From positions 1 through 64,000 of the IMG/VR virus record IMGVR_UViG_3300020175_000005: a stretch of 64,000 nucleotides of DNA, one strand, 5' to 3'. Made by a program: the position numbers and the translations under genes. Within the stretch, counting starts at the first letter, position 1, and every line of letters starts with the position of its first letter. This DNA comes from a virus. The notes below the pieces were generated by a model, which was given only the letters and a program-made list of their open reading frames with translations, was not told the DNA's origin and did not search any database. Of the stretch, positions 1 through 64,000 are shown one piece after another.

Positions 1-1
1 C

Positions 2-604
2 AATACCAAAGTTATCATAGTCTATTGTTTCAAAGTCCATTCTTAGCACACCGTTTGGTGTTTGCGCCGTTGCTACAAACTCTTGTGAGTCACTAGGACC
101 TTTAAGATTGAATGGATAAGGATTGTCTAATGCTTCGTTAAATGCCTGTGTTGTTGCAGCTTTGGCACTTGCACCTGTTGGATGCTTAGGATTGATAGTT
201 ACAACATTGCCGTTCATCATATCACTTACACTAGCACTACGCCCAATCTTATCTAGTAACTGATGTAGTTTATCGTTTGCATCATATCCGTTAGTTTCAT
301 AACCCGGCTTGCCCCGTACTTCTGTGCGCTTACCAGTGTCAGTATCAGTAATGTGTAACACCATCATATCGGTGTCACGTTCTAATTGTAGCTTGTAACC
401 TTCTTCTACTTTCATTAGCTTACTAATGCGAGGCTTGAATAATTTTTGATCACCTTTGGTAGTTTTCAGCACAGGATGATTATGTTCGTCCTTGTCAAAA
501 CCTTTTACAACCGCTTTACGGTTCTTGAATTTCCCCACACGAACTTCGTCACCTATATTAATAGATGGTAGTTTTAGTGTGTCAGTGATCTCATTTATTT
601 TCAT
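2..604 (-). CDS. hypothetical virion/internal head protein (runs off the window start)
   Basis: Open frame from ATG at 604 (MKINEITDTLKLP...) to the window edge; carries the M-K-I-x-E-I N-terminal motif shared by several genes here. Confidence 0.7.
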   Translation of the reverse strand, partial: MKINEITDTLKLPSINIGDEVRVGKFKNRKAVVKGFDKDEHNHPVLKTTKGDQKLFKPRISKLMKVEEGYKLQLERDTDMMVLHITDTDTGKRTEVRGKPGYETNGYDANDKLHQLLDKIGRSASVSDMMNGNVVTINPKHPTGASAKAATTQAFNEALDNPYPFNLKGPSDSQEFVATAQTPNGVLRMDFETIDYDNFGI

Positions 605-762
605 TTGCCAAACCTATTCATATCAAAACTAGTTTCTGCTCTAGTGCCTTGTAAGCTCTTCATATAGTTTTTCCAATATGTGCTTCTTTCATTAGTACTA
701 GCTCTGCGAGCTTCATGTTCTTTATATACTTTAACGTAATGTTTAATATCAATTTTAGTCAT
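601..762 (-). CDS. hypothetical protein (53 aa)
   Basis: Manual translation MTKIDIKHYVKVYKEHEARR...; overlaps both neighbours (ATGA overlap with the 604 gene). Confidence 0.55.
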   Translation of the reverse strand: MTKIDIKHYVKVYKEHEARRASTNERSTYWKNYMKSLQGTRAETSFDMNRFGK

Positions 763-943
763 TTGCTAATCCCATATTATACAGTGTGTGTACACTACTT
801 TTAACGCCCAGAGGCTTGGGTTTACCATTTCCGCCAAAAAACTTCTTGGCTTCCTTTTCAGTTTGCCCAGGTTTTTTTTCTACTGTGGTATTAACTCCCT
901 GCACAATTTTGCCAACACCTTCTGTGATTTCTACGATTTTCAT
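755..943 (-). CDS. hypothetical late protein
   Basis: MKIVEI N-terminus, AGGAG RBS, TAAATA late promoter upstream (~963-968). Confidence 0.7.
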   Translation of the reverse strand: MKIVEITEGVGKIVQGVNTTVEKKPGQTEKEAKKFFGGNGKPKPLGVKSSVHTLYNMGLAND

Positions 944-954
944 AATAGATCTCC

Positions 955-2148
955 TTATATGTATTTAGTTAAATCTACAAATACTGTCCGCCAGTCAGTG
1001 TTTCTTATATTGTCAAGTTTATCGCAGAAGGATAAGAATTTCTTGTGGGAACGATCATCATAATCATTAATAGTGTCTTTTAGGTAATTAATTAAGTGAT
1101 CAGGAACATTATGCTGTTCGTACAATGTAATTAAATCTTGCTTTGCGGTTGCTGGTAACCAAGCACAGTCCAAGAACTCCGGTGAGCTTAGTATACGAAT
1201 GCTAACCTCATCATGTTTAAAGAAATTTAACAACTCTATAAATGTAAATGCATTTAATACTTGCCAAGTAAGGCTTACTTCCAAGCGTAAATCAGGTATA
1301 CTGTTTCTCAATGTAGATATATTACGTTCTATTATACTCCATTTACTTGGATAGCGTATATAGTCATTTTGTTCGCCATAATCATCCACACTTAAACGTA
1401 GGAATAACTTCTCAAAGTTTGTCCACAAGTCTAAAGCTCTAGTATGTACATTTGTGAGATTTGTGTCATATTCCAGTGTAATGTTTTTACTAACTCCAGC
1501 ATCTACTAACATTTGCAAAAATTCATAATGCTGTTCAATAATAGTAGGCTCGCCACCAACCAGATAAATGTGTTTTATGCTGTGTAGATTTTCTTGTAGT
1601 GCATCCCAAAATGCAGGGCTTTGCCACCAATTGTAAGTTTGATCTAGTTGTTGCTTGTCATCAAAGTAGATTGTTTTTCCGCTGTCAGTAAAATGATCAG
1701 TATCATATACCTTAGCCCAATCTTTATACCACATGCTACTACTTTGTGGTCCACACATTACACATTTTAAGTTACATAAATTTCCAAAACGTATATCCCA
1801 ATACTCAGGGGTTGCGTCTATTGTTCCGTCTGCATGTGTTTGTTCTTGAGCGTTTGCCAATGTATAATGACTGAATACACGATTGCTAAATTTGCGCCTG
1901 GATCCGCCGCCTGCTCGTTCTTTAACCCAGCAAGTGTTACACTCACCTGGTTGTTCATCAGAAAGTAGTTGCAGTCTTATTTTCTTATGAATATCACTGT
2001 TTAATATTGTTTGTGCATCATCAACTGCCCAGTTATGTCCAGTGAGTCCGCCGCTTTCATGGTTGCTCATTAAGCAACAAACCCTGGCGTCACCGTTTGT
2101 TTTAGTGGCTGCATGTATCCAGGGTATTACACAAAAGCTATCAGGCAT
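955..2148 (-). CDS. radical SAM protein with N-terminal SPASM/twitch-like domain
   Basis: CNLKCVMC motif, GGEP motif, N-terminal C...CC...CxxC; start placed at MPDSFC. Confidence 0.9.
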   Translation of the reverse strand: MPDSFCVIPWIHAATKTNGDARVCCLMSNHESGGLTGHNWAVDDAQTILNSDIHKKIRLQLLSDEQPGECNTCWVKERAGGGSRRKFSNRVFSHYTLANAQEQTHADGTIDATPEYWDIRFGNLCNLKCVMCGPQSSSMWYKDWAKVYDTDHFTDSGKTIYFDDKQQLDQTYNWWQSPAFWDALQENLHSIKHIYLVGGEPTIIEQHYEFLQMLVDAGVSKNITLEYDTNLTNVHTRALDLWTNFEKLFLRLSVDDYGEQNDYIRYPSKWSIIERNISTLRNSIPDLRLEVSLTWQVLNAFTFIELLNFFKHDEVSIRILSSPEFLDCAWLPATAKQDLITLYEQHNVPDHLINYLKDTINDYDDRSHKKFLSFCDKLDNIRNTDWRTVFVDLTKYI

Positions 2149-3316
2149 CTGCTCCGAGCCAATCGGAAAGTTCAGTATCAAAGTCTTGTATTTTGACACT
2201 GCCTACTTTTTCCCAATAGTCAACAAAATGCTTTACTTTTTTCTTCCTATCGGGATCAGCATTATGAGGTTTTCGCATCTCATGTATTACGTGCTCAATG
2301 CCTTCAACACCTGCTTTGTTTTCCTCAAAGAATTTTAAACTATCAGCCTTCATATGTTCTGGCAAGTTTTCCATTAATACTTCTGTCTTGTTTACCACAG
2401 GGCGCATTTGTATTTTTGTGCTAGGGTATCTATTGTGTAAATATTCTACTAATTGTGGGACATGTCTAACAGTAAATGCGTTTGCAGTAATGTCCCATAC
2501 ACCAACACCAAAGTGTTTGTGATACTGATCCATGATTACCAGCTTTTCTTCAAAGTTTGTTTCCTGACGAGTAAATTCATCTGCCAGTCCCCATCCATCT
2601 ACACTAAATCTAATCCTGATGTTAATGTCACTAAGTGCCTGCAAATCTTTATCACGTAATAATCTAGTTCCGTTAGTATTGATAACAATCTTAGCACTCG
2701 GAGCAACTGATCCAAGACGTCTTACAGTGTCAGGAAAGTTTCTCAGATAAAATGGTTCGCCACCGGCCAAATATACATGACGTAATGAACTATCAACACT
2801 GCTGATAATATTATTCCAGGCGCCTTCATCTTCAGTCCATTTATAGTTACGAGCATGATATTTGTGTTGCTCTTTTTCTAATGTACCATCCTTCCAGCCA
2901 AAGTGATCGCTCATACCCGGAAGGTGCTTATATAGCAGGTTACTGTTGCCAGCAAAACACATAATACATGCTAGGTTACAAATATTACCTAAACGCAAAT
3001 CAAGTGCATGAATCTTATGATCCTCAAACGGAACATTGTTATTAATCATACCAAGGGTCTTTTGTCTAAAACTTCTTACACCATTTCTTTCAGGCTCATA
3101 GCATTTAAAACAACCAGAAACTTCATCACCACGAGCCATTTCGTCTCTCACAGCGTTCATTTCTGGAGAGTTCCAAATGTCAATTAGTCGATGTTCGCTA
3201 ATATGATATTGTGTTAGTTTATTTTTTAGATTTTTGCAGCACATTGCTACATAACCATCGTTATCTATGAACGAATAATTGTTCATAAAGATACAATACT
3301 TTGCGGGGTCTATCAT
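2141..3316 (-). CDS. radical SAM protein with N-terminal SPASM/twitch-like domain
   Basis: CNLACIMC, GGEPF, NTNGT; paralog of the adjacent gene. Confidence 0.9.
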   Translation of the reverse strand: MIDPAKYCIFMNNYSFIDNDGYVAMCCKNLKNKLTQYHISEHRLIDIWNSPEMNAVRDEMARGDEVSGCFKCYEPERNGVRSFRQKTLGMINNNVPFEDHKIHALDLRLGNICNLACIMCFAGNSNLLYKHLPGMSDHFGWKDGTLEKEQHKYHARNYKWTEDEGAWNNIISSVDSSLRHVYLAGGEPFYLRNFPDTVRRLGSVAPSAKIVINTNGTRLLRDKDLQALSDINIRIRFSVDGWGLADEFTRQETNFEEKLVIMDQYHKHFGVGVWDITANAFTVRHVPQLVEYLHNRYPSTKIQMRPVVNKTEVLMENLPEHMKADSLKFFEENKAGVEGIEHVIHEMRKPHNADPDRKKKVKHFVDYWEKVGSVKIQDFDTELSDWLGADA

Positions 3317-3326
3317 GATGTCCTCG

Positions 3327-5123
3327 TTATTTTAATTCGTCTGGAATTCCCATGCTTTGGATCTGTCCATTATCCATAAAGGATTTAACGATTTTAGTTT
3401 GTAGTTCTGGGCTATAGTTTTTTTTAATAGATGCTAACAGAGTTTCAAAACTATCTAAACTCTCTGGGCCATCCAAATTAAGTGTTTGTGCAATTTCTTC
3501 TGCACTTTTAAATGGTCCACTAATTATAACATTTTTGTTCTTTTTTGTATAGCCTGTTCCTGCTTTATTTGGTACTGGAGTTCGTTTAACTCGAATTAGC
3601 CCATCTGTTGGGCTCCACATCCAGCGTTCACTCACTTCTGGGCGTCCGTCCGGAATTTGTTCTGGGCTATTGTTTATATCAAAAGAAGCAGCAATTGCAG
3701 CAATCATTATATTACGATATACACCTTTATACTTACTGTCTTTTTCGTGTGGGCTATGATAATATGTTTTTAGCCAATCTGGATCTCCAGGCATAAAGTC
3801 TACTTGTACAAAGCCAGTACGTGGACGTCCATCTGATTTTTCTTCGTCATAATTAGCAATTCTAACTTTGGTCATAATCACAGAGCTTTTTGCAATATCC
3901 ATAATAAGTGGATTAGCTTTTAATTTTTCAACAAACTCTGGTATCTGGTCAGCGTCAATCTTTAATGCTACATCAATGTCTCCACTGAACTCTCTCTTGC
4001 CAACACTGCCCAGTGCATTGTTTACTAAATCAACACCAACTGATTTTTCTAGCTCACGCAATGTAGGTTCAATTTCATCAATATGAATTGCACCAACACC
4101 TGGCATACTGCCGCCTTCCATTAACATTTTTTTAAATGTATTAGTTGACTCATTTACAAACTTTTGATTATAAGCTGCTTCAAGCTCTTTGGAGTTTACA
4201 CCGTTGAACGCACGGGAAATATCAAATGCATATCCGCCAATACTTTGCTTATTGCCTTTTGATGTCACCAATCTATGCAATGCATCTAACGCCGCTTGCA
4301 TAAATTTTTCACGTTGTGAAGGTATATCTTCATTCTGTGGAATTGCATAATCAGCAATACGCTGACCTGTATTGCCAATAGTTGACTTGACTTTCTTGCG
4401 TAGTTGATTTAGTTTTTTTAGTCCTTTGCCAGTCTTTAGCGCAACTTTAAACATACCAACTAGTACATCAACACTTGTCTTTGCTACAACTGCCATAATG
4501 ATTAGTTCTGCTAACGGAGGCAATGATCCAAAATCTTCAGCAATCGTGTTTTCATTGATTTCCTGATTAATTAAATATCTATAATAATCTGCCTGTTGAT
4601 TATTAATATCCACAGGTTTGCCATTTTGATATGCTTCTATGTCTAGATAATCTTTTGCTACATTGGGATGATTTGAGCGTTGCCAATGGATTTCAACATT
4701 ATTTTTTTCATCTTTATAAACACCAGATTGATTATCATTCTCAACTGCAAATTCCTTATTAGACGACTTGAAGTCTTTTTTGCGCATAACTGTTTTAGCA
4801 ACTAGTTCTAGCATACCACTTCCGCTATTCCAGTTCAATACAAACGGAAGATTAATGTCACTTGACATATCTTTCATTACCGCCTGTGCGTCTGGACCCA
4901 TCTGCGCAATAGGCTTTGCATACTTCTGAAATTCTTTTTTAAATAAAACTGCCAGTTCTTGAATTGTGATTTGTCTCACGTTACGTTCATCATTTACTCG
5001 ATCTAGAAAATGTCTTGTAAACTCAACATCAATGCCCACTTGAGCAAATACTCTATCTAGAACAGTTTCTAAACTGTCAATTTGTGCCTGTGTGACTGGC
5101 TGGTCTACTTCATTGATTCTCAT
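3327..5123 (-). CDS. multidomain probable virion protein with C-terminal Pol-beta-like nucleotidyltransferase domain
   Basis: LGSVGKREFSGDIDV (hGS-x-D-h-D) and a third acidic residue in VQVD; MRINEV N-terminus. Confidence 0.65.
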   Translation of the reverse strand: MRINEVDQPVTQAQIDSLETVLDRVFAQVGIDVEFTRHFLDRVNDERNVRQITIQELAVLFKKEFQKYAKPIAQMGPDAQAVMKDMSSDINLPFVLNWNSGSGMLELVAKTVMRKKDFKSSNKEFAVENDNQSGVYKDEKNNVEIHWQRSNHPNVAKDYLDIEAYQNGKPVDINNQQADYYRYLINQEINENTIAEDFGSLPPLAELIIMAVVAKTSVDVLVGMFKVALKTGKGLKKLNQLRKKVKSTIGNTGQRIADYAIPQNEDIPSQREKFMQAALDALHRLVTSKGNKQSIGGYAFDISRAFNGVNSKELEAAYNQKFVNESTNTFKKMLMEGGSMPGVGAIHIDEIEPTLRELEKSVGVDLVNNALGSVGKREFSGDIDVALKIDADQIPEFVEKLKANPLIMDIAKSSVIMTKVRIANYDEEKSDGRPRTGFVQVDFMPGDPDWLKTYYHSPHEKDSKYKGVYRNIMIAAIAASFDINNSPEQIPDGRPEVSERWMWSPTDGLIRVKRTPVPNKAGTGYTKKNKNVIISGPFKSAEEIAQTLNLDGPESLDSFETLLASIKKNYSPELQTKIVKSFMDNGQIQSMGIPDELK

Positions 5124-5344
5124 TTTTTATCCTTTACTGGCTTTTCTCCAGTTAGATAAGGTTTACTAAACCACAATTTAAACCATTCATCGGTGCCTGG
5201 TTTAATATCACGCTCACGTTGAATCCTGCCTTTATCACTACCAACAATACTAATATTGCTGCCGTCAGACTTTTCAACCTTTTCACCGTCCTTGTCTAAG
5301 ATGCCGGCAAGGCGTTGTAATTTATAAATCTCATCTAATTTCAT
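5120..5344 (-). CDS. conserved phage hypothetical protein
   Basis: LQRLAGI and IKPGTDEWFKLWF motifs; TATAAATA immediately upstream. Confidence 0.75.
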   Translation of the reverse strand: MKLDEIYKLQRLAGILDKDGEKVEKSDGSNISIVGSDKGRIQRERDIKPGTDEWFKLWFSKPYLTGEKPVKDKK

Positions 5345-5357
5345 ATATGTATTTATA

Positions 5358-6080
5358 CTAAAAGGCTAGTATCTCATTCCAGGACATGTTTGCAATATCT
5401 TGTAATTCTGGATGACTGCATTGGTTGATGAAATTATAATCATCAATTTCCTTCTCCCAGGTGTCAATTAAATTATGCTTTCCAACAAACAAATCTACTT
5501 CTGGGCGCATAGCTTCAATTAACTGACTAAAATCTTTATTAAGCAATTTGCCAATATCTATAACCGAAAATCTATCATTTAGTTCTGACATAAGTGCAAC
5601 TTCACTGTTGTTCTTTTTAATCAGACGCTTGATTAATCTCGGTGTATCAATAGCTTGTGCATAATCCTGTGAATCTGCTGCTCCGATACTAAACTCCATC
5701 AATAAGTGGTGGTGCCTTGTACTAGACTGTGTCAAATCTATACATGCTGTAAGAAATATATCATCTGGATAATACTCTAATATTTTATTGGGATCAGTGG
5801 TATTAAAGTAAAGTGGAAGTTTTTTACCATTGGTCATTTCTTTAAATTCTGCCAGTCGATCTTCCTTTAATTGGTATCTGATATGCTGATTATAGAAACG
5901 CTCAATGTTGAGGTTATTGTGACCAAATACCCAACCATCGCTGTGTCTTGCGTAAAGTCCATATGGGCCTGGATACAATTGCCACATTGGTTTAATGTAA
6001 TCATACTCATTATAATAGATAGACACTAGTCTATTAATTAATTCATTTAAAGTATGTCCTGGACCAGCAGTGTATATCAT
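5358..6080 (-). CDS. hypothetical protein, possibly sulfotransferase-like fold
   Basis: 240-aa ORF with N-terminal Gly-rich loop (AGPGHT); weak family assignment. Confidence 0.55.
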   Translation of the reverse strand: MIYTAGPGHTLNELINRLVSIYYNEYDYIKPMWQLYPGPYGLYARHSDGWVFGHNNLNIERFYNQHIRYQLKEDRLAEFKEMTNGKKLPLYFNTTDPNKILEYYPDDIFLTACIDLTQSSTRHHHLLMEFSIGAADSQDYAQAIDTPRLIKRLIKKNNSEVALMSELNDRFSVIDIGKLLNKDFSQLIEAMRPEVDLFVGKHNLIDTWEKEIDDYNFINQCSHPELQDIANMSWNEILAF

Positions 6081-6128
6081 AATGTTTACTCCATCAACCT
6101 TCTGTTAGCAAGATTATATATTTTTTTC

Positions 6129-7157
6129 TTAAATGTCATTAGCTTCAAACGGAATACTTGCCAAGTTCTTGGCTTTTGCTTCTACCATAATGTCAAAGTT
6201 TTCACGGAAGCTACTCGCCCACTCGTTAACTGCGCTATTCCACATATAATCACTGTGGGCTCTTAGTTTGCCTTTTTTGAAGCCTTGTTCTTCAAGCGCC
6301 GCAAAGTCTGGTTTTTGTGTCGTTGAGTGACCGGCCAGAAGATCTGCTCTACTAACACTATAATGCATAGCAGGCCTAACACCACGCCAGCTATCAATAA
6401 CACGTTTAATTCTATCATCTGTGGGTTCAATATATTCTCCTCTGCTGTGACACCAGTGGTGATGGATGTCTACAACCAGTGCAACATCCTTCTCTAGCTC
6501 TAGGCTAGAATCCAAACCCCAGGCGTTTTCGTCGTTTTCAATAGTAATACAGTTTCGTGCTTCTGGAGACAATCTTGGTAAGACGGCTTTGATACCGGCT
6601 GGACCTTGACGTCCTGAGATGTGGACGTTACACTTGAAGTCTTGCCAGTCTTTACCATAGCCCATCCACCTGATGATATCCGCATGATATTCAAACTCCT
6701 CTACACTTCTATTTACTATTTCAGGATTGTCACTAGCTAGCACAGTAAATTGTCCTGGGTGCATACTAACACGGACGTCTTGTTTGCGAGCAAGTTCGCC
6801 TACCTGTGCCCAACCTCGAGCAGCCATTTCACGAACGTCATTGCGATGATAAAAATGCCGCCAATCCGTATGTGTGTAAGCTGGCATCATGTTACTGCCT
6901 AGGCGTACCATGCGCTGTCCTTGTGGCAAGTTGCCCACATACTCGATTAGTCGATATGCATTCTGCCAGTTAGCATCTGTGCAATCCCACAGTTTCTGTT
7001 CAGCTACTTCGCGAATTTGTCGATTAAGCCAAGTAATAGTTGTACTCTTTTCGCTGTATGCGCCTTGGATTTCTTTGAGTATCTTGGGCTTTTGTGTTTG
7101 ATCTGGATGCATATACTTGCATGCAAAACCTACACGGCTAATATTAGGATTAAACAT
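6129..7157 (-). CDS. uvsE: UV damage repair endonuclease
   Basis: RVGFACK, RLGS, SMHPGQFTVLAS, IENDE, DIHHH, RAHSD and EAK motifs. Confidence 0.93.
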   Translation of the reverse strand: MFNPNISRVGFACKYMHPDQTQKPKILKEIQGAYSEKSTTITWLNRQIREVAEQKLWDCTDANWQNAYRLIEYVGNLPQGQRMVRLGSNMMPAYTHTDWRHFYHRNDVREMAARGWAQVGELARKQDVRVSMHPGQFTVLASDNPEIVNRSVEEFEYHADIIRWMGYGKDWQDFKCNVHISGRQGPAGIKAVLPRLSPEARNCITIENDENAWGLDSSLELEKDVALVVDIHHHWCHSRGEYIEPTDDRIKRVIDSWRGVRPAMHYSVSRADLLAGHSTTQKPDFAALEEQGFKKGKLRAHSDYMWNSAVNEWASSFRENFDIMVEAKAKNLASIPFEANDI

Positions 7158-7428
7158 TTTGCATTACCTTATTATAGAATTTGCGGTGAGCAGCAATAAA
7201 CTGCGGAGAATTCATTTTAGGTAGTAAGTTGTGGATAAATTCTTTTGACTGTGTAAATTGCGCATACAACGTATTATACAATGATTCTGAAAAAGGTGCA
7301 ACAACAAATGCTTGCTTACCCCAAATTTCTTGGGCAGACACATATTCTTGTTTTGTTAACACTTTGCTGGTGTGCAATCCGGTTAAGCAAGGGTTAGTGA
7401 CAATGTAGGCTGGCATATTGTTTGACAT
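7150..7428 (-). CDS. hypothetical early protein
   Basis: AGGAG RBS; lies downstream of an early promoter. Confidence 0.65.
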   Translation of the reverse strand: MSNNMPAYIVTNPCLTGLHTSKVLTKQEYVSAQEIWGKQAFVVAPFSESLYNTLYAQFTQSKEFIHNLLPKMNSPQFIAAHRKFYNKVMQNV

Positions 7429-7459
7429 AAGATTCTCCTGAATATCTTTCTATGTATTT

Positions 7460-7534
7460 AATATACACTAAGACATCTTGGTTGTCAAGAAAAAAACGCA
7501 AGAAAGAATCCTGCGTTTTCTCAATGGGTTGTAA
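7460..7534 (-). promoter_or_regulatory. early promoter cassette (hairpin + TTGACA-17-TATATT)
   Basis: -35 at 7483-7488, -10 at 7460-7465, spacer CAAGATGTCTT, upstream hairpin and AACCCATTGA motif. Confidence 0.8.
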
Positions 7535-7645
7535 ATTAATTTATAAAAATTTTATATTATCTATTCGCAAGCTATTGAAGGTTCCAATAAAACAGTTCGA
7601 TCTGCCATTGTATGCTCCTGTTTTAGGTATTTATTGTTTTAGGTT

Positions 7646-8500
7646 TTATAACCACTTTGGCTTTTTTATTTTGGGAGGTTTGATTTTTGGTGGATTGGTA
7701 ATAATGGTTTCAATTGGCTTTGTAACATTTTGAATTGGTTTAGTAACAGTATCAACTACGTCTTTTACTGGTGCAACCACTTCTTTTATTGGTTCTACTA
7801 TTGGTGTTACTTTATCTACCGTGTCATCGACTAGGCCCATAACTGGTTCTACAGTCATATCATATACTGGATCAACATCAACTGTTACTGTGCCGCCTGT
7901 TTTAACTCCTGCAATTAAAGCAATGTTTACATCGCCACCAACTGTAATTGGTTTACTGTCTTTGTTCCAGTCCGGCACTTGATAACCGCCACCAATTTTT
8001 GCTCCAACTTGAGTACCAACACTCACTGAGGTATCATTGTTTACTGCAAATGGAATTAGTCCATCATTGGTATAATAGGTTCTAGCACCGGCACCTGCTT
8101 TTGCACCTGCAATTGCGCCACCTTCGAACCAGCACCCGTCTTTGCCAACGTTTGCGCTGGCACCAGCCCAAGCGTACAATTCAGCATAGGCGTATAGTTC
8201 TACTCCTGCTGCATGATTGCCATGTTCCATTTCTGCTTTGATTGCTGCTTCGCAACGAAGTTTGGCTTCTGCTACTGCTTCGAGGTACAAGTTGTCGTTA
8301 CGATAACCAATGCCATATTTTGCAGTTGCATTTGCTTCTGCGTTCATAAGTGCTTTGCCTGTTAGAACAGTACCATCAGGACTGGTCCACTGCCCTTGAG
8401 CATTTACATAGATGCCAGCCCCGGCTCTGTATTCGCCGTTTAGACTTGTATCTGTGTTGTCTGTGCCTCCGCTAGCACCTGCGTCTGCGTTAATTGGCAT
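7646..8500 (-). CDS. Gly/Ala-rich hypothetical protein
   Basis: AEAKL..AYAWAGASA..AGAKAG-type repeats; V/P-rich repetitive C-terminus. Confidence 0.75.
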   Translation of the reverse strand: MPINADAGASGGTDNTDTSLNGEYRAGAGIYVNAQGQWTSPDGTVLTGKALMNAEANATAKYGIGYRNDNLYLEAVAEAKLRCEAAIKAEMEHGNHAAGVELYAYAELYAWAGASANVGKDGCWFEGGAIAGAKAGAGARTYYTNDGLIPFAVNNDTSVSVGTQVGAKIGGGYQVPDWNKDSKPITVGGDVNIALIAGVKTGGTVTVDVDPVYDMTVEPVMGLVDDTVDKVTPIVEPIKEVVAPVKDVVDTVTKPIQNVTKPIETIITNPPKIKPPKIKKPKWL

Positions 8501-8567
8501 TATTTTTCCATCCTTATTTAAAGTTCTTTTACTTTGAGTTCCAACCGTTCGTTTAACTTACTCTTAT

Positions 8568-8640
8568 AATATAGCACTAAGACGTCCTATTGTCAAGCAG
8601 AAAGCCAATAAAAGTATCCTTGGCTTTCAATGGGTTGTAA
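8568..8640 (-). promoter_or_regulatory. early promoter cassette
   Basis: -35 at 8591-8596, -10 at 8568-8573, spacer AGGACGTCTT, upstream hairpin. Confidence 0.8.
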
Positions 8641-8646
8641 AATAAT

Positions 8647-9096
8647 TTAAATATTTTGATTACTGGGTGTCAAGTTATCGCCGTTTTCAATAGTCTTGAT
8701 ATTGTGGCAATTACTGCAAAGTGTTACCAAGTTTTCTGGCTCATTATTTTCATGATTTCCATCAATATGATCTACTGTTAGTGCAGCACGTAACAAACTG
8801 TTATATTTTTTGGGATCACTTTCTTTGTACTTGCTTACTCGCGGCAACAATGCAGGATCCCATCCACAATCATTACATGTTGATTGGCGTAGCTGACTGT
8901 ATACCTTGGCTGGAGTAGCCATACCACCAAATGTCGCAAAGTTGCGCTGATGTGTGTCGCAGTATTCTTTCTCACCAGGCCCCTTCCACAATGTTAAATG
9001 ATCAGTACAACCTGGTGCTTTGCACTTTCCACGTAATGCAGATTTCATTTCCGATGTTGATTTACGAATACGGTCTGTTGCTTCACGAATAGACAT
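8647..9096 (-). CDS. HNH endonuclease family protein
   Basis: CxxC ... VDHIDGNHENN..NLVTLCSNCH. Confidence 0.88.
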   Translation of the reverse strand: MSIREATDRIRKSTSEMKSALRGKCKAPGCTDHLTLWKGPGEKEYCDTHQRNFATFGGMATPAKVYSQLRQSTCNDCGWDPALLPRVSKYKESDPKKYNSLLRAALTVDHIDGNHENNEPENLVTLCSNCHNIKTIENGDNLTPSNQNI

Positions 9097-10262
9097 TATG
9101 CTAAGTCCTCTGCGGTAAAATTAAACTGTTCATCAAACACTGGAAGCTTCTGACTAAATCCAGCATTTGCAAGTGCTTTGGCAATCCATACTGGGCCCAC
9201 TATCGTTTGGTTACAACGATATGTTTTGCCAGGTGTCATACGCTCTGCCGCTTGTTCGATAGCAACATGATTCTGATATGCAGTTTGTACTTTGCGATGC
9301 TTTACGCTACCAACTGCCCATGTGTTGCCTGTGATTATTGCCAACAACTTAGCCATTTCATCCAAGTATTCATCAGTAACTACAATGCCGTCATTCATAC
9401 ATTGCCGCACAAAGTGGCTCATGTTATCAATCTCCAATGCAATAAAAGGATTGGTGCTGTTGCTGACACTGTGAAAATACATCACACGCTCAAATACTTC
9501 GACTGGAAAGTTACGGTTCATAACTTCTGTCATACGTGACCATGCACCTGGGCGCTGTTCGTCGCCAAACTTATCACTAGTAGCAAAGAATCCGTAATTC
9601 TCAAAGTACTCTTGTAGTTTTACACAACGTTGATTCCAGAAGTCAGTAAGTCCATCATGACGGAACCCTGCTACATATTGCTTGTACAAGTCAATTGCTT
9701 CCAATTTTTTACTTGTGCGTCCGCTGTTAAACTCTACAAAGCGGCGGCGGATTGCAGCCCGATCATCACCTGGATATTGGTCAACTGGCACAGTTACTAG
9801 CTCTGGCATGACACCAAAACCATAAACACCAATAATGTATAATGCAATTGCAGTATGTTGTCCGTCCCATGCAACATGTCGAGTTGTTTCGCCGTCTTTA
9901 CGCTTGGTATCCAAATAAGTACGGATACGGTTAACAAAGTCTGGATTAAACTCGCTTACAATATCAATTAAATTTTCGCGATCTGGCCACCGCTGCATTG
10001 TATCGTTAATATCGATATTCGTAACAGGAACATACTGGATCTCTCCCATACCAACAATATCTTTAACCATATCATTATATGTTTCATAACCCATCGCTGA
10101 TACCATGCCTTTTGCCAAGCTGCGGAACAATGTTTCCAAGTCGCTGTCTTTGGCATAAAGTTCTTGCAGGCGCTGGTCAACTGTTACAAACAAATCTTCA
10201 TCGGTGTGATATGTTTGGTTAATTTGCGCTGCATATGATTGTTGTGTTGTAAATGACATCAT
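9096..10262 (-). CDS. ParB/Srx-like (DGQH motif) protein
   Basis: VAWDGQHT motif; start moved to MMSFTT because a promoter lies at 10294-10322. Confidence 0.65.
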   Translation of the reverse strand: MMSFTTQQSYAAQINQTYHTDEDLFVTVDQRLQELYAKDSDLETLFRSLAKGMVSAMGYETYNDMVKDIVGMGEIQYVPVTNIDINDTMQRWPDRENLIDIVSEFNPDFVNRIRTYLDTKRKDGETTRHVAWDGQHTAIALYIIGVYGFGVMPELVTVPVDQYPGDDRAAIRRRFVEFNSGRTSKKLEAIDLYKQYVAGFRHDGLTDFWNQRCVKLQEYFENYGFFATSDKFGDEQRPGAWSRMTEVMNRNFPVEVFERVMYFHSVSNSTNPFIALEIDNMSHFVRQCMNDGIVVTDEYLDEMAKLLAIITGNTWAVGSVKHRKVQTAYQNHVAIEQAAERMTPGKTYRCNQTIVGPVWIAKALANAGFSQKLPVFDEQFNFTAEDLA

Positions 10263-10293
10263 ATTCTTGTCTTTCTTTTTCTCTCTTGTGTTC

Positions 10294-10322
10294 ACTATAG
10301 CAGTAAAGTGTCTTGGTGTCAA
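10294..10322 (-). promoter_or_regulatory. early promoter
   Basis: TTGACA (10317-10322), 17 nt, TATAGT (10294-10299); CAAGACAC in the spacer. Confidence 0.7.
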
Positions 10323-10328
10323 GTAAAA

Positions 10329-10538
10329 TCAGACACTCAATTTACCACCAAATTTACGGATACGTTCAGCGGCACGTTCCTGCTCCCATTCCCATTCTTT
10401 ATCCCACGAACGGGTGGAAGCCCATTTTCCACTGTTAGACATTTTACCGTGTAGCTTACGTGCCTCGCTTCGTGTAAGGCCGGACTGATAAAAGTAGTCT
10501 TTGTTCTCGCCGTAATTTTTTGCTTCAACTGCCCACAT
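10329..10538 (-). CDS. hypothetical early protein
   Basis: RBS AAAGGA; downstream of a promoter cassette. Confidence 0.65.
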   Translation of the reverse strand: MWAVEAKNYGENKDYFYQSGLTRSEARKLHGKMSNSGKWASTRSWDKEWEWEQERAAERIRKFGGKLSV

Positions 10539-10568
10539 GGCATATCCTTTCTTTTAACTTATACATAT

Positions 10569-10640
10569 AATATACAGTAAGACGTCTTGGTAGTCAAGAA
10601 AAAAGCGAAGGGAAAAATCCTTCGCTTTCAATAGGTTATA
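10569..10640 (-). promoter_or_regulatory. early promoter cassette
   Basis: TTGACT-17-TATATT with perfect palindrome AAGACGTCTT (10579-10588) in the spacer; upstream hairpin. Confidence 0.8.
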
Positions 10641-10678
10641 AAATAGTTTGAATTAATTTACATATATTTACATTAGTA

Positions 10679-10891
10679 TTACTTACCTAAAAATTCGTAT
10701 ATTCGGTCGACACCAGAAGAGATTATTACAATTAAAATTGTTGCCCAGCCGAGTGGCCCAGAAATAATTAGAAAAAGAAACATTTGAATTAGAGTAGCTT
10801 CCTTGCCCACTGTTCGCTTGGCTACTGTAAGTACTATCCAAAACCATAAAGTCATTAATAGTACTGAAAGTATAATCTCCAAAAATATCAT
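10679..10891 (-). CDS. small membrane protein
   Basis: Two hydrophobic segments; TAATG coupling to the upstream gene. Confidence 0.6.
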   Translation of the reverse strand: MIFLEIILSVLLMTLWFWIVLTVAKRTVGKEATLIQMFLFLIISGPLGWATILIVIISSGVDRIYEFLGK

Positions 10892-11454
10892 TAGATTATT
10901 TTATTCTTTTGTAGCCATTCAAGTATGTCTTGATTTGTAAACTGTGGCGAACGTCTGTGAGACTCTGGCAGTAAATCCCAATTTTTAAGAGCTGGGTGAG
11001 TTTTTTCTTTACTACTATAATAATTTCCAGCTCTCCAACCTTCTGAAATTTGTGCATCGACCCAACGGTTGTGGCTCCATTTTCCCATGTCATTAATAGC
11101 TTGCGCTTTAATATCTTCGTCGATTTCAATGCTGCTCTCAAAATCACCAAATGCATCAGCGTTATATTGATTTGAAATTTCTATATCAAAATCGCCATTG
11201 TACAAATATTCCCATGCTTGAACAATAAACATTGTTTCATCAGTAGTTAAATCACGTTGTAGTGGAACAGTATAGACGTTGGGCATTTCATCATCGTCTC
11301 TGGTACCATATTCCATAGCTACCTTTAAATCACCGGAATAATACGGTTGGATATTATTTTCTGGACCATATAGGATTACAGTTTCATACCAAGCCATAGC
11401 TGTATTGGTGTCTAACTTCTCTAAGGTTGTTAATTGTATGTGATGCTGATACAT
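10891..11454 (-). CDS. RyR (Repeat12) domain-containing protein
   Basis: HNRW...EGW..G......KTHPAL..WDLLPE signature. Confidence 0.75.
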   Translation of the reverse strand: MYQHHIQLTTLEKLDTNTAMAWYETVILYGPENNIQPYYSGDLKVAMEYGTRDDDEMPNVYTVPLQRDLTTDETMFIVQAWEYLYNGDFDIEISNQYNADAFGDFESSIEIDEDIKAQAINDMGKWSHNRWVDAQISEGWRAGNYYSSKEKTHPALKNWDLLPESHRRSPQFTNQDILEWLQKNKII

Positions 11455-11456
11455 CT

Positions 11457-11702
11457 TTATTCGTCCTTGCTGCTATTTAAATATAAACCAAACCATGCGG
11501 CGCCGGCGCCAACAATAACACTTACAAGCCCTGCCTGTTGTGTGTTGGGATCTTCAAGTGCCATAAACCATTGACATACATCATACAGTAGGTAAATGTA
11601 TACACTGATAAATGCTCTTGGGAATAAGCGTAGTCTATCAAACCAATAAGGAAATGATTCTAACCAACTGATTTTTCCATCTTCATTAAGATCCGTCTTC
11701 AT
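11457..11702 (-). CDS. small two-TM membrane protein
   Basis: RLFPR..., WFMALEDP..QQAGLVSVIVGAGAAWFGLY; TATAAATA upstream. Confidence 0.75.
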   Translation of the reverse strand: MKTDLNEDGKISWLESFPYWFDRLRLFPRAFISVYIYLLYDVCQWFMALEDPNTQQAGLVSVIVGAGAAWFGLYLNSSKDE

Positions 11703-11800
11703 GATGATCTCCTTTATTATATATGTATTTATACTGAAGTCAAGAAAAAACCCAGTGTAAATTAATACACTGGGCTTGTAAGTTACTTATAAGCTAAAAC

Positions 11801-12106
11801 TTATAGGCCACCGTCTGTTACTGTTGCTGCTGCAAATACGCCGCCAGTTGCCTGGATTGCGTCTTCTAGGTCAGCTGCTGTCCATGATGCATTTTCCATG
11901 TATAGGTTAAATGCGCCACCTGCTTCAGCACCTAAGCCTACTACTGTGCCACGAAGTGCTGCTGCTTCTAGAGCTGCTTCTAGGTCTTCACCTGGTGCTA
12001 CTTGTGTGTCTACGCCTACGGCGCCTGCTACTGCGAATACTGAGATCGGTGCGCCAAAGTTTACTTTGCCGAATTCGATTACGTTTGCTGGGTTACGTGT
12101 TGCCAT
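11801..12106 (-). CDS. probable virion structural protein
   Basis: Ala-rich; strong AAGGAG RBS; late promoter upstream and terminator hairpin downstream (~11744-11775). Confidence 0.7.
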   Translation of the reverse strand: MATRNPANVIEFGKVNFGAPISVFAVAGAVGVDTQVAPGEDLEAALEAAALRGTVVGLGAEAGGAFNLYMENASWTAADLEDAIQATGGVFAAATVTDGGL

Positions 12107-12175
12107 TTTAATGACTCCTTATCTTTAAATTATCTGTGCTTTTGCACTACTATTATTTATCTTTTTTTGTCAAAA

Positions 12176-14533
12176 TTAGCGAGTTACTTCAGTTAATTCT
12201 ACAAAAACAACCCAGTCCACTGTGGTGTTTTCTGAACCTTGTACTGTAACTTTAACACGATCATATGCTGGATTTACTGATACTGTACCAGTCCAGTTTA
12301 AATCGCTATCTTGTGTAATCTCATAACTATTGTTTCCAATTGCTACTAGATTTCCTGCCGTCTTGTGTACAATTCCGCTAATTGTGAAACTGCCGTGAGC
12401 TGTGCCACTGGTTGCAACAAAGGTTGCTGAAAACTTAGCTGTTGTATTGTCAGCCAAGGTAATAAAAGTACCATCATTAAATGATACTTCAGTGTCTATT
12501 GCATTGGTTGTTTCCACTGCAAATACTAAATCTCGCTTTTGTGCTGTGGTTGTTGAACTAGCTACAACTTGTTTTACATCCGCTCTAAACTCAACATTGT
12601 GTGTAAAGTTTCTGTCACCAGTGATGTTGGGCGCAGCATGCTTGTTATCAACATAATCTTCTGTTGCTAATCCTGCGATACTTGGAATGTATGGCTTGTT
12701 TGCCAAATCAAGGTAGTTGCCGCTAAACAAGTTAGGGCGGTTTACCAAATCAGTGTAATCGCCACTAAAAATATTAGGTAAGTTTTGAACTTCATGATAA
12801 TTGATATATGATGAGACCGCTTCGCCTAAATCATCCAGTGAAATTGAACTAATAATCGTATCTGGTTCTGGATCAATATTCTGTAGCTGTAAATCACTGC
12901 CGTTTAATACTAAACGCAGATCACTGTTATCAGCAGGTGCATTAGCCAAATCACGATAATCGCCACTGAACAGTACCGGAGTATTAACAAGATCGTGGTA
13001 GTTGCCGCTAAAGTGATAGCCACGTTCTACTAGTTTTTGCTCTACCCAGCTTTCACTTGCATAGCCTTCTAAGTCAATCGTACCATCAGTACTGAATGAA
13101 AGCAATTGCGCCGTTACATAATCTTTACTTGCCCAGTTTTCTGTTAAGTCAACATTTTCCCACATTGTACTAAAGCTATTATACATTAGTGCATGGGTGG
13201 CTGTTTCTGTTCCATCAATAGCAACATCATTCAAATCATTAATGTTGGCAATTGCGCCCAGTGTTGCTGAACTAATTTGTTGCTGTACAAATGTTTCAGT
13301 TGCATAACCAGTTAAGTCTACATTTCCTGATCCACTATTTAATGAAGCTGCTGAAATAGCAGCATTCATCTGTGCTGTTGTGCTGTAAGATGATAAGTCA
13401 ATTGACCCGCCGCTGGCTACGTTGGCAATACTACTATTGAGAGCTGCGACTTGGCTGTCCACATAAGCAATTGTTGATAATCCATTAATACTTGGAATAC
13501 TCGGCGCATTTGCCAAGTCATTATAGTCTCCACTAAAGAACGCAAGGTTTAGCAACTGGGTGTTCAGGGCAGTTTGAGTCACATAGCTGCTTAGGTCTGT
13601 TGGTGGGATATTAGAGATTTCGGTTGCTAGTTGTGCTGTTGATACATAGCCACTTAGGTCAATACTGGGCTGATAGTTACTTAGTGCTGTTGTTAGCTCG
13701 TTTTCAGTAACATATGAACTGAGATCAACTGTGCCGCCTGTTACTGCTGCCGCAAGTTTAGCATCAATTTGAGTTTCAGTTAAGAACTCTGAAATATCAG
13801 GCATTGTTGGCTTGTTGATTAAATCATTATAATTTCCACTAAACAGTGTTTGTGCATTTATTGCATTGGTGATCAGGGCATTAATTTGCTGTGTTGTGCT
13901 ATATGCTGTCAAGTCAACATTTCCGCCGCCATTTTGAATAGCTGAATTTACTATTGCAATTTGACTATCAACGTATGAAACAGAAGACAGTCCATCAACA
14001 CTTGGAATCGTTGGTTTGTTTGCTAAGTCATTATAGTCGCCACTGAACTGCTGTATATTCAGTATAGCACCATTTAGTTGTGATGAAGTGATATATGCAC
14101 TTAGGTCAGGAGCAGCTGGGATCGTCGGCTTGTTAGCTAGGTCATTATAATCACCGCTAAATGCAGCTGGGATCGTCGGCTTGTTAGCTAGGTCATTATA
14201 ATCACCACTAAAATGATTACCTAATGAAGCTTGGGCAAATAGTCCATCCACATATGTTTTTTGTGCATAGTTACCTAGATCAACTGTGCCGCCGTTACTG
14301 TTGCTAAGTACAGCGTTACCAATTGCTGCTTGCAATTGATAGTCAGTAACAAATTCTCTGTCGTTTTGCAGTTCACTTAATTTAGTTGGTAGTATAATTC
14401 CGGGTCCGCCACGGAAAATGTTTTTTTCCTTATCGAAATATAACATGTCTCCATTGTTTAATTCCGTTGTTACATCAACTACTGGAACTGAACTAGTGTC
14501 TTGTGTTCCTGATGAATATCCCCTAATTGCCAT
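12176..14533 (-). CDS. tail fibre-like repeat protein
   Basis: About 10 FSGxYxDLxNxP repeats and several DLSxY repeats; C-terminal beta-rich domain. Confidence 0.8.
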   Translation of the reverse strand: MAIRGYSSGTQDTSSVPVVDVTTELNNGDMLYFDKEKNIFRGGPGIILPTKLSELQNDREFVTDYQLQAAIGNAVLSNSNGGTVDLGNYAQKTYVDGLFAQASLGNHFSGDYNDLANKPTIPAAFSGDYNDLANKPTIPAAPDLSAYITSSQLNGAILNIQQFSGDYNDLANKPTIPSVDGLSSVSYVDSQIAIVNSAIQNGGGNVDLTAYSTTQQINALITNAINAQTLFSGNYNDLINKPTMPDISEFLTETQIDAKLAAAVTGGTVDLSSYVTENELTTALSNYQPSIDLSGYVSTAQLATEISNIPPTDLSSYVTQTALNTQLLNLAFFSGDYNDLANAPSIPSINGLSTIAYVDSQVAALNSSIANVASGGSIDLSSYSTTAQMNAAISAASLNSGSGNVDLTGYATETFVQQQISSATLGAIANINDLNDVAIDGTETATHALMYNSFSTMWENVDLTENWASKDYVTAQLLSFSTDGTIDLEGYASESWVEQKLVERGYHFSGNYHDLVNTPVLFSGDYRDLANAPADNSDLRLVLNGSDLQLQNIDPEPDTIISSISLDDLGEAVSSYINYHEVQNLPNIFSGDYTDLVNRPNLFSGNYLDLANKPYIPSIAGLATEDYVDNKHAAPNITGDRNFTHNVEFRADVKQVVASSTTTAQKRDLVFAVETTNAIDTEVSFNDGTFITLADNTTAKFSATFVATSGTAHGSFTISGIVHKTAGNLVAIGNNSYEITQDSDLNWTGTVSVNPAYDRVKVTVQGSENTTVDWVVFVELTEVTR
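14112..14211. repeat. 51-bp near-perfect in-frame tandem duplication
   Basis: gcagctgggatcgtcggcttgttagctaggtcattataatcacc.. at 14112 and 14163; encodes FSGDYNDLANKPTIPAA twice. Confidence 0.9.
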
Positions 14534-14545
14534 GATTTATTTTTC

Positions 14546-14917
14546 CTATATTACTAGAACTGCTTTGTCAATTGAGCCGTGTACAGAAATGTCATATACT
14601 TGATTGGGTACATAAGTCCTGTCAACGTCTACTCTAATCCAGACAAAATTACCAACAACAGTTATACCACGAGCGCCAGTTTCTTGTATAAATTCAAGAT
14701 AAGGAACAGTAGTTTGTAGTTCAATATCAAACCAATCATCTTCTGTTGGTTCTTCAAGCAGTGTTGCTTGCAAATATATACGGGCAGTGAAGTTATTAAC
14801 ATGGAAACTTACTGTGTGTAATCCATCGCTAAACCCATAATACCCGTCACCCTGAAATGGTTCTCCTTTGAAGGACATTTCATTTTTGTTAGTTAAAATT
14901 ATCTTTGATCTGCTCAT
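14546..14917 (-). CDS. conserved phage structural/hypothetical protein
   Basis: GDGYYGFSDGLHTV...QATL...DWFDI...GNFVWIR. Confidence 0.75.
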   Translation of the reverse strand: MSRSKIILTNKNEMSFKGEPFQGDGYYGFSDGLHTVSFHVNNFTARIYLQATLLEEPTEDDWFDIELQTTVPYLEFIQETGARGITVVGNFVWIRVDVDRTYVPNQVYDISVHGSIDKAVLVI

Positions 14918-15094
14918 CTATTGATTACCGTCAATTCTTTCGATCTCAACTAGTGCATTGCCGCCTGATAATTCTTTAACTACGGCTTCTAACTGTGCAA
15001 TTGATTCCTCACTTATAGGTGAGCCTTCTGCATCAGAATCTTTGACTAGTTCACTGACCTTAATTACGATAATAGATTCGTTAATTTTCGCCAT
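14918..15094 (-). CDS. small hypothetical late protein (58 aa)
   Basis: Manual translation MAKINESIIVIKVSELVKD...LEAVVKELSGGNALVEIE; AGGAG RBS and TAAATA upstream. Confidence 0.7.
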   Translation of the reverse strand: MAKINESIIVIKVSELVKDSDAEGSPISEESIAQLEAVVKELSGGNALVEIERIDGNQ

Positions 15095-15122
15095 CGTGAC
15101 ATCTCCTTTATTATATATGTAT

Positions 15123-15764
15123 TTATGCTTTTATGACATCTTTTAGGCAAACGATGGTTTCAATTTTGATAGTAAATTTCTCGTTGAATCCCATCTTAAA
15201 TAAAAACATACCAGCTTCATTGTTTGTAAATATTGTAGGCATTGTTATCCAACTAGATGCAGTGGTATATGGCGTGACATTATAATATTGCGCACCGAAA
15301 TGTCCATTCATTCTGCTTTCTTTACCAGAAAATGTTTCATCTATAAACTCGAGAGCTCTTTCTGCATCATCAGTGGACGTATCAACATGCTTGTATGTTT
15401 TATATACCGACATTTTGTGCTTATATTGTCCATACCAGAGTTTTTCTCTTACAATGATCTGACGATCCTTGTCACGCAAATAATTGTAATGATCTTGATT
15501 TATCAATCCAACCACTGATTGAACGTGCATGCGCAAGTATACATCAGATAGAATATAATCGATTACTTCATGATTATTGGTGTATACCGTATTTGTTACT
15601 TTGGATCCATAAACATAGTGATTTACTATTCTAAATCCCGATAAATGCTTAGGTATATATGCTGGAGAATGATACGGAAATGGTCCTATTTTAAACGCAG
15701 TATGGTACTTTCCATAGTATAGTTTAGTTGCAGGGCTCCAATTCTTGTGCTCAACCTTTTTCAA
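15123..15764 (-). CDS. hypothetical protein
   Basis: 213-aa ORF with duplicated KL(Y/W)YG.Y motif. Confidence 0.7.
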   Translation of the reverse strand: MKKVEHKNWSPATKLYYGKYHTAFKIGPFPYHSPAYIPKHLSGFRIVNHYVYGSKVTNTVYTNNHEVIDYILSDVYLRMHVQSVVGLINQDHYNYLRDKDRQIIVREKLWYGQYKHKMSVYKTYKHVDTSTDDAERALEFIDETFSGKESRMNGHFGAQYYNVTPYTTASSWITMPTIFTNNEAGMFLFKMGFNEKFTIKIETIVCLKDVIKA

Positions 15765-18039
15765 TTGCTATTTCTCCATCAACCAATTTAATATGGATTG
15801 TGAAGGATTTCGGATTATCTAACATAAATTTCGCTAAGGGAAGTTTGATCTTTTCATTAATCAAACGTGCTAGTGGACGGGCTCCCATTGCGGGATCATA
15901 GCCTTCAGTCTCCAACATAGTAATAACTGCTGGATCCCAATCCAGTAAGATGTGTCTTCCTTGTACGTATCCTTCTAGCTGTGCTAGGAATTTCTTAACG
16001 ATGCGTTTCATATTCTCTGGCTTGAGTGAATTGAATCTCACAATTCCATCAAGTCGGTTACGAAACTCAGGAGCAAAGAAATTATTAATCGCTTCATCTA
16101 CTGCACGATGGTTAAACGTTTCCTCGTTGAAGCCAACCTTTTTAATTGCACCATCTTTTGCACCCAAGTTACTCGTCATAATAATAATAGAGTTTTTAGC
16201 ACTTACCATTTTGCCTGTGCTTGATGTAATTGTGCCTTCATCTAGCAAACTTAGTAGTACACTCATCAAATCAGGATGTGCCTTTTCAACTTCATCAAGC
16301 AATAGTATACAGTTGGGATTATCTTCCAGGTTACTGATAAGTAACCCATCACCTGCTTTGCCATCACCATGCCCTACATATCCAGGAGGTGAGCCGATTA
16401 ATTTTGATACAGTGTGGCGTTCTTGATACTCTGCCATATCATAACGTACAAGTTTCATACCCATACCTTGGCTAAGGCGCTTGGCGAGTTCTGTTTTACC
16501 TACACCGGTCGGTCCTGCAAACAAGTAACTTGCTACTGGACGGTTTGGATCTTTCAACCCAGCAACACTAACTGTGATTGCATCAGTAACCTTGTCAATT
16601 GCTTGGTCCTGTCCAAACACTGTATTTTTCAAATACTCTTGTACTTCAGTGTGCTTTTTAACAATTGGATCTGAAGATTTCGTTCCCAGGTGTTCTTGTG
16701 GAATACCAGTCAAACGTGACACTTCCATACGGACTTCGTCCTCGTCAATAACAGTACTACGTTCCTCTTCAGGTAGTATTTTATTAAATGCACATGCACG
16801 ATCCAAGATATCAAATGCTTTGTCTGGTAGTTTTTTGTTAAAAATATATTCAGCACTTAGATCTACCGCTAGATCAGCAGCTTCTGGAAGAATCTCAACA
16901 TTGTGGTATGATTCATATCCAGCTAAACTGTTGCGTAAAATTTCCCTTGCGTCTTCTTTGCTTGGTTCATCAACTTGAATTTTAGTAAATCTGCGGGCTA
17001 ATGCAGTTTCCTTTTCAAACATTTTGCGATATTCTTCGTCAGTCGTTGCACCAATCACTTTAAGTTTTCCACTAGTCAAGCTAGGCTTCAGCATATTGCC
17101 AGCATCCATGCCGCCTCCGCCTGTGCTACCGGCTCCAATGATCATATGAATCTCATCAATAAAAAGCACAACATCTTCAACTTGTTCTAACGCTTCTGCT
17201 AGTTGTTTAATACGTTCCTCAAAGTCACCACGATACTTTGTGCCTGCAACTAATTTAGCCATGTCAAGACTCATAACAACTTTGTCTTTCATGGTGTCAG
17301 GAACACTACCTTCCTCGATAAGTTTAGCAAGTCCTTCAACGATTGCTGTTTTACCAACACCGCTACCGCCAACAAGAACTGCATTGCTTTTCTTTTTGCG
17401 GGCAAGTGTCTGCACTAGGTCACGCAATTCTTGGCGACGACCAACTACATCTTCATAATCCTGGCTAGCTACATTCATATCAACACAAAATTGCGCTAGA
17501 GTCTGAAATGCTTCAGCGTTCCGTTGTAAATTAGACTTTTTAGAATCATTAGCAATTTTAGCAGGCTGTCGACTTTTTGCATATCCATCACTTAAATTAG
17601 AAGATGCTGTCTGCGACATGGCATCCACAATCCAAGATGAAACTTTTTTCTTATCAAGTCCCATTTCGTAGCTAAATTTTACAGTTACACTATTTTCTTC
17701 ACTTAGAATACTCAACATTAGATCATATAAGTTAATTCCATGTTTACCTTGAAACAATGCTTGTGTTAATGCACGATTGAATACACGTTCTAGCATTTGT
17801 GTTTTACGTGGTTGAGATTCAGCAGTTTCATCATAAACAAGCTCTTTGCAATCTTCATGCAGATACAACATTAATGCTTCCTGAAGACCTTGAGCATCTG
17901 CCGCCACTTCATAGCACATTGATTTAATTGACGGTTCGTCAAGAACCACTAATGCCAAATGTTCAATTGTCACATACTCGTGATTAAACTTCTTGGCTAA
18001 TCCAATAGATTGGACTACTAATCTTTCAATATCTGTCAT
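15751..18039 (-). CDS. clpA: ATP-dependent Clp protease ATPase subunit ClpA
   Basis: Clp N domain (HEYVTIEHL), two AAA+ modules (GGSGVGKT, GPTGVGKT), KYRGDFEER, GSPPGYVG, VGF loop, no ClpB coiled coil. Confidence 0.93.
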   Translation of the reverse strand: MTDIERLVVQSIGLAKKFNHEYVTIEHLALVVLDEPSIKSMCYEVAADAQGLQEALMLYLHEDCKELVYDETAESQPRKTQMLERVFNRALTQALFQGKHGINLYDLMLSILSEENSVTVKFSYEMGLDKKKVSSWIVDAMSQTASSNLSDGYAKSRQPAKIANDSKKSNLQRNAEAFQTLAQFCVDMNVASQDYEDVVGRRQELRDLVQTLARKKKSNAVLVGGSGVGKTAIVEGLAKLIEEGSVPDTMKDKVVMSLDMAKLVAGTKYRGDFEERIKQLAEALEQVEDVVLFIDEIHMIIGAGSTGGGGMDAGNMLKPSLTSGKLKVIGATTDEEYRKMFEKETALARRFTKIQVDEPSKEDAREILRNSLAGYESYHNVEILPEAADLAVDLSAEYIFNKKLPDKAFDILDRACAFNKILPEEERSTVIDEDEVRMEVSRLTGIPQEHLGTKSSDPIVKKHTEVQEYLKNTVFGQDQAIDKVTDAITVSVAGLKDPNRPVASYLFAGPTGVGKTELAKRLSQGMGMKLVRYDMAEYQERHTVSKLIGSPPGYVGHGDGKAGDGLLISNLEDNPNCILLLDEVEKAHPDLMSVLLSLLDEGTITSSTGKMVSAKNSIIIMTSNLGAKDGAIKKVGFNEETFNHRAVDEAINNFFAPEFRNRLDGIVRFNSLKPENMKRIVKKFLAQLEGYVQGRHILLDWDPAVITMLETEGYDPAMGARPLARLINEKIKLPLAKFMLDNPKSFTIHIKLVDGEIAIEKG

Positions 18040-18713
18040 TTTTTAAACCTTGTTATGAATTCCTGTTTTTGTTTTTCAGTAGCAAGAGCTGGAATTTTTA
18101 CTTGTACTACTATATGCAAGTTGCCTCGCTTGTGCTTTTTTCTGTCCAGTAAACCAAATTGCTCAATAACAAACTGGCTTTTGTCAGTTGTGCCTGGTGC
18201 GATTGACAATGGTATAGTATCACCACATGGTGTTGTAACATCAATTTTTCCGCCGCACATTGCATCGATAATATCTAACTCTAAATCCAGTATACAGTTA
18301 AAACCGTGTCTTGTAAAGTGTTTATTTTTAAGTTCATGTATATTTAAGATATATTTTTTACCTTGGGCATTGACTTTAAACTTGTCACCTAGCTTTGCAC
18401 CGGGGGGAATACTTAATTGTATATCACCTACTTCTGGCACACTAATAATTTCGTTATTGACGCCGTGTATTTGCTGATATATGCTTAATTGTATGTTTAT
18501 TAACTTTAGATCTTGTCTGGGAACAATCGGAACATAAGTTTTATTTTTAAGTTGCTCATATGCTGTTTTGACTAACATAAACATTTCAGGATCTCCGCCA
18601 AATTTATCTGGGTGGTACCTTAATGCTTTTACTTTGTATGCAGCCTTGATTTCATCAAGAGTAGCCGATGTTTTAATTCCCAAAAGTTTCCAAGGATTCT
18701 TGTCAATTTTCAT
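18036..18713 (-). CDS. DnaJ/CbpA-like chaperone
   Basis: J-domain HPD motif plus DnaJ C-terminal domain; no zinc finger. Confidence 0.85.
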   Translation of the reverse strand: MKIDKNPWKLLGIKTSATLDEIKAAYKVKALRYHPDKFGGDPEMFMLVKTAYEQLKNKTYVPIVPRQDLKLINIQLSIYQQIHGVNNEIISVPEVGDIQLSIPPGAKLGDKFKVNAQGKKYILNIHELKNKHFTRHGFNCILDLELDIIDAMCGGKIDVTTPCGDTIPLSIAPGTTDKSQFVIEQFGLLDRKKHKRGNLHIVVQVKIPALATEKQKQEFITRFKK

Positions 18714-18768
18714 AGTGCGCCTCTTTCTAAACTTATTTATTGAAGGCACCTATCTAGTTAAATGTGTG

Positions 18769-19119
18769 TTAATCTTGTTGGTAATATTCCTCGTATGCAA
18801 TATTGATAGCCTTTTGTTGCTGTACTAGCTTTAACAAATCTGCCATATTGAGCGTTAAGTTTTCCCAACCGTCCTCAGTTAATGCAAAAATTACTATTGG
18901 GCTGCCCTCAGCTTCTAATTTATCAAATACTTCTTGTACATTATCGGGAGTAACTACTATCCATTTTACATTACGTGAAGAAAATTGATCAGCTTGTGGC
19001 AAAACAAGCGGACTTCTTTCTATTGGTTTTGTGTTTACAACAACCTGATCTGGTCTACTGCTGCACGCCGTTACCAGTAACAGTGTTGATACAATTAATA
19101 TACTTTGGATCATTTTCAT
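18769..19119 (-). CDS. outer-membrane spanin lipoprotein (Rz1-like)
   Basis: Lipobox LVTA-C; overlaps the 3' end of the i-spanin gene. Confidence 0.7.
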   Translation of the reverse strand: MKMIQSILIVSTLLLVTACSSRPDQVVVNTKPIERSPLVLPQADQFSSRNVKWIVVTPDNVQEVFDKLEAEGSPIVIFALTEDGWENLTLNMADLLKLVQQQKAINIAYEEYYQQD

Positions 19120-19534
19120 CTGTGTTATTACCTGATAGTATTTCAAAACATGAAAATACTTCATTGGTTCCTATGTTAATTTCGTTTTCAATGTATTCTG
19201 GGTCTTCAATTGCACGTTCACCTACATTGAGATAGCGGCCGTCAGTTCCACGCTGTAGTAAAGATTCTAAGTCTTGCACTCGCTGTCTACTAGCGGTAAA
19301 GTCATCATTTAATGTATTGAGGGTGGTCCCCATAATAGCAATATCTCTTTTTAGAGACATAGTTGCTGATTGTTGAGAGCGTAACGCTTCTTCAAGTCTT
19401 GCTTGATTTTCAGCATATTGTATAATTGCCGCTTGACTGTCTCGATAATACCAGTATGCAACACCGGAAAATGCTGCGAATGCCGCAAACATAATTAAAT
19501 AAACTTTTAATTTTCCCATGATTTTAAACATCAT
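19055..19534 (-). CDS. inner-membrane spanin (Rz-like)
   Basis: N-terminal TM helix, coiled coil, C-terminal cysteines. Confidence 0.7.
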
Positions 19535-19749
19535 TTATACCTAAAAGTAATACGTCCTTTGGAAAGATCGTAAGGTGTCATTTCAACATCAACGACATCG
19601 CCTTGTAATATTTTAATTCTATTTTTACGGATTTTTCCGCTTATAATACCAAGTATAACATTTCCAGATTCTAGTTCTACTTTAAATGTAGCACCAGGTA
19701 GACACTCTATAACAGTGCCTTTCATTGCAATTGGATCTTCTTTTGCCAT
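19531..19749 (-). CDS. infA: translation initiation factor IF-1
   Basis: [13 protein letters not shown]...[32 protein letters not shown]. Confidence 0.96.
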
Positions 19750-20252
19750 TAATAATCTTTTAAAAACTTTAGTCTATTGCTAATAGCTTTTTTCTCTGTA
19801 ATTTCTTCTGCCTTGGGATTGTGTTTAATCTCATACTCATATGCATCAGTTTCTACTGCCGCATTGAACGCTTCAAGTGACCAAGGTTTTGGATTTTTGT
19901 CATTATACGAAGTAAACAACCAGTTTTCAACCGCATTATCCACACGTTGTACGTCATCTAAAATTCGTTGTATTTTTTTACCTGACTTGCTATCACGACT
20001 AATTTCTATATACAACTTGTAAAAACCATCTTCATCTGGACCTGGGCTAGGCTCTACATCAATTAAATCTAATCCAGTTTCCAAAAACTGACTTAAATCC
20101 ATTGCTGGATTTCGGTCTTTAATTTTAATAGCAACGACAATAACATTTTTGTCGTCACCCAGTTTACTTTTGTACTGGTCAATACTTGCGATATTATCAA
20201 CATGATTGGACAAATCATTTTTTGATATTGATTCATTAAGATTGGATGGCAT
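19749..20252 (-). CDS. conserved phage hypothetical protein
   Basis: [13 protein letters not shown]...PAMDL..F.E.G. Confidence 0.75.
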
Positions 20253-20766
20253 CGTCGTCTCCTAGTCCGGCATCTTGAGCTGAATCAACTGCATCTTGGT
20301 CAATTGACAAATTAACGTCAGTGTTGTCAAGCTCAACAGTATCAGCAGTAATTGAGTCCATAAATTGGCGTGGAATAACAAGTGTCACTAGCCAAATTTT
20401 CTTTTTAATTTTTTTGGCTGCTGACTGACCAATACGCCTTTCATCGCCATTTGGATCACGATCTTCAGGCTCTACTAGTTTAGCTGCTGTAATTAATTCG
20501 TCTTTTGCATAATAAACTTTGCAACCTTTGCGGGTTAGTCTTTCAGCACCATCTGGATCTGGCATAGATTTATACGGATACATCAGTGTTACTGTTACCC
20601 AGTAACGCTCAATATCCGGACCATCAACAACTTCGCCTTCGATCCAATTGTCGTAAGCATATACATTGAGACGGTCAAGAACACCTTCAACCTGCATTAA
20701 TACTTCAAGAGCACTACTACGATTACTGTTATCCAGCAATTTGTCTATAATTTTCATTTGATCCAT
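20236..20766 (-). CDS. conserved phage hypothetical protein
   Basis: LD..NVYAY.NW..GEVV.GP...RYWV....M...MPDP.G; late promoter upstream. Confidence 0.75.
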   Translation of the reverse strand: MDQMKIIDKLLDNSNRSSALEVLMQVEGVLDRLNVYAYDNWIEGEVVDGPDIERYWVTVTLMYPYKSMPDPDGAERLTRKGCKVYYAKDELITAAKLVEPEDRDPNGDERRIGQSAAKKIKKKIWLVTLVIPRQFMDSITADTVELDNTDVNLSIDQDAVDSAQDAGLGDDDAIQS

Positions 20767-20920
20767 AATGTTATTCCTCTTATCGTATTTATGCTTAATA
20801 GCATTATAATGGTTATTTTTATTTTGTCAAGCGTCTTTGTGTGCTAGGTTAATTATCTTGCCAAAGTGTTAAATACATATGCGAGTAGCTCATAAGGGTT
20901 ATTACAAACTAGGAGTTAAA

Positions 20921-21676
20921 ATGGCTAAACGAGCTCGTAAAACTAAAAAACAAGAACATTATCAAAAAGATCATCAAGGCGGAAGATCGCCTGATGTAAT
21001 TCAGATAAACAACTACAAACAACGTCACAGTCAAGTTAATATTATACCACGTAACTTGTCACAAGAAACGTATGTTGACTTATTAGATGACGACAGTAAA
21101 AGTATTATTTTTGCTATGGGACCGGCAGGTACCGGTAAAACACTATTGGCAGTACTTTCAGCAATCCGTGCGCTTAAAAACGGCGAGATTGATAAAATTG
21201 TAGTTACACGACCAGCTGTGAGTGTTGATGAACAACACGGCTTCCTACCAGGATCATTAGTAGAGAAAATGGCACCATGGACTCGTCCAATATTTGATGT
21301 ATTTGAAGAGTACTGGAGCCCGCTGCAAATTGAAAGTATGATCGCAGACAATATTATTGAAATTGCGCCACTTGCTTATATGCGAGGTAGAACTTTCAAG
21401 AATTCATGGATTTTAGCAGACGAAATGCAAAACGCAACACCTTCGCAAATGAAGATGCTGCTTACACGTATTGGCGAAAATTCACGTATTGTAGTGACAG
21501 GTGACCTTGCACAACATGACAGAGGATTTGAACAAAATGGCTTAAAAGATTTTATTAAACATCTGGCAACTAAGAAAAGCACTATGATTGACTATGTAGA
21601 ATTTGCTAGAAAAGACGTCGAAAGACACCCAGCTGTTCAAGAAGTATTGGACATTTATGGAGACGAAGATATTTAA
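20921..21676 (+). CDS. phoH: PhoH family ATPase
   Basis: GPAGTGKT, GFLPG, LAYMRGRTF, DEMQN, TGDLAQ, RHP; AGGAG RBS before 20921. Confidence 0.95.
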   Translation: MAKRARKTKKQEHYQKDHQGGRSPDVIQINNYKQRHSQVNIIPRNLSQETYVDLLDDDSKSIIFAMGPAGTGKTLLAVLSAIRALKNGEIDKIVVTRPAVSVDEQHGFLPGSLVEKMAPWTRPIFDVFEEYWSPLQIESMIADNIIEIAPLAYMRGRTFKNSWILADEMQNATPSQMKMLLTRIGENSRIVVTGDLAQHDRGFEQNGLKDFIKHLATKKSTMIDYVEFARKDVERHPAVQEVLDIYGDEDI

Positions 21677-22251
21677 TCGTTGACGATAACGTCAACAATT
21701 TCAGCCCAATTGGCTACTCGCACAATATCATCGTTAACATAGTTGCTGTTGTGATCATGTTCGATAAGAATGCTTTTAAGTCCTAGCTTGAGACCACACT
21801 CGGCGTTCTCAGCCTTGTCTTCAAGCCAATACATTCCAGTACCCTCGTATGGAGCCAGTGCATCATCTTTATCTGCACCAGTATCCAAACAAACAACATC
21901 CAAAAACACATTTTTACCGAACAGATTCTTTAGGTTGCTTATACGCAACATACGAGCCTTTTCATCCAAGCTCAGGCTAGTAATACACACAAACTGGTAT
22001 CCAGCTTCAACTAGCTTTGCGACACCGCTACGTGCATCACGTAAAGCTGGCAGGAAGCCCATCCAAGCACTTTCGTTAAATTCACGGATTAACTTTTTGC
22101 ATTCTGGCCGACTAATACCGAATGCTACATCCATTTCATAAACGCCTTCTACGACACGAACGTATCCTTTGGAAGACATCCAATCAAAAAAGGTGTCTGC
22201 CCAATCGCAAAGTACACCATCACAGTCGGTTAGGATAATTTTGTCTGTCAT
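21673..22251 (-). CDS. HAD-family 5'(3')-deoxyribonucleotidase-like protein (T4 30.2-like)
   Basis: ILTDCDGVL, CITSL, WLED motifs. Confidence 0.85.
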   Translation of the reverse strand: MTDKIILTDCDGVLCDWADTFFDWMSSKGYVRVVEGVYEMDVAFGISRPECKKLIREFNESAWMGFLPALRDARSGVAKLVEAGYQFVCITSLSLDEKARMLRISNLKNLFGKNVFLDVVCLDTGADKDDALAPYEGTGMYWLEDKAENAECGLKLGLKSILIEHDHNSNYVNDDIVRVANWAEIVDVIVND

Positions 22252-22286
22252 ATTCTCATCTTTCTTCTTTATTAACTTATATTATT

Positions 22287-22315
22287 AGTATACAGTAAGG
22301 CGTCTTGGTTGTCAA
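22287..22315 (-). promoter_or_regulatory. early promoter
   Basis: TTGACA-17-TATACT with CAAGACGCCTT spacer. Confidence 0.75.
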
Positions 22316-22330
22316 GCCTTTTTTTAATTT

Positions 22331-22603
22331 TTATGCCGGTGCTAACATGCTAGCAGTTACTTTCCACTGTGTAGACGAGCTGTTATCCATTACAACTACA
22401 GTCTTTTGATTAACTTTGGTAACACGGCCTGTTACTTTAACATTACGACGTCCAGTAAATGATACAGTGTCACCTATTACAAACGAACGTGATGCTTGAC
22501 GAGCAAGGTATGTTTGGCGCAACTTGATTGCCTCGATTGCTTGGTTAAGCTCTTCGCGGTCCATACGTGCAATTTGATCTACTACTGTTTTTACCATAGC
22601 CAT
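22331..22603 (-). CDS. small SH3/KOW-like hypothetical early protein
   Basis: GDTVSF...GRVTKVNQKTV.V....WKV. Confidence 0.7.
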   Translation of the reverse strand: MAMVKTVVDQIARMDREELNQAIEAIKLRQTYLARQASRSFVIGDTVSFTGRRNVKVTGRVTKVNQKTVVVMDNSSSTQWKVTASMLAPA

Positions 22604-22639
22604 TGTGTTATTCCTTGCTTTTGTTTAACTTACTCATAT

Positions 22640-22712
22640 AATATAGCAGTAAGACGTCTTGATGTCAAGAAAAAACGCAAGAAAGGTTTCCTGCGTTTTC
22701 AATGGGTTATAA
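22640..22712 (-). promoter_or_regulatory. early promoter cassette
   Basis: TTGACA-17-TATATT, AAGACGTCTT at 22651-22660, upstream hairpin GAAAACGCAGG..CTTGCGTTTT. Confidence 0.82.
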
Positions 22713-22715
22713 TTT

Positions 22716-24026
22716 TTATTGGTTAGTTCGATATACTGCATTAAGGTCGATAAAAACTTGACCTGGTATCATCCAGTACTCCCCAGGCTTGGTTATGTGC
22801 TTGGTTGTCCAAGTACCAACCCTACCATCAAAGGCATTCTCATATCCAAACTCTCTGCCCAATCCTGGCTCATATTTTTTCCAATAGCGTAATGAATGCC
22901 TGACTGCCAGTTGCGGACCCGCTGTATTTTTTTCACGTTGCTTCCAAGGCTTGAGCAAATCTGTCCAAGGAATATTATCTGGGCCAGTTCCGATATCCTT
23001 CTTTGCGTATTCCAAAAATATACCAGCGTCGTCATTCCAAACATTGTCAAATGCAATACGCAATGCCTCATGCACTTTTTTACCTTCAGGCATAGTATGG
23101 TTAAGGAAGTCATACCCCAATGTATCAAGAATTTCCACATACATACTCATATAATAAGGCACATCTTTGTAGTAAGACATTGCTCGGTTACCACGTGATG
23201 CCATACCAGCATGTATTCCACGGGAATCAAAGATAGTGGTTACATATTGCAAACTATCAATACCTTCATCCCAAAGCTCTTGGTTACTAAAAAGTAGTCC
23301 GCCCAACATCTTTGCATAGGTGTAACGGAAACGTGTGCTACCACAATCATCAACGAATGTAGTTTTGATAATTTTTACACATCGTGGTCGAGATTGATTG
23401 TCACTGGAAAAGTTGACCAGTGTTAGTTTATTTAATTCTGACTGTATCCATTTGTCTACTTGGACTCGCTGCTTGGGAGTGAAATCAAATCTAGGATATT
23501 CAATAGCATATGCTTCCATCAAATATGCCCAAAATTCATGATACTCATATGATCCATGAAACGAGCGTGGATGACGAATACTTTTGTTGTCGCTCCAGTA
23601 AAGCATAAGATTTTTTAGCATATCACGATCACCGTGATACTGTCTATGTTGCAAGTCAGTCCAACAGTCAATTATTTGCGAATCGCCTTTTCCGGCATAC
23701 TTGTTCCAATTTTGGAATTTGCTTTCGCACACTCCACGTGCTGGATTGTTTGCCTTGCCGCGTAGTCTAACAAACTTGTTCTGACGAGTGATACTATCGT
23801 ACTTCTGATAATCTGAGATAAACTGCCATTGATCTGGAAGTTCAATATCCATCAGCGGTGTTCTCAAATTTGTCCACCTTTTCGGCACACTATAACTACT
23901 AGTAGTTCTGCCGTATTTGTCACCAGTGAATGATGATATTGGTGCCGATTTCGGCGAGCTGTCGCCTGTCGTTGTCTGGCAAGCAGATATAGTTAGTGAT
24001 AAAATTATTAAGAGTACGTATTTCAT
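22716..24026 (-). CDS. lipoprotein, alginate-lyase-like alpha-helical domain
   Basis: Lipobox ISA-C; SRGNRAMSY segment reminiscent of alginate lyase family proteins. Confidence 0.55.
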   Translation of the reverse strand: MKYVLLIILSLTISACQTTTGDSSPKSAPISSFTGDKYGRTTSSYSVPKRWTNLRTPLMDIELPDQWQFISDYQKYDSITRQNKFVRLRGKANNPARGVCESKFQNWNKYAGKGDSQIIDCWTDLQHRQYHGDRDMLKNLMLYWSDNKSIRHPRSFHGSYEYHEFWAYLMEAYAIEYPRFDFTPKQRVQVDKWIQSELNKLTLVNFSSDNQSRPRCVKIIKTTFVDDCGSTRFRYTYAKMLGGLLFSNQELWDEGIDSLQYVTTIFDSRGIHAGMASRGNRAMSYYKDVPYYMSMYVEILDTLGYDFLNHTMPEGKKVHEALRIAFDNVWNDDAGIFLEYAKKDIGTGPDNIPWTDLLKPWKQREKNTAGPQLAVRHSLRYWKKYEPGLGREFGYENAFDGRVGTWTTKHITKPGEYWMIPGQVFIDLNAVYRTNQ

Positions 24027-24080
24027 GACTCATCCTTTTGTTAATTACTAATAAGAGTATATAACAAAGTATTTTGGTTG

Positions 24081-24380
24081 TCAATGATTTTTGTTGAATT
24101 TTTTGTAAAGACCAGTTAAGTCCACTGGTTGACTGTTTTCTTTGGGGATAAGTTTATTTTTATTTAACAGAACCTTGTATGCGCCAGTGTTTGGATCCAT
24201 ACGTGAGCATGATTTGGTATATTGATTATTGTGTACCCAAGCGACTAGTTCAGATCCAATCTGTCCATGCCCAGTGATAATTACAGTACTTTTGCTGCCA
24301 TTATGATAGCAGTTAGCGACATGTTGATTAAACTTTCTCCAAGCACTATGTACAGTATAACCATGCAAATCTAAAGTCAT
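24081..24380 (-). CDS. standalone Smr domain protein
   Basis: LDLHGYT, VIITGHG, NTGAY motifs; start at MTLDLHG (ATGA overlap). Confidence 0.85.
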   Translation of the reverse strand: MTLDLHGYTVHSAWRKFNQHVANCYHNGSKSTVIITGHGQIGSELVAWVHNNQYTKSCSRMDPNTGAYKVLLNKNKLIPKENSQPVDLTGLYKKFNKNH

Positions 24381-24574
24381 CCGCCGCCTTGGAATCTTCC
24401 ATCCCTTGGCACATACCAATTCTTTTGATTATGTATTTTTCCCATAAGGGAAGTGATTTCACGTACAGTATCGAAGTCTCCACGGTTACTTGCCATAGAG
24501 ATCATATTTAGAAGTGCCTTTTCAATAAGAGCTAGTTCAGCTACTGATATGTTAAATTGTTCGTTGGGCTTCAT
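24377..24574 (-). CDS. hypothetical protein
   Basis: Part of an ATGA-coupled chain; LMGKIHNQKNWY. Confidence 0.7.
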   Translation of the reverse strand: MKPNEQFNISVAELALIEKALLNMISMASNRGDFDTVREITSLMGKIHNQKNWYVPRDGRFQGGG

Positions 24575-24774
24575 AATTTCATCACAAACTCCATGCCACT
24601 AAAATTAGCAACATAAACACCAGGCTTGATGCGATGGAAATTTAATGGAATAGTTTCAAAAGCACATCGTATTGTACCGTTTTGTTGACTAATAAAATCA
24701 ACTTCTACTTCCTGGTCACGATCAGTGCACCATACTTTGATACGATCAGGTATAGTAATTTTTCCATTTTTCAT
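24571..24774 (-). CDS. hypothetical protein
   Basis: Part of an ATGA-coupled chain. Confidence 0.7.
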   Translation of the reverse strand: MKNGKITIPDRIKVWCTDRDQEVEVDFISQQNGTIRCAFETIPLNFHRIKPGVYVANFSGMEFVMKL

Positions 24775-24965
24775 TTTTTTTCCTCATCAAAAGGAACGAC
24801 TACTGCGTTCTTCCAAATTTTTGAAGCTTCTAAGGCTTCATCTACAGTGTCATATGTTTGTACTTGTAAATCCCAACATCTGCCACCATTATCCTTTGTT
24901 ACATATATAACATCATCAGGAGAAAGTTCCAATAGTATTGCCCACTTGTGGTCCGAGGTTGTCAT
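24771..24965 (-). CDS. hypothetical protein
   Basis: Part of an ATGA-coupled chain. Confidence 0.7.
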   Translation of the reverse strand: MTTSDHKWAILLELSPDDVIYVTKDNGGRCWDLQVQTYDTVDEALEASKIWKNAVVVPFDEEKK

Positions 24966-25360
24966 CGTCTCATACTCGCAATGTCTTTTGCGTCTTCTTT
25001 TTTATCAGCAAAGATTGGAACCATGTTTGATTTGTGCATGGTTGCGATGCCAAGCAACTGTCTTTCACCGCTATAAGTGTTACCTTCACGGGCTGGACCA
25101 TGTCCTGCAATCTGATCGCTAGTTGGCACGGTATTGCGACTATCTGACTTATAATCTGGGATACCATGAATACCTAGGCGCTTTCCTTGTGCATTACGTT
25201 TGGCTTTTAATTCTAATTGTTCGGGATGTACTCCCATTTTACGCAGATATTTATCGTGATCCGCTTCTGCTTTTAATTGCTTGGCAGTTTTTTTACGATT
25301 GGATTTTTTACTGTTGTATTTTGTTGTGGTCATATAAGGACCAACTAAGTGCATAGACAT
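24962..25360 (-). CDS. conserved basic phage protein
   Basis: GIATMHKSNMVPIF...DIASMRR; GGAGG RBS. Confidence 0.8.
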   Translation of the reverse strand: MSMHLVGPYMTTTKYNSKKSNRKKTAKQLKAEADHDKYLRKMGVHPEQLELKAKRNAQGKRLGIHGIPDYKSDSRNTVPTSDQIAGHGPAREGNTYSGERQLLGIATMHKSNMVPIFADKKEDAKDIASMRR

Positions 25361-25428
25361 TACGATACCTCCAAAGTAAATATTATAGTACTATATTAGA
25401 GCAATTAGTATACTATGTCAAGTATTAA

Positions 25429-25998
25429 TTAACCATCCCATAGTTGGTCGGCGTCTCTCCAGTCGCCCTGTACATAATTAATGATCACACTATATCTCAA
25501 GTCAGTAACAACTTCAGGCTTAACACCATGAATAATTTCGCCGCCTGCGTGAGTCATCCATCCAGTGTTGTTTACAAATGGAACAGTATAGAATTGTGTA
25601 TCCCAATCCTTGTATATTGTTGTACCCCAATTTGGTTCACCGTCACCCATATAAATTTGCAAAGTGATTAGTTTTTCAGGTATGTCGATGTGCTTGTCTA
25701 GATGACTTCCCAGATTATCCGCAACCAGTTCAACACGTAACTTCCCATGAGTACAGTCGACACCAGTAATATCAGTAAACAAGTCTTTTTTATTCAAATA
25801 TGGTTCAAAAACTGAACGGATGTCAGCTGAGCTATTCTTAGTAACAAATGTTCTAATCGAACTTGCATCTCCACGATTGCCATTGATATCAATCGGCGTT
25901 TGTGGAACATGATTCATAATAATTTGTTGTTCTTCTTGGTTGAAGACTTTTTTTACATGGAACCACTTGCCTGGCTCTGTGTGTAGATCAATCTGCAT
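25429..25998 (-). CDS. 2OG-Fe(II) oxygenase
   Basis: HxD (KHID), distal H (IHGV), R-x-S (RYS). Confidence 0.8.
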   Translation of the reverse strand: MQIDLHTEPGKWFHVKKVFNQEEQQIIMNHVPQTPIDINGNRGDASSIRTFVTKNSSADIRSVFEPYLNKKDLFTDITGVDCTHGKLRVELVADNLGSHLDKHIDIPEKLITLQIYMGDGEPNWGTTIYKDWDTQFYTVPFVNNTGWMTHAGGEIIHGVKPEVVTDLRYSVIINYVQGDWRDADQLWDG

Positions 25999-27202
25999 CG
26001 TTTTTTAAGCCTTCTGCTAGCAACGGCAAGTAATCATCAACATATCTTTCTCGATATTGATCTTGGGCTTTAGTGTATCTCTGTAACCTGTCATACATAA
26101 CGTCAACCGGCTCACGCTCAAGCATTGTCAAGCAATCGTTAATAACACGATGTTCATTGGGATCTGCAATTTTTTCATTTTCCAACAAGCGTTGAATATT
26201 TTCCTTGGCCACTTCTTTGAAGTTCGCTGGACAATTACGTGCCTGAAAATGTTGAGGTCCTACTAATACACGCATATTTACATGTCCGCGCCCGAAGTAT
26301 TTACTGACGTATTCATAAAACTCATATAGGTTATTTGCGTTGTATACCTGGAAGCTGCTGTTCACACTAACATAAAACCAAGTATGGTTTCTTTCTGCAT
26401 TTGCATATGATGCCAATTCTTCTACAAAGTTATCAAAGTCGTTCCATGAAAAAGCACCATCACTGCGCATGTACTCAAACAAGTCGCCGACTGCATCCAT
26501 ACTAAGATCAAAATTTAGCTTCTTGAATATTTTAAATCTATCAAGTTGTTTGATACTAACTTTACTGCCGTTAGTGGTAATACTAATACGAATCTTTGAC
26601 GGATCAGCATATTCTTCCAATAAGTCAATTGCACGCCAAATACTGTCACCCATAAATGGTTCGCCGCCTGTGATCCAAATACTTACAACATCTTTTAGTT
26701 TGTGTTTGTTTGCAAGTAAAAATTCTTCAACATTGTTGATATTTTTATGATTTTCTGGCTCATGCTTGTGCCATGGAAAATCGTTTTCTTGCAACCAGCG
26801 ATGCTCAGGTATTAAGCTATTACTGTATCTAGGACTGCACATACGACACTTAAAGTTGCAAACGTTGTTGAAGTTTAAGAATAGGTGCTTAATAGTATTG
26901 TCAGTGATTTGGGGATTATCCCATGCATCATCAGAAAAGTTTTTTCTTGCATCACCATAAAGCCAATTCTGGCGTTGACTTCTAACACCAGATTCTTCTT
27001 TCATCTTACAGTTAATACAGCCTTCGTCATCCCATTCTCCGCGAAGCATGTCTTTTCTTAATTTTTGGAAACTTGGATTATCCCAATCCAAATCTTCACG
27101 ATTAGACATATATTCTTCACTCATCATACAACGAGTCAAAGCACCAGTTGGGTGTAAACTCACTGCATTGAAAGGAATAGGACACCATGAGTCACTGTGC
27201 AT
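25988..27202 (-). CDS. radical SAM protein with N-terminal SPASM/twitch-like domain
   Basis: CNFKCRMC, TGGEPF, ITTNGS; start at MHSDSWCPIPF. Confidence 0.9.
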   Translation of the reverse strand: MHSDSWCPIPFNAVSLHPTGALTRCMMSEEYMSNREDLDWDNPSFQKLRKDMLRGEWDDEGCINCKMKEESGVRSQRQNWLYGDARKNFSDDAWDNPQITDNTIKHLFLNFNNVCNFKCRMCSPRYSNSLIPEHRWLQENDFPWHKHEPENHKNINNVEEFLLANKHKLKDVVSIWITGGEPFMGDSIWRAIDLLEEYADPSKIRISITTNGSKVSIKQLDRFKIFKKLNFDLSMDAVGDLFEYMRSDGAFSWNDFDNFVEELASYANAERNHTWFYVSVNSSFQVYNANNLYEFYEYVSKYFGRGHVNMRVLVGPQHFQARNCPANFKEVAKENIQRLLENEKIADPNEHRVINDCLTMLEREPVDVMYDRLQRYTKAQDQYRERYVDDYLPLLAEGLKNDAD

Positions 27203-27221
27203 GTTGCCTTTTTTTAAGTGA

Positions 27222-28076
27222 TCAGTCATTAGCGATTGATGCCTTGAACAAGTATCCACTGTGTACCCACATCTCTTGTCCTGTTTCGTTCTCCACAAAC
27301 CACCAAGTACCCTGGCGTTGAATGACTTCAACTTTACTATCTAGAGCGAGTTTATCTACGACATCAAATTTAGTACCTGGTCCGCTTCTTCCGTTAAGAT
27401 AGTTGGATACCTTGTGTACTTTCCAAACCCAATCAATATCAACATCATTACGACTGTTGTTAATCAAATCATAAACTCGTCCATCCATGCATGGTCCTGG
27501 ATCTGTTTTGCGTCCTGGTGCAATCATATCATGGCCCACTGCTTCCATAAGAGTGTACTCTGCCATCATCTCCTGCCCTACTGCAATAAGTGCATTAACC
27601 TGCTCAGGCGTAAAGGGAACCCACCCAAAAACTTGCCCGTTTGGATTGTTGGGGTGTGGTGCTTCAATAATGTTGGAGTCGTTAATTGTTTCTCCCCACC
27701 ATGCCTTGAAGTTTCCGTTTGCTGTTTTAGTAAGCGGACCTGGATTGCATACTTCAATACCAATTGAATGTTTATTGAGGTTTGTCATGCCTGCCCAACT
27801 ACTTTTGCCTGCATGCCATGCTTTGCGATCTAGTTCAACATTCTGTGCCCATGTGCCATCAGTATCCAAGCATAAATGCGCTGATGTTTTAGCTGACGGT
27901 TTTTGAAAATATTGAGCTGTGCCTTTTGCACTACTTTTACCTGCTGTATAGTGAATTACCAAAAACTTTGGTTCAATTTTGTCACCTTGGTTTGGTGTTG
28001 GATAAAAGTCTACCTGTTGCCAATCACCACCATCTTGGATAGTGTAGAGCAATCCGTTTTTAATTTTATATTCCAT
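27222..28076 (-). CDS. N-acetylmuramoyl-L-alanine amidase (endolysin) with C-terminal SH3b domain
   Basis: VIHYTA, SAH, AWHAG, SIGIE, GH..IAPGRKTDPG; C-terminal LNGRSGPGT..W..V.....WVH. Confidence 0.9.
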   Translation of the reverse strand: MEYKIKNGLLYTIQDGGDWQQVDFYPTPNQGDKIEPKFLVIHYTAGKSSAKGTAQYFQKPSAKTSAHLCLDTDGTWAQNVELDRKAWHAGKSSWAGMTNLNKHSIGIEVCNPGPLTKTANGNFKAWWGETINDSNIIEAPHPNNPNGQVFGWVPFTPEQVNALIAVGQEMMAEYTLMEAVGHDMIAPGRKTDPGPCMDGRVYDLINNSRNDVDIDWVWKVHKVSNYLNGRSGPGTKFDVVDKLALDSKVEVIQRQGTWWFVENETGQEMWVHSGYLFKASIAND

Positions 28077-28240
28077 TATTCAGCCTTCCAGAATGTCCAT
28101 GCGCCATATGCGATTGCTGCATATGCAAATAGGTCGAGAGGCATGATAAGCATTAATACACCGACAGCAACGAGCATTGCTCCGTCCCATGATGTACGTT
28201 CATCTAGTCTTGTTTTTAGCCAATTGATTGGATTAAACAC
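28076..28240 (-). CDS. small membrane protein, possible holin (54 aa)
   Basis: Manual translation (GTG start) ...RLDERTSWDGAMLVAVGVLMLIMP..AYAAIAYGAWTFWKAE; AGGAG RBS; TAATG coupling to the endolysin. Confidence 0.7.
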   Translation of the reverse strand: MFNPINWLKTRLDERTSWDGAMLVAVGVLMLIMPLDLFAYAAIAYGAWTFWKAE

Positions 28241-28280
28241 AATAATATCTCCTTTATTAACTGCTAATATTATTTATCCT

Positions 28281-28377
28281 TGGAGATGGGGAGGGAATCG
28301 AACCCTGCTTGAACACTCTGCTTCATCCGCCTGCCCTGGATTTAACGAAACAGCATAGCACACCTTGCCAGCCCATC
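28281..28377 (-). ncRNA. tRNA-like RNA with aberrant, extended anticodon arm
   Basis: GATGGG/CCCATC-T-CCA acceptor; T-arm AGGG-TTCGATT-CCCT; D-like hairpin TGGCA/TGCTA; 9-bp CTGTTTCGT/ATGAAGCAG arm. Confidence 0.7.
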
Positions 28378-28388
28378 AGTTGTATTTA

Positions 28389-28465
28389 TGGTACTCCCCG
28401 AGGGACTCGAACCCCCAACCAAAGCGTTATGAGCGCTCTGCTCTAACCAATTGAGCTAGAGGAGT
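28389..28465 (-). tRNA. tRNA-Ile2/Met (CAT)
   Basis: Cloverleaf, loop CTCATAA, CCA end; C4-G69 and C5-G68 suggest a TilS substrate (Ile2). Confidence 0.9.
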
Positions 28466-28472
28466 ATTATTT

Positions 28473-28560
28473 TGGCAGACAGGGTGGGATTCGAACCCAC
28501 GGAACCTTTCGGTTCGCCGGATTAGTAATCCGGTGCCTTAAGCCTCTCGGCCACCTGTCC
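28473..28560 (-). tRNA. tRNA-Ser (ACT)
   Basis: CCGGA-TTACTAA-TCCGG anticodon arm, long variable arm, G73, CCA. Confidence 0.9.
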
Positions 28561-28566
28561 TAAAAA

Positions 28567-28764
28567 TTAATCTTCTAGTTTCTTCTCGTGATTTTCCTCA
28601 ATGCGCTTTTGTACAGCTGCTTTGGGTCTTCCACGTTGCCATTTCAAGATAATATCCTCATCTTCTGTCTTTGCGCCAGGTGGACATTTAGTAATTTTAT
28701 TTCCCCTTGCCAACCATTGTTTAACGGCCTTACTTTCAGCTTCTGATGTTTTAAGTCTTGCCAT
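28567..28764 (-). CDS. small protein, possible SutA-like RNAP-binding motif
   Basis: AVKQWLARGNKITKCPPG. Confidence 0.6.
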   Translation of the reverse strand: MARLKTSEAESKAVKQWLARGNKITKCPPGAKTEDEDIILKWQRGRPKAAVQKRIEENHEKKLED

Positions 28765-28787
28765 ATATGTTTTTTACTTCCTTGTTT

Positions 28788-28872
28788 TGGTACCCGCGGC
28801 CGGACTCGAACCGGCACGCCATGAAGGCCACAGATTTTAAGTCTGTTATGTCTACCATTCCATCACGCGGGC
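28788..28872 (-). tRNA. tRNA-Leu (TAA)
   Basis: Loop CTTAAAA, variable arm, CCA. Confidence 0.95.
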
Positions 28873-28875
28873 AAT

Positions 28876-29178
28876 TTATTCTTGAGTATGGCTAGGTGTT
28901 GTTTCCAACATTGTCGCCATTTTGTTAATATAATTTTCTATCTGATGAGGTTTTAAAAACCCTCTTACTTGATCATCAGAATGTGTTACTGGAGGAAACG
29001 ATACCATTGTATCTCCTTTAAAGATGCCTAGCTCATATCGTTCTAATTCAAAACCATAGCTACCAGCATGTCTTACAATGCTCATACGATAGTCAGAATC
29101 TTGAAATTTAACAATTGCTTGAATAGCATTGTTTCCTAAATGAGGAACATCATTAAATTTTAGATCATCAAACTTCAT
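28876..29178 (-). CDS. conserved phage hypothetical protein
   Basis: F...Y.MSIVRH.GSYG....YELGI...DDQVRGFL. Confidence 0.75.
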   Translation of the reverse strand: MKFDDLKFNDVPHLGNNAIQAIVKFQDSDYRMSIVRHAGSYGFELERYELGIFKGDTMVSFPPVTHSDDQVRGFLKPHQIENYINKMATMLETTPSHTQE

Positions 29179-29193
29179 CGTTTCTTCCTTTAT

Positions 29194-29270
29194 TGGCGAC
29201 CCCTGGAGGATTCGAACCCCCGGCCTAGTGCTTAGAAGGCACTTGCTCTATCCAGCTGAGCTAAGGAGTC
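29194..29270 (-). tRNA. tRNA-Arg (TCT)
   Basis: Loop CTTCTAA, A20, CCA. Confidence 0.95.
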
Positions 29271-29280
29271 ATGTTTGTAG

Positions 29281-29502
29281 TTATTTGAAAACTTTTTCAA
29301 TTTCCTTAAGATGTTCACTTTTGGATTTATATTCTGAACGTCGTTCAGTAACCAAAGAAGTTTTGTTCATATTTACGTATTCAATTTCTTCCAAAATTTC
29401 AATACGCTCACGAAGCTTTTTCAATGCCAATCTTGCATCTTCGCTTTTGGATTTAGAAATTTCACTGCGTATAATATCAATAATTTGGCGGCTAGTAATC
29501 AT
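29281..29502 (-). CDS. hypothetical protein
   Basis: GAGGAG RBS; sigma70-like promoter at ~29529-29557. Confidence 0.7.
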   Translation of the reverse strand: MITSRQIIDIIRSEISKSKSEDARLALKKLRERIEILEEIEYVNMNKTSLVTERRSEYKSKSEHLKEIEKVFK

Positions 29503-29548
29503 TGCTGTTCTCCTCAGTTGTTATATACAATATACTATATAAGATAAC

Positions 29549-30628
29549 CTAAGTCAACAAGTATTTTAGCTTTTCTTGTATATCTGGGCAAATTTCTTCT
29601 ATCATGCTGATGTTTGTTTTGTGATAATCTTCAGCCAGCTTCACCAATTCGGATACTGTATAATCACTATTTGTAAACTCAGCAAACTTCTCCCAGGATC
29701 GAGTATCTTGTTTTACAATCAAATCAATATAGTCAAGAGCCAATACATCAATGCCATGCTTGGAAGCATAATGCTGCATAATGTTCATGTGCTTATTTGT
29801 TCTTGATCTCAACTGCCGGTGTGCAATATTAGCTAGTATCCGTTGTACTGTATTTGAATCTGGTACACGAAGATTTTTTGATTGATAAAAATCTCGATTG
29901 GCATCATGCTTGAAGTTCATTAACAACTCTCCCCAGATTCCCCATTTACCATCATTTATTACTAGAACTTTGTGCTTACTATATCTCAACAATTGTGTTT
30001 GATAGTTTTTCTTGCTAACTTTGTCAAAGAATTTAGTTAGAATATTATGCGGATGTTCACTGACCACACGTTGATAATTTTTCCAATATTTGTTTTCATA
30101 AAAATATTCGCCATTCTTTATAAAACTATCATACGGATCTTTGTTAATCATGAATGCAAAGAAATTTTTTCCCATCCCACTATTGGACAATACCAAAGTA
30201 GTAGGAAGAGTGTACTCATAGTTAACGGTATCTGCGTTCACTTGTAACTCAATAGCACCATTTTTTAGATGAAATCTACGTGCCATATCAGTGGGAGGAC
30301 TAAGAGTAACAAATCTTTTAATACTGGGCTGTGCTAATTTGATTTCTTCTACTGCCGCAAAAATAATATCTCTGCCAGCGCCACGGTCGTAACTCCACAC
30401 AGTGTAAAACATGGCAACTTTATTTCCAGCATTGTGCAACTCCTGTTCAGTAGTTGCTACATCAGAGGTATATGCGACACACACCACTGCTCTGGGTTTT
30501 TCATTGTCATCCAACAAGACAAAATTATCCTTATTAGGTTGCATCCTAACCTCAAGGGGAATATGATTACGCACAGGGTCATCTGCTAATAACTCATTAT
30601 AGTGATTTTGGTGTATAGTTTTTAACAT
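29549..30628 (-). CDS. GNAT-like domain fused to a sulfotransferase-like domain
   Basis: DDPVR..., FYTVWSY..GAGR, RFVTLSP; second half begins with the SGMGKNFF loop. Confidence 0.6.
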   Translation of the reverse strand: MLKTIHQNHYNELLADDPVRNHIPLEVRMQPNKDNFVLLDDNEKPRAVVCVAYTSDVATTEQELHNAGNKVAMFYTVWSYDRGAGRDIIFAAVEEIKLAQPSIKRFVTLSPPTDMARRFHLKNGAIELQVNADTVNYEYTLPTTLVLSNSGMGKNFFAFMINKDPYDSFIKNGEYFYENKYWKNYQRVVSEHPHNILTKFFDKVSKKNYQTQLLRYSKHKVLVINDGKWGIWGELLMNFKHDANRDFYQSKNLRVPDSNTVQRILANIAHRQLRSRTNKHMNIMQHYASKHGIDVLALDYIDLIVKQDTRSWEKFAEFTNSDYTVSELVKLAEDYHKTNISMIEEICPDIQEKLKYLLT

Positions 30629-30650
30629 TTTTACAAACTCATTAAGTAGT

Positions 30651-30680
30651 AGTGGAGCCCTTGAGGGCTCCACTATTTTT
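30651..30680. terminator. hairpin terminator
   Basis: AGTGGAGCCC-TTGA-GGGCTCCACT followed by a T-tract. Confidence 0.7.
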
Positions 30681-31212
30681 TAAATTGCTGCTAGTACAGT
30701 CTCTGGTGCTGATTCACCATTGGATCCGGATCACTGTCTTGACAACGACCTGGCTCCTCGAACCAACCTGTGATAGTACCATCTTCTACTACCATTGCAA
30801 ACCGCCACGACCGTAGACCAAAGCCACGATTGTTAAAGGTAACACTCATATCAAGTGCTTCAGTTAGTTCTGCATTGCCGTCGGGAATTACTTTCACATT
30901 CTGCAATCCGCCTTCGACTACTGTTGCTGCCCATTTGTTCATAACAAAGGAATCGTTTACTGACACACAATAAATGTCATCAACACCTTTGTCTTTAAAC
31001 GCTTGGGCATTTGCTTCATAGCCCGGTACTTGCATAGTTGAGCAAGTGGGCGTAAAGGCACCGGGTAGTGAAAACACTACCACTTTTTTACCGCTGAACA
31101 TGTCGTCGGTAGTGACGTCCTGCCAACGGAAAGGGTTATCACCGCCTACAGACTCGTCACGTACTCGAGTCTTAAATGTAATAGCAGGGATCTTAGTTCC
31201 AATTTTAGTCAT
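30680..31212 (-). CDS. peroxiredoxin (Prx5/PGdx type) with apparent 1-nt frameshift near the C-terminus
   Basis: FSLPGAFTPTCS, SVNDSFVM, DGN, RSWR; the expected tail DPYGESAPETVL continues in another frame. Confidence 0.9.
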
Positions 31213-31256
31213 TAATATCTCCTTGATTTTATATATACCTAATAATACTACTGCGC

Positions 31257-31871
31257 CTATTCAATGTCAAGCATTAAATCAATATTATTTTGGTGGTAGC
31301 TTTCTAAAGACTGGGGGAATAGTGTGGATATTCCAACTGCATGGGCTATCAAGTCCCATTCTGATTGTTCTTTTTTGACAAATAGCTCACTATAGTCTAT
31401 GTTTATCACCTCACCAGTTAACAGATTACTAAAATGTTTATAATGTTGGTTTTGTTTAAGATGACATTTGTGATTAGGATATCCTCGATCACGTTGGGCT
31501 CTCAAATATATGTCAGTGTCGCCGCCATCACGGTGCCACTTCTTAACCAGTGCCAAGCAGTCGACGAACCCAGCGTATTCATCTGGATGTATGATAATAG
31601 TTAACCGGTCTTGCAAATAATTTAATATTTCTTGATAGCGTGTTGCAGTATATACTTTAACTGTTTGATCTTTTAATTTAAAAAACTCATGTAAATGACA
31701 TAGTCCTACTTGGCTATTTGGGCGCAATGACCATTCGTTATTTCTTATTGGAAAATAACTATCACTTTCCATTCCCAGATAATCATTTATTATTTGACAT
31801 AATAGATTTCCACCAGTGCCTGGAGGGAAAACAATATTCACTTCGCTATTATTAAATAATCTATAAACCAT
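31257..31871 (-). CDS. sulfotransferase-like hypothetical protein
   Basis: FPPGTGGNLL loop, IDYSELF; TATAAATA 5 nt upstream. Confidence 0.6.
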   Translation of the reverse strand: MVYRLFNNSEVNIVFPPGTGGNLLCQIINDYLGMESDSYFPIRNNEWSLRPNSQVGLCHLHEFFKLKDQTVKVYTATRYQEILNYLQDRLTIIIHPDEYAGFVDCLALVKKWHRDGGDTDIYLRAQRDRGYPNHKCHLKQNQHYKHFSNLLTGEVINIDYSELFVKKEQSEWDLIAHAVGISTLFPQSLESYHQNNIDLMLDIE

Positions 31872-31876
31872 AGTGT

Positions 31877-31899
31877 TATTTATAATCGTAGGATAAATA
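31877..31899. promoter_or_regulatory. back-to-back divergent late promoters
   Basis: TATAAATA on minus (31877-31884) and ATAAATA on plus (31893-31899), each a few nt before an ATG. Confidence 0.7.
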
Positions 31900-31904
31900 G
31901 TATT

Positions 31905-32228
31905 ATGGAAAAAGAAGCTGAAACAATTGTACAATTTTTAACTCCATACTTAGTATTACTGTTAGCTGGTATACTAGGACTTTGGATGAAAGATCTTATT
32001 GGTGATTTAGTCGCAGGCATACGATGGAAAATGAAACCAGGATTCGAGCCTGGTGATCAAGTTTTTCTAGATGGTGAAAAGGCTATTATCGTAAGCATAG
32101 GGATCACCCAAACTATATTTCAAATTGACAATGGCAGAGGGACAGTGTGGAGATATGTACCAAACACAAGAGTACATTATCTAAGACTGGAACGAATAGT
32201 TAAACTACCGGTGACGAAAAATGATTGA
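31905..32228 (+). CDS. small MscS-like (mechanosensitive channel beta-domain) membrane protein
   Basis: TM helix, then GDQVFLDG..IVSIGI..T...YVPN. Confidence 0.65.
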   Translation: MEKEAETIVQFLTPYLVLLLAGILGLWMKDLIGDLVAGIRWKMKPGFEPGDQVFLDGEKAIIVSIGITQTIFQIDNGRGTVWRYVPNTRVHYLRLERIVKLPVTKND

Positions 32229-32958
32229 TTGGAATTTAGCAAGACTTTGCGCTGAACTAAGTGAAGAAAGCTATTATGGCTTGGAAAAATTTAAAAAGTT
32301 TTTATTTAAACGTGTCATCATACATACCAAACTAAAGTTTTTTGATCAAGACGGCGCACAGGCCTATGGGATTGAAACTCCCGATTATATATTTGTAGTT
32401 TTTAGAGGAACGCAGCCTACTGAATTTAGTGATATAATTGCTGACATAAAGGCATGGCCAAGAGACAGTGACACTGTGGGGCATGTACACAGTGGGTTCA
32501 AAGGAGAACTTGACAAGATACATGACCCTATAGTAAAATGGTTGGGTGGGACAAACAAACAACTTGTTATCTGCGGACACAGTTTAGGAGCAGCAATGGC
32601 AACATTATTTGCTAGTAGAATGCATTTAATGGGAATAGACTTACAATTATACACATATGGTTCGCCAAGAGTTGGCTGTCGTGTATGGGCTAAACAGTTT
32701 AAAACTATCAAAGCATATCGTTTCCAAAATACAAATGACATTATATGCGCTGTTCCTCCATTCGGTTATTATAAACACATTGGACAATTATATTATCTGA
32801 CTTACTCAGGAAAAATAATAACTGGATTTAAATGGTACCAGCGTACATATGATAAATTACGTGGTAGAATACGTGCATTAGCCAAACGTGAAGTCTTTAG
32901 TGGTTTATACGATCACATTGGATTTCGTTATATTGATAAAATATCAAACAAAAAGTAA
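32221..32958 (+). CDS. lipase class 3 family protein
   Basis: VVFRGT, VHSGF, GHSLGAA, YTYGSPRVG, NDII..VPP. Confidence 0.9.
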   Translation: MIDWNLARLCAELSEESYYGLEKFKKFLFKRVIIHTKLKFFDQDGAQAYGIETPDYIFVVFRGTQPTEFSDIIADIKAWPRDSDTVGHVHSGFKGELDKIHDPIVKWLGGTNKQLVICGHSLGAAMATLFASRMHLMGIDLQLYTYGSPRVGCRVWAKQFKTIKAYRFQNTNDIICAVPPFGYYKHIGQLYYLTYSGKIITGFKWYQRTYDKLRGRIRALAKREVFSGLYDHIGFRYIDKISNKK

Positions 32959-32960
32959 AA

Positions 32961-33827
32961 ATGACATCTTTTAATCCGCAACAACACATTGTGTCAAGAC
33001 AAAAACGACACGATGCTGCAAATATACACAGTGTTAACCTTCCAGGACTAGCAACAATAGAACTCAATATTACTGAGTTATGCAATCGCACGTGTAGCTT
33101 TTGCCCGAGAGCTGACCCAGAAATTTACCCCAACGAAAAAAAGTTTATGTCTTTGGATACTGTTCGATTATTAGTAGAACAATTAAACAACACCGACTGG
33201 TATGGTGACATTCACATTACTGGATTTGGTGAGCCTCACACCCATCCACAATTGCGTGAGATTATTAGTATACTAAATCAAGCAAATGTTTATATCGAAG
33301 TTACCACTAACGGTGATAGACTTATTGATACGCACATAGATTACGCTGTATCCATGTTTAAGGCTGGTTTGGATAAATTAACAGTTGATTGTTATGATGG
33401 GGATCAGCAATACAACGACCGACAAGAAAAGATGCTGTCAGAATTTCAGGACATTTATGAGTGGCGTTTAAGAAATCATTATGACGATGGCAATGCACAA
33501 AACTTAATAACTGAATACGGCTTCAATAACCGTGGAGGTTTAATGGGAGGATCTGGTATACAGAATAAATGTTACTTGCCATTCTACAAAACGTTAATTG
33601 ATTGGAACGGAAATATTGTCATGTGCTGTAATGATTGGCATCGTCAAGCAGGCAGCATGGGAAATATACTAACTGAAGGTTTTGTCAATTGCTGGAATAG
33701 TGATAAGTTAACAAGTATCCGCCATGGACTAGCATCAGGAACACGCAAGGGAGTATGCGCTAGTTGTAGCATCAATGGTACTAAATTCGGTCAGTCTAGT
33801 TTTGATTTACTGATGGCTACTTCATAA
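32961..33827 (+). CDS. radical SAM/SPASM domain protein
   Basis: CNRTCSFC, GFGEP, TTNGD, NNRGG; C-terminal C..P...CC...CxxC. Confidence 0.9.
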   Translation: MTSFNPQQHIVSRQKRHDAANIHSVNLPGLATIELNITELCNRTCSFCPRADPEIYPNEKKFMSLDTVRLLVEQLNNTDWYGDIHITGFGEPHTHPQLREIISILNQANVYIEVTTNGDRLIDTHIDYAVSMFKAGLDKLTVDCYDGDQQYNDRQEKMLSEFQDIYEWRLRNHYDDGNAQNLITEYGFNNRGGLMGGSGIQNKCYLPFYKTLIDWNGNIVMCCNDWHRQAGSMGNILTEGFVNCWNSDKLTSIRHGLASGTRKGVCASCSINGTKFGQSSFDLLMATS

Positions 33828-34789
33828 CTAGTTACACCAGTACGCCAAGTGCCACTAAAGTCTTTTAACACAACATCACCGAGCTCGTCAGATATATCAA
33901 TTGCTTGTTGTAGATTTTCAACAATACGTTGCTGAGGTAGTCCATAAATTGGATCAGAAACCTGATCAACAGACAAAAACATCATATGTTCTAGTCCATT
34001 AAATCTCCAGTTATATCCAATTCTACTATCTTCGCCTTCAACAAATCCGTCAAACCTAATGCTATCCCAGAGTATAAATCTGATATAATCAATATCATAT
34101 GATAGTATTTCTTCATCTTCTAGATCTGCAATTGGATTGTTTTTTTCATCAATTGCAACGGCATGTCCGTCAAAAACTATATTTCCATTTTGTGCGAGTG
34201 CTGAAAACTGTGAAGCGAATTTATCAAATTCATGAAATATCTCTCCTTGCTTATTTCTAAACTGCACAATATCTCCTTTAACAACAATATTTACTCTCAT
34301 ACCGGAAGACATTTTCTGTACAACGCAGGGATATGTGAATTTTTTCACTGAGTCTTTATTAAACATCGCCACCTGCTGTAGTGGATATCCTGGAATCATA
34401 CCGCCATATGCTTTGTTAATAGTATCATTTTCCAAACCCAAGTCTAATGTTTTAGTTAAAATTCCCTTGAAAATATCTGCCTCTGTGCTATTGATATGTC
34501 CCATTGCAATTTGACATGCAAAGTTCGCCTCTTGGATTGTTAAATTATTGTTGATAATGTCATCAAAAATATGCATAAATTTACTAATACCGAGTCCATG
34601 AGGTGTTCCGGTTTTGGTAGTATGAAAATTATTCATATCAAATTGTATCATTGGATTATATGCAAAAAATACAATCCTCCTAAAGAGTGACTCTTTATTA
34701 TACTTCTGCAACACTGCAAGTTTTTCGTCTTGAGACTCTGCAGATATAATTTGGTCGTATATGCTTCTAGTTAATCCAGACTTGCTCAT
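33791..34789 (-). CDS. degenerate ATP-dependent DNA ligase-like protein
   Basis: T4-ligase-like N-terminus; motif I reads QKMSSGMR and motif III reads VFDGH; no OB domain. Confidence 0.65.
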   Translation of the reverse strand: MSKSGLTRSIYDQIISAESQDEKLAVLQKYNKESLFRRIVFFAYNPMIQFDMNNFHTTKTGTPHGLGISKFMHIFDDIINNNLTIQEANFACQIAMGHINSTEADIFKGILTKTLDLGLENDTINKAYGGMIPGYPLQQVAMFNKDSVKKFTYPCVVQKMSSGMRVNIVVKGDIVQFRNKQGEIFHEFDKFASQFSALAQNGNIVFDGHAVAIDEKNNPIADLEDEEILSYDIDYIRFILWDSIRFDGFVEGEDSRIGYNWRFNGLEHMMFLSVDQVSDPIYGLPQQRIVENLQQAIDISDELGDVVLKDFSGTWRTGVTSYEVAISKSKLD

Positions 34790-34842
34790 TTGCTTCACCT
34801 TATGTTACTAGTATTTATCTATATAGTTAACTGCAATCATAG

Positions 34843-34870
34843 AAAAAGGGAGCAGTATGCTCCCTTTTTT
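34843..34870. terminator. bidirectional intrinsic terminator
   Basis: AAAAAGGGAGCA-GTA-TGCTCCCTTTTTT. Confidence 0.85.
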
Positions 34871-34889
34871 CACTTATGTGTTTGTTATA

Positions 34890-35000
34890 CTAGTCTAGCA
34901 TAAGAGCTCTGGCTGCTTCAATGTCGCCTGCTTCGGCAAGAATAGATGCACGTTTATATACAGCGAGCTTATCAAAAAATTCAATTATTAATTTAAGCAT
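34890..35000 (-). CDS. small protein (36 aa)
   Basis: Manual translation MLKLIIEFFDKLAVYKRASILAEAGDIEAARALMLD; overlaps the upstream gene. Confidence 0.55.
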   Translation of the reverse strand: MLKLIIEFFDKLAVYKRASILAEAGDIEAARALMLD

Positions 35001-35190
35001 TTGCTGTTTTACCAAAACGTTGTTCTTTAGCTTGTGCTTTTAGTTCACGTAACTTTGCTTCTGATACAGCACGGGCTTCATATAGGCTTTTAACATGTGC
35101 AGCAGTAATTCCTGGTTGTCCTACCATTGCGCCAATTGCACGTGAGTATCCAATAATTTCTAAGCGAAGATTTAATTTTTCCATAAACAT
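34993..35190 (-). CDS. small hypothetical protein
   Basis: EIIGYSRA motif; TAATG coupling. Confidence 0.65.
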   Translation of the reverse strand: MFMEKLNLRLEIIGYSRAIGAMVGQPGITAAHVKSLYEARAVSEAKLRELKAQAKEQRFGKTANA

Positions 35191-35426
35191 TATACAAATC
35201 CTCTCAAGTTTTCATTTACTTTTACTTGTTCTGCTTTAACCGTCACTTTAGCTGGCTTCTTGAATGATTTATGTGCAATGTCATAAATCTCACCACGTGA
35301 GATACCAATATCATTTAGTTCGTGATTGTTTAGTGCTGAAAGTTGGTTGTAAGTGTCGCGTACTTGCTTGTTGTATTCCATTGTGTTACGAATGTTTGTT
35401 AGTAGTGCTTGAAGTTGTTTAATCAT
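35190..35426 (-). CDS. DUF1127 (YjiS-like) small protein
   Basis: T..QLSALNNHELNDIGISRGEI; start MIKQLQ coupled by TAATG. Confidence 0.85.
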   Translation of the reverse strand: MIKQLQALLTNIRNTMEYNKQVRDTYNQLSALNNHELNDIGISRGEIYDIAHKSFKKPAKVTVKAEQVKVNENLRGFV

Positions 35427-35614
35427 TAGTTTATCCCTTGTGTGTATCTGTATGATGGACCATTTCCATTGTGTGTTAACATATAATTGTATGCAAATTG
35501 CCAATCATTGCGATATTCTGTTTTTGCATATGTCATTAAGTCTGTGCGATAAGTGGCAGAATCTTTGCGTCCGCCAAGAAAATTAGTTATCGCACTAAAA
35601 AAGTTTAGTGTCAT
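35426..35614 (-). CDS. small hypothetical protein
   Basis: YAKTEYRNDWQFAY; GGAG RBS. Confidence 0.7.
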   Translation of the reverse strand: MTLNFFSAITNFLGGRKDSATYRTDLMTYAKTEYRNDWQFAYNYMLTHNGNGPSYRYTQGIN

Positions 35615-35883
35615 TTTAGTTCTCCATTCTGTTTTCGGATGCTTGAGGGAAGCAATACCCCTAGTCTTTTCTAGGCGTCAATCTCTTTTAAGGCATGGAT
35701 CATGCCACGGTCTTTCCCAGTTGCCACTCATTTTTTCTAAGCTGAGGTCGCTTGTAAAAGTAAACGTTGTTTCCTTCTACACCTTTATTTATATCAATAT
35801 AACACGAAAAATCCGTGTTTACTACTGCTATCCATGCAAACACGATATGCATCTTATGCAACTGTGCAGATCTGCGCAGGTAG

Positions 35884-35912
35884 AAAAAGGGAGCATTAGA
35901 TGCCCCCTTTTT
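35884..35912. terminator. bidirectional intrinsic terminator
   Basis: AAAAAGGGAGCAT-TAG-ATGCCCCCTTTTT. Confidence 0.75.
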
Positions 35913-35952
35913 ATTTTTATTTCTGTACTGTTGTAGTATTATGCGTAAAATC

Positions 35953-37590
35953 TCAGCCAGCTGTAAAGATATATGCTTTACCTGAACTAGTACCACCAGC
36001 ATCATCTTCATCATATGCACTAACAATAGCACGGCCGTCTGATATTGCTACTGATCGACCAAACCTATCATTTACTTCGGTGTCATATGCATTTGGATTA
36101 TCTAATGTTTCAACTAAGGCACCTGAAGTGACATTGTAAATATATACTTTTCCTGAATTGTAATTAGTCGGCGTTTTCGGCGACTCATCTTCTCCTGTCG
36201 CAGAGACAATTGCATAGTCGCCTGATATTGCTACAAATCGTCCAAATTCATCACCAAGACTTGAGCCATCAGGATTTGGATTGTCTAGTGTATGAACTAG
36301 CGCACCAGTTGTTACATCAAAGATGTATGCTTTGCCTGAATAGTCACCGCCATTATCGCTTTCTGCATAAGCACCTACAATAGCATAGTCGCCTGATATT
36401 GCTACTGAATTACCAAAGTAATCATCGTCACTGTTACTATGAGCATTCGGGTTGTCTAGTGTATGAACTAGGGCACCAGTTGTTACATCAAAGATGTATG
36501 CTTTACCACTACCAAAGCCGACAATAAATTCTTCATCACCATCATCATTTTCAAAAGCAACAGCATCATCTTCCATTTCAGCACCTACAATAGCGTAGTT
36601 ACCTGATATTGCTACCGCACCGCCAAACCTATCACCAGCACTTGTACCATAAGCAGTAGGGTTATCTAGTGTATAAAGTAAAGCACCAGTAGTAACATCA
36701 AAGATATACGCCTTACCAGAAGCACTACCGTCTGCATCGTCTTCAGCATAAGCACCTACAATAGCATAGTCACCTGATATTGCTACTGAAATGCCAAAGT
36801 AATCACTAGTACTCGTTCCATAAACATTCGGGTTGTCTAGTGTATGAACTAGGGCACCAGTTGTTACATCAAATATGTATGCTTTACCTGAAGTAGAACC
36901 ACTTACATCGTCTTCTCTACTAGCACCTACAATAGCATAGTTACCAGATATTGCAACTGAGTTACCAAATTGATCTTCGGAACTTGAACTAAAATCATTA
37001 GGGTTATCTAATGTATGAACTAACGAACTAGTTGATACATTGTAGATATATGCTTTACCTGAATTACCGCCACCTGCATCATCTTCATAAATAGCAGAAA
37101 CAATAGCATAGTCTCCATCGACTGCAACTGAATAGCCAAAGCGATCATTAAGACTTGTACCATAAGGATTTGGATTGTCTAATGTATATGCTAGTGTAGA
37201 TGCTGACCAATCACTCCACTCAAATGTATTGCCTGATCCTGTATCGCCTGATGTTTCTGTACCAACGCTAACTATAGCAGTTGTGCTTAACAGCATATTG
37301 CCGTCTGTGTCTTGTGTAAATGTCCAGTCGCTGATCTGAAAACCTGCATCAGCAATGAAAGGTCTCTGTGAACCAGCCATTGCTCTGTTTTCTGTAACAG
37401 ATAGCTCATCACCGTCTGCATACATTTCCCAGTTGCCAATTTTAATGCCGTGGTCAGCTCTAAATGCTCGTTGCGCATTGTTTGCATCAACTGCTACGTG
37501 ACCTGCTGTTAAATCGCCATCTGAGTTTTGAGTAAGTAACCAGTCGCCTAGTCTAATACCCATGTCTGAAATAAATGGTTTTTGTGCCAT
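35953..37590 (-). CDS. FG-GAP (integrin-like beta-propeller) repeat protein, probable fibre/adhesin
   Basis: Seven FG.SVAISG.YAIVGA..ED..SGKAYIF repeats; three N-terminal QRPF.AD.G..IGDW repeats. Confidence 0.9.
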   Translation of the reverse strand: MAQKPFISDMGIRLGDWLLTQNSDGDLTAGHVAVDANNAQRAFRADHGIKIGNWEMYADGDELSVTENRAMAGSQRPFIADAGFQISDWTFTQDTDGNMLLSTTAIVSVGTETSGDTGSGNTFEWSDWSASTLAYTLDNPNPYGTSLNDRFGYSVAVDGDYAIVSAIYEDDAGGGNSGKAYIYNVSTSSLVHTLDNPNDFSSSSEDQFGNSVAISGNYAIVGASREDDVSGSTSGKAYIFDVTTGALVHTLDNPNVYGTSTSDYFGISVAISGDYAIVGAYAEDDADGSASGKAYIFDVTTGALLYTLDNPTAYGTSAGDRFGGAVAISGNYAIVGAEMEDDAVAFENDDGDEEFIVGFGSGKAYIFDVTTGALVHTLDNPNAHSNSDDDYFGNSVAISGDYAIVGAYAESDNGGDYSGKAYIFDVTTGALVHTLDNPNPDGSSLGDEFGRFVAISGDYAIVSATGEDESPKTPTNYNSGKVYIYNVTSGALVETLDNPNAYDTEVNDRFGRSVAISDGRAIVSAYDEDDAGGTSSGKAYIFTAG

Positions 37591-37681
37591 GTTATATCTC
37601 CTAAAAAATAAAAAGAAATAGATTCTTACTATTATTTAACCGATATTCACCATGAATAAACTATCTATATTATGGATGCAT

Positions 37682-38818
37682 CTATAGTTTAGTGGTTGTA
37701 CTCTCATATGTACGATTGAACTGATTATTTACACGGACAAATGTTGTACATTTGGTTAGTTGTTTTAATTCTTTTGCACCAACATATGTACAAGTTGAAC
37801 GAATGCCACCCAAGATATTTTGCACTGTTCCAGCAATTGCGCCTCGATAAGGTACAAGGACTTCACGTCCTTCGCTACTGCGATAATCTTTTAAACCACC
37901 AAAGTGTTTTGTGTTTGCCGCATCTGAACTCATACCGTAAAACTGCACAAACTGTTTTTTATCAAACTTTCGAGTATTCCCGTCAATAAATTCATTTGTA
38001 ATATAACTTTTAGTAATAACTTCGCCGCCGCCTTCGTCGTGACCGGCAAGCATACCACCTAGCATCACAAAGTCAGCGCCAGCAGCAAATGCTTTTGCTA
38101 CATCCCCAGGACAAGTGCAACCACCATCGGCAATAATATGACCGCCGAGACCATGCGCAGCATCTGCACATTCGATGACAGCGGAGAGTTGAGGATAACC
38201 AACACCAGTCTGTATGCGAGTAGTGCATACACTACCAGGACCAATGCCAACTTTAACGATATCAGCTCCATTTAAGATTAACTCCTGTGTTTGGTCTGCG
38301 GTAACAACATTACCCCCGATAATTACTAGATGTGGATAAGTTTCACGGAAATGTTTCACATAATCAACAAATCGTTCACTATATCCGTTAGCAACATCGA
38401 TACACACATACTTTAGATTTTCACCAATTTGTGCGTAAACATCACTAAACTTTTTTTCGTCTCGTTCAGTAATACCAACACTCACTGCAACATGTGAGGT
38501 ACGCTTAAAGCGGTCACTACCAGTATTAAAATACGCAACCAGTTCTTCTACACTGTATGTCTTTACTAGACAAGTAAACATATTCATGTCTGCTAATGCA
38601 TCTGCTTGTTCAAATGTACCAACACCATCCATGTTACTTGCCATAATAGGAGTACCATAGTAGTGTACTGGTTCTACATTATCTGGGAAGTCTGGTACAT
38701 AATTTACAAATTTAAACTTGCGGTTCAAATCTACATCTTTGCGAGACCCTAGTGTACTACGCTTAGGACGAATAAGAACGTCACTGTAGTCTAGTAGAAC
38801 TTCATTTTCAATTCTCAT
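37682..38818 (-). CDS. guaC: GMP reductase
   Basis: [50 protein letters not shown]. Confidence 0.95.
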
Positions 38819-39354
38819 CGTACTGTTAACTCCAATTGTTGTAATACTTGTTGTACACACAATGCCTGCACTTTGCAGTCTTCTAGTGCGTTGTGTGCTT
38901 CAAAATTCATCGCCTTGCGTGGATCGCTGGGCATGATTTGCATAAGTGTTCGTGCATCACGGATCTTCCAGAAAGGCCAAGGAACGTGTTTCTCATATTG
39001 TTTAAATAAGTTCTCCATAATGGGTATATCAAAGGTACTTCCTTGAGCCCAGATCGCATCAACACCTACGCACCATCTAGTTAGGTCAGTTAATACTTGG
39101 TCCACAGAAGTACGATTTCCTTCGCCCATCGCTTCTTCCATTACCTTGGGATCCTGGCGCCCCCACCATTCCAACGTGCTTTCATCAGTTGTTCGTCCTC
39201 GAGCAATTTGCTCATCTACTTCTAAACGATGATAAAAATGCTGATATGTTTCACTAATGCTATTAGGGTCAAACTTGACTCCACCAAAAGTTAGCACCAC
39301 AGTATTGTTTTGGGCACCTAATGTTTCTAGGTCAATCATGGCATGTGTTGTCAT
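38815..39354 (-). CDS. DEDDh 3'-5' exonuclease (DexA/exoribonuclease-like)
   Basis: [25 protein letters not shown]. Confidence 0.88.
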
Positions 39355-39529
39355 TGCGGATTCTCCTTAATCCAAATACACTCTGAAATATCTTCAGGTT
39401 TTAGCATTTTCTTCTTCCGTAACCACAAAGTGAACTTTTACAATACCGCCTTTTTGTTTTTTAACATAGTATTCGAGACCTGCATCTCTAAATATTTTTC
39501 TAAGCTCGTTGATGGTAGGATCAGACTTT

Positions 39530-39949
39530 TTAATCATTCTTTTCTCTTTCTGCTACTCGTCGCCTCAAGTCGCTTGAGCTAAAACGATGATCTCTTTTGT
39601 TGAAGTACAAGGATATTCCTCTGCTTCGACATATGTCTTTTCCAGTAAAATCCTTATTTCTATACTCTTCACCTAGTATTCTAACATCAATACTAAACAT
39701 TGTCAAGATGTCTTCTAGATCCTTTTCGCTAGAATAAGGGATAATTTCATCAACAAAGTGTATTGCATTAAGTTGGGTGTATCTTTCCACAATACTTTGT
39801 ACTGGAGGATTCTTTTCCGGACGATCTGGACTAGGATCCATCTGTAAACCGCAAATTAAATAGTCACAATGCTCTCTTGCTTCACGTAGCATTTGTACGT
39901 GGCCTGCATGTAGTAAATCAAATGTGCTACAGGTAAATCCAACTTTCAT
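39530..39949 (-). CDS. cytidylyltransferase (glycerol-3-phosphate cytidylyltransferase-like)
   Basis: STFDLLHAGH (HxGH) and RDHRFSSS motifs. Confidence 0.88.
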   Translation of the reverse strand: MKVGFTCSTFDLLHAGHVQMLREAREHCDYLICGLQMDPSPDRPEKNPPVQSIVERYTQLNAIHFVDEIIPYSSEKDLEDILTMFSIDVRILGEEYRNKDFTGKDICRSRGISLYFNKRDHRFSSSDLRRRVAEREKND

Positions 39950-40001
39950 TCAGCTCTCCTCTTTGGCTGCATGACTAATATAACATAAAAAATTTAGGCT
40001 G

Positions 40002-40568
40002 TCAAGATAATAAAAACAATGCCTCGTCTGGCATCCAATGATCTATCATCCGTTCAGGGTGCCATAACATAGTTACTATATTATCTAATTTCCAACTTTC
40101 GCAATTACCCTGTGGATCTCGGGCAAGTACTGTTGCTCCTGGGGGAATAGTTCCCAATATTTCACCATGTCTACTGCATACATTTTTAGTAATGTCTTTA
40201 TAGTATACAATGTGATCTCGGGCATGCCGATCATTTTTATCTATTGATCCACCAAGACTAGTCGTTAAGAATTGACAACCTCTGCTAATACCCAGTATGG
40301 GTTTATTGTACAGTCTTGCCAAATCTAAAGTGTGTTTCTCTACCTGTAGGCGTTCTTGATTATATTGCCAATCTCCAGTAATCATACTATTGCCGCCAGT
40401 AAACACTACGATATCGCTATCATGTATCCAATCTGTGCGATAATGATCTAATTTGTTTGGAATCGGCCTCAAAGTATGATCCTTGAACATGGAATAAAAT
40501 CCATGATCAAGTGCATCATATGGCCCGTTGCGATAGTCAATCACACGTTGCGTGATTGCTATTTTCAT
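40002..40568 (-). CDS. class I glutamine amidotransferase-like protein (peptidase C26/PuuD-like)
   Basis: FTGG, PILGISRGCQ, WHPE. Confidence 0.8.
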   Translation of the reverse strand: MKIAITQRVIDYRNGPYDALDHGFYSMFKDHTLRPIPNKLDHYRTDWIHDSDIVVFTGGNSMITGDWQYNQERLQVEKHTLDLARLYNKPILGISRGCQFLTTSLGGSIDKNDRHARDHIVYYKDITKNVCSRHGEILGTIPPGATVLARDPQGNCESWKLDNIVTMLWHPERMIDHWMPDEALFLLS

Positions 40569-40880
40569 TTACTCATTTTCTTCGATAATAACGTCCAACG
40601 GATATCCAGCTGAACGGGACTCGGTAATAGTTTCGGTACTCTTCTGTTCTGCGATTTCAAAGCTATATGTACCCACAATGCACCGTCCTTTTTCGTGAAC
40701 TTCCAGCATAATTTCTTTAGCTCTTTCCAGATCATGTCTGTAAATAACCATTAGAATCTGTACTACAAAATCCATGGGCGTAGATTCATCATTTAGCATA
40801 ATGATATTATACTTGTTGGGTGCTTTTAATTTAATTGCAGTGTTTTCTTGGTTAGCCGCTTGAGTCATTATATTTTCCAT
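40569..40880 (-). CDS. clpS: Clp protease adaptor ClpS
   Basis: Y.IIMLNDESTPMDFVVQIL, IMLEVHEKG, EIAEQK, GYPL. Confidence 0.92.
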   Translation of the reverse strand: MENIMTQAANQENTAIKLKAPNKYNIIMLNDESTPMDFVVQILMVIYRHDLERAKEIMLEVHEKGRCIVGTYSFEIAEQKSTETITESRSAGYPLDVIIEENE

Positions 40881-40886
40881 TTAGTT

Positions 40887-40912
40887 ACAGTGGGGAATAA
40901 TTTCCCCACTGT
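40887..40912. terminator. hairpin terminator/stabiliser after the Hsp20 gene
   Basis: ACAGTGGGGAA-TAAT-TTCCCCACTGT. Confidence 0.75.
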
Positions 40913-40923
40913 GTTAGTTATAC

Positions 40924-41352
40924 TTATTTAATTTTGATAGTCTTTGCTTTTTTCTCTTCTGGAACAATGCGTTCTAGTTCAATATAAAGCATGCCATTTT
41001 CCATTGTGGCTCCGTTTACAACTACGTCATCTGACAGTGTCCATGTACGTTTAAACTTGCGCTGTGCAATGCCACGATGTAGCCATTCACCTGCCTGTTC
41101 AACTTCTTGTGGATTATGTGTAATTGTTAGTTTGCCACCTTCAGCAGTGATATCCAAATCATCTTTGGTAACGCCAGCTAATGCAATTTCAATTTGAAAT
41201 TTGTTTTCATTCTGGCGAATGTTGTATGGTGGATAACCAGTGCTTGCCACATTATTTTCGGCATACTGAAACATATCAGTAATGATTTTATCAAAACCCA
41301 CCGCATACGGTGTAATTTTATTTAAATCAAGTGTGGTTAATCTTGTATTCAT
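40924..41352 (-). CDS. ibpA: small heat shock protein (Hsp20/IbpA family)
   Basis: VGFD, GYPPYNI, IEIALAG, LHRGIAQRKF, ENGML.IELERIVPEEKK..I.I. Confidence 0.9.
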   Translation of the reverse strand: MNTRLTTLDLNKITPYAVGFDKIITDMFQYAENNVASTGYPPYNIRQNENKFQIEIALAGVTKDDLDITAEGGKLTITHNPQEVEQAGEWLHRGIAQRKFKRTWTLSDDVVVNGATMENGMLYIELERIVPEEKKAKTIKIK

Positions 41353-41573
41353 TTCGTTACCCCTGTTGCTTTGATTGCATCTGCAACTGTTGCACCAACT
41401 GCATCACCCATATCAGTTGCTGTCTTTGCAAGCTCTTTGGTGTATGTTGTTTGTGCATCAACAAAGTTATTCATAGGCTTTGCTAGTGATTCGGTTTTAA
41501 CGAAAGTTTTAATCCATTCACGCTTGGCATTCTGCACAGCATCAATGAACATGTTTGTCATGTATGTATTCAT
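41349..41573 (-). CDS. small alpha-helical (phasin-like) protein
   Basis: FIDAVQNAK...FV......MNNFVDAQT.YTK; AGGAG RBS; ATGA overlap with the Hsp20 gene. Confidence 0.7.
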   Translation of the reverse strand: MNTYMTNMFIDAVQNAKREWIKTFVKTESLAKPMNNFVDAQTTYTKELAKTATDMGDAVGATVADAIKATGVTK

Positions 41574-41630
41574 CTTTTATCTCCTTTTAAGCAAGATGTA
41601 TTTTTAGGACCCAGCTTAACTGGCATCCTG
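41574..41630 (-). promoter_or_regulatory. ROSE-like RNA thermometer
   Basis: Two hairpins; the 3' hairpin ATCTTGCTT..AAGGAGAT pairs UUGCU with the SD and leaves a bulged G. Confidence 0.7.
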
Positions 41631-41637
41631 TTTTATT

Positions 41638-41682
41638 TATACGCTAGAGCGTATAAAACTATAATATACGCTAGAGCGTATA
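41638..41682. repeat. two copies of the 18-bp palindrome TATACGCT-AG-AGCGTATA (candidate operators)
   Basis: At 41638-41655 and 41665-41682; they overlap the late promoter and the early promoter spacer. Confidence 0.8.
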
Positions 41683-41690
41683 TAGTCAAG

Positions 41691-41912
41691 TTAAGAATTA
41701 TTAATCTTAGCTTGTTTTTTACGCCAACGTGCTTTTCCAGCCGCCGCGGCTCTCAGACGTTTCTCAGTGTTAGTCGTAAACTGTGTACGATCCCTTAACT
41801 CTTGGAAAATGCCCTCGTTGGTTAAAACTTTTTTCAATCGGCGCATTGCCTGATCTACATTATTATTGCGAACGTCTACTGCCGCTCTTTCTGATTTAGG
41901 ATGTTTTGACAT
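41691..41912 (-). CDS. rpsU: ribosomal protein bS21
   Basis: VDVRNNNVDQAMRRLKK....EGIFQELRDR..F....EKR.R.......R.RKK. Confidence 0.9.
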   Translation of the reverse strand: MSKHPKSERAAVDVRNNNVDQAMRRLKKVLTNEGIFQELRDRTQFTTNTEKRLRAAAAGKARWRKKQAKINNS

Positions 41913-42435
41913 TATTTTTTATCTTGGCACTTACTCGATTGCCAGCCCTGCTAATATTTTCTAATTCAACATCAATTAAGTTAGCAAATCTATGTAATAC
42001 TTCTATTGCTAAATGATGCTTTGCTCTCTCCCTGCCACGTAAGATAACAGTTAATGTAACTGTGGCTTGTTTTTCTAAAAACTTCTGAGCATGTTTCGCT
42101 TTGGTATTCAAGTCATTTAGATCAGTGTTGATACCTAATCGTATCTCTTTCTGTTCTGTCGCTGACTCCCGCTGACGTTTCTTTGATTCTTTAGCCTTTT
42201 GTTTTTGTTCATAAAGATACTTATTTAGGTCCACTATTTTACAAACTGGCGGATCTGCTTTTTCCACAATCAAAACCAAGTCAAGCTCTAATTGTTTAGC
42301 AAGAGCAAGTGCTTCTGTGGTCTTCATAATTTCGCTATTATCATCCCAATTGACACGTATCGTTGATTGCGTGATGTTTCTATTTGCTATAACCCTTGGG
42401 CCTTTATCCTTGGAATTATTATACTTATTACTCAA
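41896..42435 (-). CDS. infC: translation initiation factor IF-3
   Basis: N.NI....IRV, ALALA....LDLV....ADPPVCKIVDLNKYLYE, KEIRL, RGRE; TTG start. Confidence 0.9.
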   Translation of the reverse strand: MSNKYNNSKDKGPRVIANRNITQSTIRVNWDDNSEIMKTTEALALAKQLELDLVLIVEKADPPVCKIVDLNKYLYEQKQKAKESKKRQRESATEQKEIRLGINTDLNDLNTKAKHAQKFLEKQATVTLTVILRGRERAKHHLAIEVLHRFANLIDVELENISRAGNRVSAKIKNNVKTS

Positions 42436-43666
42436 TATTACTGCCTTTTTGCATGTGTGGTTTCTTACCTTTATTTATCACTTCGTCAGTAATTAACACA
42501 CTAGTAAACCCCCTGGCATGATTGTCGGGAAGATTATACTGTGTGTCCATTAGTGCATCGTCTAAAATTTTTCGTAATCCCCTAGCACCAAGACCTTGAT
42601 TAATCGCAATGTTAGCCACTGCCTTAACACTTTCTATTGTAAACTCTAAATTAAATTTGTCAAGTGCAAATAGAGCTTTATATTGTTCTACTAAGCTATT
42701 CTTGGGTTCTGTTAGTACTTTGACCAAGTCATCTTCAGTTAATTCACGCAATACACTTACACATGGAATTCTACCAACAAATTCTGGTATTAATCCGTAC
42801 TGTACTAAGTCTCGTGTTTCCAGGTGTTCTTCCCATTGGTGTTCACTTAGTGATTTGTCAGTAAATCCAATCTTACTTTTACCTAACCGTTGCATTACCT
42901 GATTGTCTAAACCAACAAATGCTCCACTTACAATAAACAAGATATCCTTGGTATTTATTTCTATAGTTTCTGGATTAGCTTGTGGCTTATTTGGTACCTT
43001 TACCACAGTGCCTTCCATTAACTTGAGTAAACTTTGCTGTACGCCTTCGCCACTCACATCTCTGCTCAGTGATACCATGTCGTTACGCTTTGCTTTTTTA
43101 TCAATCTCGTCTACATAGATAATACCAATTTGTGCTTTTTCAATATTATAATCAGCAGCTTGAACTAGGCGCTGGATTAGTACCTCAGCATCGTCCCCGG
43201 CATATCCACTCTCAGTAATAGTAGTTGCATCAGTAATAACAAACGGCACTTCCAGTACTTTACTTAGAGTTTGGGCAATCAAAGTTTTACCTACGCCTGT
43301 GGGTCCTAATAATAACAAGTTACTTTTTTGTATGTCAACATCACCATCATTTAATAATACCCGCTTGTAATGGTTATATACTGCTACGCTTACACCTTTT
43401 TTAACATGATCCTGACCAATTATATATTTGTTTAAATGCTCGTGTATTTTTGGAGGAGATATTCCACCAATATTTCGTTTAATATTATTAATAATTTTAG
43501 TTCGACTATGGCGGCGCCGCTTCTTTTCTAGAATGTCATGACTCAACCCAACACATTTATCACAAATATGTATCTGCGGCGATTCGCCTTGCAGTAACTG
43601 GCTTACTTCATCATTTGCTTTTCCACAAAAGTTGCAGTAGGGGTTATTGGATATCAGCTGGACCAT
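42428..43666 (-). CDS. clpX: ATP-dependent Clp protease ATPase subunit ClpX
   Basis: C4 zinc-binding domain (CNFC...CDKC), AVYNHYKR, GPTGVGKT, DEIDK, RDVSGEGVQQ, IGF loop, GARGLR. Confidence 0.95.
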   Translation of the reverse strand: MVQLISNNPYCNFCGKANDEVSQLLQGESPQIHICDKCVGLSHDILEKKRRRHSRTKIINNIKRNIGGISPPKIHEHLNKYIIGQDHVKKGVSVAVYNHYKRVLLNDGDVDIQKSNLLLLGPTGVGKTLIAQTLSKVLEVPFVITDATTITESGYAGDDAEVLIQRLVQAADYNIEKAQIGIIYVDEIDKKAKRNDMVSLSRDVSGEGVQQSLLKLMEGTVVKVPNKPQANPETIEINTKDILFIVSGAFVGLDNQVMQRLGKSKIGFTDKSLSEHQWEEHLETRDLVQYGLIPEFVGRIPCVSVLRELTEDDLVKVLTEPKNSLVEQYKALFALDKFNLEFTIESVKAVANIAINQGLGARGLRKILDDALMDTQYNLPDNHARGFTSVLITDEVINKGKKPHMQKGSNIE

Positions 43667-44081
43667 AAAATTCTTTTTTTATCATTTGTTCGACTTCTTC
43701 CCAGTTTTGTAGTATCGGATATTTAGCTTGAACATTCAACAAGCGAATTGCATCTAATTTTTTATTTTTGGGAGAGTAAAATGCAACAAAACCGTTCTCT
43801 TTTGCAGTTGCAGCTAAAATATCAGTCCACTGGCACGTGTCTAGATCAACAATCATAATATCAACTGAACGGCTAACATACCAGAGCCAAGGGAGAGATT
43901 GCTCATTGGTTGGTGTTTGTTGTACATAAAATATAATACTACTGGTAATACACTTTTCAATTAGTAGTTTTACATCATCAACAAACTTTTTTTGATTACT
44001 AATTATCATTATACTAATGCCATTGTCTGTCAGCATTAAGTCGGGGCTAGTTACAGTGTAACTGCTGTTGTCTCGTTTCAT
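43644..44081 (-). CDS. hypothetical protein
   Basis: VTSPD N-terminal motif; coupled to its neighbours. Confidence 0.7.
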   Translation of the reverse strand: MKRDNSSYTVTSPDLMLTDNGISIMIISNQKKFVDDVKLLIEKCITSSIIFYVQQTPTNEQSLPWLWYVSRSVDIMIVDLDTCQWTDILAATAKENGFVAFYSPKNKKLDAIRLLNVQAKYPILQNWEEVEQMIKKEFYGPADIQ

Positions 44082-45955
44082 TTTTTACCTATATTAATTT
44101 CTTTGGTTAATGCTTGATACACTTGTTGTATAGTTTCTTCATCTGCGACTTCGAGCATTTTCTCAATTTCACCGGTTCCATCTGCATTAATAATATCTTT
44201 TACTGCAATGCGTTCAGTAGGTACATTGGATGACGGCCATAAGCCTTCTTGTTTCATATTAGCTACTGTTTTTCCAACTTGATTCAGGGTTGCTTCTCTA
44301 TGCGCTTGCTTTCTTGATTTGTTGTTTAATTCATACTGTTGTTGATCAATAAGGTAGTTTTTCTTGCCTGTTTCTTCGTCAATAGTGTATTGCTGTCCTT
44401 GGTCGTCAACAAACACTACTGACTCAGCTACAGTCTGTGGTTCTGGTTTTTCTGTGACTGCTGGTTCTACAATTGGCTCTGGTTCTATCTTTTTATCTTT
44501 TATTACTTTCTTTCGCTTGCTTGGATTGTTTTCTACAAGTGTGATACCAGCAATAACAAGAACAATTGCTAATGGATCAAATACAAATACCAATAGTAAT
44601 ATAACCCAACGTACTGCCTCCTCCAACATGTTTTCTGCACCGGATCCATATACCAACTCAGCAATATATTTAACTGGACCAACCTCTGCTTCAAGTTGTC
44701 TTGCAGTTGCCTCTAAAGTATACTTTTGTTCAATGAGAATGTCAATAGCAGAATTAGCAGATTTAATTTTATCAGTCTCTGCTTGAATAGTGTCTTCAAC
44801 TTGATTGTCGGCACCGATTTGTATATTATTACGCAGGCGCTGTATTAGTTCTTGGCTTGCCAATACCTGTGCATCTGCACTATTTCTAATTCTAGCAATT
44901 TCATCTCTTGCTGTTGCGATTGCAGGAGACTCTGTAGAACGCACTTCTTCAATCTTACCCAGCATTGTTACTTCACGTTGTTTAAGTGTAGGTATTTGTG
45001 TTGTGCGAATGTTGTCAACCACGTTAGCTAATCGCTTACGTTCAGCTTCAACTTGTCCAGTTGCATCTACCCGTATTTTAGATACATCTGTTTGTATTTG
45101 TGTGATGCGCTCACGTTGTGCATCAACCCAAGCTACCAATGCTCTGCGTGTGTTGTTACCAAATGCTCCGTCACTTGTTACTCCGATAATCGCCTGTCCA
45201 GCACGTACTTGTTCACGCTCTTTGCTTTGTAGTTGATTGGTTACACGGATAATTTCTTGCTCAATGCTTGTGATGTTGTTTAGTAACGGCTCAACTGTTG
45301 AAGTATCTGCATTTAGTGTTGTAATTTTTTGTTCATATTCATTGGCAGTTGCCTCGAGCCTTAATACTTCTGCTTTTATGCTAGTAAGTTGTTCTTCATA
45401 CGGGGCAGTACGAGTTGCATCATCAGATCTTGCATTTTGTATAATAAGGTTTTGTTCTTCAATTGCAGGTTGAATGCGGATGTATGTGTTGTCAATACGC
45501 TGTTGTTCAGTATTGATTTGTTCTTGCAGACTGTCATTTTCATTACCAGTACTGGTTTCTGCTTTTATAATTTTTTGTTCCGCTCTAGCAATGATTGATT
45601 CATTACGTGCGATATCAGTATTAATACGTTCAATCTGAGCCACGCCCTCAGTCGCTAAACTTGTTTGTTCAATATGTGCTTTGGATAGGAAACCAAAGAT
45701 TCCCATGCTCGTGATGAACATTAATGTTAATACTGCTACAGTCAAATATGTTTTAATGAGAAATGCTGCTTGCTTCCAATACAAATGTAACCACACTGCT
45801 GAAGTTAGCTTTCCTATTTCCAACACAACACCCATAATAATAATAGGCACCATGGCACTAGCAAAGATTGCCACTAACCCAATAATACTATAATATGCTG
45901 CAACTATACTAATTGACAGGGCGGCAAATATTGTCCAAAAGCCGTATAATCTCAT
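44078..45955 (-). CDS. membrane-anchored coiled-coil protein with peptidoglycan-binding motif
   Basis: N-terminal TMs (AAYYSIIGL..IF, ITSMGIFGFLSKAH); Q..IGV.SDG.FG.NTR motif; EVGPVKYIA..VFDPLA. Confidence 0.75.
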   Translation of the reverse strand: MRLYGFWTIFAALSISIVAAYYSIIGLVAIFASAMVPIIIMGVVLEIGKLTSAVWLHLYWKQAAFLIKTYLTVAVLTLMFITSMGIFGFLSKAHIEQTSLATEGVAQIERINTDIARNESIIARAEQKIIKAETSTGNENDSLQEQINTEQQRIDNTYIRIQPAIEEQNLIIQNARSDDATRTAPYEEQLTSIKAEVLRLEATANEYEQKITTLNADTSTVEPLLNNITSIEQEIIRVTNQLQSKEREQVRAGQAIIGVTSDGAFGNNTRRALVAWVDAQRERITQIQTDVSKIRVDATGQVEAERKRLANVVDNIRTTQIPTLKQREVTMLGKIEEVRSTESPAIATARDEIARIRNSADAQVLASQELIQRLRNNIQIGADNQVEDTIQAETDKIKSANSAIDILIEQKYTLEATARQLEAEVGPVKYIAELVYGSGAENMLEEAVRWVILLLVFVFDPLAIVLVIAGITLVENNPSKRKKVIKDKKIEPEPIVEPAVTEKPEPQTVAESVVFVDDQGQQYTIDEETGKKNYLIDQQQYELNNKSRKQAHREATLNQVGKTVANMKQEGLWPSSNVPTERIAVKDIINADGTGEIEKMLEVADEETIQQVYQALTKEINIGKK

Positions 45956-46305
45956 TTTAAATAATATGGATTAGCAAATCCACGCTCCACCAATGTATCA
46001 TTTATATTAGTCGTTTCCTGTGTTTCAGGATCAATAGAATATATAATTCCCAAGATCCTTCCAAACTTTCCTCGTTTATTTAATATAGTTTCAACAATAA
46101 ATTCAGAGGTCAATAATTCAGTTAAGCATTGTTTTGATCCCAAGCCTAATATTTTTTCTTCTTCATTTTTAGATCTACTAGTGGGAGTATCAATACCATA
46201 TAATCGGATCCGCTGTTTGACAAAAACACTAAATCCAAGATCAATCTCAGCATCGATTGTGTCACCATCAATGACTCTAATTAATTTTGCTTTATATGTA
46301 TACAT
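45952..46305 (-). CDS. thermonuclease (SNase) family protein
   Basis: VIDGDTID, RIRLYGIDTP, GKFGRILG. Confidence 0.9.
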   Translation of the reverse strand: MYTYKAKLIRVIDGDTIDAEIDLGFSVFVKQRIRLYGIDTPTSRSKNEEEKILGLGSKQCLTELLTSEFIVETILNKRGKFGRILGIIYSIDPETQETTNINDTLVERGFANPYYLK

Positions 46306-46390
46306 GCGCTTTACCTTTGTTTAAAAAAAGATACACATGTATCTTCCATATATTATTTATTACTTTATCAGCAATCCAAATATTACTACT

Positions 46391-47074
46391 TTATTTTTTA
46401 TTATCCTGTATCCAACGTTTGGCGGCTGGCATCTTGGGAGGTGTACCCAAAAATTTACGTAGATTTTTGTCTACTTCTTGGAAGTTTTCTGCGCGATCTG
46501 GATCTTCCAATCCACCCGAATTATCAACAACTAGGAAATTTGCCGCGCCAAACAGTTGTTGAAATTTCATAAGGTTCTGTTGTACAGATTGCCACATTTT
46601 AGTGACCATCTCAGCGGGTATACTTCTTGCTCGAGCTTGGTTACGTTGTTGTGCTACTGCTTCGCTGGTGTTGACAAAAATCATCAGTGTGTCATAGCCA
46701 AGTTCTTTGAGTGCTTTGTTTGCTTTGGATACTTTGGCAACATCTTTACCAGTGCCGTCGATAATAAGACCCAAGCGTCCATCCAGGTAGATATTTTCAC
46801 GCTTTTTAGTAAGTGACTTGGCACGGTCTCGTGTCTCTTGTCCTTGTGGACTAGCAATAACTTCTGGATCACTCATATCCATGTCATGCTTTTGCATCAA
46901 ATATTCGTAGATTTCATCACTATTGACACTTTTAAGACCAGAACCAGCAAGCATCCGGTTGGCGACAAAACTTTTGCCACTGCCAGGACCACCTGCTAGG
47001 AATACTGCTTTAAAAATGTGAGGATCGTTGGGACCTTCTTCAATCTGCTGTTCTAGTATATCATGTATTTTCAT
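46391..47074 (-). CDS. P-loop kinase (AAA_33/zeta-toxin-like)
   Basis: AVFLAGGPGSGKS, VNSD, LIIDGTG, RNQARAR; MKIHDI N-terminus. Confidence 0.85.
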   Translation of the reverse strand: MKIHDILEQQIEEGPNDPHIFKAVFLAGGPGSGKSFVANRMLAGSGLKSVNSDEIYEYLMQKHDMDMSDPEVIASPQGQETRDRAKSLTKKRENIYLDGRLGLIIDGTGKDVAKVSKANKALKELGYDTLMIFVNTSEAVAQQRNQARARSIPAEMVTKMWQSVQQNLMKFQQLFGAANFLVVDNSGGLEDPDRAENFQEVDKNLRKFLGTPPKMPAAKRWIQDNKK

Positions 47075-47082
47075 GCCGATAT

Positions 47083-47931
47083 TTATGCAGGGTTGTCAAT
47101 TAGGATTACACAAAATGAACTACTTACTAGTGAATTATTTGTAGTACTGTAAGCACGAACTTCAATATCATCACATTCATTTACTACAATTGGGATATTA
47201 TAGTTTTTAGCATATGTTGTTGCGCTTACTGTGATAATATCACGAGCATTCCAACTACCGTCGCCTGGTGCATCTGGATCACGTGTCATAAGCATTGCAA
47301 TTGCATCTGTATTTTGTTTACCAGCACCAACAGTCCATTGTGTAATATAACCTGTCTTACCTGCCGGAATTGTATATTGTGCCATAAACGTTTGTCCACG
47401 TCCTGCTGCATTTGAACCTGTTCCATCAATGCCGATAATTGCTAATACTGTTGATGTATCATCACTAGTAATACTGATAGTTCCTTCGTTAACACCACTA
47501 GAACCTGCTGTTAATATTTTAACACGAAACACACGTTTAAATGCTCCAATGGTGGTTGTGCCAACATCAACTGTTTCCACAACAACTTCACCTGCTTGAT
47601 TCATGCCTTGTATCTCTACAATTCTAGCACCAGAACCAGCTGGCGCATCTTCTATGCTATCACTTGTTACAGTAAGTGTTTCGGCTGTTTCAATGTATGT
47701 GTAAATTCCGCCGCCGTCCCAGATGGTTTCTTTATCACTGTCTACGTCTAGGTTCATACCAAACTTTTCAATATGGCTTACGCCGTCAATATCGCCGTCT
47801 GCTAGTTGTATACCCCAACCAAAGTTATTTCCAATAACTCGTAGTGCAGGAAGTCCTGCAGCGTTGTATTCCATTGCGCGGTTTGGTCCGCTTAAATTTG
47901 GATCTTTATGTGGATGTTGATAATCACTCAT
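47083..47931 (-). CDS. probable virion structural protein
   Basis: Beta-rich; KFG.N.DVD...ETIW.GG...Y, GAR.VEIQG, GQTFMAQYTIPAG. Confidence 0.7.
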   Translation of the reverse strand: MSDYQHPHKDPNLSGPNRAMEYNAAGLPALRVIGNNFGWGIQLADGDIDGVSHIEKFGMNLDVDSDKETIWDGGGIYTYIETAETLTVTSDSIEDAPAGSGARIVEIQGMNQAGEVVVETVDVGTTTIGAFKRVFRVKILTAGSSGVNEGTISITSDDTSTVLAIIGIDGTGSNAAGRGQTFMAQYTIPAGKTGYITQWTVGAGKQNTDAIAMLMTRDPDAPGDGSWNARDIITVSATTYAKNYNIPIVVNECDDIEVRAYSTTNNSLVSSSFCVILIDNPA

Positions 47932-47942
47932 TGTTTAATTCC

Positions 47943-48419
47943 TTACCATTTTCTACAAGACCAATAACGTGCTTTTGTCTTTGGTCCTGGATTGTCACAA
48001 TTATGTCTTGCTCTAAAACTCTTACGTGCTTTGGGATTATTTTTTCGAATCTTCATAGCTTTGCCTTTGACACTGCTTCCGCCGTGACCAAAGTTAACTT
48101 TCTTAACGTTTCCTGTTTTTGGGTCCTTAACATATACTTTAAACTTCTTTACATCGCCTTGCATTGGCTTGTTTAGTTTAACAGTACGTCCTTGATATTC
48201 CGCTTCAAAAAGTTCACTTTCGCACAGGCTATAACCCAAGTAACCATAATCTTCAAAAAATTCTTCGTCACATTCATAAGTGTATTCTGTTTCACTTACT
48301 TTAACACAATTATTAACACGCTTGCCACCTTTCATTTTGGTGCCATCCTTACGGTAGCCCTTCCAACATGATGGATCTAAACGTTGTTCTGCTTCTGTTA
48401 CGAATTCATCAATTTTCAT
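47943..48419 (-). CDS. conserved T4-like phage protein
   Basis: CWKGY...G.K......NCVK; EAEYQGR.VKLNKP...KSFRARH.C...ARYWSC; start MKIDEF. Confidence 0.8.
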   Translation of the reverse strand: MKIDEFVTEAEQRLDPSCWKGYRKDGTKMKGGKRVNNCVKVSETEYTYECDEEFFEDYGYLGYSLCESELFEAEYQGRTVKLNKPMQGDVKKFKVYVKDPKTGNVKKVNFGHGGSSVKGKAMKIRKNNPKARKSFRARHNCDNPGPKTKARYWSCRKW

Positions 48420-48488
48420 TTTATGCTTCCTTAGATGATAAAGGGGAGCAGAAGCTCCCCTACTATACATCTATTTATGCATATTTAA

Positions 48489-49103
48489 TTATTTTTTAAC
48501 GATAACCTTGTCTGCCAAGCCCCATTCAACTGCTTCTGATGCTGATAGGAATGTATCAAACTTCATTGTCTCAAACATATCTTCATATGTCTTGCCCGCT
48601 GTATTGTGCTTGACATATGTTTCAGTAAGCTGACGATTTAGTTTTTTGCTTTCTTCAAAGCTGCGGATTGCGTCTTCCATCTCAAGTTCTTGTACATGTA
48701 CACTGCCGCTTGTACCACGTGTACCTGAGCTAACACGGTGAATCATTGTACGACTGTTGGGCAATACAAGACGCTTGCCGGGTTCACCTGCCATTGCCAA
48801 GAAGCTGCCCATACTGCATGCTTGTCCCATTACAATTGTTGATACTGGTGCATTGATAAACTGCATTGTATCGTAAATCGCAAGGCCGCTTGTTACACTA
48901 CCGCCTGGGCTGTTAATATAGAAGTTGATATCTTCTTCACTGTTTTGTGATTCTAGGAAAAGCATTTGTGCTACTACTAAGTTTGCACTGTTATCGTTTA
49001 CTTCGCCGTTGAGCATTACAATACGGTCTTTGAGTAGACGGCTGTAAATGTCGTATGAACGTTCACCACGTCCTGTTTGTTCTACCACCATAGGTACTAG
49101 CAT
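48489..49103 (-). CDS. clpP: ATP-dependent Clp protease proteolytic subunit ClpP
   Basis: [34 protein letters not shown], catalytic Ser in ACSMGS, His in MIH. Confidence 0.96.
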
Positions 49104-49160
49104 GTTTGTTTTCCTTTTTAGATTGTATACTATATAATTTATAGTATGACTGTGTTTATG

Positions 49161-50033
49161 TCAATATATTTTTTTTGTATTGTACCTAGCTTGTAAATCA
49201 AAGATAATACTGTAACGGGTATCTAAATTTGGATCTGGGTTGTGTGTCATGCCATGTGTAGTAACTTTCCAGCCGCTTCGTTCTGCATGCTCGCCGAACA
49301 TCCACAGCATCTGGTTGTTTTCCAAACCATCCATTGTTTCCCATTTCTCAGTTTTTGTATTTTTTGCATGAAACTCCACATAATTTTCTCCTAGATGTAA
49401 ACCAGCCAATGTCTCGTCACAATGCTCGTCACCAAAACGTTCAGTATTGTGAGCTCTGTGTTCTGATCTATTTGCATCATTGGCTGTAGGAGTACTGTAC
49501 TCAATAATCATTAGTTTATGCAATACACGTCCCCAATCGGGCTTTTGTTCACTATAGCATTCGTCGGTATAATATTCAAGAATTGGTTTAAAATCCGTAT
49601 GCATGTTTACAAAATACTGCAATTCTTCAGGTGCCGTTTCATTTAACTTGTCCGCAGTCCAATCAAAGATATACACTTTGCGGCGCTGGACATAGTCATC
49701 AGCATCGCCAATATCACCATGCCAGTCAGTTGGTCCCACCATCGTGTCTATATCATAACCGTACACAGGTCCCTGATGCCAGTGAGAAAAACTTTTATCA
49801 GGAATGTTTTCATCCTTCCAATTCTCAACTACTGGAGATTCATCATTCTCAATATTATTGATTTCAAAAAATACATCTGTATTCATCTTCTTCATTAGAC
49901 GTTCAGCCATCGCAAACCGATCTTTATACTTGGTTGCCAATAGTTGACTATCCACAATAGGCCACTCTCCAGTTTCCTGCATTGACCTCAATTCTTCATT
50001 TTGAAATACTTTTTCATTCATATTGTTTTGCAT
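49161..50033 (-). CDS. 2OG-Fe(II) oxygenase-like protein
   Basis: HCD, distal HG, RYSIIF. Confidence 0.7.
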   Translation of the reverse strand: MQNNMNEKVFQNEELRSMQETGEWPIVDSQLLATKYKDRFAMAERLMKKMNTDVFFEINNIENDESPVVENWKDENIPDKSFSHWHQGPVYGYDIDTMVGPTDWHGDIGDADDYVQRRKVYIFDWTADKLNETAPEELQYFVNMHTDFKPILEYYTDECYSEQKPDWGRVLHKLMIIEYSTPTANDANRSEHRAHNTERFGDEHCDETLAGLHLGENYVEFHAKNTKTEKWETMDGLENNQMLWMFGEHAERSGWKVTTHGMTHNPDPNLDTRYSIIFDLQARYNTKKIY

Positions 50034-50343
50034 ACTTTGCTTTTACCTTTCCAGCTTTCGTAAAGAATTCTTTTCTTACACTTTGTAAACTGCCTCCAAC
50101 CCGTCCGGGATATTCACCGAGATATGTTCCTGCGCTTAAATCATCTTTACTGATATAATGCTTATGAAAATGTTCAATATCATCCCATACAGCTAGCATC
50201 GTTTTTCCCATCTCATCAAAGAATCCATCACTTAATATAGCATCATCTTCTTTATAATAGGCATATGACGCCATGAGGTACCATGGGACCATCATATTTA
50301 TATTTTTTCTAAAAAGAGATGCAGCATGGTTATCAAGATTCAT
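50014..50343 (-). CDS. small protein resembling the NAD-ligase (LigA) N-terminal Ia helix-hairpin
   Basis: SYAYY..DDAILSD..FD motif; start MNLDNH. Confidence 0.6.
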   Translation of the reverse strand: MNLDNHAASLFRKNINMMVPWYLMASYAYYKEDDAILSDGFFDEMGKTMLAVWDDIEHFHKHYISKDDLSAGTYLGEYPGRVGGSLQSVRKEFFTKAGKVKAKYAKQYE

Positions 50344-50497
50344 CAGTAAATCCTTTTTTAACATGCTTGGGCCTACGCTTGTATTCATTTGCAGACTTAA
50401 TAGATTTTTCTCGAAACGGACCGCCGGGATCTCTTACCTGCTGTGCCAACCAATTACGTTGCTTGGGCGCTTGGGGACGTTTCACTTTCTTGGACAT
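50333..50497 (-). CDS. basic 54-aa protein, ArfA-like
   Basis: Manual translation ...RNWLAQQVRDPGGPFREKSIKSANEYKRRPKH...; AAGGA RBS. Confidence 0.6.
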   Translation of the reverse strand: MSKKVKRPQAPKQRNWLAQQVRDPGGPFREKSIKSANEYKRRPKHVKKGFTDES

Positions 50498-50509
50498 TGT
50501 AAATATCCT

Positions 50510-50743
50510 TCACCTTACTTCCATACCAGTGAAGCCGGTTTGAGTCCACCCACGTGCCTTGGCATGTGCATCAACAATATCTTTATATTCAGCTGATTCC
50601 CACATTCCAACTTTAATTGCCCATGCTTTCATGTCAAGTTGAATCATAATAGATTGCTCACCTTGTGTTGGTTGAGCATAGATGCGTTCAGCTTCACACT
50701 CTACCATGTTCCACTTTGCATTTTCATTTTCAAATTTAGACAT
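50510..50743 (-). CDS. hypothetical early protein
   Basis: AGGAG RBS. Confidence 0.7.
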   Translation of the reverse strand: MSKFENENAKWNMVECEAERIYAQPTQGEQSIMIQLDMKAWAIKVGMWESAEYKDIVDAHAKARGWTQTGFTGMEVR

Positions 50744-50756
50744 TGTAGTCTCCTGA

Positions 50757-50990
50757 TTATACTTCTATTGTCGAATGAAAGTAGTTAGATTCAGCAATAC
50801 CGTAACGGTACACAGGATCATTTACAGTTTCAAGCAAGTCTGCTCTATATCGCTTGCTCATTTTAGTTAGTGCAGTTTTAGCTGCTGGCATTGTCTTGTA
50901 AGACTTAGTAGCATCTGGACGTACTAAGCCTGTACGCTGATTCATTTTACCCATGATAAAAGTGCTTGAACGTTCATAGATATAATACAT
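50757..50990 (-). CDS. hypothetical early protein
   Basis: YKT..AAK.ALTK motif; TAATG coupling. Confidence 0.65.
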   Translation of the reverse strand: MYYIYERSSTFIMGKMNQRTGLVRPDATKSYKTMPAAKTALTKMSKRYRADLLETVNDPVYRYGIAESNYFHSTIEV

Positions 50991-51364
50991 TACGCTGCTT
51001 CCAGTTCGTTTGCTGCACAAACATAAGCTCGGTTGTACTGTCCAATTTCAATGTCCGTGTAGTGCGAACGATGAAAGTAATCAGACATTGCGTCATCATT
51101 GTTGAAGTACTTGGGACCTTTCATAGCGTCCAGCAGTTCGTTAAGGAAGTCACGTGCTACACCATTGTAGTGTGTGTCGATCCAGTATACGTTTACATCT
51201 TCGTAACCGTCACGGATATCAAAGTCAATAACACCGCTCTTAACTTTAACAACCAAGGTGCTGTGGTTGCGAATAGCAATAGTAGCTTTCATGTTGTACT
51301 TTTTAAGCACGGCTTTGATAGCTGGAGCAAGTTCTTTTTTATCTGCTTGGGATACGTATGCCAT
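50990..51364 (-). CDS. conserved phage early protein
   Basis: MAYVSQ..KK.LAP.IKAVLKKY...DAMSDYF...Y..I.IG. Confidence 0.8.
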   Translation of the reverse strand: MAYVSQADKKELAPAIKAVLKKYNMKATIAIRNHSTLVVKVKSGVIDFDIRDGYEDVNVYWIDTHYNGVARDFLNELLDAMKGPKYFNNDDAMSDYFHRSHYTDIEIGQYNRAYVCAANELEAA

Positions 51365-51400
51365 TTTGTGCGTCCTTTGTTTTGCTTAACTTATACATAT

Positions 51401-51473
51401 AATATAACACCAAGACGTCTTGATGTCAAGAGAAAAGTGAACAAAGGTTATTAATGATTACAATAGGTTATAA
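51401..51473 (-). promoter_or_regulatory. early promoter cassette
   Basis: TTGACA-17-TATATT, palindrome CAAGACGTCTTG (51411-51422), upstream ATAACCTATTG. Confidence 0.8.
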
Positions 51474-51479
51474 AATAAT

Positions 51480-51977
51480 TTAAATTTTATTTCTGCTGTC
51501 AATTACTTCAAATGTGGGAGTAATTATATCCTGTGATTTGATGTCTGTAAAGATGCCGTGCTTGCACACATACTTTCCACTGAATGTGGGAGACCATAAT
51601 CCAACAGTGAGAGTTTCTGGAATTCTTAGTGAAAAGTTTACTGGTATATTTTTGCCAGGATACATGCTGGCAGAGGGCGCCTTTACCAAATGCCGTGGAG
51701 TTAATACGATCATATCGCCATTTTCTGTATTGGTAAGATACACTTTGAAATCTATCAAGTTACACATTACTGGTCTATCAAGTGTTCCTGAAGTTTCTAA
51801 CACAGTGTCGGTGGCGAGATCTACTGGAGTCACAACATAACCGGTAAAGTTTTCCAATGGACTTGCATATTGTAGTTTCATAAAGGTGTGAAACATAATC
51901 GTGATAAATGTAATCATGGCAACTGTGATTAGTGCCAAAAGTATATTCACTCCATGTATGCTAAAGATTGCTTTCAT
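51480..51977 (-). CDS. membrane-anchored hypothetical protein
   Basis: N-terminal TM; TAAATA just upstream. Confidence 0.7.
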   Translation of the reverse strand: MKAIFSIHGVNILLALITVAMITFITIMFHTFMKLQYASPLENFTGYVVTPVDLATDTVLETSGTLDRPVMCNLIDFKVYLTNTENGDMIVLTPRHLVKAPSASMYPGKNIPVNFSLRIPETLTVGLWSPTFSGKYVCKHGIFTDIKSQDIITPTFEVIDSRNKI

Positions 51978-51989
51978 ATATGTATTTAG

Positions 51990-52379
51990 TTAATCCCAAT
52001 GATTTTTTTCCGTTAACTGACGTTGGAATTCTGCCATAATACTACGCCAATAATCTGTAGAGTATCGCAAACTCCAACCTCCAATGTTTACTACTACAAA
52101 GTCAGCTGAAACACGTTCTGGGCGAGGACCGCTTCTGCTACGATAAATCCAATACTTGCCATCACGTGTGTGTAAACCTTGTACGCCTTCGCCATCAGGA
52201 CCATGTTCCCAATTGTCAGCAATATGTTGAAATTGTTCAATTGACATTTGACGACTAAAGTTTACATAGTCAGTAACACGGAAACTGATTTTTACCGTGC
52301 TTTCGTCTTTAAAAACATAAATCTTCAGCGGCTCGCTCATTCGCCATACATTATTTTCGTCTAAATTTGGATGTGTCAT
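51990..52379 (-). CDS. hypothetical protein
   Basis: ATGA coupling. Confidence 0.7.
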   Translation of the reverse strand: MTHPNLDENNVWRMSEPLKIYVFKDESTVKISFRVTDYVNFSRQMSIEQFQHIADNWEHGPDGEGVQGLHTRDGKYWIYRSRSGPRPERVSADFVVVNIGGWSLRYSTDYWRSIMAEFQRQLTEKNHWD

Positions 52380-52639
52380 TCGATTGATTTTCTTTTCTCT
52401 TTTATGGCTTCTTCAATATCCATTATTTGTTCATTTTCAATTAATCTAATAATTGTTTCTGTTACGCCAATTTCGTGTTGTAACATTCCCATCTTATCCA
52501 TTAGCTTTTGTAATTCAGTTGTATAAAACTCAAGTTCTTTTCTTTTCCGGGATCTCTGATCATATATGTCGGTAATGTCAATTATTAGCCTGGGAGACTT
52601 TAATTCATCGCCACCACTATTGTGTCCTATTAAACTCAT
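52376..52639 (-). CDS. hypothetical coiled-coil protein
   Basis: GGAG RBS before MSLIGHNS; R.RKRKELEFY. Confidence 0.7.
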   Translation of the reverse strand: MSLIGHNSGGDELKSPRLIIDITDIYDQRSRKRKELEFYTTELQKLMDKMGMLQHEIGVTETIIRLIENEQIMDIEEAIKEKRKSIE

Positions 52640-52660
52640 TTTAAACTCCATTTTTAAAAG

Positions 52661-52735
52661 AAGCAGGTTGTGCTGTCCGCTGACGCTATTCCTCTCGGGG
52701 GTTCAAGACCCGGGCCAATTAATGCCAACCCGCTT
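52661..52735 (-). ncRNA. candidate small structured RNA or 5' leader
   Basis: 10-bp closing stem AAGCGGGTTG/CAACCTGCTT, internal hairpins, begins 5 nt after TAAATA. Confidence 0.5.
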
Positions 52736-52749
52736 GTGGTTATTTATTA

Positions 52750-53514
52750 TCAGATAGTTTCCACAAAAGCTCGCTCTTGAACAAAATGACCGGGTGATCT
52801 CATTGTACCATGTTCCCAACCAGCAGCTTCTAGCATGTCACGAATTTCATTGTTAAAGGCAGGCCCGCCACAAATCATTATTCTGTCTCTGCTTTTGTCG
52901 AAGAATTCTTGGTCAATTCCCAGGTCACGGAACACGCTACCGTCGGCGATGTTGTCCGTAATTCTTCCAGTGAATCTACCCTCTCCAGGTTCTTCTCTAG
53001 TGACGGTTTGATACACTCGAGCTCCGTGTGCTTCAATTTCTTCCCGGAACACGAGCTCATCGTTAGTACGACAAGTGTGAGTAACGATAACTTCTTCATA
53101 ATATTCATATACCTCTGGATGTCTTGCTAGACTTAAGAAAGGTGCTAGTCCTGTACCTGTGCTAACCATCCAAAGTCTACCATTTTCATTAATACATGGC
53201 TCTGGATCAAGATTACGAAGCAACAATGTACCGATAGCACGATGACTCACTTCTACAATATCTCCAACTTTAATGTGTTGTAGTTTACTTGTTAGTGGAC
53301 CGTCTTGTACTTTGATACTAAAGAACTCTAAGAATTCGTCATCTGGAGAATTAGCAATTGAGTATGCACGTGTTACATCCGCATCCGGTATACCAATCAT
53401 AGTAAACTCGCCAGGCTGGAAGTTTTTCTTTTCCCACTCTGGGCCTTTTGTGGTTTTAAACCAAAACAAATCATCTGTGAAATGTTTAATCTCTAATACT
53501 GTTTCTTCGTTCAT
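52750..53514 (-). CDS. fpr: ferredoxin/flavodoxin-NADP+ reductase
   Basis: GEFTMIG, RAYSIA, GPLTS.LQ, GTGLAPFLS, MICG, ERAFV. Confidence 0.92.
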   Translation of the reverse strand: MNEETVLEIKHFTDDLFWFKTTKGPEWEKKNFQPGEFTMIGIPDADVTRAYSIANSPDDEFLEFFSIKVQDGPLTSKLQHIKVGDIVEVSHRAIGTLLLRNLDPEPCINENGRLWMVSTGTGLAPFLSLARHPEVYEYYEEVIVTHTCRTNDELVFREEIEAHGARVYQTVTREEPGEGRFTGRITDNIADGSVFRDLGIDQEFFDKSRDRIMICGGPAFNNEIRDMLEAAGWEHGTMRSPGHFVQERAFVETI

Positions 53515-54281
53515 TATACTTCCTTATAGAATTGTATGTTTATCCCACTCTTTAGCCAACGATAATTTGGCTTGCTTCTGCGTGTGCAACTGGCATGTAT
53601 CTGACAAGCATCAAAAAGCATCACATCACCAGGCGTGTATGTAAAAACTTTTTCTATGCTCAAGCCTCTTAAATTACCAGAAGGTATTTGTGGAAATAAA
53701 AACTCAGTTTCTCTTTTATATTCTTTCTGCATGTCTGCTATTTTACCATCAATAGTAGTACATTCAGGATATTCTCTTGCAACAGTATAGTCGCTGTTGC
53801 CTTGCTCACTTTTATGCAATCTGTCCAAAGTAACACTGTAACCAATGTGTCTCTGATCAAAAAAGGCAGTTTGTGCGTCACTCCAATTGGTAATCATAAG
53901 TGGTATCACACAGCTCTTGTATGGTATGATATTGTTAGTCCACTCCTCGTTGCATTCACGCTCACTCAATAAGTCAACATGAGCATCATGTAACTGTGTG
54001 GTTATGTAAAAGTTTCCGCTGTGATTGTCGCTAAATTCACCTATTTCTTTCTGAAACTTTTCTTTTAGGACTGGCATGTGTTCAAAAAGTTTGTTGACAT
54101 CACATACTGGTTGCATATTGTTGCTGCTAGGTGCCCACTTTAGACGATCAGCTAACTGAAATTGTAACAAACTTAATTGTTCAATTTCGTCAGGGGTAAA
54201 CATATTGTTGACCAGCCTAGCAGGCTCATAATTGTCAACAATGGTCCGTTGATGTTTTTTGCAATTTTCTATATATGTCAT
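53514..54281 (-). CDS. 2OG-Fe(II) oxygenase-like protein
   Basis: HVD, VIPL, GD..LFD..QIH.S, distal K. Confidence 0.7.
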   Translation of the reverse strand: MTYIENCKKHQRTIVDNYEPARLVNNMFTPDEIEQLSLLQFQLADRLKWAPSSNNMQPVCDVNKLFEHMPVLKEKFQKEIGEFSDNHSGNFYITTQLHDAHVDLLSERECNEEWTNNIIPYKSCVIPLMITNWSDAQTAFFDQRHIGYSVTLDRLHKSEQGNSDYTVAREYPECTTIDGKIADMQKEYKRETEFLFPQIPSGNLRGLSIEKVFTYTPGDVMLFDACQIHASCTRRSKPNYRWLKSGINIQFYKEV

Positions 54282-54979
54282 TTTAAATATGTAAAAACAC
54301 TAAGTCCTAATTTTTTACTAATACCGTTTTTATTAAAATTGGCGCCGCAGTGTATTCTTGCTGTATCAAATACAATAATATCGCCTGGCTTCCAGGTAAC
54401 AATATTTTCCACACTCAATCCATGAAATGCATCATAATGCTGGTGTGAAAAATATTCAGTGTGCGTCTCTCGACAAAATTCCTTACCAGTATTATACTTT
54501 AACAAACTGTTATCTGTCAAGTCTTGATTGTAATATACACTGGGAGATTGGTGACCAGGTCTGCGTATTTTTACAGGACCATTAAGGTAACACTGATCAA
54601 AAACTCCAAATTGTGTGGGCTCTATAATATCTAGAGGTATTACAACTGTTTTGTGTAATCTAGGCCATAGTCGCTTATTATCATCATTGTGCAATATATG
54701 TGGCTTTCTGACTTCATAAAAATTACCAGCAAATGTCCCATGTGGCCCTATAAGGTCAGTAATAAGACGATCAACATCAAACCACCAACCAGGTAATACG
54801 TCAGTTCTCTCTGGCCAAAAATCCACTGTTACTGGTCCAGTATTCTTGTAATTCTTTTCACTATTCTGGAAGGCGTGAATTAGCCTTTCCAGCAAGCGTT
54901 CACTTACTACATTTTCATGAACCACAGTCGGTTCAAGTCTGGATAATATTTCTCTTTTTTCTGATACTGTTCTTGTCAT
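54278..54979 (-). CDS. 2OG-Fe(II) oxygenase-like protein (paralog of the adjacent gene)
   Basis: HND, VIPL, WKPGDIIVFD..RIHC, K.GLS. Confidence 0.7.
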   Translation of the reverse strand: MTRTVSEKREILSRLEPTVVHENVVSERLLERLIHAFQNSEKNYKNTGPVTVDFWPERTDVLPGWWFDVDRLITDLIGPHGTFAGNFYEVRKPHILHNDDNKRLWPRLHKTVVIPLDIIEPTQFGVFDQCYLNGPVKIRRPGHQSPSVYYNQDLTDNSLLKYNTGKEFCRETHTEYFSHQHYDAFHGLSVENIVTWKPGDIIVFDTARIHCGANFNKNGISKKLGLSVFTYLK

Positions 54980-55029
54980 AATGATAAATAGCTTTATATA
55001 CATACTTATTTATACTAGGAGAAAAATTC

Positions 55030-56382
55030 ATGGAAAAATTTATAGGTACTGAAACCCCATCTGAATTCATTAAACATAACTTGGTAGTAGGAATTCTTGC
55101 CAACAATCGTATCAAAGACCAAATAGCTGACGGATACTTGAAAAACCTAACTGAATTTTATACTCAGGAATTTTTCCTAGGAGGACTAACAGTAATATAC
55201 GGAGAAAATCCAGAAGACTTGATGGCTCAAACAAGCGAATTAGGAAAATCACATCTAGTTGCATTAAAGGTCGGTAATATCACTACATCTTTCCTAGACA
55301 CTCTCATTAACTTTTTTGAAAGGTTTTATGATGATGAAGTTTTAATTGGTCACATCTTAGACAGGGGAGATAGCTATTATGAGATACACCCGCAATTCTT
55401 CCTAATAGATATTAAATGGTGGGAAAGTGTTGGAAAACCAATGTTTGGTATTCGTAGACACAACACTGAGTGGGAAGCTACTATTCCCGAAAGAAGCAAT
55501 GACAATTGGCATGACGATTACACTCCTAAATGGATTAAAAATGGATCAACAAAAAGAACATATACCTCCAAAGAGTATGGCTGGAACATTATATCTCTTG
55601 CATTAGATAGTGGCAAAAAAGTAGGGGTATGGCAAAAGTATATGCGCGACAGTAAAAAATATCTTTATCCCGAAGTCGAAGAAGCATATGCAGGAAACAT
55701 TAATGAAGTTCTTAGATTGTTAGATACATCAAAGTTTTTTTGCTCAAATACCGAAGACATTCATGTTAGTGGAAACATTGTTGCAGATACAGTAATATGT
55801 ACCGCAGGTGGACCATCGCCAATTCTACATGCGTTTGCTTATAACATGAAATCTGGAGGAAACTTAGTAGTAGTAGATGTTAGTGAGCTTGCATTAAATA
55901 TTATGCAAGATATGTTTGCTACATGGGATGGCAGAGATTACCATAGTTGGCTAGAAGAATATAGAAAAAACTCTTCAGCAATTCGTGGTCGTATGATAGC
56001 ATTTGAAAGAGTGGAAAAGCAAAGTAAATGGATGGACGAAATTCCAGGTTTTGAAGAGTGGTATAATGAAGTTTGGCCGCATATCAATAAACAGTTCATT
56101 AAACAAAGTATTTTAGATGTTGACCAATTCACAAAACGCATTGATAGTTTTTTCCAACCTGATAATATAGTAGTAGTGCATACCAGTAATATTTTCCATT
56201 ATTTGCCAACTTCATTGTTTTACAACTATAATATAAGATGGCATTTGTTTTGGAAACTAAAAAATTATGTAACGAGAAAACAAGCTACTGTTGAAGGTCT
56301 AAAAGTTATTCAGAGAATACTGTTTAATGATCATCATAGAAAGATAATGGAGATTTTACCATGGTACAAGAAGATAGACTAG
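55030..56382 (+). CDS. hypothetical modification-cluster protein
   Basis: GHILDR..YYEIHPQF, HDDYTP.W; 450-aa ORF with AGGAG RBS. Confidence 0.75.
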   Translation: MEKFIGTETPSEFIKHNLVVGILANNRIKDQIADGYLKNLTEFYTQEFFLGGLTVIYGENPEDLMAQTSELGKSHLVALKVGNITTSFLDTLINFFERFYDDEVLIGHILDRGDSYYEIHPQFFLIDIKWWESVGKPMFGIRRHNTEWEATIPERSNDNWHDDYTPKWIKNGSTKRTYTSKEYGWNIISLALDSGKKVGVWQKYMRDSKKYLYPEVEEAYAGNINEVLRLLDTSKFFCSNTEDIHVSGNIVADTVICTAGGPSPILHAFAYNMKSGGNLVVVDVSELALNIMQDMFATWDGRDYHSWLEEYRKNSSAIRGRMIAFERVEKQSKWMDEIPGFEEWYNEVWPHINKQFIKQSILDVDQFTKRIDSFFQPDNIVVVHTSNIFHYLPTSLFYNYNIRWHLFWKLKNYVTRKQATVEGLKVIQRILFNDHHRKIMEILPWYKKID

Positions 56383-57110
56383 CAAAAGTTTTAGATTTCA
56401 TACAAGAATGCAAGCAACATAAACACTACGCATATATTGAGTCGCCGCCAGAAGCGTATAGTTATTGGAAAGAAATAAGACAAACACGACAGTTATATTT
56501 TAAATGGATCATGAAACACAGTAATTGTCCCAGTTTACGTTTGAGCATTGATATACCACACCGAGAAATACTAGCAGAAGCAGAAAATGCAAACGAATAC
56601 TTCGTAAAGCATCGTGGAAATAATCATCCTGGCTGGGAGAGTATGACATTGCATGGCCAAGGAATACATTATACCGACAACATAAAACAATATCCAGATG
56701 CGCCACAAGAATATAATTGGACTGAATTAACAAAATATTGTCCTATAACAACTGAGTGGTTCAAAGATGTGTGGCCTAATTCAGGCAATATGCAACGTGT
56801 TAGATTTATGATGCTGCGTCCTGGAGGTTGGATTACACCACATCAAGATTTAGATCGTCGAGAAATTAGTGCATTTAATATCGCTCTCAGCAATCCAGAA
56901 GGATGTGAATTTGCAATGGAAGATGCAAATATTATTCCTTGGAAACCAGGAGATGTTAGAGGGATTGATGTTGGGAGAAAGCACTGCGTATACAACGGAA
57001 GCAATCAGGATCGCATACATATGATTGTTCATGACAACTGGAGTCCAAACAAATATGACCTCGTTTGTCAAGCATATGATGACTTGTTAATAGAGAATAA
57101 CACTTTGTAA
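56361..57110 (+). CDS. aspartyl/asparaginyl beta-hydroxylase-like 2OG-Fe(II) oxygenase
   Basis: RVRFMML.PGG.I.PHQD, H.VYN.SN.DRIHMI. Confidence 0.85.
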   Translation: MVQEDRLAKVLDFIQECKQHKHYAYIESPPEAYSYWKEIRQTRQLYFKWIMKHSNCPSLRLSIDIPHREILAEAENANEYFVKHRGNNHPGWESMTLHGQGIHYTDNIKQYPDAPQEYNWTELTKYCPITTEWFKDVWPNSGNMQRVRFMMLRPGGWITPHQDLDRREISAFNIALSNPEGCEFAMEDANIIPWKPGDVRGIDVGRKHCVYNGSNQDRIHMIVHDNWSPNKYDLVCQAYDDLLIENNTL

Positions 57111-57111
57111 T

Positions 57112-57612
57112 GTGCGACTATTCTGTTGCTAGGTCAGTCGCCAACCCCCACGTGCTTAAATTAAGCCGCTAATGCCATTTCTGGCGCTTTATTTGCGTTT
57201 GCAATTAAAAAGTTTGTTCGCGGTAACGGCGCTTACATCCCGGTAACTCCACTCTTCTATCCTGCCTGTCGATCCTATTTCGACCCCATCATAAACACAC
57301 TATTCAAACCAAAGTAGGAAATCCATACTTCCTGTAATATTATATAATACGATTAGTATCATACAAAACCACAGTAGCCAAAATAACCAAAAGCCTAAAA
57401 ATCTGTACACCTTTTCCATAGGCAAATACTTTTCTAGAAGTGTAGTGATATCCCACACATATCTAAATTGTAGGAACCAACAAAACCATCTTACGTATTT
57501 GTTAGGTGTATTTTCTTTTGTTATCTTAGTCATTATTCCCTAATGTGTTTATGGTGGAGTCGCTGGGTACCGCCCCCAGGTCCAGTTCAGTCGTCAAATT
57601 GCTTCAACGTTA
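57112..57612 (-). ncRNA. ssrA: two-piece (circularly permuted) tmRNA
   Basis: Acceptor piece ...GGACCTGGGGGCGGTACCCAGCGACTCCACCA (CCA 57552-57554) precedes the coding piece GGGGTCGAAATAGGATCGAC (5' end 57287); G3-U70 pair; tag ANANKAPEMALAA* (57161-57202). Confidence 0.95.
57300..57533 (-). CDS. Trp-rich membrane protein inside the tmRNA intervening segment
   Basis: 77-aa ORF, AGGGA RBS, hydrophobic C-terminal half; stop codon lies in the closing stem. Confidence 0.65.
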   Translation of the reverse strand: MTKITKENTPNKYVRWFCWFLQFRYVWDITTLLEKYLPMEKVYRFLGFWLFWLLWFCMILIVLYNITGSMDFLLWFE

Positions 57613-57618
57613 CAATAC

Positions 57619-57626
57619 TATTTATA
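57619..57626 (-). promoter_or_regulatory. T4-like late promoter for the tmRNA
   Basis: TATAAATA just upstream of the acceptor piece; a TTGACA also lies at ~57644-57649. Confidence 0.7.
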
Positions 57627-57660
57627 ACATATGTATTCAGAGTTGTCAAGTATTAAATAA

Positions 57661-57686
57661 AAAAAGGGAGCATTAAGCTCCCCTTT
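57661..57686 (-). terminator. intrinsic terminator
   Basis: AAAGGGGAGC-TTAAT-GCTCCCTTTTT. Confidence 0.8.
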
Positions 57687-57710
57687 AATAATAACAATGT
57701 TATTGTTAGA

Positions 57711-58103
57711 TTAGAATGCGAATGATGCTGTAAGTGTAATCTCACCACGTTCTTCTGCTTCTAAGTCATATGATGTCACTGCTTCGATTGTAAGATCGTC
57801 ACGTAGTGCATATGAACCACCAAACTCTAGTACTGGAAGATGATCGAATTCGTCATCCATTGTAAAATCATTTGTGTTATCCCATACTGACAATTTAGTG
57901 CCTGTTGTTAGCTCTAGGCCGTCAACCTGTGGTACCACAAATGTTAGCTCTGGGTTGATTGTGATAATTGATGTATCAGCATCTACTTTACGTTCTGCTT
58001 TTACTTCTGTTTCTAGTGAGAAACCATTACCCAATTGTGTTTCAGCTTGTGCTGTGCCAGCCAAAAGTGTCGCTACAACTGTAGCTGCGAAAATATTTTT
58101 CAT
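57711..58103 (-). CDS. outer-membrane beta-barrel/porin-like protein
   Basis: Sec signal peptide (AQA cleavage), alternating beta-strands, C-terminal Phe (LTASFAF). Confidence 0.75.
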   Translation of the reverse strand: MKNIFAATVVATLLAGTAQAETQLGNGFSLETEVKAERKVDADTSIITINPELTFVVPQVDGLELTTGTKLSVWDNTNDFTMDDEFDHLPVLEFGGSYALRDDLTIEAVTSYDLEAEERGEITLTASFAF

Positions 58104-58266
58104 TTTTGTAAATCCTTATTAATAATGAAAACCGGCGCAAATCAACGCCGGTGCGGTATTATTTAATACTATAATACTTATCACTAATATAAGCTATAAT
58201 TAAAATTTTGCAAGTTATTCAGGAATTAATTATATATGTGTGTTAATTATGTTACAAAATATATTT

Positions 58267-58343
58267 TGGTCTCGGTGGTAGGATTCGAACCTACGGTCTC
58301 CTGGTCCCAAACCAGGCGCTTTACCATACTAAGCTACACCGAG
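58267..58343 (-). tRNA. tRNA-Pro (TGG)
   Basis: Loop TTTGGGA, C1-G72, CCA. Confidence 0.95.
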
Positions 58344-58349
58344 TAAACT

Positions 58350-58423
58350 TGGCAAAGGTGAGGAGAATCGAACTCCTGCTTCTGGTTTTGGAGACCAGCG
58401 TGATACCATTTCACTACACCCTC
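58350..58423 (-). tRNA. tRNA-Trp (CCA)
   Basis: Loop CTCCAAA, G73, CCA. Confidence 0.93.
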
Positions 58424-58432
58424 ATTTTTTAA

Positions 58433-58506
58433 AAACACACTAACCTCAATCCTTTCGGGATCTATGTTCTGCAAAACTTCCCATTGCAGTGGGACATAGT
58501 GTGCTT
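58433..58506 (-). ncRNA. stem-enclosed pseudoknotted RNA element
   Basis: AAGCACACTA/TAGTGTGTTT closing stem; internal CCCA/TGGG + CTGCAA/TTGCAG pseudoknot. Confidence 0.55.
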
Positions 58507-58508
58507 AT

Positions 58509-58542
58509 AAAAAAGCCCCTAATGAATTAACACTAGGGGCTT
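58509..58542 (-). terminator. attenuator terminator hairpin
   Basis: AAGCCCCTAGTG-TTAATT-CATTAGGGGCTTTTTT. Confidence 0.85.
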
Positions 58543-58572
58543 GCTTAAAATAACTTTTGTTAAAAAGTCACG

Positions 58573-58632
58573 TCAAAACATTCCCCAATCTCTTGGCGGC
58601 CAACAAGTAATATATGTTGTAGTATTTGACAT
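58573..58632 (-). CDS. leader peptide MSNTTTYITCWPPRDWGMF
   Basis: 19-aa ORF between promoter and terminator; GAGAG RBS; TGG-CCG-CCA..TGG codons. Confidence 0.7.
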   Translation of the reverse strand: MSNTTTYITCWPPRDWGMF

Positions 58633-58659
58633 GTTATTATCTCTCTTTGTTATACACTT

Positions 58660-58688
58660 AATATAGTACATGTTGTACCGAATGTCAA
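58660..58688 (-). promoter_or_regulatory. sigma70-like promoter of the leader/tRNA-Trp/tRNA-Pro unit
   Basis: TTGACA (58683-58688), 17 nt, TATATT (58660-58665). Confidence 0.85.
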
Positions 58689-58718
58689 GTGTTTTCTTAA
58701 AAATATTTATCTTTTATA

Positions 58719-58795
58719 TGGTAGAGACAAGTGGACTCGAACCACCGACCTTTCGCTTATCAGGCGAATGCTCTAACCAACTGAGCTATGTCTCT
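58719..58795 (-). tRNA. tRNA-Ile (GAT)
   Basis: Loop CTGATAA, CCA. Confidence 0.95.
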
Positions 58796-58799
58796 ATAA

Positions 58800-58874
58800 T
58801 GGCTGGAACGATAGGACTCGAACCTATACTCTGCGCTACCAAAAAGCGATGCATTACCATTATGCTACGTTCCA
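58800..58874 (-). tRNA. tRNA-Gln (TTG)
   Basis: Loop TTTTGGT, U1-A72, CCA. Confidence 0.93.
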
Positions 58875-58890
58875 TTACCATTATGATTTA

Positions 58891-58965
58891 TGGTACTCCC
58901 TAGGGGAATCGAACCCCTCTTTCCAGGTTGAAAACCTGGCGTCCTAACCGATAGACGAAGGGAGC
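58891..58965 (-). tRNA. tRNA-Glu (TTC)
   Basis: Loop TTTTCAA, CCA. Confidence 0.95.
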
Positions 58966-58977
58966 GTACTATAAAAA

Positions 58978-59054
58978 TGGCGCGGTTGACGGGACTCGAA
59001 CCCGCGACCCCCGGCGTGACAGGCCGGTACTCTAACCAACTGAGCTACAACCGC
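58978..59054 (-). tRNA. tRNA-Asp (GTC)
   Basis: Loop CTGTCAC, CCA. Confidence 0.95.
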
Positions 59055-59108
59055 TTTTAAACAATTTATAAACTAACGTAACACATTGTCTTTATTGTGT
59101 CAACAAAA

Positions 59109-59504
59109 TTATTTATCTTTTTTAATTAATGCACTTATATCATTTGTTGAACGTGCATGTTCTTGTCCAGTTAATTGATCAATTTCCACACTGCACTCTT
59201 TAACACATATAGCTGATGGATTGTCACTTTCCCAACCAGGATACCATATATAATCGTTATAAAACTCGTGGTTAACAATTTCGTCTAGTGTATAGTTATC
59301 CAAATTATTCCAATTCGGATCTTGATCGTGTGCTGCGATATATTTTTCATCATTTAGTAAGCGAGGTGGTTCATTTGCCTCATTAGCGAATCTCTTATCC
59401 CAAGCATTGGCAAAATAACAACAAGGCCAAAGTCTACCATCACTGGTAACTTCCCAATCTCTGGTAGAGCCGTTAATAGCCATACAATCAATCTTGCACT
59501 TCAT
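59109..59504 (-). CDS. standalone SPASM/twitch-domain protein
   Basis: C...VTSDGRLWPCCY...C...C; own RBS (CAGGA). Confidence 0.75.
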   Translation of the reverse strand: MKCKIDCMAINGSTRDWEVTSDGRLWPCCYFANAWDKRFANEANEPPRLLNDEKYIAAHDQDPNWNNLDNYTLDEIVNHEFYNDYIWYPGWESDNPSAICVKECSVEIDQLTGQEHARSTNDISALIKKDK

Positions 59505-60141
59505 AACCAGTATCCTGTAATAACTCGTAAACGTATTTTAAATTATTCTCTGATATCAATCCATATGATCGATTATTCAATTTAAGCCAGAGCCTTGCGT
59601 TTATTTGTTGTGCCATTTTAATAGCATCAGAGACTTGATGCCAATTCCATTCAAATATAATAAATTGCCAAGATCCGTGTCCTTGATTTGCAAACCATGC
59701 CGTCATGTTATCCATTGCACGTTGCCAATCAACGCCTTCACGATACATCCAGTTAGTGTCGTGATCAGTGCCGTCAACAGCAAAATGTATATAGAGCTTC
59801 CTAGGATATTTTTGTGATAGTTTATTATACCATTCAGGATTTCTTAATCCACCATTAGTATTGATACAAACGTTATCGGAATATTGCATAGCAACATCAA
59901 TAAAGTCTTCAATTTGTGGATGCATCATTGGATCCCCAAGCTCTCCACAAAAAACAATTTCATTAATTTTTAATGACGTGTTTTCAAGTCTCTTTTTGAA
60001 TACGTCCAGGTCCATATGCTGTAACTGAACCCAAGATTCTTTCTGGCCCGTGTCTTCGTTTGTCCTAGCACAGGATCGACATCTGGCTTGACAATGAGTA
60101 GTTATTGCAAAATCAAAGCTATGTTTAGTTATTTCAGTCAC
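59488..60141 (-). CDS. radical SAM domain protein (core only)
   Basis: CQARCRSC, GELGDP, NTNGGLR, FAVDG, YR; probable GTG start overlapping the upstream gene end. Confidence 0.85.
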   Translation of the reverse strand: MTEITKHSFDFAITTHCQARCRSCARTNEDTGQKESWVQLQHMDLDVFKKRLENTSLKINEIVFCGELGDPMMHPQIEDFIDVAMQYSDNVCINTNGGLRNPEWYNKLSQKYPRKLYIHFAVDGTDHDTNWMYREGVDWQRAMDNMTAWFANQGHGSWQFIIFEWNWHQVSDAIKMAQQINARLWLKLNNRSYGLISENNLKYVYELLQDTGYEVQD

Positions 60142-60583
60142 ACCAAGATTCTTTTTTATCACCATAATATTCACGGGCAAAGTTATTTTCAATTAGTAAA
60201 AGGCGTAAACTCACGCCATCAATAATAATATCACCTAATACTCTGCCGCCATATTTGTCCCAATTGTAAATTGCAACTTTGATAGTGGTAGCACTATCAA
60301 TTGCATCTTGTGTAAACTGACTTGCTGCTGCACCTAATATTTTTTCAGCATCACATTTGCCGCGCCAGGACTTTTCTGGAGTATCTACCCCGTATACTCG
60401 AATACTTAATTCCTGCTTTAGTGGCTCAGGCAAAAAATCAGCTTTGAATGCCACAGTGTCTCCGTCAATCACACGGGTGACTTCAAAATCATATTCTACC
60501 ATATCTGGCATATTTTCTTCGGCATAAACACTAGCTGTGCTGATTAATACAAGCATTATACTTGTTATTAGATTCTTAAACAT
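60134..60583 (-). CDS. secreted thermonuclease (SNase) family protein
   Basis: Signal peptide, RVIDGDTV, IRVYGVDTPE, DKYGGRVLG. Confidence 0.88.
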   Translation of the reverse strand: MFKNLITSIMLVLISTASVYAEENMPDMVEYDFEVTRVIDGDTVAFKADFLPEPLKQELSIRVYGVDTPEKSWRGKCDAEKILGAAASQFTQDAIDSATTIKVAIYNWDKYGGRVLGDIIIDGVSLRLLLIENNFAREYYGDKKESWCD

Positions 60584-60593
60584 TGGGGCTTCC

Positions 60594-61502
60594 TTAGATA
60601 TATTGCTTGAATATTCGATCAAACTGTTCTTTTTTACTATTGTATTTATCAATGTATATTTTTAAATTTTCTTCTAATACATTGCTATTACTTATTTCTA
60701 AATAATCCAGAATATACTCTGGACGATCGAACCAATCATCACCAACAACAATATGACTTTTATTTAATTTTTGATAAGTTTTTATAGTATAATTGATATC
60801 ATCTGCATCATTATCTTCTTGAAACTTTTTAAACAGCCTATCTGAATCGTCAGCCAATGTAATATCATTTGATCCATTTAATTGAGCATGATACAAATCC
60901 CAATGTGCAAAATTAAGTTGCCACATATACTTCAAAAGACCAGAATCAATTTGCTTGTGCATGTAGTCGTGATACTGATCATACCATACCTTTTTCCATT
61001 CACCAATGTTTGATCCATCCATAAGCATATGATCTTGCCACCACAAATTTGTGTGACTATCTACATGCTGGTGTGATATAGGGTTAAAGGCGTACTGGCT
61101 AATATAAAAAAACTGAAACTCTTGTGCTGAAGTATTGTTAATAATAGTTTTTTCAACATTTATTGCGGTGGAGGTATCTTTAAGGCATCCAAAATAATTA
61201 CTCCACACGCATATATTATAATCGTTTTCAATTTCATTAAATGGTGAAACGCAATCACTTATTTGATCTTCGGCATCCAAATTTTCCATGCGGCGAAGAG
61301 ATTCTTGATGCAAGTCGTAAACTCTTTTGGATACAATACTGTTACCCCTGTCTTCAATTATAATTCCACCAATGTTTTTATCATTATCTGATTGTCTCGA
61401 TTCGAATTCATATAACTGGGGACCAAATCTACTATCTGATGCTAGCCACCAGGCTATAGCAGGTGCGCTTCCATTTACTGAATTGTACACTGCTACTTTC
61501 AT
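60594..61502 (-). CDS. hypothetical protein
   Basis: 302-aa ORF, AGGA RBS. Confidence 0.7.
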   Translation of the reverse strand: MKVAVYNSVNGSAPAIAWWLASDSRFGPQLYEFESRQSDNDKNIGGIIIEDRGNSIVSKRVYDLHQESLRRMENLDAEDQISDCVSPFNEIENDYNICVWSNYFGCLKDTSTAINVEKTIINNTSAQEFQFFYISQYAFNPISHQHVDSHTNLWWQDHMLMDGSNIGEWKKVWYDQYHDYMHKQIDSGLLKYMWQLNFAHWDLYHAQLNGSNDITLADDSDRLFKKFQEDNDADDINYTIKTYQKLNKSHIVVGDDWFDRPEYILDYLEISNSNVLEENLKIYIDKYNSKKEQFDRIFKQYI

Positions 61503-61519
61503 TTTTTAGTCCTTTTGTA

Positions 61520-61594
61520 TGGAGCGGGTGAAGAGATTCGAACTCTCGACATTCTCGTTGGCAACGAGATGCTCTACCACTGAGCTACACCCGC
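61520..61594 (-). tRNA. tRNA-Gly (GCC)
   Basis: Loop TTGCCAA, U73, CCA. Confidence 0.95.
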
Positions 61595-61598
61595 ATCG

Positions 61599-61674
61599 TG
61601 GTGGGTAATAAGAGACTTGAACTCCTGACATCCTGCGTGTAAAGCAGGCGCTCTACCAACTGAGCTAATCACCC
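61599..61674 (-). tRNA. tRNA-Val (TAC)
   Basis: Loop TTTACAC, CCA. Confidence 0.95.
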
Positions 61675-61679
61675 TATTA

Positions 61680-61767
61680 TGGCGGAGAGACAGGGATTCG
61701 AACCCTGGGAACCTCGCAGTTCAACGGTTTTCAAGACCGCCGCATTCGACCACTCTGCCACCTCTCC
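61680..61767 (-). tRNA. tRNA-Ser (TGA)
   Basis: Loop CTTGAAA, variable arm, CCA. Confidence 0.95.
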
Positions 61768-61772
61768 TGTAT

Positions 61773-61848
61773 TGGCTCCTTGTGTTGGGCTCGAACCAAC
61801 GACCTACTGATTAACAGTCAGTTGCTCTACCAACTGAGCTAACAAGGA
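61773..61848 (-). tRNA. tRNA-Asn (GTT)
   Basis: Loop CTGTTAA, CCA. Confidence 0.95.
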
Positions 61849-61853
61849 ATATT

Positions 61854-62057
61854 TTACCTAGTAAAGTATTTAGTTAATACTTCTATTTGATCATCATACT
61901 CTGCGATGACTTTTAATTCTACTTCAATTGCTTCCAGGATATCGGAATGTTCTCCAATACCCACAGGGTTAGCTAAGTACACCTCAACATTTGCTTTGTG
62001 TTTAGCAATATGTCCTTGGGCATGCGCAATTGCAGCTTGGATTAGAGTCTCTCTCAT
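61854..62057 (-). CDS. conserved small phage protein
   Basis: HAQGHIAKHKANVEVYL.NPVGIGEHSDI.EAIE.EL. Confidence 0.8.
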   Translation of the reverse strand: MRETLIQAAIAHAQGHIAKHKANVEVYLANPVGIGEHSDILEAIEVELKVIAEYDDQIEVLTKYFTR

Positions 62058-62079
62058 ATCATATCTTTCTGTGATTAAA

Positions 62080-62220
62080 ATGAGAGCGTTTAACGTCTGC
62101 TCTCATAAGACGGCACGGGTTTGCCGGCATCATTCATTCAATTATTTCAAAAGAGGAATGAAACTCTTTACAGTCCTGATACCTAACCGTAGGTATTGGC
62201 GTGCTTATTAAGTAGCAACC
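62080..62220 (-). ncRNA. tandem H-type pseudoknot RNA
   Basis: Two textbook pseudoknots (62080-62112, 62133-62169) plus further hairpins. Confidence 0.6.
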
Positions 62221-62231
62221 CTTATTATAAT

Positions 62232-62307
62232 TGGTGGAGCGTATCGGGATCGAACCGATGACCCCCTGCTTGCAAAGCAGGTGCTCTCCCATCTGAGCTA
62301 ACGCCCC
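62232..62307 (-). tRNA. tRNA-Ala (TGC)
   Basis: G3-U70, loop TTTGCAA, CCA. Confidence 0.95.
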
Positions 62308-62439
62308 AATTAAAATTTACTCTTCTATGTCTTTCCTAACGTGTGTGGCTCGACACTGTCCATTTTAAATATTACCATATTGGTACGAGCTTCCTAATTA
62401 CTATATATCTATTTATGATATTAGTGTGTATATGCTAAC

Positions 62440-62640
62440 AGTTCAACGCTTTCGCTCCACGCTTCGCACTAACGACAAACACCTGCCGGCATACTTGCAT
62501 CGACCCTTTTGTTGTGACTGCGAACTCACTTCATCATATGGGACTTGGTAACCCATACTAGTTAGTGGCAAACTAACGTGTCCTTTAAACACCGAGCAGT
62601 TTTGGGACCTACTCAGGTCATCCTGGGCACCATTTGCTCA
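62440..62640 (-). ncRNA. candidate ~200-nt multi-pseudoknot ncRNA
   Basis: GC-rich non-coding spacer with about 6 hairpins and three complementary loop/downstream pairs. Confidence 0.6.
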
Positions 62641-62673
62641 ATTGTTTAACAAGGGGAACAAAACCCTTTAACT

Positions 62674-62758
62674 TGGTACGAGTAAGAGGACTTGAACCTC
62701 CACGCATTGCTGCACTAGAACCTAAATCTAGCGTGTCTACCAATTCCACCATACTCGC
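62674..62758 (-). tRNA. tRNA-Leu (TAG)
   Basis: Loop TTTAGGT, variable arm, CCA. Confidence 0.95.
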
Positions 62759-62761
62759 ACG

Positions 62762-62837
62762 TGGTGCCCCCACACGGACTCGAACCGCGGACCTACTGAT
62801 TACAAATCAGTTGCTCTACCAGCTGAGCTATAGGGGC
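62762..62837 (-). tRNA. tRNA-Thr (TGT)
   Basis: Loop TTTGTAA, CCA. Confidence 0.95.
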
Positions 62838-62840
62838 ATT

Positions 62841-63008
62841 AAACTACTTACTAGATGCGCCCTCAGTATCTCCAATCTCTCCGCACGGCCTTATTGACAT
62901 TGCCGCTCTAGTTCGACTGAAACTAGTAAAACTTGACATCTAAGCCTAACAGTTTTAGAGTTTTTAGCTGATCAACGCCTCTACACGGACGTATCTAGTA
63001 AGTAGTTT
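62841..63008 (-). ncRNA. 168-nt RNA enclosed by a long terminal stem
   Basis: AAACTACTTACTAGAT-A-CGTCC ... GGGCG-C-ATCTAGTAAGTAGTTT. Confidence 0.6.
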
Positions 63009-63020
63009 ATTCTTATTCAA

Positions 63021-63093
63021 TTGTCAAATAACGTGTTAATGTCTTTGCATCAACTTATGTATTCAATATAACGTATAATGATGTCGTTGTCAA
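63021..63093 (-). promoter_or_regulatory. tRNA-operon promoter with boxA-like element
   Basis: TTGACA-17-TATATT (63065-63093), then CGTTATTTGACAA (63021-63033). Confidence 0.6.
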
Positions 63094-63149
63094 CACCTTT
63101 TTTATTTTTCCTACGTTTTATTTATCCTTTTTATCTACGTAGATAATTA

Positions 63150-63674
63150 TTATTCTTGTATAGATGCAGATAGATTAATAATTACCGTTTGACCCTCATA
63201 AAATCTACGAGTAGTTTTTTGTGTAATTGTGGCACCACCATATTCTACAGTTGTGGTCCAGCCGCTTGCTACACTTCGTGTCTCGTTTACGTGGACTGTG
63301 CGACAACTTTCTTCCTGGCGGTAGCCAACAATTTCACGTCCGGGTTTTGCGCCTGATTTATCTGCACCAATAACACCACCTAATATTGCGCCGGCTGCTG
63401 CGCCGCCGTCGTTTCCACCAATTGCTTTACCGAGGATGCCGCCAATAATCATACCAGCTAGGGCGCCTTCACCAGCACTCCCTTTATTTTTAGAGTAGAT
63501 AGGTATATCTTTAATAGTACATTTTGTAGATGGTACTTTAACCGTTTTGTTATGATAATGAGGCACGCTGCTCAATACTGTTCCACGAACAGTAGTAGTG
63601 TTGTCATAACTTTCAGCATTGACGATAGATGTGGTCATCGCCACTGCTGTCATCGCTATCAAAAACTTTTTCAT
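63150..63674 (-). CDS. glycine-zipper 2TM (YcfJ-like) protein
   Basis: Signal peptide; GMIIGGILGKAIGG..G.AAAGAILGGVIG; paired Cys. Confidence 0.85.
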   Translation of the reverse strand: MKKFLIAMTAVAMTTSIVNAESYDNTTTVRGTVLSSVPHYHNKTVKVPSTKCTIKDIPIYSKNKGSAGEGALAGMIIGGILGKAIGGNDGGAAAGAILGGVIGADKSGAKPGREIVGYRQEESCRTVHVNETRSVASGWTTTVEYGGATITQKTTRRFYEGQTVIINLSASIQE

Positions 63675-63773
63675 CTTCTAACTTCCTTACTATATCTATT
63701 CCGAGTTCCCTATCTATATCAGACATGACTAGTTGCACACTGTGCATAAACCATTCATCTGATATATCATTTA

Positions 63774-64000
63774 TCATAGCAACTCTGGAAACATTCTCTT
63801 TACATAATTATTGACAATTACCTGGGTATCTCGATCCACTTGAGATATATTGCCTCTGGGGGCATCAACGCCTTGTGTTCGAATTTCACCCTTGGCTACA
63901 CGCAAAAGTTCACGCTTGTTTAGTTCTTGTACTTGATCTAAGGTGACTTGTCGTTGAGCGATTGCACTTATAATATATTCGGATACATCGCCGTGAGTCA
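63774..64000 (-). CDS. hypothetical protein (start at or beyond the window end)
   Basis: Open frame ..THGDVSEYIISAIAQ...YVKRMFPELL*. Confidence 0.5.
   Translation of the reverse strand, partial: THGDVSEYIISAIAQRQVTLDQVQELNKRELLRVAKGEIRTQGVDAPRGNISQVDRDTQVIVNNYVKRMFPELL

Follow-up and report, generated by a model that had tools for sequence, protein, structure and literature searches.

We observed that the window, a 64,000-nt stretch of a 98.5-kb viral contig, truly encodes its own ClpXP, ClpA and ClpS together with chaperones, translation factors, tRNAs and a ribosome-rescue RNA. On balance, we lean towards reading it as the accessory-gene arm of a jumbo phage of the Atu_ph07/Phosso kind, with several separately inherited host-takeover modules. 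A rescue-to-degradation circuit made of these parts, as proposed in the first-pass annotation, is unproven. This gene set has already been published for cultured relatives: Clp, DnaJ, Hsp20, S21 and IF3 genes are listed in the published Atu_ph07 genome (PMC6102473) and, together with a tmRNA, for Sinorhizobium phage AP-J-162 (PMC11242549), and gene sets of this kind were also described in PMC7824862.

Results

The gene calls were checked by Pfam, NCBIfam and PDB searches, and six sister contigs were fetched for gene-by-gene alignment. All the confirmed protein genes are on the minus strand, as are the other features located below. The contig amounts to 27% of a T4-core jumbo phage genome; its remaining genes include those for RNR, a T4-type TerL, a primase, a DnaB-like helicase and proteins resembling UvsX RecA and gp32. 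The source is an uncultured T4-core jumbo phage. Its kin are Agrobacterium phage Atu_ph07 and Sinorhizobium phage Phosso, as the adjacency of ClpX and IF3 is common to all of them (gp2 and gp1 in Atu_ph07; 520 and 521 in Phosso). Its host is probably an alphaproteobacterium. ClpP, ClpS, ClpA, Smr and bS21 were all found in the complete genomes of Atu_ph07 and Phosso.

A conserved proteolysis and translation-initiation block holds across the relatives, as ClpP...ClpX–IF3–bS21–Hsp20–ClpS was collinear in all six aligned sisters (core block identity 44–83%). ClpP (48489..49103; 204 aa) is a proteolytic subunit of the cellular type, which matched the full Pfam CLP_protease model (3.8e-65) and NCBIfam NF001368 (255.7 bits; cut-off 249). 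When aligned with solved ClpPs, its Ser-His-Asp triad was intact and a 10–12 residue insertion followed the catalytic His; it is 69–71% identical in the five sister contigs long enough to reach ClpP. IF3 (41896..42435; 179 aa; Pfam IF3_N and IF3_C; TIGR00168, 126.8 bits, cut-off 60) has a TTG start overlapping the ClpX stop. The 73-aa bS21 (41691..41912; Pfam Ribosomal_S21, 1.9e-13; TIGR00030, 47.3 bits, cut-off 29) carries a basic N-terminal extension of ∼10 residues and was found in the sisters, Atu_ph07, Phosso and LR756511. The small heat-shock protein Hsp20 (40924..41352; 142 aa; Pfam HSP20, 2.5e-18) is 77–83% identical in 6/6 aligned sisters. The N-degron adaptor ClpS (40569..40880; 103 aa; Pfam ClpS, 4.8e-27, 94 bits, cut-off 23), found in the six aligned sisters as well as in Atu_ph07 and Phosso, retains N34, D35, T38, M40 and H66 of the E. 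coli ClpS pocket, with D36 replaced by E.

ClpX (42428..43666; 412 aa) matched Pfam zf-C4_ClpX and AAA_2 and NCBIfam NF003745 (499 bits; cut-off 359), and its IGF docking motif is intact. From the alignment to E. coli ClpX, we observed that the RKH loop is gone via a 3-residue deletion. Pore-1 reads GYAG instead of GYVG, while Y153 of pore-1 and S/T199 and V202 of pore-2 are retained. In our survey of the 120 best homologue clusters, 117 had GYAG and 113 the short RKH-less loop; judged by sequence, the window's ClpX sits in a large clade, known from metagenomes, in which pore-1 reads GYAG and the RKH loop has been lost. ClpX of Atu_ph07 and Phosso keeps RKN, and that of phage G keeps RKH. The RKH and pore-1 positions matter for ssrA/LAA degron recognition by E. 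coli ClpX, and its R228A mutant trades ssrA specificity for N-degron specificity (PMC7652416). With its entry loops remodelled, the phage ClpX probably has a shifted substrate range.

A conserved small protein, orf145 (43644..44081), overlaps the ClpX start by 23 nt and is 44–49% identical in 6/6 aligned sisters. Its AlphaFold2 model (pLDDT 74.6, pTM 0.74) gave response-regulator receiver domains as the best Foldseek PDB matches (NarL, E 4e-4, TM 0.56), RssB among them. The predicted fold is receiver-like (CheY/REC) and has no phospho-acceptor Asp. On this model orf145 is a candidate ClpX partner, to be taken as a lead only.

The ClpA-type double-ring AAA+ unfoldase (15751..18039; 762 aa) matched Pfam Clp_N, AAA, AAA_lid_9, AAA_2 and ClpB_D2-small. 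Its top NCBIfam match, TIGR02639, scored 770 bits, under the cut-off of 993, and its top PDB match was E. coli ClpA (550 bits). Both Walker A/B pairs, KYR, GYVG and the VGF ClpP-docking tripeptide are there, and identity was 66% to sister G002 and 42–43% to Atu_ph07 and Phosso. The gene of the J-domain co-chaperone (18036..18749; Pfam DnaJ 1e-12, DnaJ_C 4.5e-19) shares 4 nt with the start of ClpA, and its true start is likely the ATG at 18713. The protein has an intact HPD and a DnaJ_C domain, misses the G/F region and the zinc finger, and scored 99 bits against the NCBIfam DnaJ cut-off of 377. The ClpA–DnaJ pair is kept among relatives (in Atu_ph07, gp292 adjoins gp293; PMC6102473); Hsp70/DnaK was found neither in the contig nor in Atu_ph07 or Phosso.

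Both of the RNA claims made earlier, a tmRNA with a tag ending in LAA and 17 tRNAs, were borne out. The tmRNA (57111..57653) is a two-piece (permuted) molecule of the alpha type (Rfam RF01849 alpha_tmRNA, 108 bits; RF04321 tmRNA_permuted, 95 bits) with an intervening segment of ∼265 nt; its alignment shows G3:U70 in the acceptor stem and a CCA end. The tag, read off the Rfam alignment, is ANANKAPEMALAA. Sister tags are ANNNYAPEMALAA and ANDNYAPEMALAA, the end APEMALAA being conserved among the sisters, and that of Phosso is ANDNVSTKVALAA. A tmRNA was present in 5/11 contigs of the window's ClpX clade (the window and 4/10 sisters) and in Phosso, and none was found in the complete Atu_ph07 genome, though the Clp set is kept there. 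A tmRNA whose tag ends in ALAA often, but not obligatorily, accompanies the conserved block. The conserved APEMALAA end and the frequency of tmRNA in the clade would both fit a genuine functional connection with Clp proteolysis. Cluster 1 of the tRNAs (28282..29270) comprises Met, Ser, Leu and Arg and an odd 97-nt tRNA-like element (ARAGORN; Rfam 4/5), and clusters 2 and 3 (58267..62837; ARAGORN and Rfam) hold 13. Rfam counted 17 canonical tRNAs in total and ARAGORN 18, the extra one being the oddity at 28282–28378.

Three further genes, for IF1, Smr and the 'ArfA-like' peptide, have no counterpart in close sisters even though the flanking regions are intact there. IF1 (19531..19749; 72 aa; Pfam eIF-1a 8.5e-24; TIGR00008, 103.7 bits, cut-off 61) had no counterpart in sister G002, where both flanking genes are present. 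The minimal Smr-domain nuclease (24081..24380; 99 aa; Pfam Smr 1e-8, 35.7 bits, cut-off 25.7) probably starts at the ATG at 24380, the TTG-started ORF reaching 24419, and this start overlaps the stop of the upstream ORF as ATGA. DLH and TGHG are invariant and the C-terminal tail is conserved in 14 metagenomic homologues (97–111 aa), and the scores against NCBIfam SmrA/SmrB were ∼20 bits, far under the cut-offs (128 for SmrB). The proposed collision-sensing step falls on this Smr-only protein, which does not have the N-terminal uS2-binding ribosome hook of SmrB. SmrB truncated to SMR alone does not bind ribosomes, its SMR domain contacts bS21 on the stalled ribosome, and some bacteria show linkage of the S21 and SMR genes (bioRxiv 10.1101/2021.08.16.456513). 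We found no Smr in 36 other ClpX-bearing IMG/VR contigs or at the syntenic site of G002; in Phosso and Atu_ph07 the Smr gene has a polynucleotide kinase (Phosso) or a CCA-adding enzyme close by.

The basic 54-aa peptide (50333..50497) belongs to a small-protein family, with nine further 50%-identity clusters at E<=1e-3 among 1.84 billion proteins searched and invariant P, K, R, N, A and D positions in the family alignment. By this conservation it is a real small gene, and its homology to ArfA is unproven. It had no Pfam match at E<=10, the Pfam ArfA model had no match in the six frames at E<=1, the KGKGS motif was not found in it, its family profile did not recover ArfA chains from the PDB at E<=10, and it was not found in 17 related or ClpX-bearing phage records. 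Comparison by hhalign with E. coli ArfA and an ArfA alignment gave 4–6% probability (P about 0.007–0.009). An ArfA identity is not supported. Thus, of the proteins named in the first-pass annotation, ClpX, ClpP, ClpA, ClpS, the J-protein, Hsp20, Smr, IF1, IF3 and bS21 were upheld by profile matches and ArfA was not.

SmpB, which had been reported as not seen in the window, is absent from the whole contig, as are SspB and any RF-1 domain. As the contig is only 27% of a genome, SmpB and other partners could lie elsewhere, though the two complete relatives, Atu_ph07 and Phosso, are also without SmpB. The tmRNA would probably depend on host SmpB. The kit is not self-contained, having no SmpB, release factor, SspB or DnaK, and its parts are inherited as separate modules, with the tmRNA, Smr, IF1 and the 'ArfA-like' peptide patchy. 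Tighter kits do exist, because the distant ClpX-bearing phage G029 (268 kb) carries tmRNA, SmpB and ClpX together.

Discussion

Gene identities, catalytic and docking motifs (intact in ClpP, ClpX (IGF), ClpA (VGF), ClpS, the J-domain (HPD) and Smr (DLH, GHG)), synteny and presence/absence patterns are the established part of our explanation. The conserved core, ClpP ... orf145–ClpX–IF3–bS21, Hsp20 and ClpS plus ClpA with its J-protein, would supply phage-owned ATP-dependent proteolysis and chaperone capacity, and the phage initiation factors may bias host ribosomes. The tRNA clusters would form a second module. A third would be the two-piece tmRNA; host AlaRS probably charges it, and host SmpB and EF-Tu probably deliver it. 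This tmRNA would free ribosomes stalled on broken messages and append the ...ALAA degron. IF1, the minimal Smr nuclease and the small basic peptide would be sporadic extras. Tagged proteins may be degraded by any Clp or other protease reading ALAA; host ClpXP is the likeliest candidate and phage ClpAP a possible one. The modules would cooperate loosely in sustaining protein synthesis and quality through a long infection, with no obligate circuit.

The integrated circuit would instead have Smr cut at collided ribosomes, the tmRNA or the ArfA-like peptide rescue them, and phage ClpXP/ClpAP destroy the LAA-tagged products, in order to counter host RNase defences or retarget proteolysis. The biochemical statements on cellular homologues behind it are established knowledge, and every named class except ArfA is present with its motifs intact. 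The conserved ALAA end and the tmRNA in 5/11 clade contigs speak for it, as do the joint possession of bS21 and Smr, given the SmrB contact and gene linkage noted above, and the neighbours of Smr in Phosso and Atu_ph07. However, one circuit that senses collisions, degrades the products and covers almost all the steps between is unsupported for five reasons: Smr is hookless, the ArfA homology fails its tests, SmpB (like a release factor) is absent, ClpX is RKH-less with GYAG, and the components do not co-occur across relatives as one set. Moreover, ClpS is known to turn ClpA away from ssrA substrates (Dougan 2002, cited in PMC6102473). We therefore regard this circuit as improbable. Less doubtful, yet still unlikely in our estimate, is that the Clp set mainly acts outside trans-translation, on substrates chosen by the phage (for example host regulators or defence, replication, virion assembly or packaged proteins), the altered ClpX and the receiver-like orf145 bringing new specificity. 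The ClpX loop changes kept in 113–117 of the 120 best clusters (against RKN in Atu_ph07/Phosso and RKH in phage G), the specificity swap of R228A (PMC7652416), the Clp set without any tmRNA in Atu_ph07, and the conservation of orf145, its translational coupling to ClpX and its predicted REC-like fold, as in the ClpX adaptors RssB and CpdR, all favour such retargeting. Yet the structural match is poor (TM about 0.55) and flavodoxin-like folds are very common, and with the retained pore-2 and pore-1 residues some ssrA recognition may remain. We thus prefer the separately inherited, loosely cooperating modules.

Among known systems, E. coli tmRNA–SmpB, ClpXP–SspB and ClpAPS offer homologous component classes: a tag ending in LAA, G3:U70 for alanylation, the ClpX IGF loop, the ClpP Ser-His-Asp triad and the ClpS N-degron pocket. 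In contrast to that pathway, the phage has no SmpB, SspB or release factors, its ClpX is RKH-less with GYAG, its tmRNA is permuted, and its genes lie in separate modules scattered across 42 kb. The phage Smr shares with E. coli SmrB the fold family and the catalytic DxH (DLH) and GxG (GHG), invariant across the phage family, whereas it is 99 aa long and has a conserved C-terminal ...VDLTGLYKKFNK tail in place of the hook.

Closer likenesses are found among phages. The jumbo T4-core myovirus Atu_ph07 (NC_042013; Attai et al. 2018, PMC6102473) has ClpX by IF3, ClpA by DnaJ, and ClpP, ClpS, bS21 and a small Smr protein (identity to the window's proteins 44% for ClpX and 42% for ClpA). It differs in missing the tmRNA, in a ClpX with GYVG and the RKN loop, in the N-terminal EELELW helix of its Smr, which resembles the SmrB hook, and in having no orf145 homologue beside clpX. 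Phosso (PV764938) shares the two-piece alpha-type tmRNA, whose tag likewise ends in ALAA, the ClpX–IF3 adjacency, ClpP, ClpA, ClpS, Smr and bS21, and the absence of SmpB; its tag is, however, ANDNVSTKVALAA, its ClpX has GYVG and RKN, and its Smr is N-terminally extended and near a polynucleotide kinase. For AP-J-162, six Clp proteins and a tmRNA were reported, with clpX next to IF-3, and also Hsp20, DnaJ, S21 and L7/L12 (PMC11242549). Al-Shayeb et al. (2020, PMC7162821) reported that huge phages have IF1, IF3, N-terminally extended bS21, tRNAs and tmRNA, in a paper with 0 occurrences of Clp proteins; translation genes paired with a full Clp set are described in the Atu_ph07 (PMC6102473) and AP-J-162 (PMC11242549) papers.

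Protease, unfoldase and chaperone genes

The gene calls were checked by Pfam, NCBIfam and PDB searches for ten protein genes, all of them on the minus strand. Almost every call of the first-pass annotation was confirmed by the Pfam and NCBIfam searches, and its inventory stands for ClpA, the J-protein, IF1, Smr, ClpS, Hsp20, bS21, IF3, ClpX and ClpP, together with the tmRNA and 17 tRNAs; the member left unconfirmed was ArfA.

The ClpA-type unfoldase (15751-18039) has a Clp_N domain and two AAA+ rings, with no ClpB middle domain. Its length is 762 aa, compared with 758 aa for E. coli ClpA, and the alignment spans residues 10-740. Both Walker pairs, KYR and GYVG are intact, and a VGF tripeptide occupies the position of the IGL that docks ClpP. 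The best NCBIfam match, TIGR02639, scored 770 bits, which is below the 993-bit equivalog cut-off. The next gene (18036-18749) encodes a J domain with HPD followed by DnaJ_C, lacks the zinc finger and the G/F region and reached 99 bits against the 377-bit cut-off of TIGR02349; the product is a J-protein and not an orthodox DnaJ (type I Hsp40). Hsp70 was not found in the contig, nor in the complete genomes of two cultured jumbo-phage relatives, Atu_ph07 (NC_042013) and Phosso (PV764938).

ClpS (40569-40880) matched its Pfam model with 94 bits against a cut-off of 23 and stayed below the NCBIfam equivalog cut-offs (88.7 bits versus 112). In its N-degron pocket N34, D35, T38, M40 and H66 are kept, and D36 is replaced by E. 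Hsp20 (40924-41352) was recovered in the same searches. ClpP (48489-49103) matched Pfam CLP_protease over its full length with 219.6 bits against a cut-off of 20.2, as well as NF001368 with 255.7 bits, above the cut-off of 249, and its Ser-His-Asp triad aligns with solved ClpPs. We considered that this gene might encode a prohead protease and rejected it, because the match to the cellular type spans the full length and exceeds the ClpP cut-off; the model of ClpP-related head-maturation proteases gave 93 bits only, below its cut-off of 120, and a second ClpP-like gene, with a weaker match, exists in Phosso. Compared with all the solved ClpPs aligned, the window protein has an insertion of 10-12 residues just after the catalytic His, in the handle region. 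The ClpP open frames of Atu_ph07 and Phosso are 204 aa long, equal to that of the window.

Translation factors and tRNAs

All three translation genes exceeded their family cut-offs: IF1 (19531-19749; TIGR00008, 103.7 bits versus 61), IF3 (41896-42435; TIGR00168, 126.8 bits versus 60) and bS21 (41691-41912; TIGR00030, 47.3 bits versus 29). Besides the 17 canonical tRNAs, we observed one 97-nt oddity. The apparent start codon of IF3 is a TTG overlapping the ClpX stop. The bS21 gene in turn shares 17 nt with the end of IF3; these overlaps suggest that ClpX, IF3 and bS21 are translationally coupled. In bacteria, the start codon of infC is usually AUU, which serves autoregulation. A scan of the 40.3-49.4 kb region for promoters and terminators gave results barely above shuffled expectation; hairpins were noted downstream of bS21 and in the Hsp20-ClpS interval.

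A tmRNA and no SmpB in the 98.5-kb contig

A two-piece (permuted) alpha-type tmRNA was detected at full length by Rfam on the minus strand at 57111-57653 and was missed by ARAGORN. The scores were 108 bits for RF01849 and 95 bits for RF04321, with gathering cut-offs of 50 and 47, respectively, and the alignment shows the tag ANANKAPEMALAA, an acceptor stem with G3:U70, a CCA end and a stop-terminated tag ORF. The same type of tmRNA is present on 5 of the 11 contigs of the ClpX clade, namely the window contig and the IMG/VR sister contigs G002, G004, G008 and G009, with APEMALAA as the common tag end. Phosso also has a tmRNA, with the tag ANDNVSTKVALAA, and none was found in the complete Atu_ph07 genome under two models. 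The intervening segment differs widely in length between relatives: in the window it measures ∼265 nt and contains a 77-aa ORF, in Phosso it is about 400 nt long, and in G002 and G004, whose tmRNA genes span only 362 and 333 nt, it amounts to a few tens of nt. Relative to clpX, the tmRNA does not lie at the same position in the window as in G002.

SmpB had not been seen in the window by the first-pass annotation, and it was also not found across the whole 98.5-kb contig, which is 27% complete by CheckV and begins with the 64 kb of the window. It is absent from 32 of the 33 other ClpX-bearing contigs and was not found in complete Atu_ph07 or complete Phosso. Hence, SmpB and tmRNA, the pair that would make trans-translation self-contained, do not occur together within the 98.5-kb contig. 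Two of six more distant ClpX-bearing contigs with a completeness of at least 70% had a tmRNA, and only G029 had both tmRNA and SmpB. This contig (IMGVR_UViG_3300045988_167287, 268 kb), from a distant ClpX-bearing huge phage, has the tmRNA at 143831-144242 (126 bits), SmpB at 127522-127950 (180 bits) and ClpX at about 205 kb, so its rescue kit is fuller than that of the window.

Collision sensing and the ArfA-like peptide

The Smr gene (24081-24419) matched Pfam Smr with 35.7 bits against a cut-off of 25.7, and the domain begins at residue 2 of a 99-aa protein. The upstream ATGA stop/start overlap and the lengths of the metagenomic homologues (97-111 aa, n = 14) indicate that this is a Smr-only protein. 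The same overlap, together with homologues of 97-101 aa, fits a separate gene, and we therefore rejected the 65-aa ORF upstream as a frameshifted N-terminal hook. The catalytic DLH (DxH) and the GHG (GxG loop) are invariant in the 15 family members, which argues for an active nuclease. The part of the earlier call that lacks support is collision sensing, as the N-terminal hook of SmrB ('--xxxa' helix) is missing. In SmrB this hook wraps uS2, and the SMR domain without it does not bind the ribosome (bioRxiv 10.1101/2021.08.16.456513). The NCBIfam SmrA and SmrB models gave about 20 bits on the window protein, far below their cut-offs (128 for SmrB), and phmmer against PDB returned only a spurious match to a chemotaxis protein. 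In contrast, Atu_ph07 and Phosso each encode a Smr with an N-terminal helix, whose EELELW or TERKLW motif resembles the SmrB hook. Smr was not found in any of the 36 other ClpX-bearing IMG/VR contigs searched.

The window Smr family (∼99 aa) carries, after a variable linker, a conserved C-terminal tail ending in VDLTGLYKKFNK, which might be a docking peptide. The gene is the last of five head-to-tail genes on the minus strand (24081-25360), joined by 4-nt stop/start overlaps; the preceding four encode 132, 64, 67 and 65 aa.

The 54-aa peptide (50333-50497, minus strand) that had been called ArfA-like is a member of a real family of genes: a search of 1.84 billion representatives gave nine more clusters at E<=1e-3, and the family alignment has several invariant positions. 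None of the tests for ArfA was significant. Pfam gave no match to the peptide at E<=10, the ArfA model (PF03889) found nothing in six frames at E<=1, and the KGKGS-type motif of the ArfA C-terminal tail was not found in six frames. A PDB search with the single sequence gave no significant ArfA match, and the family profile did not retrieve the ArfA chains. In hhalign comparisons with E. coli ArfA and with aligned ArfA homologues, residues 15-49 of the peptide align with ArfA 14-48 (N, DP, FR, RK.KH), as in the alignment made by eye, but with a probability of only 4-6% and P values of 0.007-0.009. Homology of the peptide to ArfA is unproven. The peptide is absent from 17 related records.

A clade of ClpX proteins altered at the substrate entrance

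ClpX (42428-43666) was identified by zf-C4_ClpX (1.2e-11) and AAA_2, and by NF003745 at 499 bits against a cut-off of 359. The sequence and the PDB alignment show that the zinc finger, Walker A and B (GPTGVGKT, VDEID) and the IGF loop that docks ClpP are intact. The substrate entrance is different. Pore-1 reads GYAG, compared with GYVG in E. coli ClpX, and the RKH motif is removed by a three-residue deletion relative to the E. coli protein, leaving a loop that reads NKPQANPE; Y153 and the pore-2 residues S199 and V202 are kept. Thus the ssrA-reading form, with GYVG and with R228 and H230 of the RKH loop, was not found in the window ClpX.

We compared the best 120 homologue clusters, which are metagenomic, 58-100% identical to the window protein and from contigs up to 322 kb. 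As many as 117 have GYAG, and 113 have a 13-residue RKH-less loop with conserved PNKPxxxPE; therefore, the change is conserved clade-wide. Unlike the window protein, the ClpX proteins of Atu_ph07 and Phosso keep GGRKN, and those of phage G and LR756511 keep GGRKH.

In E. coli ClpX, the RKH loop (R228, H230) and the pore-1 GYVG touch the Ala-Ala-COO- degron, and ssrA recognition is set by Y153, V154, T199, V202, R228 and H230; R228A moves the specificity off ssrA, and degradation of ssrA substrates is not seen with human ClpX, in which residues 199 and 230 are both Leu (Fei et al., PMC7652416). As Y153, S199 and V202 are retained, recognition of ssrA by the window ClpX may be reduced rather than abolished. 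The pore loops of ClpA are retained, but the phage also encodes ClpS, and ClpS turns ClpA away from ssrA substrates. These loop changes and the co-encoded ClpS make the degradation of phage-tagged proteins by phage Clp the least secure step of the proposed circuit.

A small ORF, orf145 (43644-44081, minus strand), shares 23 nt with the start of ClpX, and each of the six aligned sister contigs has it conserved. Its AlphaFold2 model (pLDDT 74.6) best matched response-regulator receiver (REC) domains, RssB among them; the matches are weak, with a TM of about 0.55, and orf145 lacks the phospho-acceptor Asp. The receiver-domain proteins RssB and CpdR are ClpX adaptors. By its likeness to them, orf145 may be a candidate ClpX adaptor.

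Co-occurrence of the parts in related contigs

There are ten IMG/VR sister contigs with a ClpX 60-63% identical to that of the window, and six of these were compared gene by gene with all the ORFs of the contig. A collinear block, 290-aa ORF-ClpP-kinase-SNase-625-aa ORF-orf145-ClpX-IF3-bS21-Hsp20-ClpS-cytidylyltransferase-exoribonuclease-IMPDH-like, was observed in 6/6 sisters within contig reach. The ClpA-DnaJ-...-PhoH arrangement is also present in G002, which has both flanks and no counterpart of IF1, Smr or the 436-aa neighbour of Smr. These patterns of co-occurrence separate the block for proteolysis and initiation and the ClpA/J-protein pair, which are both conserved, from the tmRNA, which is often present, and from extras that occur sporadically. 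The expected co-occurrence therefore holds for ClpP...ClpX-IF3-bS21-Hsp20-ClpS and for ClpA-DnaJ, is partial for the tmRNA at 5/11 contigs, and breaks down for Smr, IF1 and the small peptide, which rarely travel with the Clp block.

Between ClpP and ClpX (45952-47074, minus strand) lie a staphylococcal-nuclease-like protein and an AAA_33/zeta-toxin-like kinase, for which PHROGs weakly matched polynucleotide kinase; the two proteins are 62-68% conserved in all five sisters reaching them. A Rv2179c-like 3'-5' exoribonuclease is located at 38815-39354. The conserved neighbours at 47083-47931, 47943-48470, 49161-50033, 43644-44081 and 44078-45955 received no functional assignment from PHROGs.

A phage-encoded circuit leading from collision sensing through rescue to degradation, as the first-pass annotation had proposed, would be notable if true. 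We found no support for a single self-contained circuit: its parts split in relatives, SmpB is missing from the contig and the link between ClpX and the tag is insecure. Instead, the data show an accessory repertoire of a kind familiar from jumbo phages, drawn from separately inherited modules, and the best reading of the kit is that of separately inherited takeover modules, as in cultured relatives, which would rely on SmpB, DnaK and release factors of the host. A more specific proposal, which we consider unlikely, is that the jumbo phages concerned form a large and so far undescribed clade whose ClpX has been re-engineered at the entrance so that ssrA is unread, that an adaptor of their own aims ClpXP at particular host or phage proteins, and that tmRNA-tagged products are left to host proteases; as part of the same doubtful proposal, orf145 would be a receiver-like pseudo-response-regulator, and orf145, ClpX, IF3 and bS21 would be co-translated in seven contigs (the window contig and six sisters). 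Of most interest in what remains are the remodelled ClpX clade and the receiver-like partner coupled to it. That an entire clade of phage ClpX should be without the ssrA-reading loops of E. coli ClpX is a concrete, testable oddity, and it offers a handle on whether phages retune host-type AAA+ proteases.

Phage identity and comparison with known jumbo phages

The remaining 34 kb of the contig encode ribonucleotide reductase, a DnaB-like helicase, a primase, a UvsW-like helicase, a clamp-loader-like AAA protein, a UvsX/RecA-like protein, a gp32-like protein and a T4-type large terminase. From these replication and terminase genes we concluded that the source is a T4-core jumbo phage, and the gene kit lies within its accessory-gene arm. 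When 19 kb of the window were compared by megablast with 50,697 phage records, the only match was 60 nt of a tRNA, so there is no near-identical cultured phage among them.

Several other genes were noticed. A small DUF1127 protein (35190-35504, minus strand; Pfam 1.9e-10), whose true start is probably an internal ATG, belongs to a family typical of alphaproteobacteria. Radical-SAM/SPASM proteins are unusually many, five or six (955-3316, 25988-27331, 32961-33827 and 59109-60192), and together with an Asp/Arg beta-hydroxylase (56361-57110, plus strand) and a class-3 lipase (32221-32958, plus strand) they could be a peptide- or RNA-modification set. Outside the window, at contig positions 70290-71837 (minus strand) and adjoining the RNR genes, a 515-aa subtilase (Peptidase_S8, 4e-25) is a further phage protease, without counterpart in the sisters G001 and G006.

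The window ClpX is 44-45% identical to those of the cultured jumbo phages Atu_ph07 (Agrobacterium), Phosso (Sinorhizobium) and phage G. As in the window, the IF3 gene directly follows clpX in Atu_ph07 and Phosso, and both complete genomes have ClpP, ClpS, ClpA (42-43% identity), a small Smr and bS21. Published gene sets of the cultured relatives make the inventory already known in kind. Attai et al. listed seven Clp-family genes and DnaJ in Atu_ph07 and proposed that Clp and DnaJ act in assembling virions, controlling replication and clearing aggregates (PMC6102473). The Sinorhizobium phage AP-J-162 is listed with tmRNA, six Clp proteins, Hsp20, DnaJ, S21, L7/L12 and IF3 (PMC11242549). Jumbo-phage ClpP, ClpS, ClpA and ClpX were discussed by Iyer et al. 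(PMC7824862), IF1, IF3, S21, tmRNA and SmpB of huge phages were described by Al-Shayeb et al. (PMC7162821), and phage G virions contain both ClpP and ClpX (PMC12484599).

Follow-up and report, generated by a model that had tools for sequence, protein, structure and literature searches.

A Conserved tRNA-Like Gene with an Anticodon-Loop Hairpin and a Late-Type Promoter Box in One Lineage of Jumbo Phages

A 97-nt element on the minus strand of a viral genome fragment, at positions 28281..28377 of a 64-kb window (the whole 64,000-nt stretch of DNA analyzed), is a tRNA-shaped gene that is kept more strictly than the real tRNA genes around it, yet is non-decoding as encoded. Phage tRNA genes are usually attributed to codon supply or to the replacement of host tRNAs destroyed by defense nucleases. 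For this gene, the explanation we favor, at a probability of roughly 0.4, is that the RNA is made late and persists as a non-decoding tRNA look-alike that engages readers of anticodon loops or CCA ends, serving as a decoy or modulator. Were it such a mimic, it would be an RNA-level countermeasure or a regulator of tRNA-handling proteins.

The element, its surroundings, and its relatives

The window is part of a 98.5-kb IMG/VR record whose completeness CheckV puts at 27%. It has a GC content of about 38% and contains 17 ordinary tRNA genes plus a two-piece alpha-type tmRNA at 57111-57653. The carrier is a jumbo phage of Alphaproteobacteria, and the cultured phages nearest to it by the amidase next to the element, all of them on alphaproteobacterial hosts, are distant (no more than 39% identity). 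The element lies 11 nt 3' of tRNA-Met(CAU), where it closes a cluster of Arg, Leu(UAA), Ser(ACU), and Met genes that includes a canonical tRNA-Leu(UAA) at 28788-28872. Downstream are a small membrane protein, encoded by a holin-like open reading frame (ORF; 28240-28076, minus strand), and then an N-acetylmuramoyl-L-alanine amidase (28076-27222, minus strand). Between 27000 and 29400 we found no terminator-like site, and thus none separating the element from these lysis genes.

Using the amidase as a handle together with DNA patterns, we searched IMG/VR records and metagenome contigs for homologs and recovered full-length copies from seven other IMG/VR records and several metagenome contigs (one contig, L081, is the same as IMG/VR record 3300027571_000963). 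Copies that are full length and 90-93% identical are present at loci L006-L009, L073, L078, L082, L083, L091, L100, and L101, and beyond the window they fall into three sequence types: L006/L007; L008/L009 with L073, L078, L082, L083, and L091; and L100/L101. L100 belongs to G006, a 342-kb relative that is 92% complete.

The tRNA complement of this phage clade has further peculiarities. A 94-nt tRNA with anticodon UAU, A73, and a long stem-loop variable arm of type II occurs at L006:790-883, L007:789-882, and L009:800-893; the type II shape is normally restricted to Leu, Ser, and Tyr tRNAs. Two more tRNAs are 82 nt long: a tRNA(CAU) at L006:1553-1634, whose D arm is odd and whose variable region measures 10 nt, and a tRNA-Cys(GCA) at L103:3814-3895, with a variable loop of 12 nt. 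Enlargement of this region seems to be habitual in the clade. G006 has six tRNAs with a CAU anticodon and one with an amber-reading CUA anticodon (L103:2738-2812, labeled 'Pyl' by ARAGORN). In the window's own record TAG is the stop of 18 of 104 crude gene calls, so amber recoding is not evident there. At about 1538-1582 of L102 (minus strand), between tRNA-Pro and tRNA-Asp, is a tRNA 5' fragment with a D-arm-like GTAGCTCAGTTGGTTAGAGCA followed by TTAAATAAA; lying directly upstream of tRNA-Asp, it is the relic of a broken tRNA gene. A tRNA-Ser with the rare A34 anticodon ACU (window 28473-28560; L006:2145-2235; L008:194-284; L103:7966-8055) is kept in all three element-bearing lineages, its body only 71-87% identical across them despite the kept anticodon, and in the element-less relative L003 the tRNA-Ser anticodon is GCU instead.

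The gene was delimited from its sequence, by ARAGORN, and by a covariance model, R1, that gives the window element 116.7 bits and its relatives 112 to 127 bits. Its parts, all on the minus strand, run from G1 (28377) to A97 of the CCA (28281). The acceptor 5' strand GAUGGG (positions 1-6, 28372..28377) is invariant in all four variants, with six of six pairs holding, and is followed by a C.C mismatch between C7 (28371) and C87 (28291). A D region beginning U8 G9 (positions 8-25, 28353..28370) has two competing registers. The 5' strand of the anticodon stem, GUUUC (positions 27-31, 28347..28351), pairs with 28324-28320 and carries covariations. After it come G32 U33 U34 A35 A36 A37 (28341..28346; UAA is 34-36), the 5' part of an anticodon-loop-like sequence that is invariant across variants apart from one extra A in the stretch in L006/L008. 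A 15-nt hairpin, UCC-AGGGCAGGC-GGA (U38-A52, 28326..28340), is inserted there, its last 11 nt being GGGCAGGCGGA (28336-28326), and U53, which becomes position 38 once the insert is removed, leads into the 3' strand of the anticodon stem, GAAGC (28320..28325 with U53). The 13-nt variable region AGAGUGUUCAAGC (28307..28319) forms no stable hairpin and varies at C67 and C71. The T arm (28292..28306) has a 4-bp stem, AGGG/CCCU, and the loop UUCGAUU (28302-28296). The end of the gene, 28281..28290, consists of the acceptor 3' strand CCCAUC (28290-28285), a U discriminator (28284), and an encoded CCA (28283-28281), and is invariant. The acceptor, discriminator, CCA, T-loop, and 5-bp D-like hairpin (TGGCA-AGGTG-TGCTA) of the earlier note on this DNA are thus all in place. 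The folding energy is ordinary (z = 0.22), so the fold by itself proves nothing.

In Rfam the element has no listed tRNA match (RF00005, gathering score 29 bits), at the gathering score or at E values up to 10. The best match in the clan, tRNA-Sec (RF01852), reaches 17.8 bits (E = 0.44) against a gathering cutoff of 47 bits; it involves acceptor deletions, the element has no UCA, and tRNA-Sec would also call for an 8/5 or 9/4 stack. The T arm is that of a canonical tRNA, with GGG-UUCGAUU-CCC supplying the G53-C61 pair and a UUCRANN loop. A canonical 7-bp acceptor on a 5-bp T stem is not present: six acceptor pairs, the C7.C87 mismatch, and four T-stem pairs are stacked, with the 3' strand one nucleotide short. 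Among the core bases U8, A14, G18 G19, and A21, only U8 fits; in the canonical register G occupies position 14 and U position 21, with GG at 14-15, hence no A14/A21.

Assignment to a particular tRNA was equally unsuccessful. ARAGORN's tRNA-Phe(AAA) call over the 97 nt requires an anticodon stem with three G.U pairs and a mismatch and a variable loop of 26 nt, and its intron mode is inconsistent among the variants (Arg-GCG, Gly-UCC, Phe-AAA). The best identity to any candidate parent is 63%, against a background of 58.7 +/- 5.4%, and tRNA-Leu(UAA) is not among the 12 tRNAs closest to the insert-free element. The tRNA-Cys ancestry that had been suggested from U73 and GCA does not hold up, with U73 the only point in its favor: GCA sits in an 8- to 10-nt apical loop at a shifting offset and is not kept centered, and the insert-free identity to tRNA-Cys, 60%, is that of the background. 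The Phe and Cys readings both fall, since G006 has separate tRNA-Phe(GAA), tRNA-Cys(GCA), and tRNA-Leu(UAA) genes and the element is no nearer to any one tRNA than unrelated tRNAs are to one another. The long arm resembles helix 8 of the SRP (4.5S) RNA; the arm alone had no SRP match in Rfam, and we rejected mimicry of that helix.

The anticodon-loop insert

In the earlier note the anticodon arm was described as replaced by a 9-bp helix topped by TCC/GGA and a 9-nt loop with GCA at its center. Such a fold does exist, with both the long helix CTGTTTCGT/ATGAAGCAG and the TCC/GGA mini-helix present in the window element. The description counts A52 twice, however, and this base cannot close both helices; the centered GCA is true of the window's 9-nt loop only, L100 having 8 nt there and L006/L008 having 10. 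Canonical tRNA numbering fits the element better. After U8 and G9 comes a possible D stem, 10-13/22-25, that draws on the second UGC; U26 then precedes an anticodon stem of 5 bp (27-31/39-43), whose 5' strand is followed by G32-U33-UAA-A37. Rather than being replaced, the anticodon arm retains a normal, covarying 5-bp stem and a G-U-UAA-A loop interrupted by a hairpin of 14 to 17 nt. Since the hairpin U38-A52 is followed by U53 in this numbering, the insert lies at the classical 37/38 intron position.

Insert length varies (15 nt in the window, 14 nt in L100, and 17 nt in L006/L008), the junctions are constant, and the indels are confined to the 5' part, leaving GGGCAGGCGGA unchanged. This motif occurs once in the genome and has no convincing complement in the record, and we rejected a mobile or repeated hairpin and an antisense seed as its origin or function. 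As encoded, the loop region is 21 to 24 nt instead of the normal 7, with U33 and the covarying stem 27-31/39-43 present. In silico deletion of the hairpin (positions 38-52 in the window) yields the identical 82-nt cloverleaf in all four variants, with a 7-nt loop, G-U-UAA-A-U, and ARAGORN calls this insert-free form tRNA-Leu(UAA). The D arm of the gene can take either of two registers, a canonical stem 10-13/22-25 with an 8-nt loop or a shifted hairpin 8-12/18-22 with a 5-nt loop. Nearest-neighbor energies make the shifted hairpin more stable in the window, where position 13 is A; in the L006 variant, with U13, the canonical register is the minimum-free-energy fold and is lengthened to 7 bp. 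No covariation among the four variants discriminates between the two. Even with the insert removed, the gene departs from real tRNAs in its 6-bp acceptor, C.C mismatch, 4-bp T stem, U73, lack of A14/A21, and 13-nt unstructured variable region.

Because the insert is at 37/38 and its removal leaves a clean 7-nt loop, a spliced pre-tRNA is at least as natural a fit as a mimic. According to this alternative, the chief competitor of the favored explanation and in our view possible though on balance unlikely, the element would be an intron-containing pre-tRNA whose hairpin is cut out by a putative endonuclease and whose halves are joined by a phage Pnk/Rnl1 pair or a host ligase, producing a late 82-nt tRNA(UAA) for UUA and UUG. 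Those two codons make up 49% of the phage's Leu codons, and removal gives one common cloverleaf with a 5-bp stem, U33, and A37, the junctions staying fixed as insert length varies. Another tRNA of the clade is also interrupted. The tRNA-Thr(UGU) of G006 (L102:3393-3507, equal to G006:C1:70392-70506, minus strand) has a 42-nt hairpin-forming insert in its anticodon, at 35/36 or 34/35; it scores 53 bits in Rfam and is detected by ARAGORN in intron mode only, and its ortholog in the window (62762-62837) is uninterrupted. An Rnl1-type RNA ligase of G006 (L104:958-2088; PF09511, 91.7 bits) adjoins a P-loop AAA_33 kinase (L104:2238-2774), and the two look like a tRNA heal-and-seal cassette of the T4 kind. 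Lak megaphages are reported to have tRNA introns that are highly conserved and described as 'enigmatic' (PMC6784885).

Several observations speak against splicing. The 37/38 position is that of a protein-spliced intron, but the bulge-helix-bulge motif is absent, the insert being an ordinary hairpin that begins to pair directly at the loop, with no 3-nt bulge on the 3' strand. Neither an archaeal-type splicing endonuclease (tRNA_int_endo) nor RtcB nor Rnl2 was found in the 92%-complete G006. The exons are themselves non-canonical, with U73 in place of the A73 of the phage's tRNA-Leu, a 6-bp acceptor, a 4-bp T stem, and no A14/A21, and a normal tRNA-Leu(UAA) is already in the genome. Finally, invariance of the insert's 3' 11 nt would be unusual for a mere spacer. 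Self-splicing as a group I intron was rejected separately: introns of that kind in tRNA-Leu(UAA) are about 200 nt or more and sit at 34/35, and the 14- to 17-nt insert at 37/38 has no intron match in Rfam.

A more far-reaching form of the splicing alternative, and one we find less probable again, holds that these T4-like jumbo phages carry out protein-dependent tRNA splicing in a bacterium. A putative endonuclease would excise both the 14- to 17-nt inserts and the 42-nt insert of the G006 tRNA-Thr, and Pnk/Rnl1 would rejoin the halves, yielding a tRNA(UAA) that is specific to late infection, has a discriminator other than that of leucine tRNAs, and could be activated through splicing.

A late-type promoter box and a proposed late tRNA look-alike

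Directly upstream of the element is a late-promoter-like ATAAATA (28383..28389, minus strand; TAAATA core 28388-28383), which overlaps the terminal A of the preceding tRNA-Met CCA and is separated from G1 by the 5-nt spacer CAACT (28382-28378). TAAATA stands exactly 5 nt before G1 in every lineage, and the spacers themselves differ (CAACT, AGTTT, and GAATC): L006-type copies have CTAAATA-AGTTT-G, and the L100-type copy in G006 has a perfect TATAAATA-GAATC-G. Nor is the sequence ahead of the box shared: the box follows tRNA-Met in the window and tRNA-Ser in G006, and in L006 about 320 nt of other sequence precede it. Of the ordinary tRNAs in these genomes, three are preceded by a TAAATA no more than 30 nt away, each at another distance, and none has it at the 5-nt distance of the element. 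Across the genome, 34 of 38 copies of ATAAATA are on the gene strand, 21 of the 38 fall between genes, where just 9% of the DNA lies, and 17 lie within 60 nt upstream of a gene on the same strand. Among the genes of G006 is one for a gp55-type late sigma factor (phrog_12791, E = 5e-80), which matches T4 gp55 weakly.

Late promoters of T4 consist of a -10-like element alone (PMC7892883), and the box here has the same form, being a -10 element similar to TATAAATA that lies some 6 nt ahead of the putative start in a phage group with a gp55-type sigma gene. From the fixed distance of the box, the bias of the motif, the gp55-type sigma factor, and this T4 late-promoter form, it is a reasonable inference that transcription would begin at or beside G1 from the element's own gp55-type promoter. 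The late promoter predicted in the earlier note is thereby strengthened.

In the explanation we favor, the RNA would be transcribed late from this promoter and, with a start at or next to G1, would need no RNase P cut at its 5' end. It would then accumulate as a stable tRNA look-alike unable to decode, its anticodon loop obstructed by the hairpin and its acceptor/T stack of the wrong length for elongation. The RNA would most likely act by binding proteins that probe the anticodon loop or the CCA end of tRNAs. Candidate targets are host anticodon nucleases, other tRNA-directed defenses, or the phage's own Pnk/Rnl1 repair pair, so that the RNA would serve as a late-expressed mimic or decoy rather than as an adaptor. 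That it probably does not decode as made, which the first description had also anticipated, is supported by the loop of 21 to 24 nt where 7 would be normal, the lack of an Rfam tRNA match, and the presence of a canonical tRNA-Leu(UAA) with A73.

A second ATAAATA box (28271..28277, minus strand) follows 3 nt after the CCA, directly ahead of the holin-like ORF and the amidase. This box and its ribosome-binding site (RBS) are kept in the element-less relative L002 (L002:3788-3816; alignment score 32, versus 16 +/- 2.3 for shuffles), and the lysis cassette therefore has a late-type promoter of its own.

Read-through from the upstream box into the genes beyond would give the element a different role, as a tRNA-shaped 5' leader or processing module whose ends are cut by cellular tRNA-processing enzymes, thereby setting the 5' end and stability of a downstream late mRNA (for holin and amidase in the window). 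We consider this improbable. In its favor, the lysis cassette comes immediately after the element in the window and in L006-L009, no terminator-like site lies between the element and the downstream genes, and G006 has an ORF whose start is 12 nt beyond the CCA, without a box of its own in that gap. However, the downstream genes differ among lineages, the G006 ORF is not conserved elsewhere, and there is no conserved downstream partner gene; the conserved box of the lysis genes works without the element in L002 and L005; and a processing handle would need neither an invariant insert loop nor an anticodon-like loop.

Conservation and comparison with known RNAs

Between the three phage lineages the element is 90-93% identical, a level at which the adjacent amidase protein (about 60%) and most ordinary tRNAs of the same genomes are not kept: Ser(ACU) is 71-87% identical, Leu(UAA) 77-87%, Met 73-87%, and Arg(UCU) 90-94%. 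The changes that did occur preserve the structure. C31-G54 (31-39 in canonical numbering) has become U-A, and A72-U86 in the T stem (50-64) is U-A in relatives, both being double changes that keep the pair. U28.G57 in the anticodon stem has become U-A, and the third pair of the apical mini-helix has gone from C-G to U.G. T-loop substitutions are confined to positions 59/60 (UU to AC in L100), the remaining changes and indels fall in unpaired stretches only, and no change at all is seen in the acceptor stem, D arm, or GGGCAGGCGGA. Under either fold, 98.8 to 100% of pair cells are paired, compared with 42 to 58% when the partners are slid. With only four distinct variants the covariation statistics are weak: in the two tests, 57 and 30 out of 500 shuffles score at least as high as the real data.

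The distribution is patchy. The element is missing from the related lineages L002/L003 and L005, which retain the flanking genes, and a GATGGG stretch in L002 that might have been a decayed copy aligns with a score equal to the shuffle mean. It was not found in approximately 185,000 cellular species genomes, where the sole match to the model, L105, falls within a dxr coding sequence; the acceptor/T pattern had no match in the genome collection, and R1 had none in the T4 genome (NC_000866) at E values up to 10. Being absent from cellular genomes and from two related lineages that retain the flanking lysis promoter, the element is accessory in character. Conservation with pairing kept, patchy absence, and the lack of cellular and T4 matches together show a tRNA-derived accessory gene of one phage lineage under purifying selection, not a decaying pseudogene.

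These comparisons leave very little room for a dead tRNA gene, broken by a small insertion and kept without function by linkage or by recent spread between phages. Such an origin would suit the patchy distribution, the several deviations from the tRNA consensus, and the occurrence of relics in these tRNA clusters, like the 5' fragment upstream of the G006 tRNA-Asp. It is hard to reconcile with helix substitutions of which none breaks a pair (among them an A-U to U-A double transversion, either half of which alone would leave a mismatch), with T-loop changes at free positions only, and with a gene more conserved than functional tRNAs of its own genomes (90-93% versus 71-94%). The earlier note had held that random decay among homologs would mark a pseudogene; the identity and pairing seen across the four variants are the opposite of decay. 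Part of the high conservation could nonetheless come from recent phage-to-phage exchange rather than from selection alone, which counts against the mimic reading.

Least probable of all is an aminoacyl-tRNA-like donor for non-ribosomal chemistry (peptidoglycan or N-end-rule transfer), charged but kept off the ribosome: the intact CCA, the invariant acceptor, an odd acceptor/T stack that might avoid elongation factor, and proximity to a cell-wall amidase in two lineages would suit it, but no synthetase identity set fits (U73 without GCA for Cys or C35/C36 for Gly, no G3.U70 for Ala, no long variable arm for Ser), no transferase gene was found among the neighbors scanned, and the amidase linkage is not kept in G006.

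The late look-alike that we favor can be set beside several known RNAs. The tRNA-like domain of tmRNA also joins an acceptor and T arm to a long helix in the place of the anticodon arm, and the only other metagenome matches to the element's T-arm and 3'-end pattern were tmRNAs, which share that pattern alone. The element differs in having U3-A70 rather than G3.U70, U73 rather than A73, and no coding part, and paralogy with the phage's own tmRNA was rejected, its acceptor being unrelated. T4 likewise makes small RNAs, RNA C and RNA D, from its tRNA region, their roles unknown (PMC3014915); the likeness is one of context only, as the T4 genome has no match to R1. The canonical phage tRNA-Leu(UAA) shares with the element the loop core U-UAA-A, a place in the tRNA cluster, and an encoded CCA, but its loop is free of any insert, its discriminator is A73, its acceptor/T stack is 7/5, and its variable arm is long.

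Other parallels concern the insert. Pre-tRNA introns at 37/38 in archaea and eukaryotes lie where the insert does, with a single nucleotide between them and the anticodon, and Pnk and Rnl1, which heal and seal RNA, are related to the fungal and plant tRNA ligase Trl1 (PMC10946426). The element differs from those pre-tRNAs in having no bulge-helix-bulge, in coming with no splicing endonuclease found in the 92%-complete G006, and in having a bacterial host. A further parallel is offered by the Lak megaphages, whose tRNA genes, tRNA-Thr(UGU) among them, carry short, highly conserved anticodon-loop introns with an unexplained route of removal (Devoto et al. 2019, PMC6784885). The insert here is only 14 to 17 nt, and it sits in a gene with U73, a 6/4 stack, a 13-nt variable region, and its own late-type box; the Lak phages belong to a different clade and host phylum, and the likeness is one of description. 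In both groups, however, tRNA genes of huge phages are interrupted in the anticodon loop, and tRNA-Thr(UGU) is hit in both Lak and G006. If the hairpin is removed after all, non-self-splicing tRNA introns would be at work in the bacterial world, the T4 Pnk/Rnl1 'repair' enzymes would be linked to splicing, and the 'enigmatic' tRNA introns of megaphages would have an explanation.

Follow-up and report, generated by a model that had tools for sequence, protein, structure and literature searches.

A selected small gene in the intervening segment of a permuted phage tmRNA gene, and similar nested genes in related marine phages

Can the segment that is removed from the precursor of a permuted tmRNA house a protein gene, and how would such a gene be expressed? 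The question is raised by a locus in the window (the whole 64,000-nt stretch of DNA analysed, part of a 98.5-kb IMG/VR virus record estimated to be 27% complete), where an earlier note had placed a 77-aa reading frame, here called ORF77, between the two pieces of a tmRNA gene. The permuted two-piece tmRNA of Alphaproteobacteria goes back to Keiler, Shapiro and Williams (2000), as cited in PMC9004378 and PMC3985003, and the two-piece form has been described before as common among marine phages (PMC9004378). The intervening segment (IVS) between the pieces has hitherto been treated as a short non-coding spacer.

The boundaries of the gene are supported by Rfam. Full-length matches were obtained to RF01849 (alpha_tmRNA; 57111-57653, 108.1 bits against a gathering threshold of 50) and to RF04321 (tmRNA_permuted; 57161-57613, 95.4 bits against 47), and in both alignments the ORF77 region is an insertion between CCA and the 5' GGGG. 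The tmRNA is missing from the ARAGORN calls on the window, which comprise 18 tRNAs. All features of the tmRNA and of ORF77 lie on the minus strand (Table 1). The gene runs from acceptor piece to IVS to coding piece, and the CCA is encoded. The 5' side of the IVS reads ...CGACTCCACCA, with the CCA at 57554-57552, and the 3' side begins GGGGTCGAAATAGG..., with G1 at 57287. The gap of 264 nt, the frame with its 7 Trp residues and the AGGGA box were all recovered as the earlier note had described them, as was the stem that includes the ORF77 stop codon, which counts 13 pairs, one of them G-U, and has undergone compensatory changes in relatives. In the acceptor stem GGGGUCG pairs with CGACUCC-ACCA, position 3 being a G:U pair (G3:U70). 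The tag frame starts at a GCA resume codon and has a hydrophobic Ala-Ala end, followed by the stop; tags akin to it recur in all relatives.

Table 1. Features of the permuted tmRNA unit and of the nested ORF77 in the window
Feature	Positions	Strand	Basis or remarks
Intrinsic terminator of the upstream OMP-like gene	57662..57686	-	Stem of 10 pairs, then a T run
Promoter of the tmRNA unit (predicted)	57619..57649	-	TTGACA (57649-57644), 17-nt spacer, TATAAATA (57626-57619)
tmRNA acceptor piece: T-arm, 3' acceptor strand CGACUCC, ACCA	57552..57613	-	RF04321 and RF01849 alignments
IVS, 264 nt, absent from mature two-piece tmRNA	57288..57551	-	Sequence and Rfam
Clamp helix, 5' arm, beginning within the CCA	57541..57553	-	Conserved, fixed register, covariation
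Shine-Dalgarno-like AGGGA, directly 3' of the 5' arm	57537..57541	-	Purine-rich box, same place in all nested relatives
ORF77, 77 aa, two-helix, hydrophobic, membrane-like	57300..57533	-	TAG stop at 57302-57300
Clamp helix, 3' arm, holding the ORF77 stop, ending 2 nt before G1	57290..57302	-	Covariation between third stop base and 5' arm
tmRNA coding piece: 5' acceptor strand GGGGUCG with G3:U70, tag frame, 3' helix	57111..57287	-	Rfam
Tag reading frame	57161..57202	-	ANANKAPEMALAA + TAA; Rfam alignment, relatives

The terminator found 5' of the unit probably isolates it from transcription upstream. The TATAAATA element fits both a sigma-70 -10 box and a T4-type late motif, and plausibly serves as promoter; the cultured phage Melnitz and the majority of nested relatives show a similar motif in the same place, directly 5' of the acceptor piece. 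Only 18 nt separate the CCA from the ATG of ORF77. As this leaves no room for a promoter, ORF77 would have to ride on the tmRNA transcript.

Homologues of ORF77 fall into 28 protein clusters (48-94% identity, 77-109 aa), whose alignment features 11 invariant residues, variable termini and indels that keep the frame. A search for homologue loci returned 74 viral loci; ORF77 is readable in 71 of them, and its frame is intact in all 72 readable loci once the window is included. Among 12 distinct nested sequences the median NG86 dN/dS is ~0.07, with dS ranging from 0.2 to 2.4. Variable sites in the nested clade are distributed 24/8/55 over the three codon positions, and the other two frames of the nested sequences are interrupted by 4-7 stops. 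In all nested loci a Shine-Dalgarno-like purine box is located 3-6 nt 5' of an ATG or GTG. Judged by these substitution patterns, ORF77 truly codes for a protein and is, in its nested position, subject to purifying selection. Frame disruption and the lack of a coding signature were looked for and not encountered, in line with the nested gene postulated by the earlier note.

In the AlphaFold model, computed on the alignment, the protein consists of two helices (residues 12-36 and 39-76, mean pLDDT 72), the second including a run of ~20 hydrophobic residues. No Pfam family matched ORF77 at E values up to 1, that of the 23S rRNA IVS protein (S23p) included. The PHROGs collection gave only a sub-threshold match to a family of unknown function (E = 0.082), the ESM Atlas no lead, a tblastn search of isolate phage genomes no hit, and no second copy of ORF77 is present in the 27%-complete record. 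A holin or another lysis membrane protein was considered as a possible identity for ORF77, and the neighbourhoods of its homologues are mixed in this respect. In one locus (L024) the homologue follows genes for a Hydrolase_2 cell-wall hydrolase and a DUF3310 protein, in another (L031) it is preceded by a gene that looks, by eye, lysozyme-like. Other homologues lie among genes resembling, again by eye, radical-SAM and other genes.

Two readings would deprive the nesting of its meaning. ORF77 might be a chance or relic frame in a long, structured, non-coding IVS, a notion encouraged by the good folding of the segment (z = -6.45) and by the lack of matches to known protein families. Yet the z-score is dominated by the closing helix and the acceptor strands, and was not counted as independent evidence, while the low dN/dS with its third-position bias, the intact frames with in-frame indels, and the occurrence of free-standing homologues in tight operons make this reading scarcely credible. 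Alternatively, the insertion might have inactivated the tmRNA, in which case the flanking halves would be a decaying pseudogene and only the ORF would matter. The silence of ARAGORN is compatible with such a scenario, and so is the fact that no SmpB gene was found in the 98.5-kb record, a fragment that at 27% completeness provides no evidence of absence. However, the scores of both Rfam models exceed the gathering thresholds by a wide margin, and the position of the promoter is conserved. An open tag ending in LAA, IAA or AAA and the G3:U70 pair have been retained in every nested locus, and position 5 of the acceptor stem has changed by compensation (U-A in the window, G-C in most loci, C-G in L019), also in nested loci whose ORF dS nears saturation. 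The tmRNA halves around ORF77 are thus apparently functional-looking, and decay of the tmRNA is very unlikely.

The architecture of the 74 loci was assessed by a motif scan of all of them, and by Rfam in 20. ORF77 is nested in the window and in 23 loci. The IVS measures 261-268 nt in the window, L002-L018, L020, L021 and L023, and 389 nt in L025-L027, in which a second ORF of 41 aa is coupled to ORF77 via a GTGA overlap (L025, 1882-2007). In three loci ORF77 is found immediately upstream of a compact tmRNA, the IVS being a 53-nt hairpin in L019 and L022 and a segment of 140 nt in L024. In these loci ORF77 is joined to a DUF3310 gene by ATGA coupling, and the IVS of L024 (2471-2608) hosts a different, 45-aa Trp-rich ORF, members of whose family reside also in L084 and L112. 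The loci with the 41-aa and 45-aa cargos, L025 and L024, belong to close relatives of the window's phage. Most homologues (48 loci, L028-L075) are free-standing, with no tmRNA within 2 kb, and belong to tightly overlapping operons. In the ORF77 tree the free copies are separated from a single clade (100/100) that unites the nested with the adjacent copies. The inside of this clade is a polytomy, and the tree does not give the order of nesting and un-nesting. In the un-nested L019 the stop codon is followed by a sequence resembling the 3' arm, which hints at a nested ancestor and is too short to be given weight. The gene upstream of the tmRNA in the window (57711-58103, minus strand) encodes a 130-aa protein, similar to outer-membrane beta-barrels, with a signal peptide, a C-terminal Phe and no Pfam match. 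The same gene is located downstream of the tmRNA in L019 and L024, and since it changes side the neighbourhood must have been rearranged.

The helix that clamps the IVS varies in a coordinated manner. In nested loci position 11 is C-G, U-G (as in the window) or U-A, and L010, in which the stop codon is TAA, carries the partner U in the 5' arm; position 6 is either A-U or G-C. The comparison was extended to 101 unique phage IVSs of at least 29 nt, anchored at CCA and G1. In-register pairing involves 83% of 15 positions, versus 31-47% when the arms are shifted by 1-2 nt, and many positions show 3-6 pair types. Over 13 positions the paired fraction is 0.886 in IVSs shorter than 100 nt (n = 52) and 0.899 in those of at least 130 nt (n = 35). 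The arms of plain hairpins such as L079 (38 nt) are the same as in the window, and in two contigs of run X1 the ORF is replaced, between the window's arms, by only 5 or 27 other letters; the latter contigs, with short sides of 29 and 36 letters, are a weak indication of relatives carrying the plain hairpin. Because pairing is equal in short, cargo-free and in long IVSs, the clamp is best seen as the ancestral closing or processing hairpin of the phage tmRNA IVS, with cargo lodged in its apical loop, and not as an adaptation to the ORF. The interpretation given in the earlier note thus holds for the nested, selected gene, and fails for the role assigned to the stem, the protection of a mini-mRNA: the helix is as well formed where there is no cargo, and recurs in front of two tRNA genes.

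The leader of tRNA-Trp (58433-58506, minus strand) is bracketed by the helix TAAGCACACTA ... TAGTGTGTTTTTA, nearly the clamp sequence of the tmRNA, which encloses structured non-coding cargo and ends 9 nt before the 5' end of the tRNA. A 16-bp helix, AAACTACTTACTAGAT / ATCTAGTAAGTAGTTT (62841-63008, minus strand), similarly brackets ~130 nt and ends 3 nt before tRNA-Thr, and is similar to the arms clamping the IVS in other phage tmRNA genes, for example L089. Such recurrence points to a processing or closing element of general use in the pre-tRNAs of the window's phage.

Whether nesting is peculiar to ORF77 was assessed by a scan of IMG/VR with the acceptor motif, hence blind to ORF77, which returned at least 120 loci and 108 unique IVSs of 4-266 nt. 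Among the matches listed, 22 of these 108 unique phage permuted tmRNA genes (~1 in 5) have an IVS of at least 130 nt, and 21 of the 22 contain a spanning sense ORF, defined as one of 25 aa or more whose end may lie in the tmRNA; 14 of the 21 are provided with a Shine-Dalgarno-like box. In the 36 unique IVSs of at least 100 nt among the matches listed, the longest sense ORF covers 71% of the segment, against 30% for antisense (p = 5.9e-7, Wilcoxon) and 45% for dinucleotide shuffles (p = 4.9e-6). All 7 IVSs of at least 199 nt among the matches listed are filled to at least 85% (shuffle P <=0.01). Spanning ORFs in IVSs of 60-130 nt mostly lack a Shine-Dalgarno box, may reflect chance read-through, and were left uncounted unless conserved, as in the L113/L104/L184 family. 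Three other cargo families, as well as the coupled 41-aa ORF, exhibit dN/dS values of 0.02-0.34 and third-position bias; in a fourth family (L162/L173) dS is saturated. A Pfam search gave no lead for six other cargo ORFs, and no endonuclease. The 75-aa cargo of L125 has a homologue family of its own, which repeats the pattern of ORF77: of 80 viral loci, 72 are free, 5 adjacent and upstream of a compact tmRNA, and 3 nested. One nested member, L318, has tmRNA halves 83-84% identical to those of the window, shares the GGGGTCG/CGACTCC stem, and has clamp arms 84-100% identical to the window's, around an unrelated cargo.

A cellular control gave a different picture. The acceptor motif, searched in 185,579 species genomes, identified at least 120 loci and 111 measurable IVSs, whose length has a median of ~28 nt and reaches 139 nt at most. 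Among the matches listed, no IVS of these 111 genes is filled by a sense ORF. The segment is therefore normally short and non-coding in cells, as the earlier note had assumed. The only long IVS (139 nt) among the cellular matches listed, L308, is also the best match to the tmRNA halves of the window, and may come from a misbinned phage contig.

Cargo is found also in a cultured phage. In Methylophilales phage Melnitz (Kyanoviridae; MZ577095; L316) the tmRNA is annotated at 453 nt, and its IVS of 142 nt is closed by the same clamp. This IVS contains a GGAG box and a 54-aa ORF missing from the annotation (L316, ~960-1140), whose last ~40 nt overlap the tmRNA; L136 has a conserved version of this ORF, longer by an in-frame insertion of 24 nt. 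Such endings are frequent. Of 39 spanning cargo ORFs among the matches listed, 14 stop inside the IVS and 25 inside the 5' strand of the tmRNA. Of these 25, 14 terminate at the TAG that is fixed within the conserved GAAATAGG, 13 nt into the tmRNA, and the other 11 further inside. About half of the credible cargo ORFs, meaning those of long IVSs and of conserved families, stop inside mature tmRNA; for the L024/L084/L112 family and the Melnitz/L136 ORF the stop is reached 13-42 nt into it. Taken at the level of sequence, the IVS loop is a common small-gene slot in related marine phages, Melnitz included. Searches of the full-text literature, whose coverage leaves out most subscription-journal papers, brought up no account of protein-coding cargo in permuted tmRNA IVSs, and the gene slot appears to be previously undescribed.

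We favour, with a probability of about 0.8, the following explanation. ORF77 would be a gene for a small membrane protein, hosted in the hairpin loop of the IVS of a functional permuted tmRNA. Transcription would start at the tmRNA promoter and yield a pre-tmRNA that includes the gene, and ribosomes would enter at the gene's own Shine-Dalgarno site, the template being the precursor or processing intermediates still carrying the ORF. Cleavage by RNase P at G1 and 3' maturation at the CCA would then separate ORF77 from the mature tmRNA pieces. RNase P and tRNase Z have been named in a review as the probable enzymes for permuted precursors (PMC3985003). The loop would tolerate insertions because it is discarded, and would have repeatedly become, in marine T4-like phages, a slot for small genes between conserved tmRNA halves.

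RNA-library evidence, made of contigs and not of raw reads, touches on these steps. One contig only (X1, 497 nt) spans acceptor piece, IVS and coding piece; it includes promoter and terminator as well, and may be DNA carry-over or read-through. Contigs in X5, X8 and X10 cover, within the unit, only the region of the coding piece, those in X5 and X10 also the upstream flank, and are derived from relatives, since their flanks differ. A single record of a relative in X8 ends ~10 nt inside the 5' end of the tmRNA, beside adapter, and is suggestive of an RNA end.

Which RNA is translated is where further readings diverge. The template of ORF77 could be the precursor, an acceptor-plus-IVS intermediate left after RNase P cleavage, or the free IVS. 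The earlier note had opted for the last, regarding the excised IVS as a discrete, stem-protected mini-mRNA, released 1:1 with tmRNA and serving as main template. This is possible, and the less likely course. The stop codon of ORF77 falls within the IVS in every nested locus, so that the excised RNA would be a complete cistron, and so do the stops of the 14 spanning ORFs mentioned above; with its 5' end paired in the helix and 2 nt overhanging at the 3' end, such an RNA would moreover presumably be a poor substrate for exonucleases. However, a helix equally present in cargo-free IVSs has not evolved to protect an mRNA, and its 3' arm must be melted by the terminating ribosome. The ORFs of the L024/L084/L112 family and of Melnitz/L136 would lose the stop codon upon RNase P cleavage, and the IVS would be degraded, not released, if 3' maturation of the acceptor piece were exonucleolytic. 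The closest studied analogue, the 23S IVS of Coxiella, is rapidly degraded after excision (PMC4990558). As a general template, the free IVS is argued against both by a helix older than the cargo and by the 25 of 39 spanning ORFs that end in the tmRNA. For cargo ORFs that stop in mature tmRNA the cut at G1 would remove the stop, and the unprocessed precursor would therefore be their mRNA. Since a ribosome terminating at the ORF77 stop would unwind the 3' arm, translation and processing of one molecule likely alternate. One may go further, and imagine that cargo translation competes with tmRNA maturation, ribosomes melting the clamp or acceptor helix and delaying RNase P, and cut ORFs becoming non-stop messages subject to trans-translation. 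In every nested locus the stop of ORF77 is placed in the clamp arm 13 nt ahead of G1, and covariation keeps both stop and pairing. This speaks for such coupling, as do the many ORFs ending in the 5' strand of the tmRNA, above all at the GAAATAGG TAG. Yet the argument is purely structural, one frame in three ends at that TAG by default, and many read-through ORFs of short IVSs are probably due to chance; the coupling is accordingly held doubtful. The most elaborate version is equally speculative: the IVS would be a dedicated slot wired to maturation, in which the precursor is the mRNA, RNase P switches it off, non-stop products are tagged by the released tmRNA, and the tmRNA halves act as homology arms for cargo swaps between co-infecting phages.

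The arrangement proposed for ORF77, translation from the precursor or its intermediates, has partial counterparts in known systems. mRNAs lie between tRNAs in the tRNA punctuation of mitochondrial transcripts, in the tRNA-tufB operon of E. coli and in the T4 tRNA cluster. As in these, the mRNA of ORF77 would lie between sites of tRNA-type 3' and 5' processing, under a promoter that also serves stable RNAs. Here, in contrast, both marks belong to one tRNA-like domain, and the mRNA is inside the RNA gene because the tmRNA gene is circularly permuted. ORF-bearing IVSs of 23S rRNA, found among others in Leptospira, provide a second parallel. In Coxiella burnetii (S23p; PMC4990558) an ORF is likewise contained in a helix-closed segment that is cut from a stable RNA without re-ligation, leaving the mature RNA as pieces held together by base pairing. 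That IVS is excised by RNase III at a 23S helix, whereas the cuts flanking the phage segment would be of the tRNA type. The Coxiella ORF is decaying and apparently untranslated (PMC4990558), unlike the phage cargo ORFs, which are diverse and under purifying selection. A 23S IVS protein was discarded as an identity for ORF77 on the Pfam result given above.

Protein genes in a removable part of a tmRNA gene are known in another form. Homing-endonuclease genes occur in 36 of 883 intron-form tmRNA genes, and are listed in the intron form only (PMC11915505). The phage insertion differs in that it sits in the permuted IVS and not in the T-loop, entails no splicing or ligation, and carries no endonuclease. 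A group I intron with a homing endonuclease was rejected for the window, where no Rfam intron match and no Pfam domain in ORF77 were detected. With the two-piece tmRNAs of Alphaproteobacteria and marine phages, such as Melnitz ssrA (PMC9004378), the locus shares piece order, G3:U70, encoded CCA and an alanine-rich tag; it departs from them in having an IVS of 264 nt with a selected protein gene. The only unusual contents of permuted IVSs reported in the 2025 tmRNA database paper are a tRNA-Ala gene and a repetitive element (PMC11915505), and the Melnitz paper makes no mention of an ORF in the IVS (PMC9004378).

Introns and 23S rRNA IVSs were already known as removable parts of stable RNA genes that house genes of their own, and the permuted tmRNA IVS may be added to them. 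For the evolution of phage genomes this amounts to a new kind of neutral landing site between conserved arms. For RNA biology it offers a natural case in which one transcript would be both mRNA and tRNA-like processing substrate, and a cultured phage-host pair exists for direct testing. For annotation, such tmRNAs escape ARAGORN, and the genes nested in them go unannotated, as in cultured Melnitz. Among the tRNAs that ARAGORN did call in the window are a 97-nt tRNA-Phe with anticodon AAA (28282-28378, minus strand), which is below the Rfam gathering score, and a tRNA-Ser with anticodon ACT (28473-28560, minus strand); both anticodons are unusual, and the two may be miscalls or variant tRNAs.
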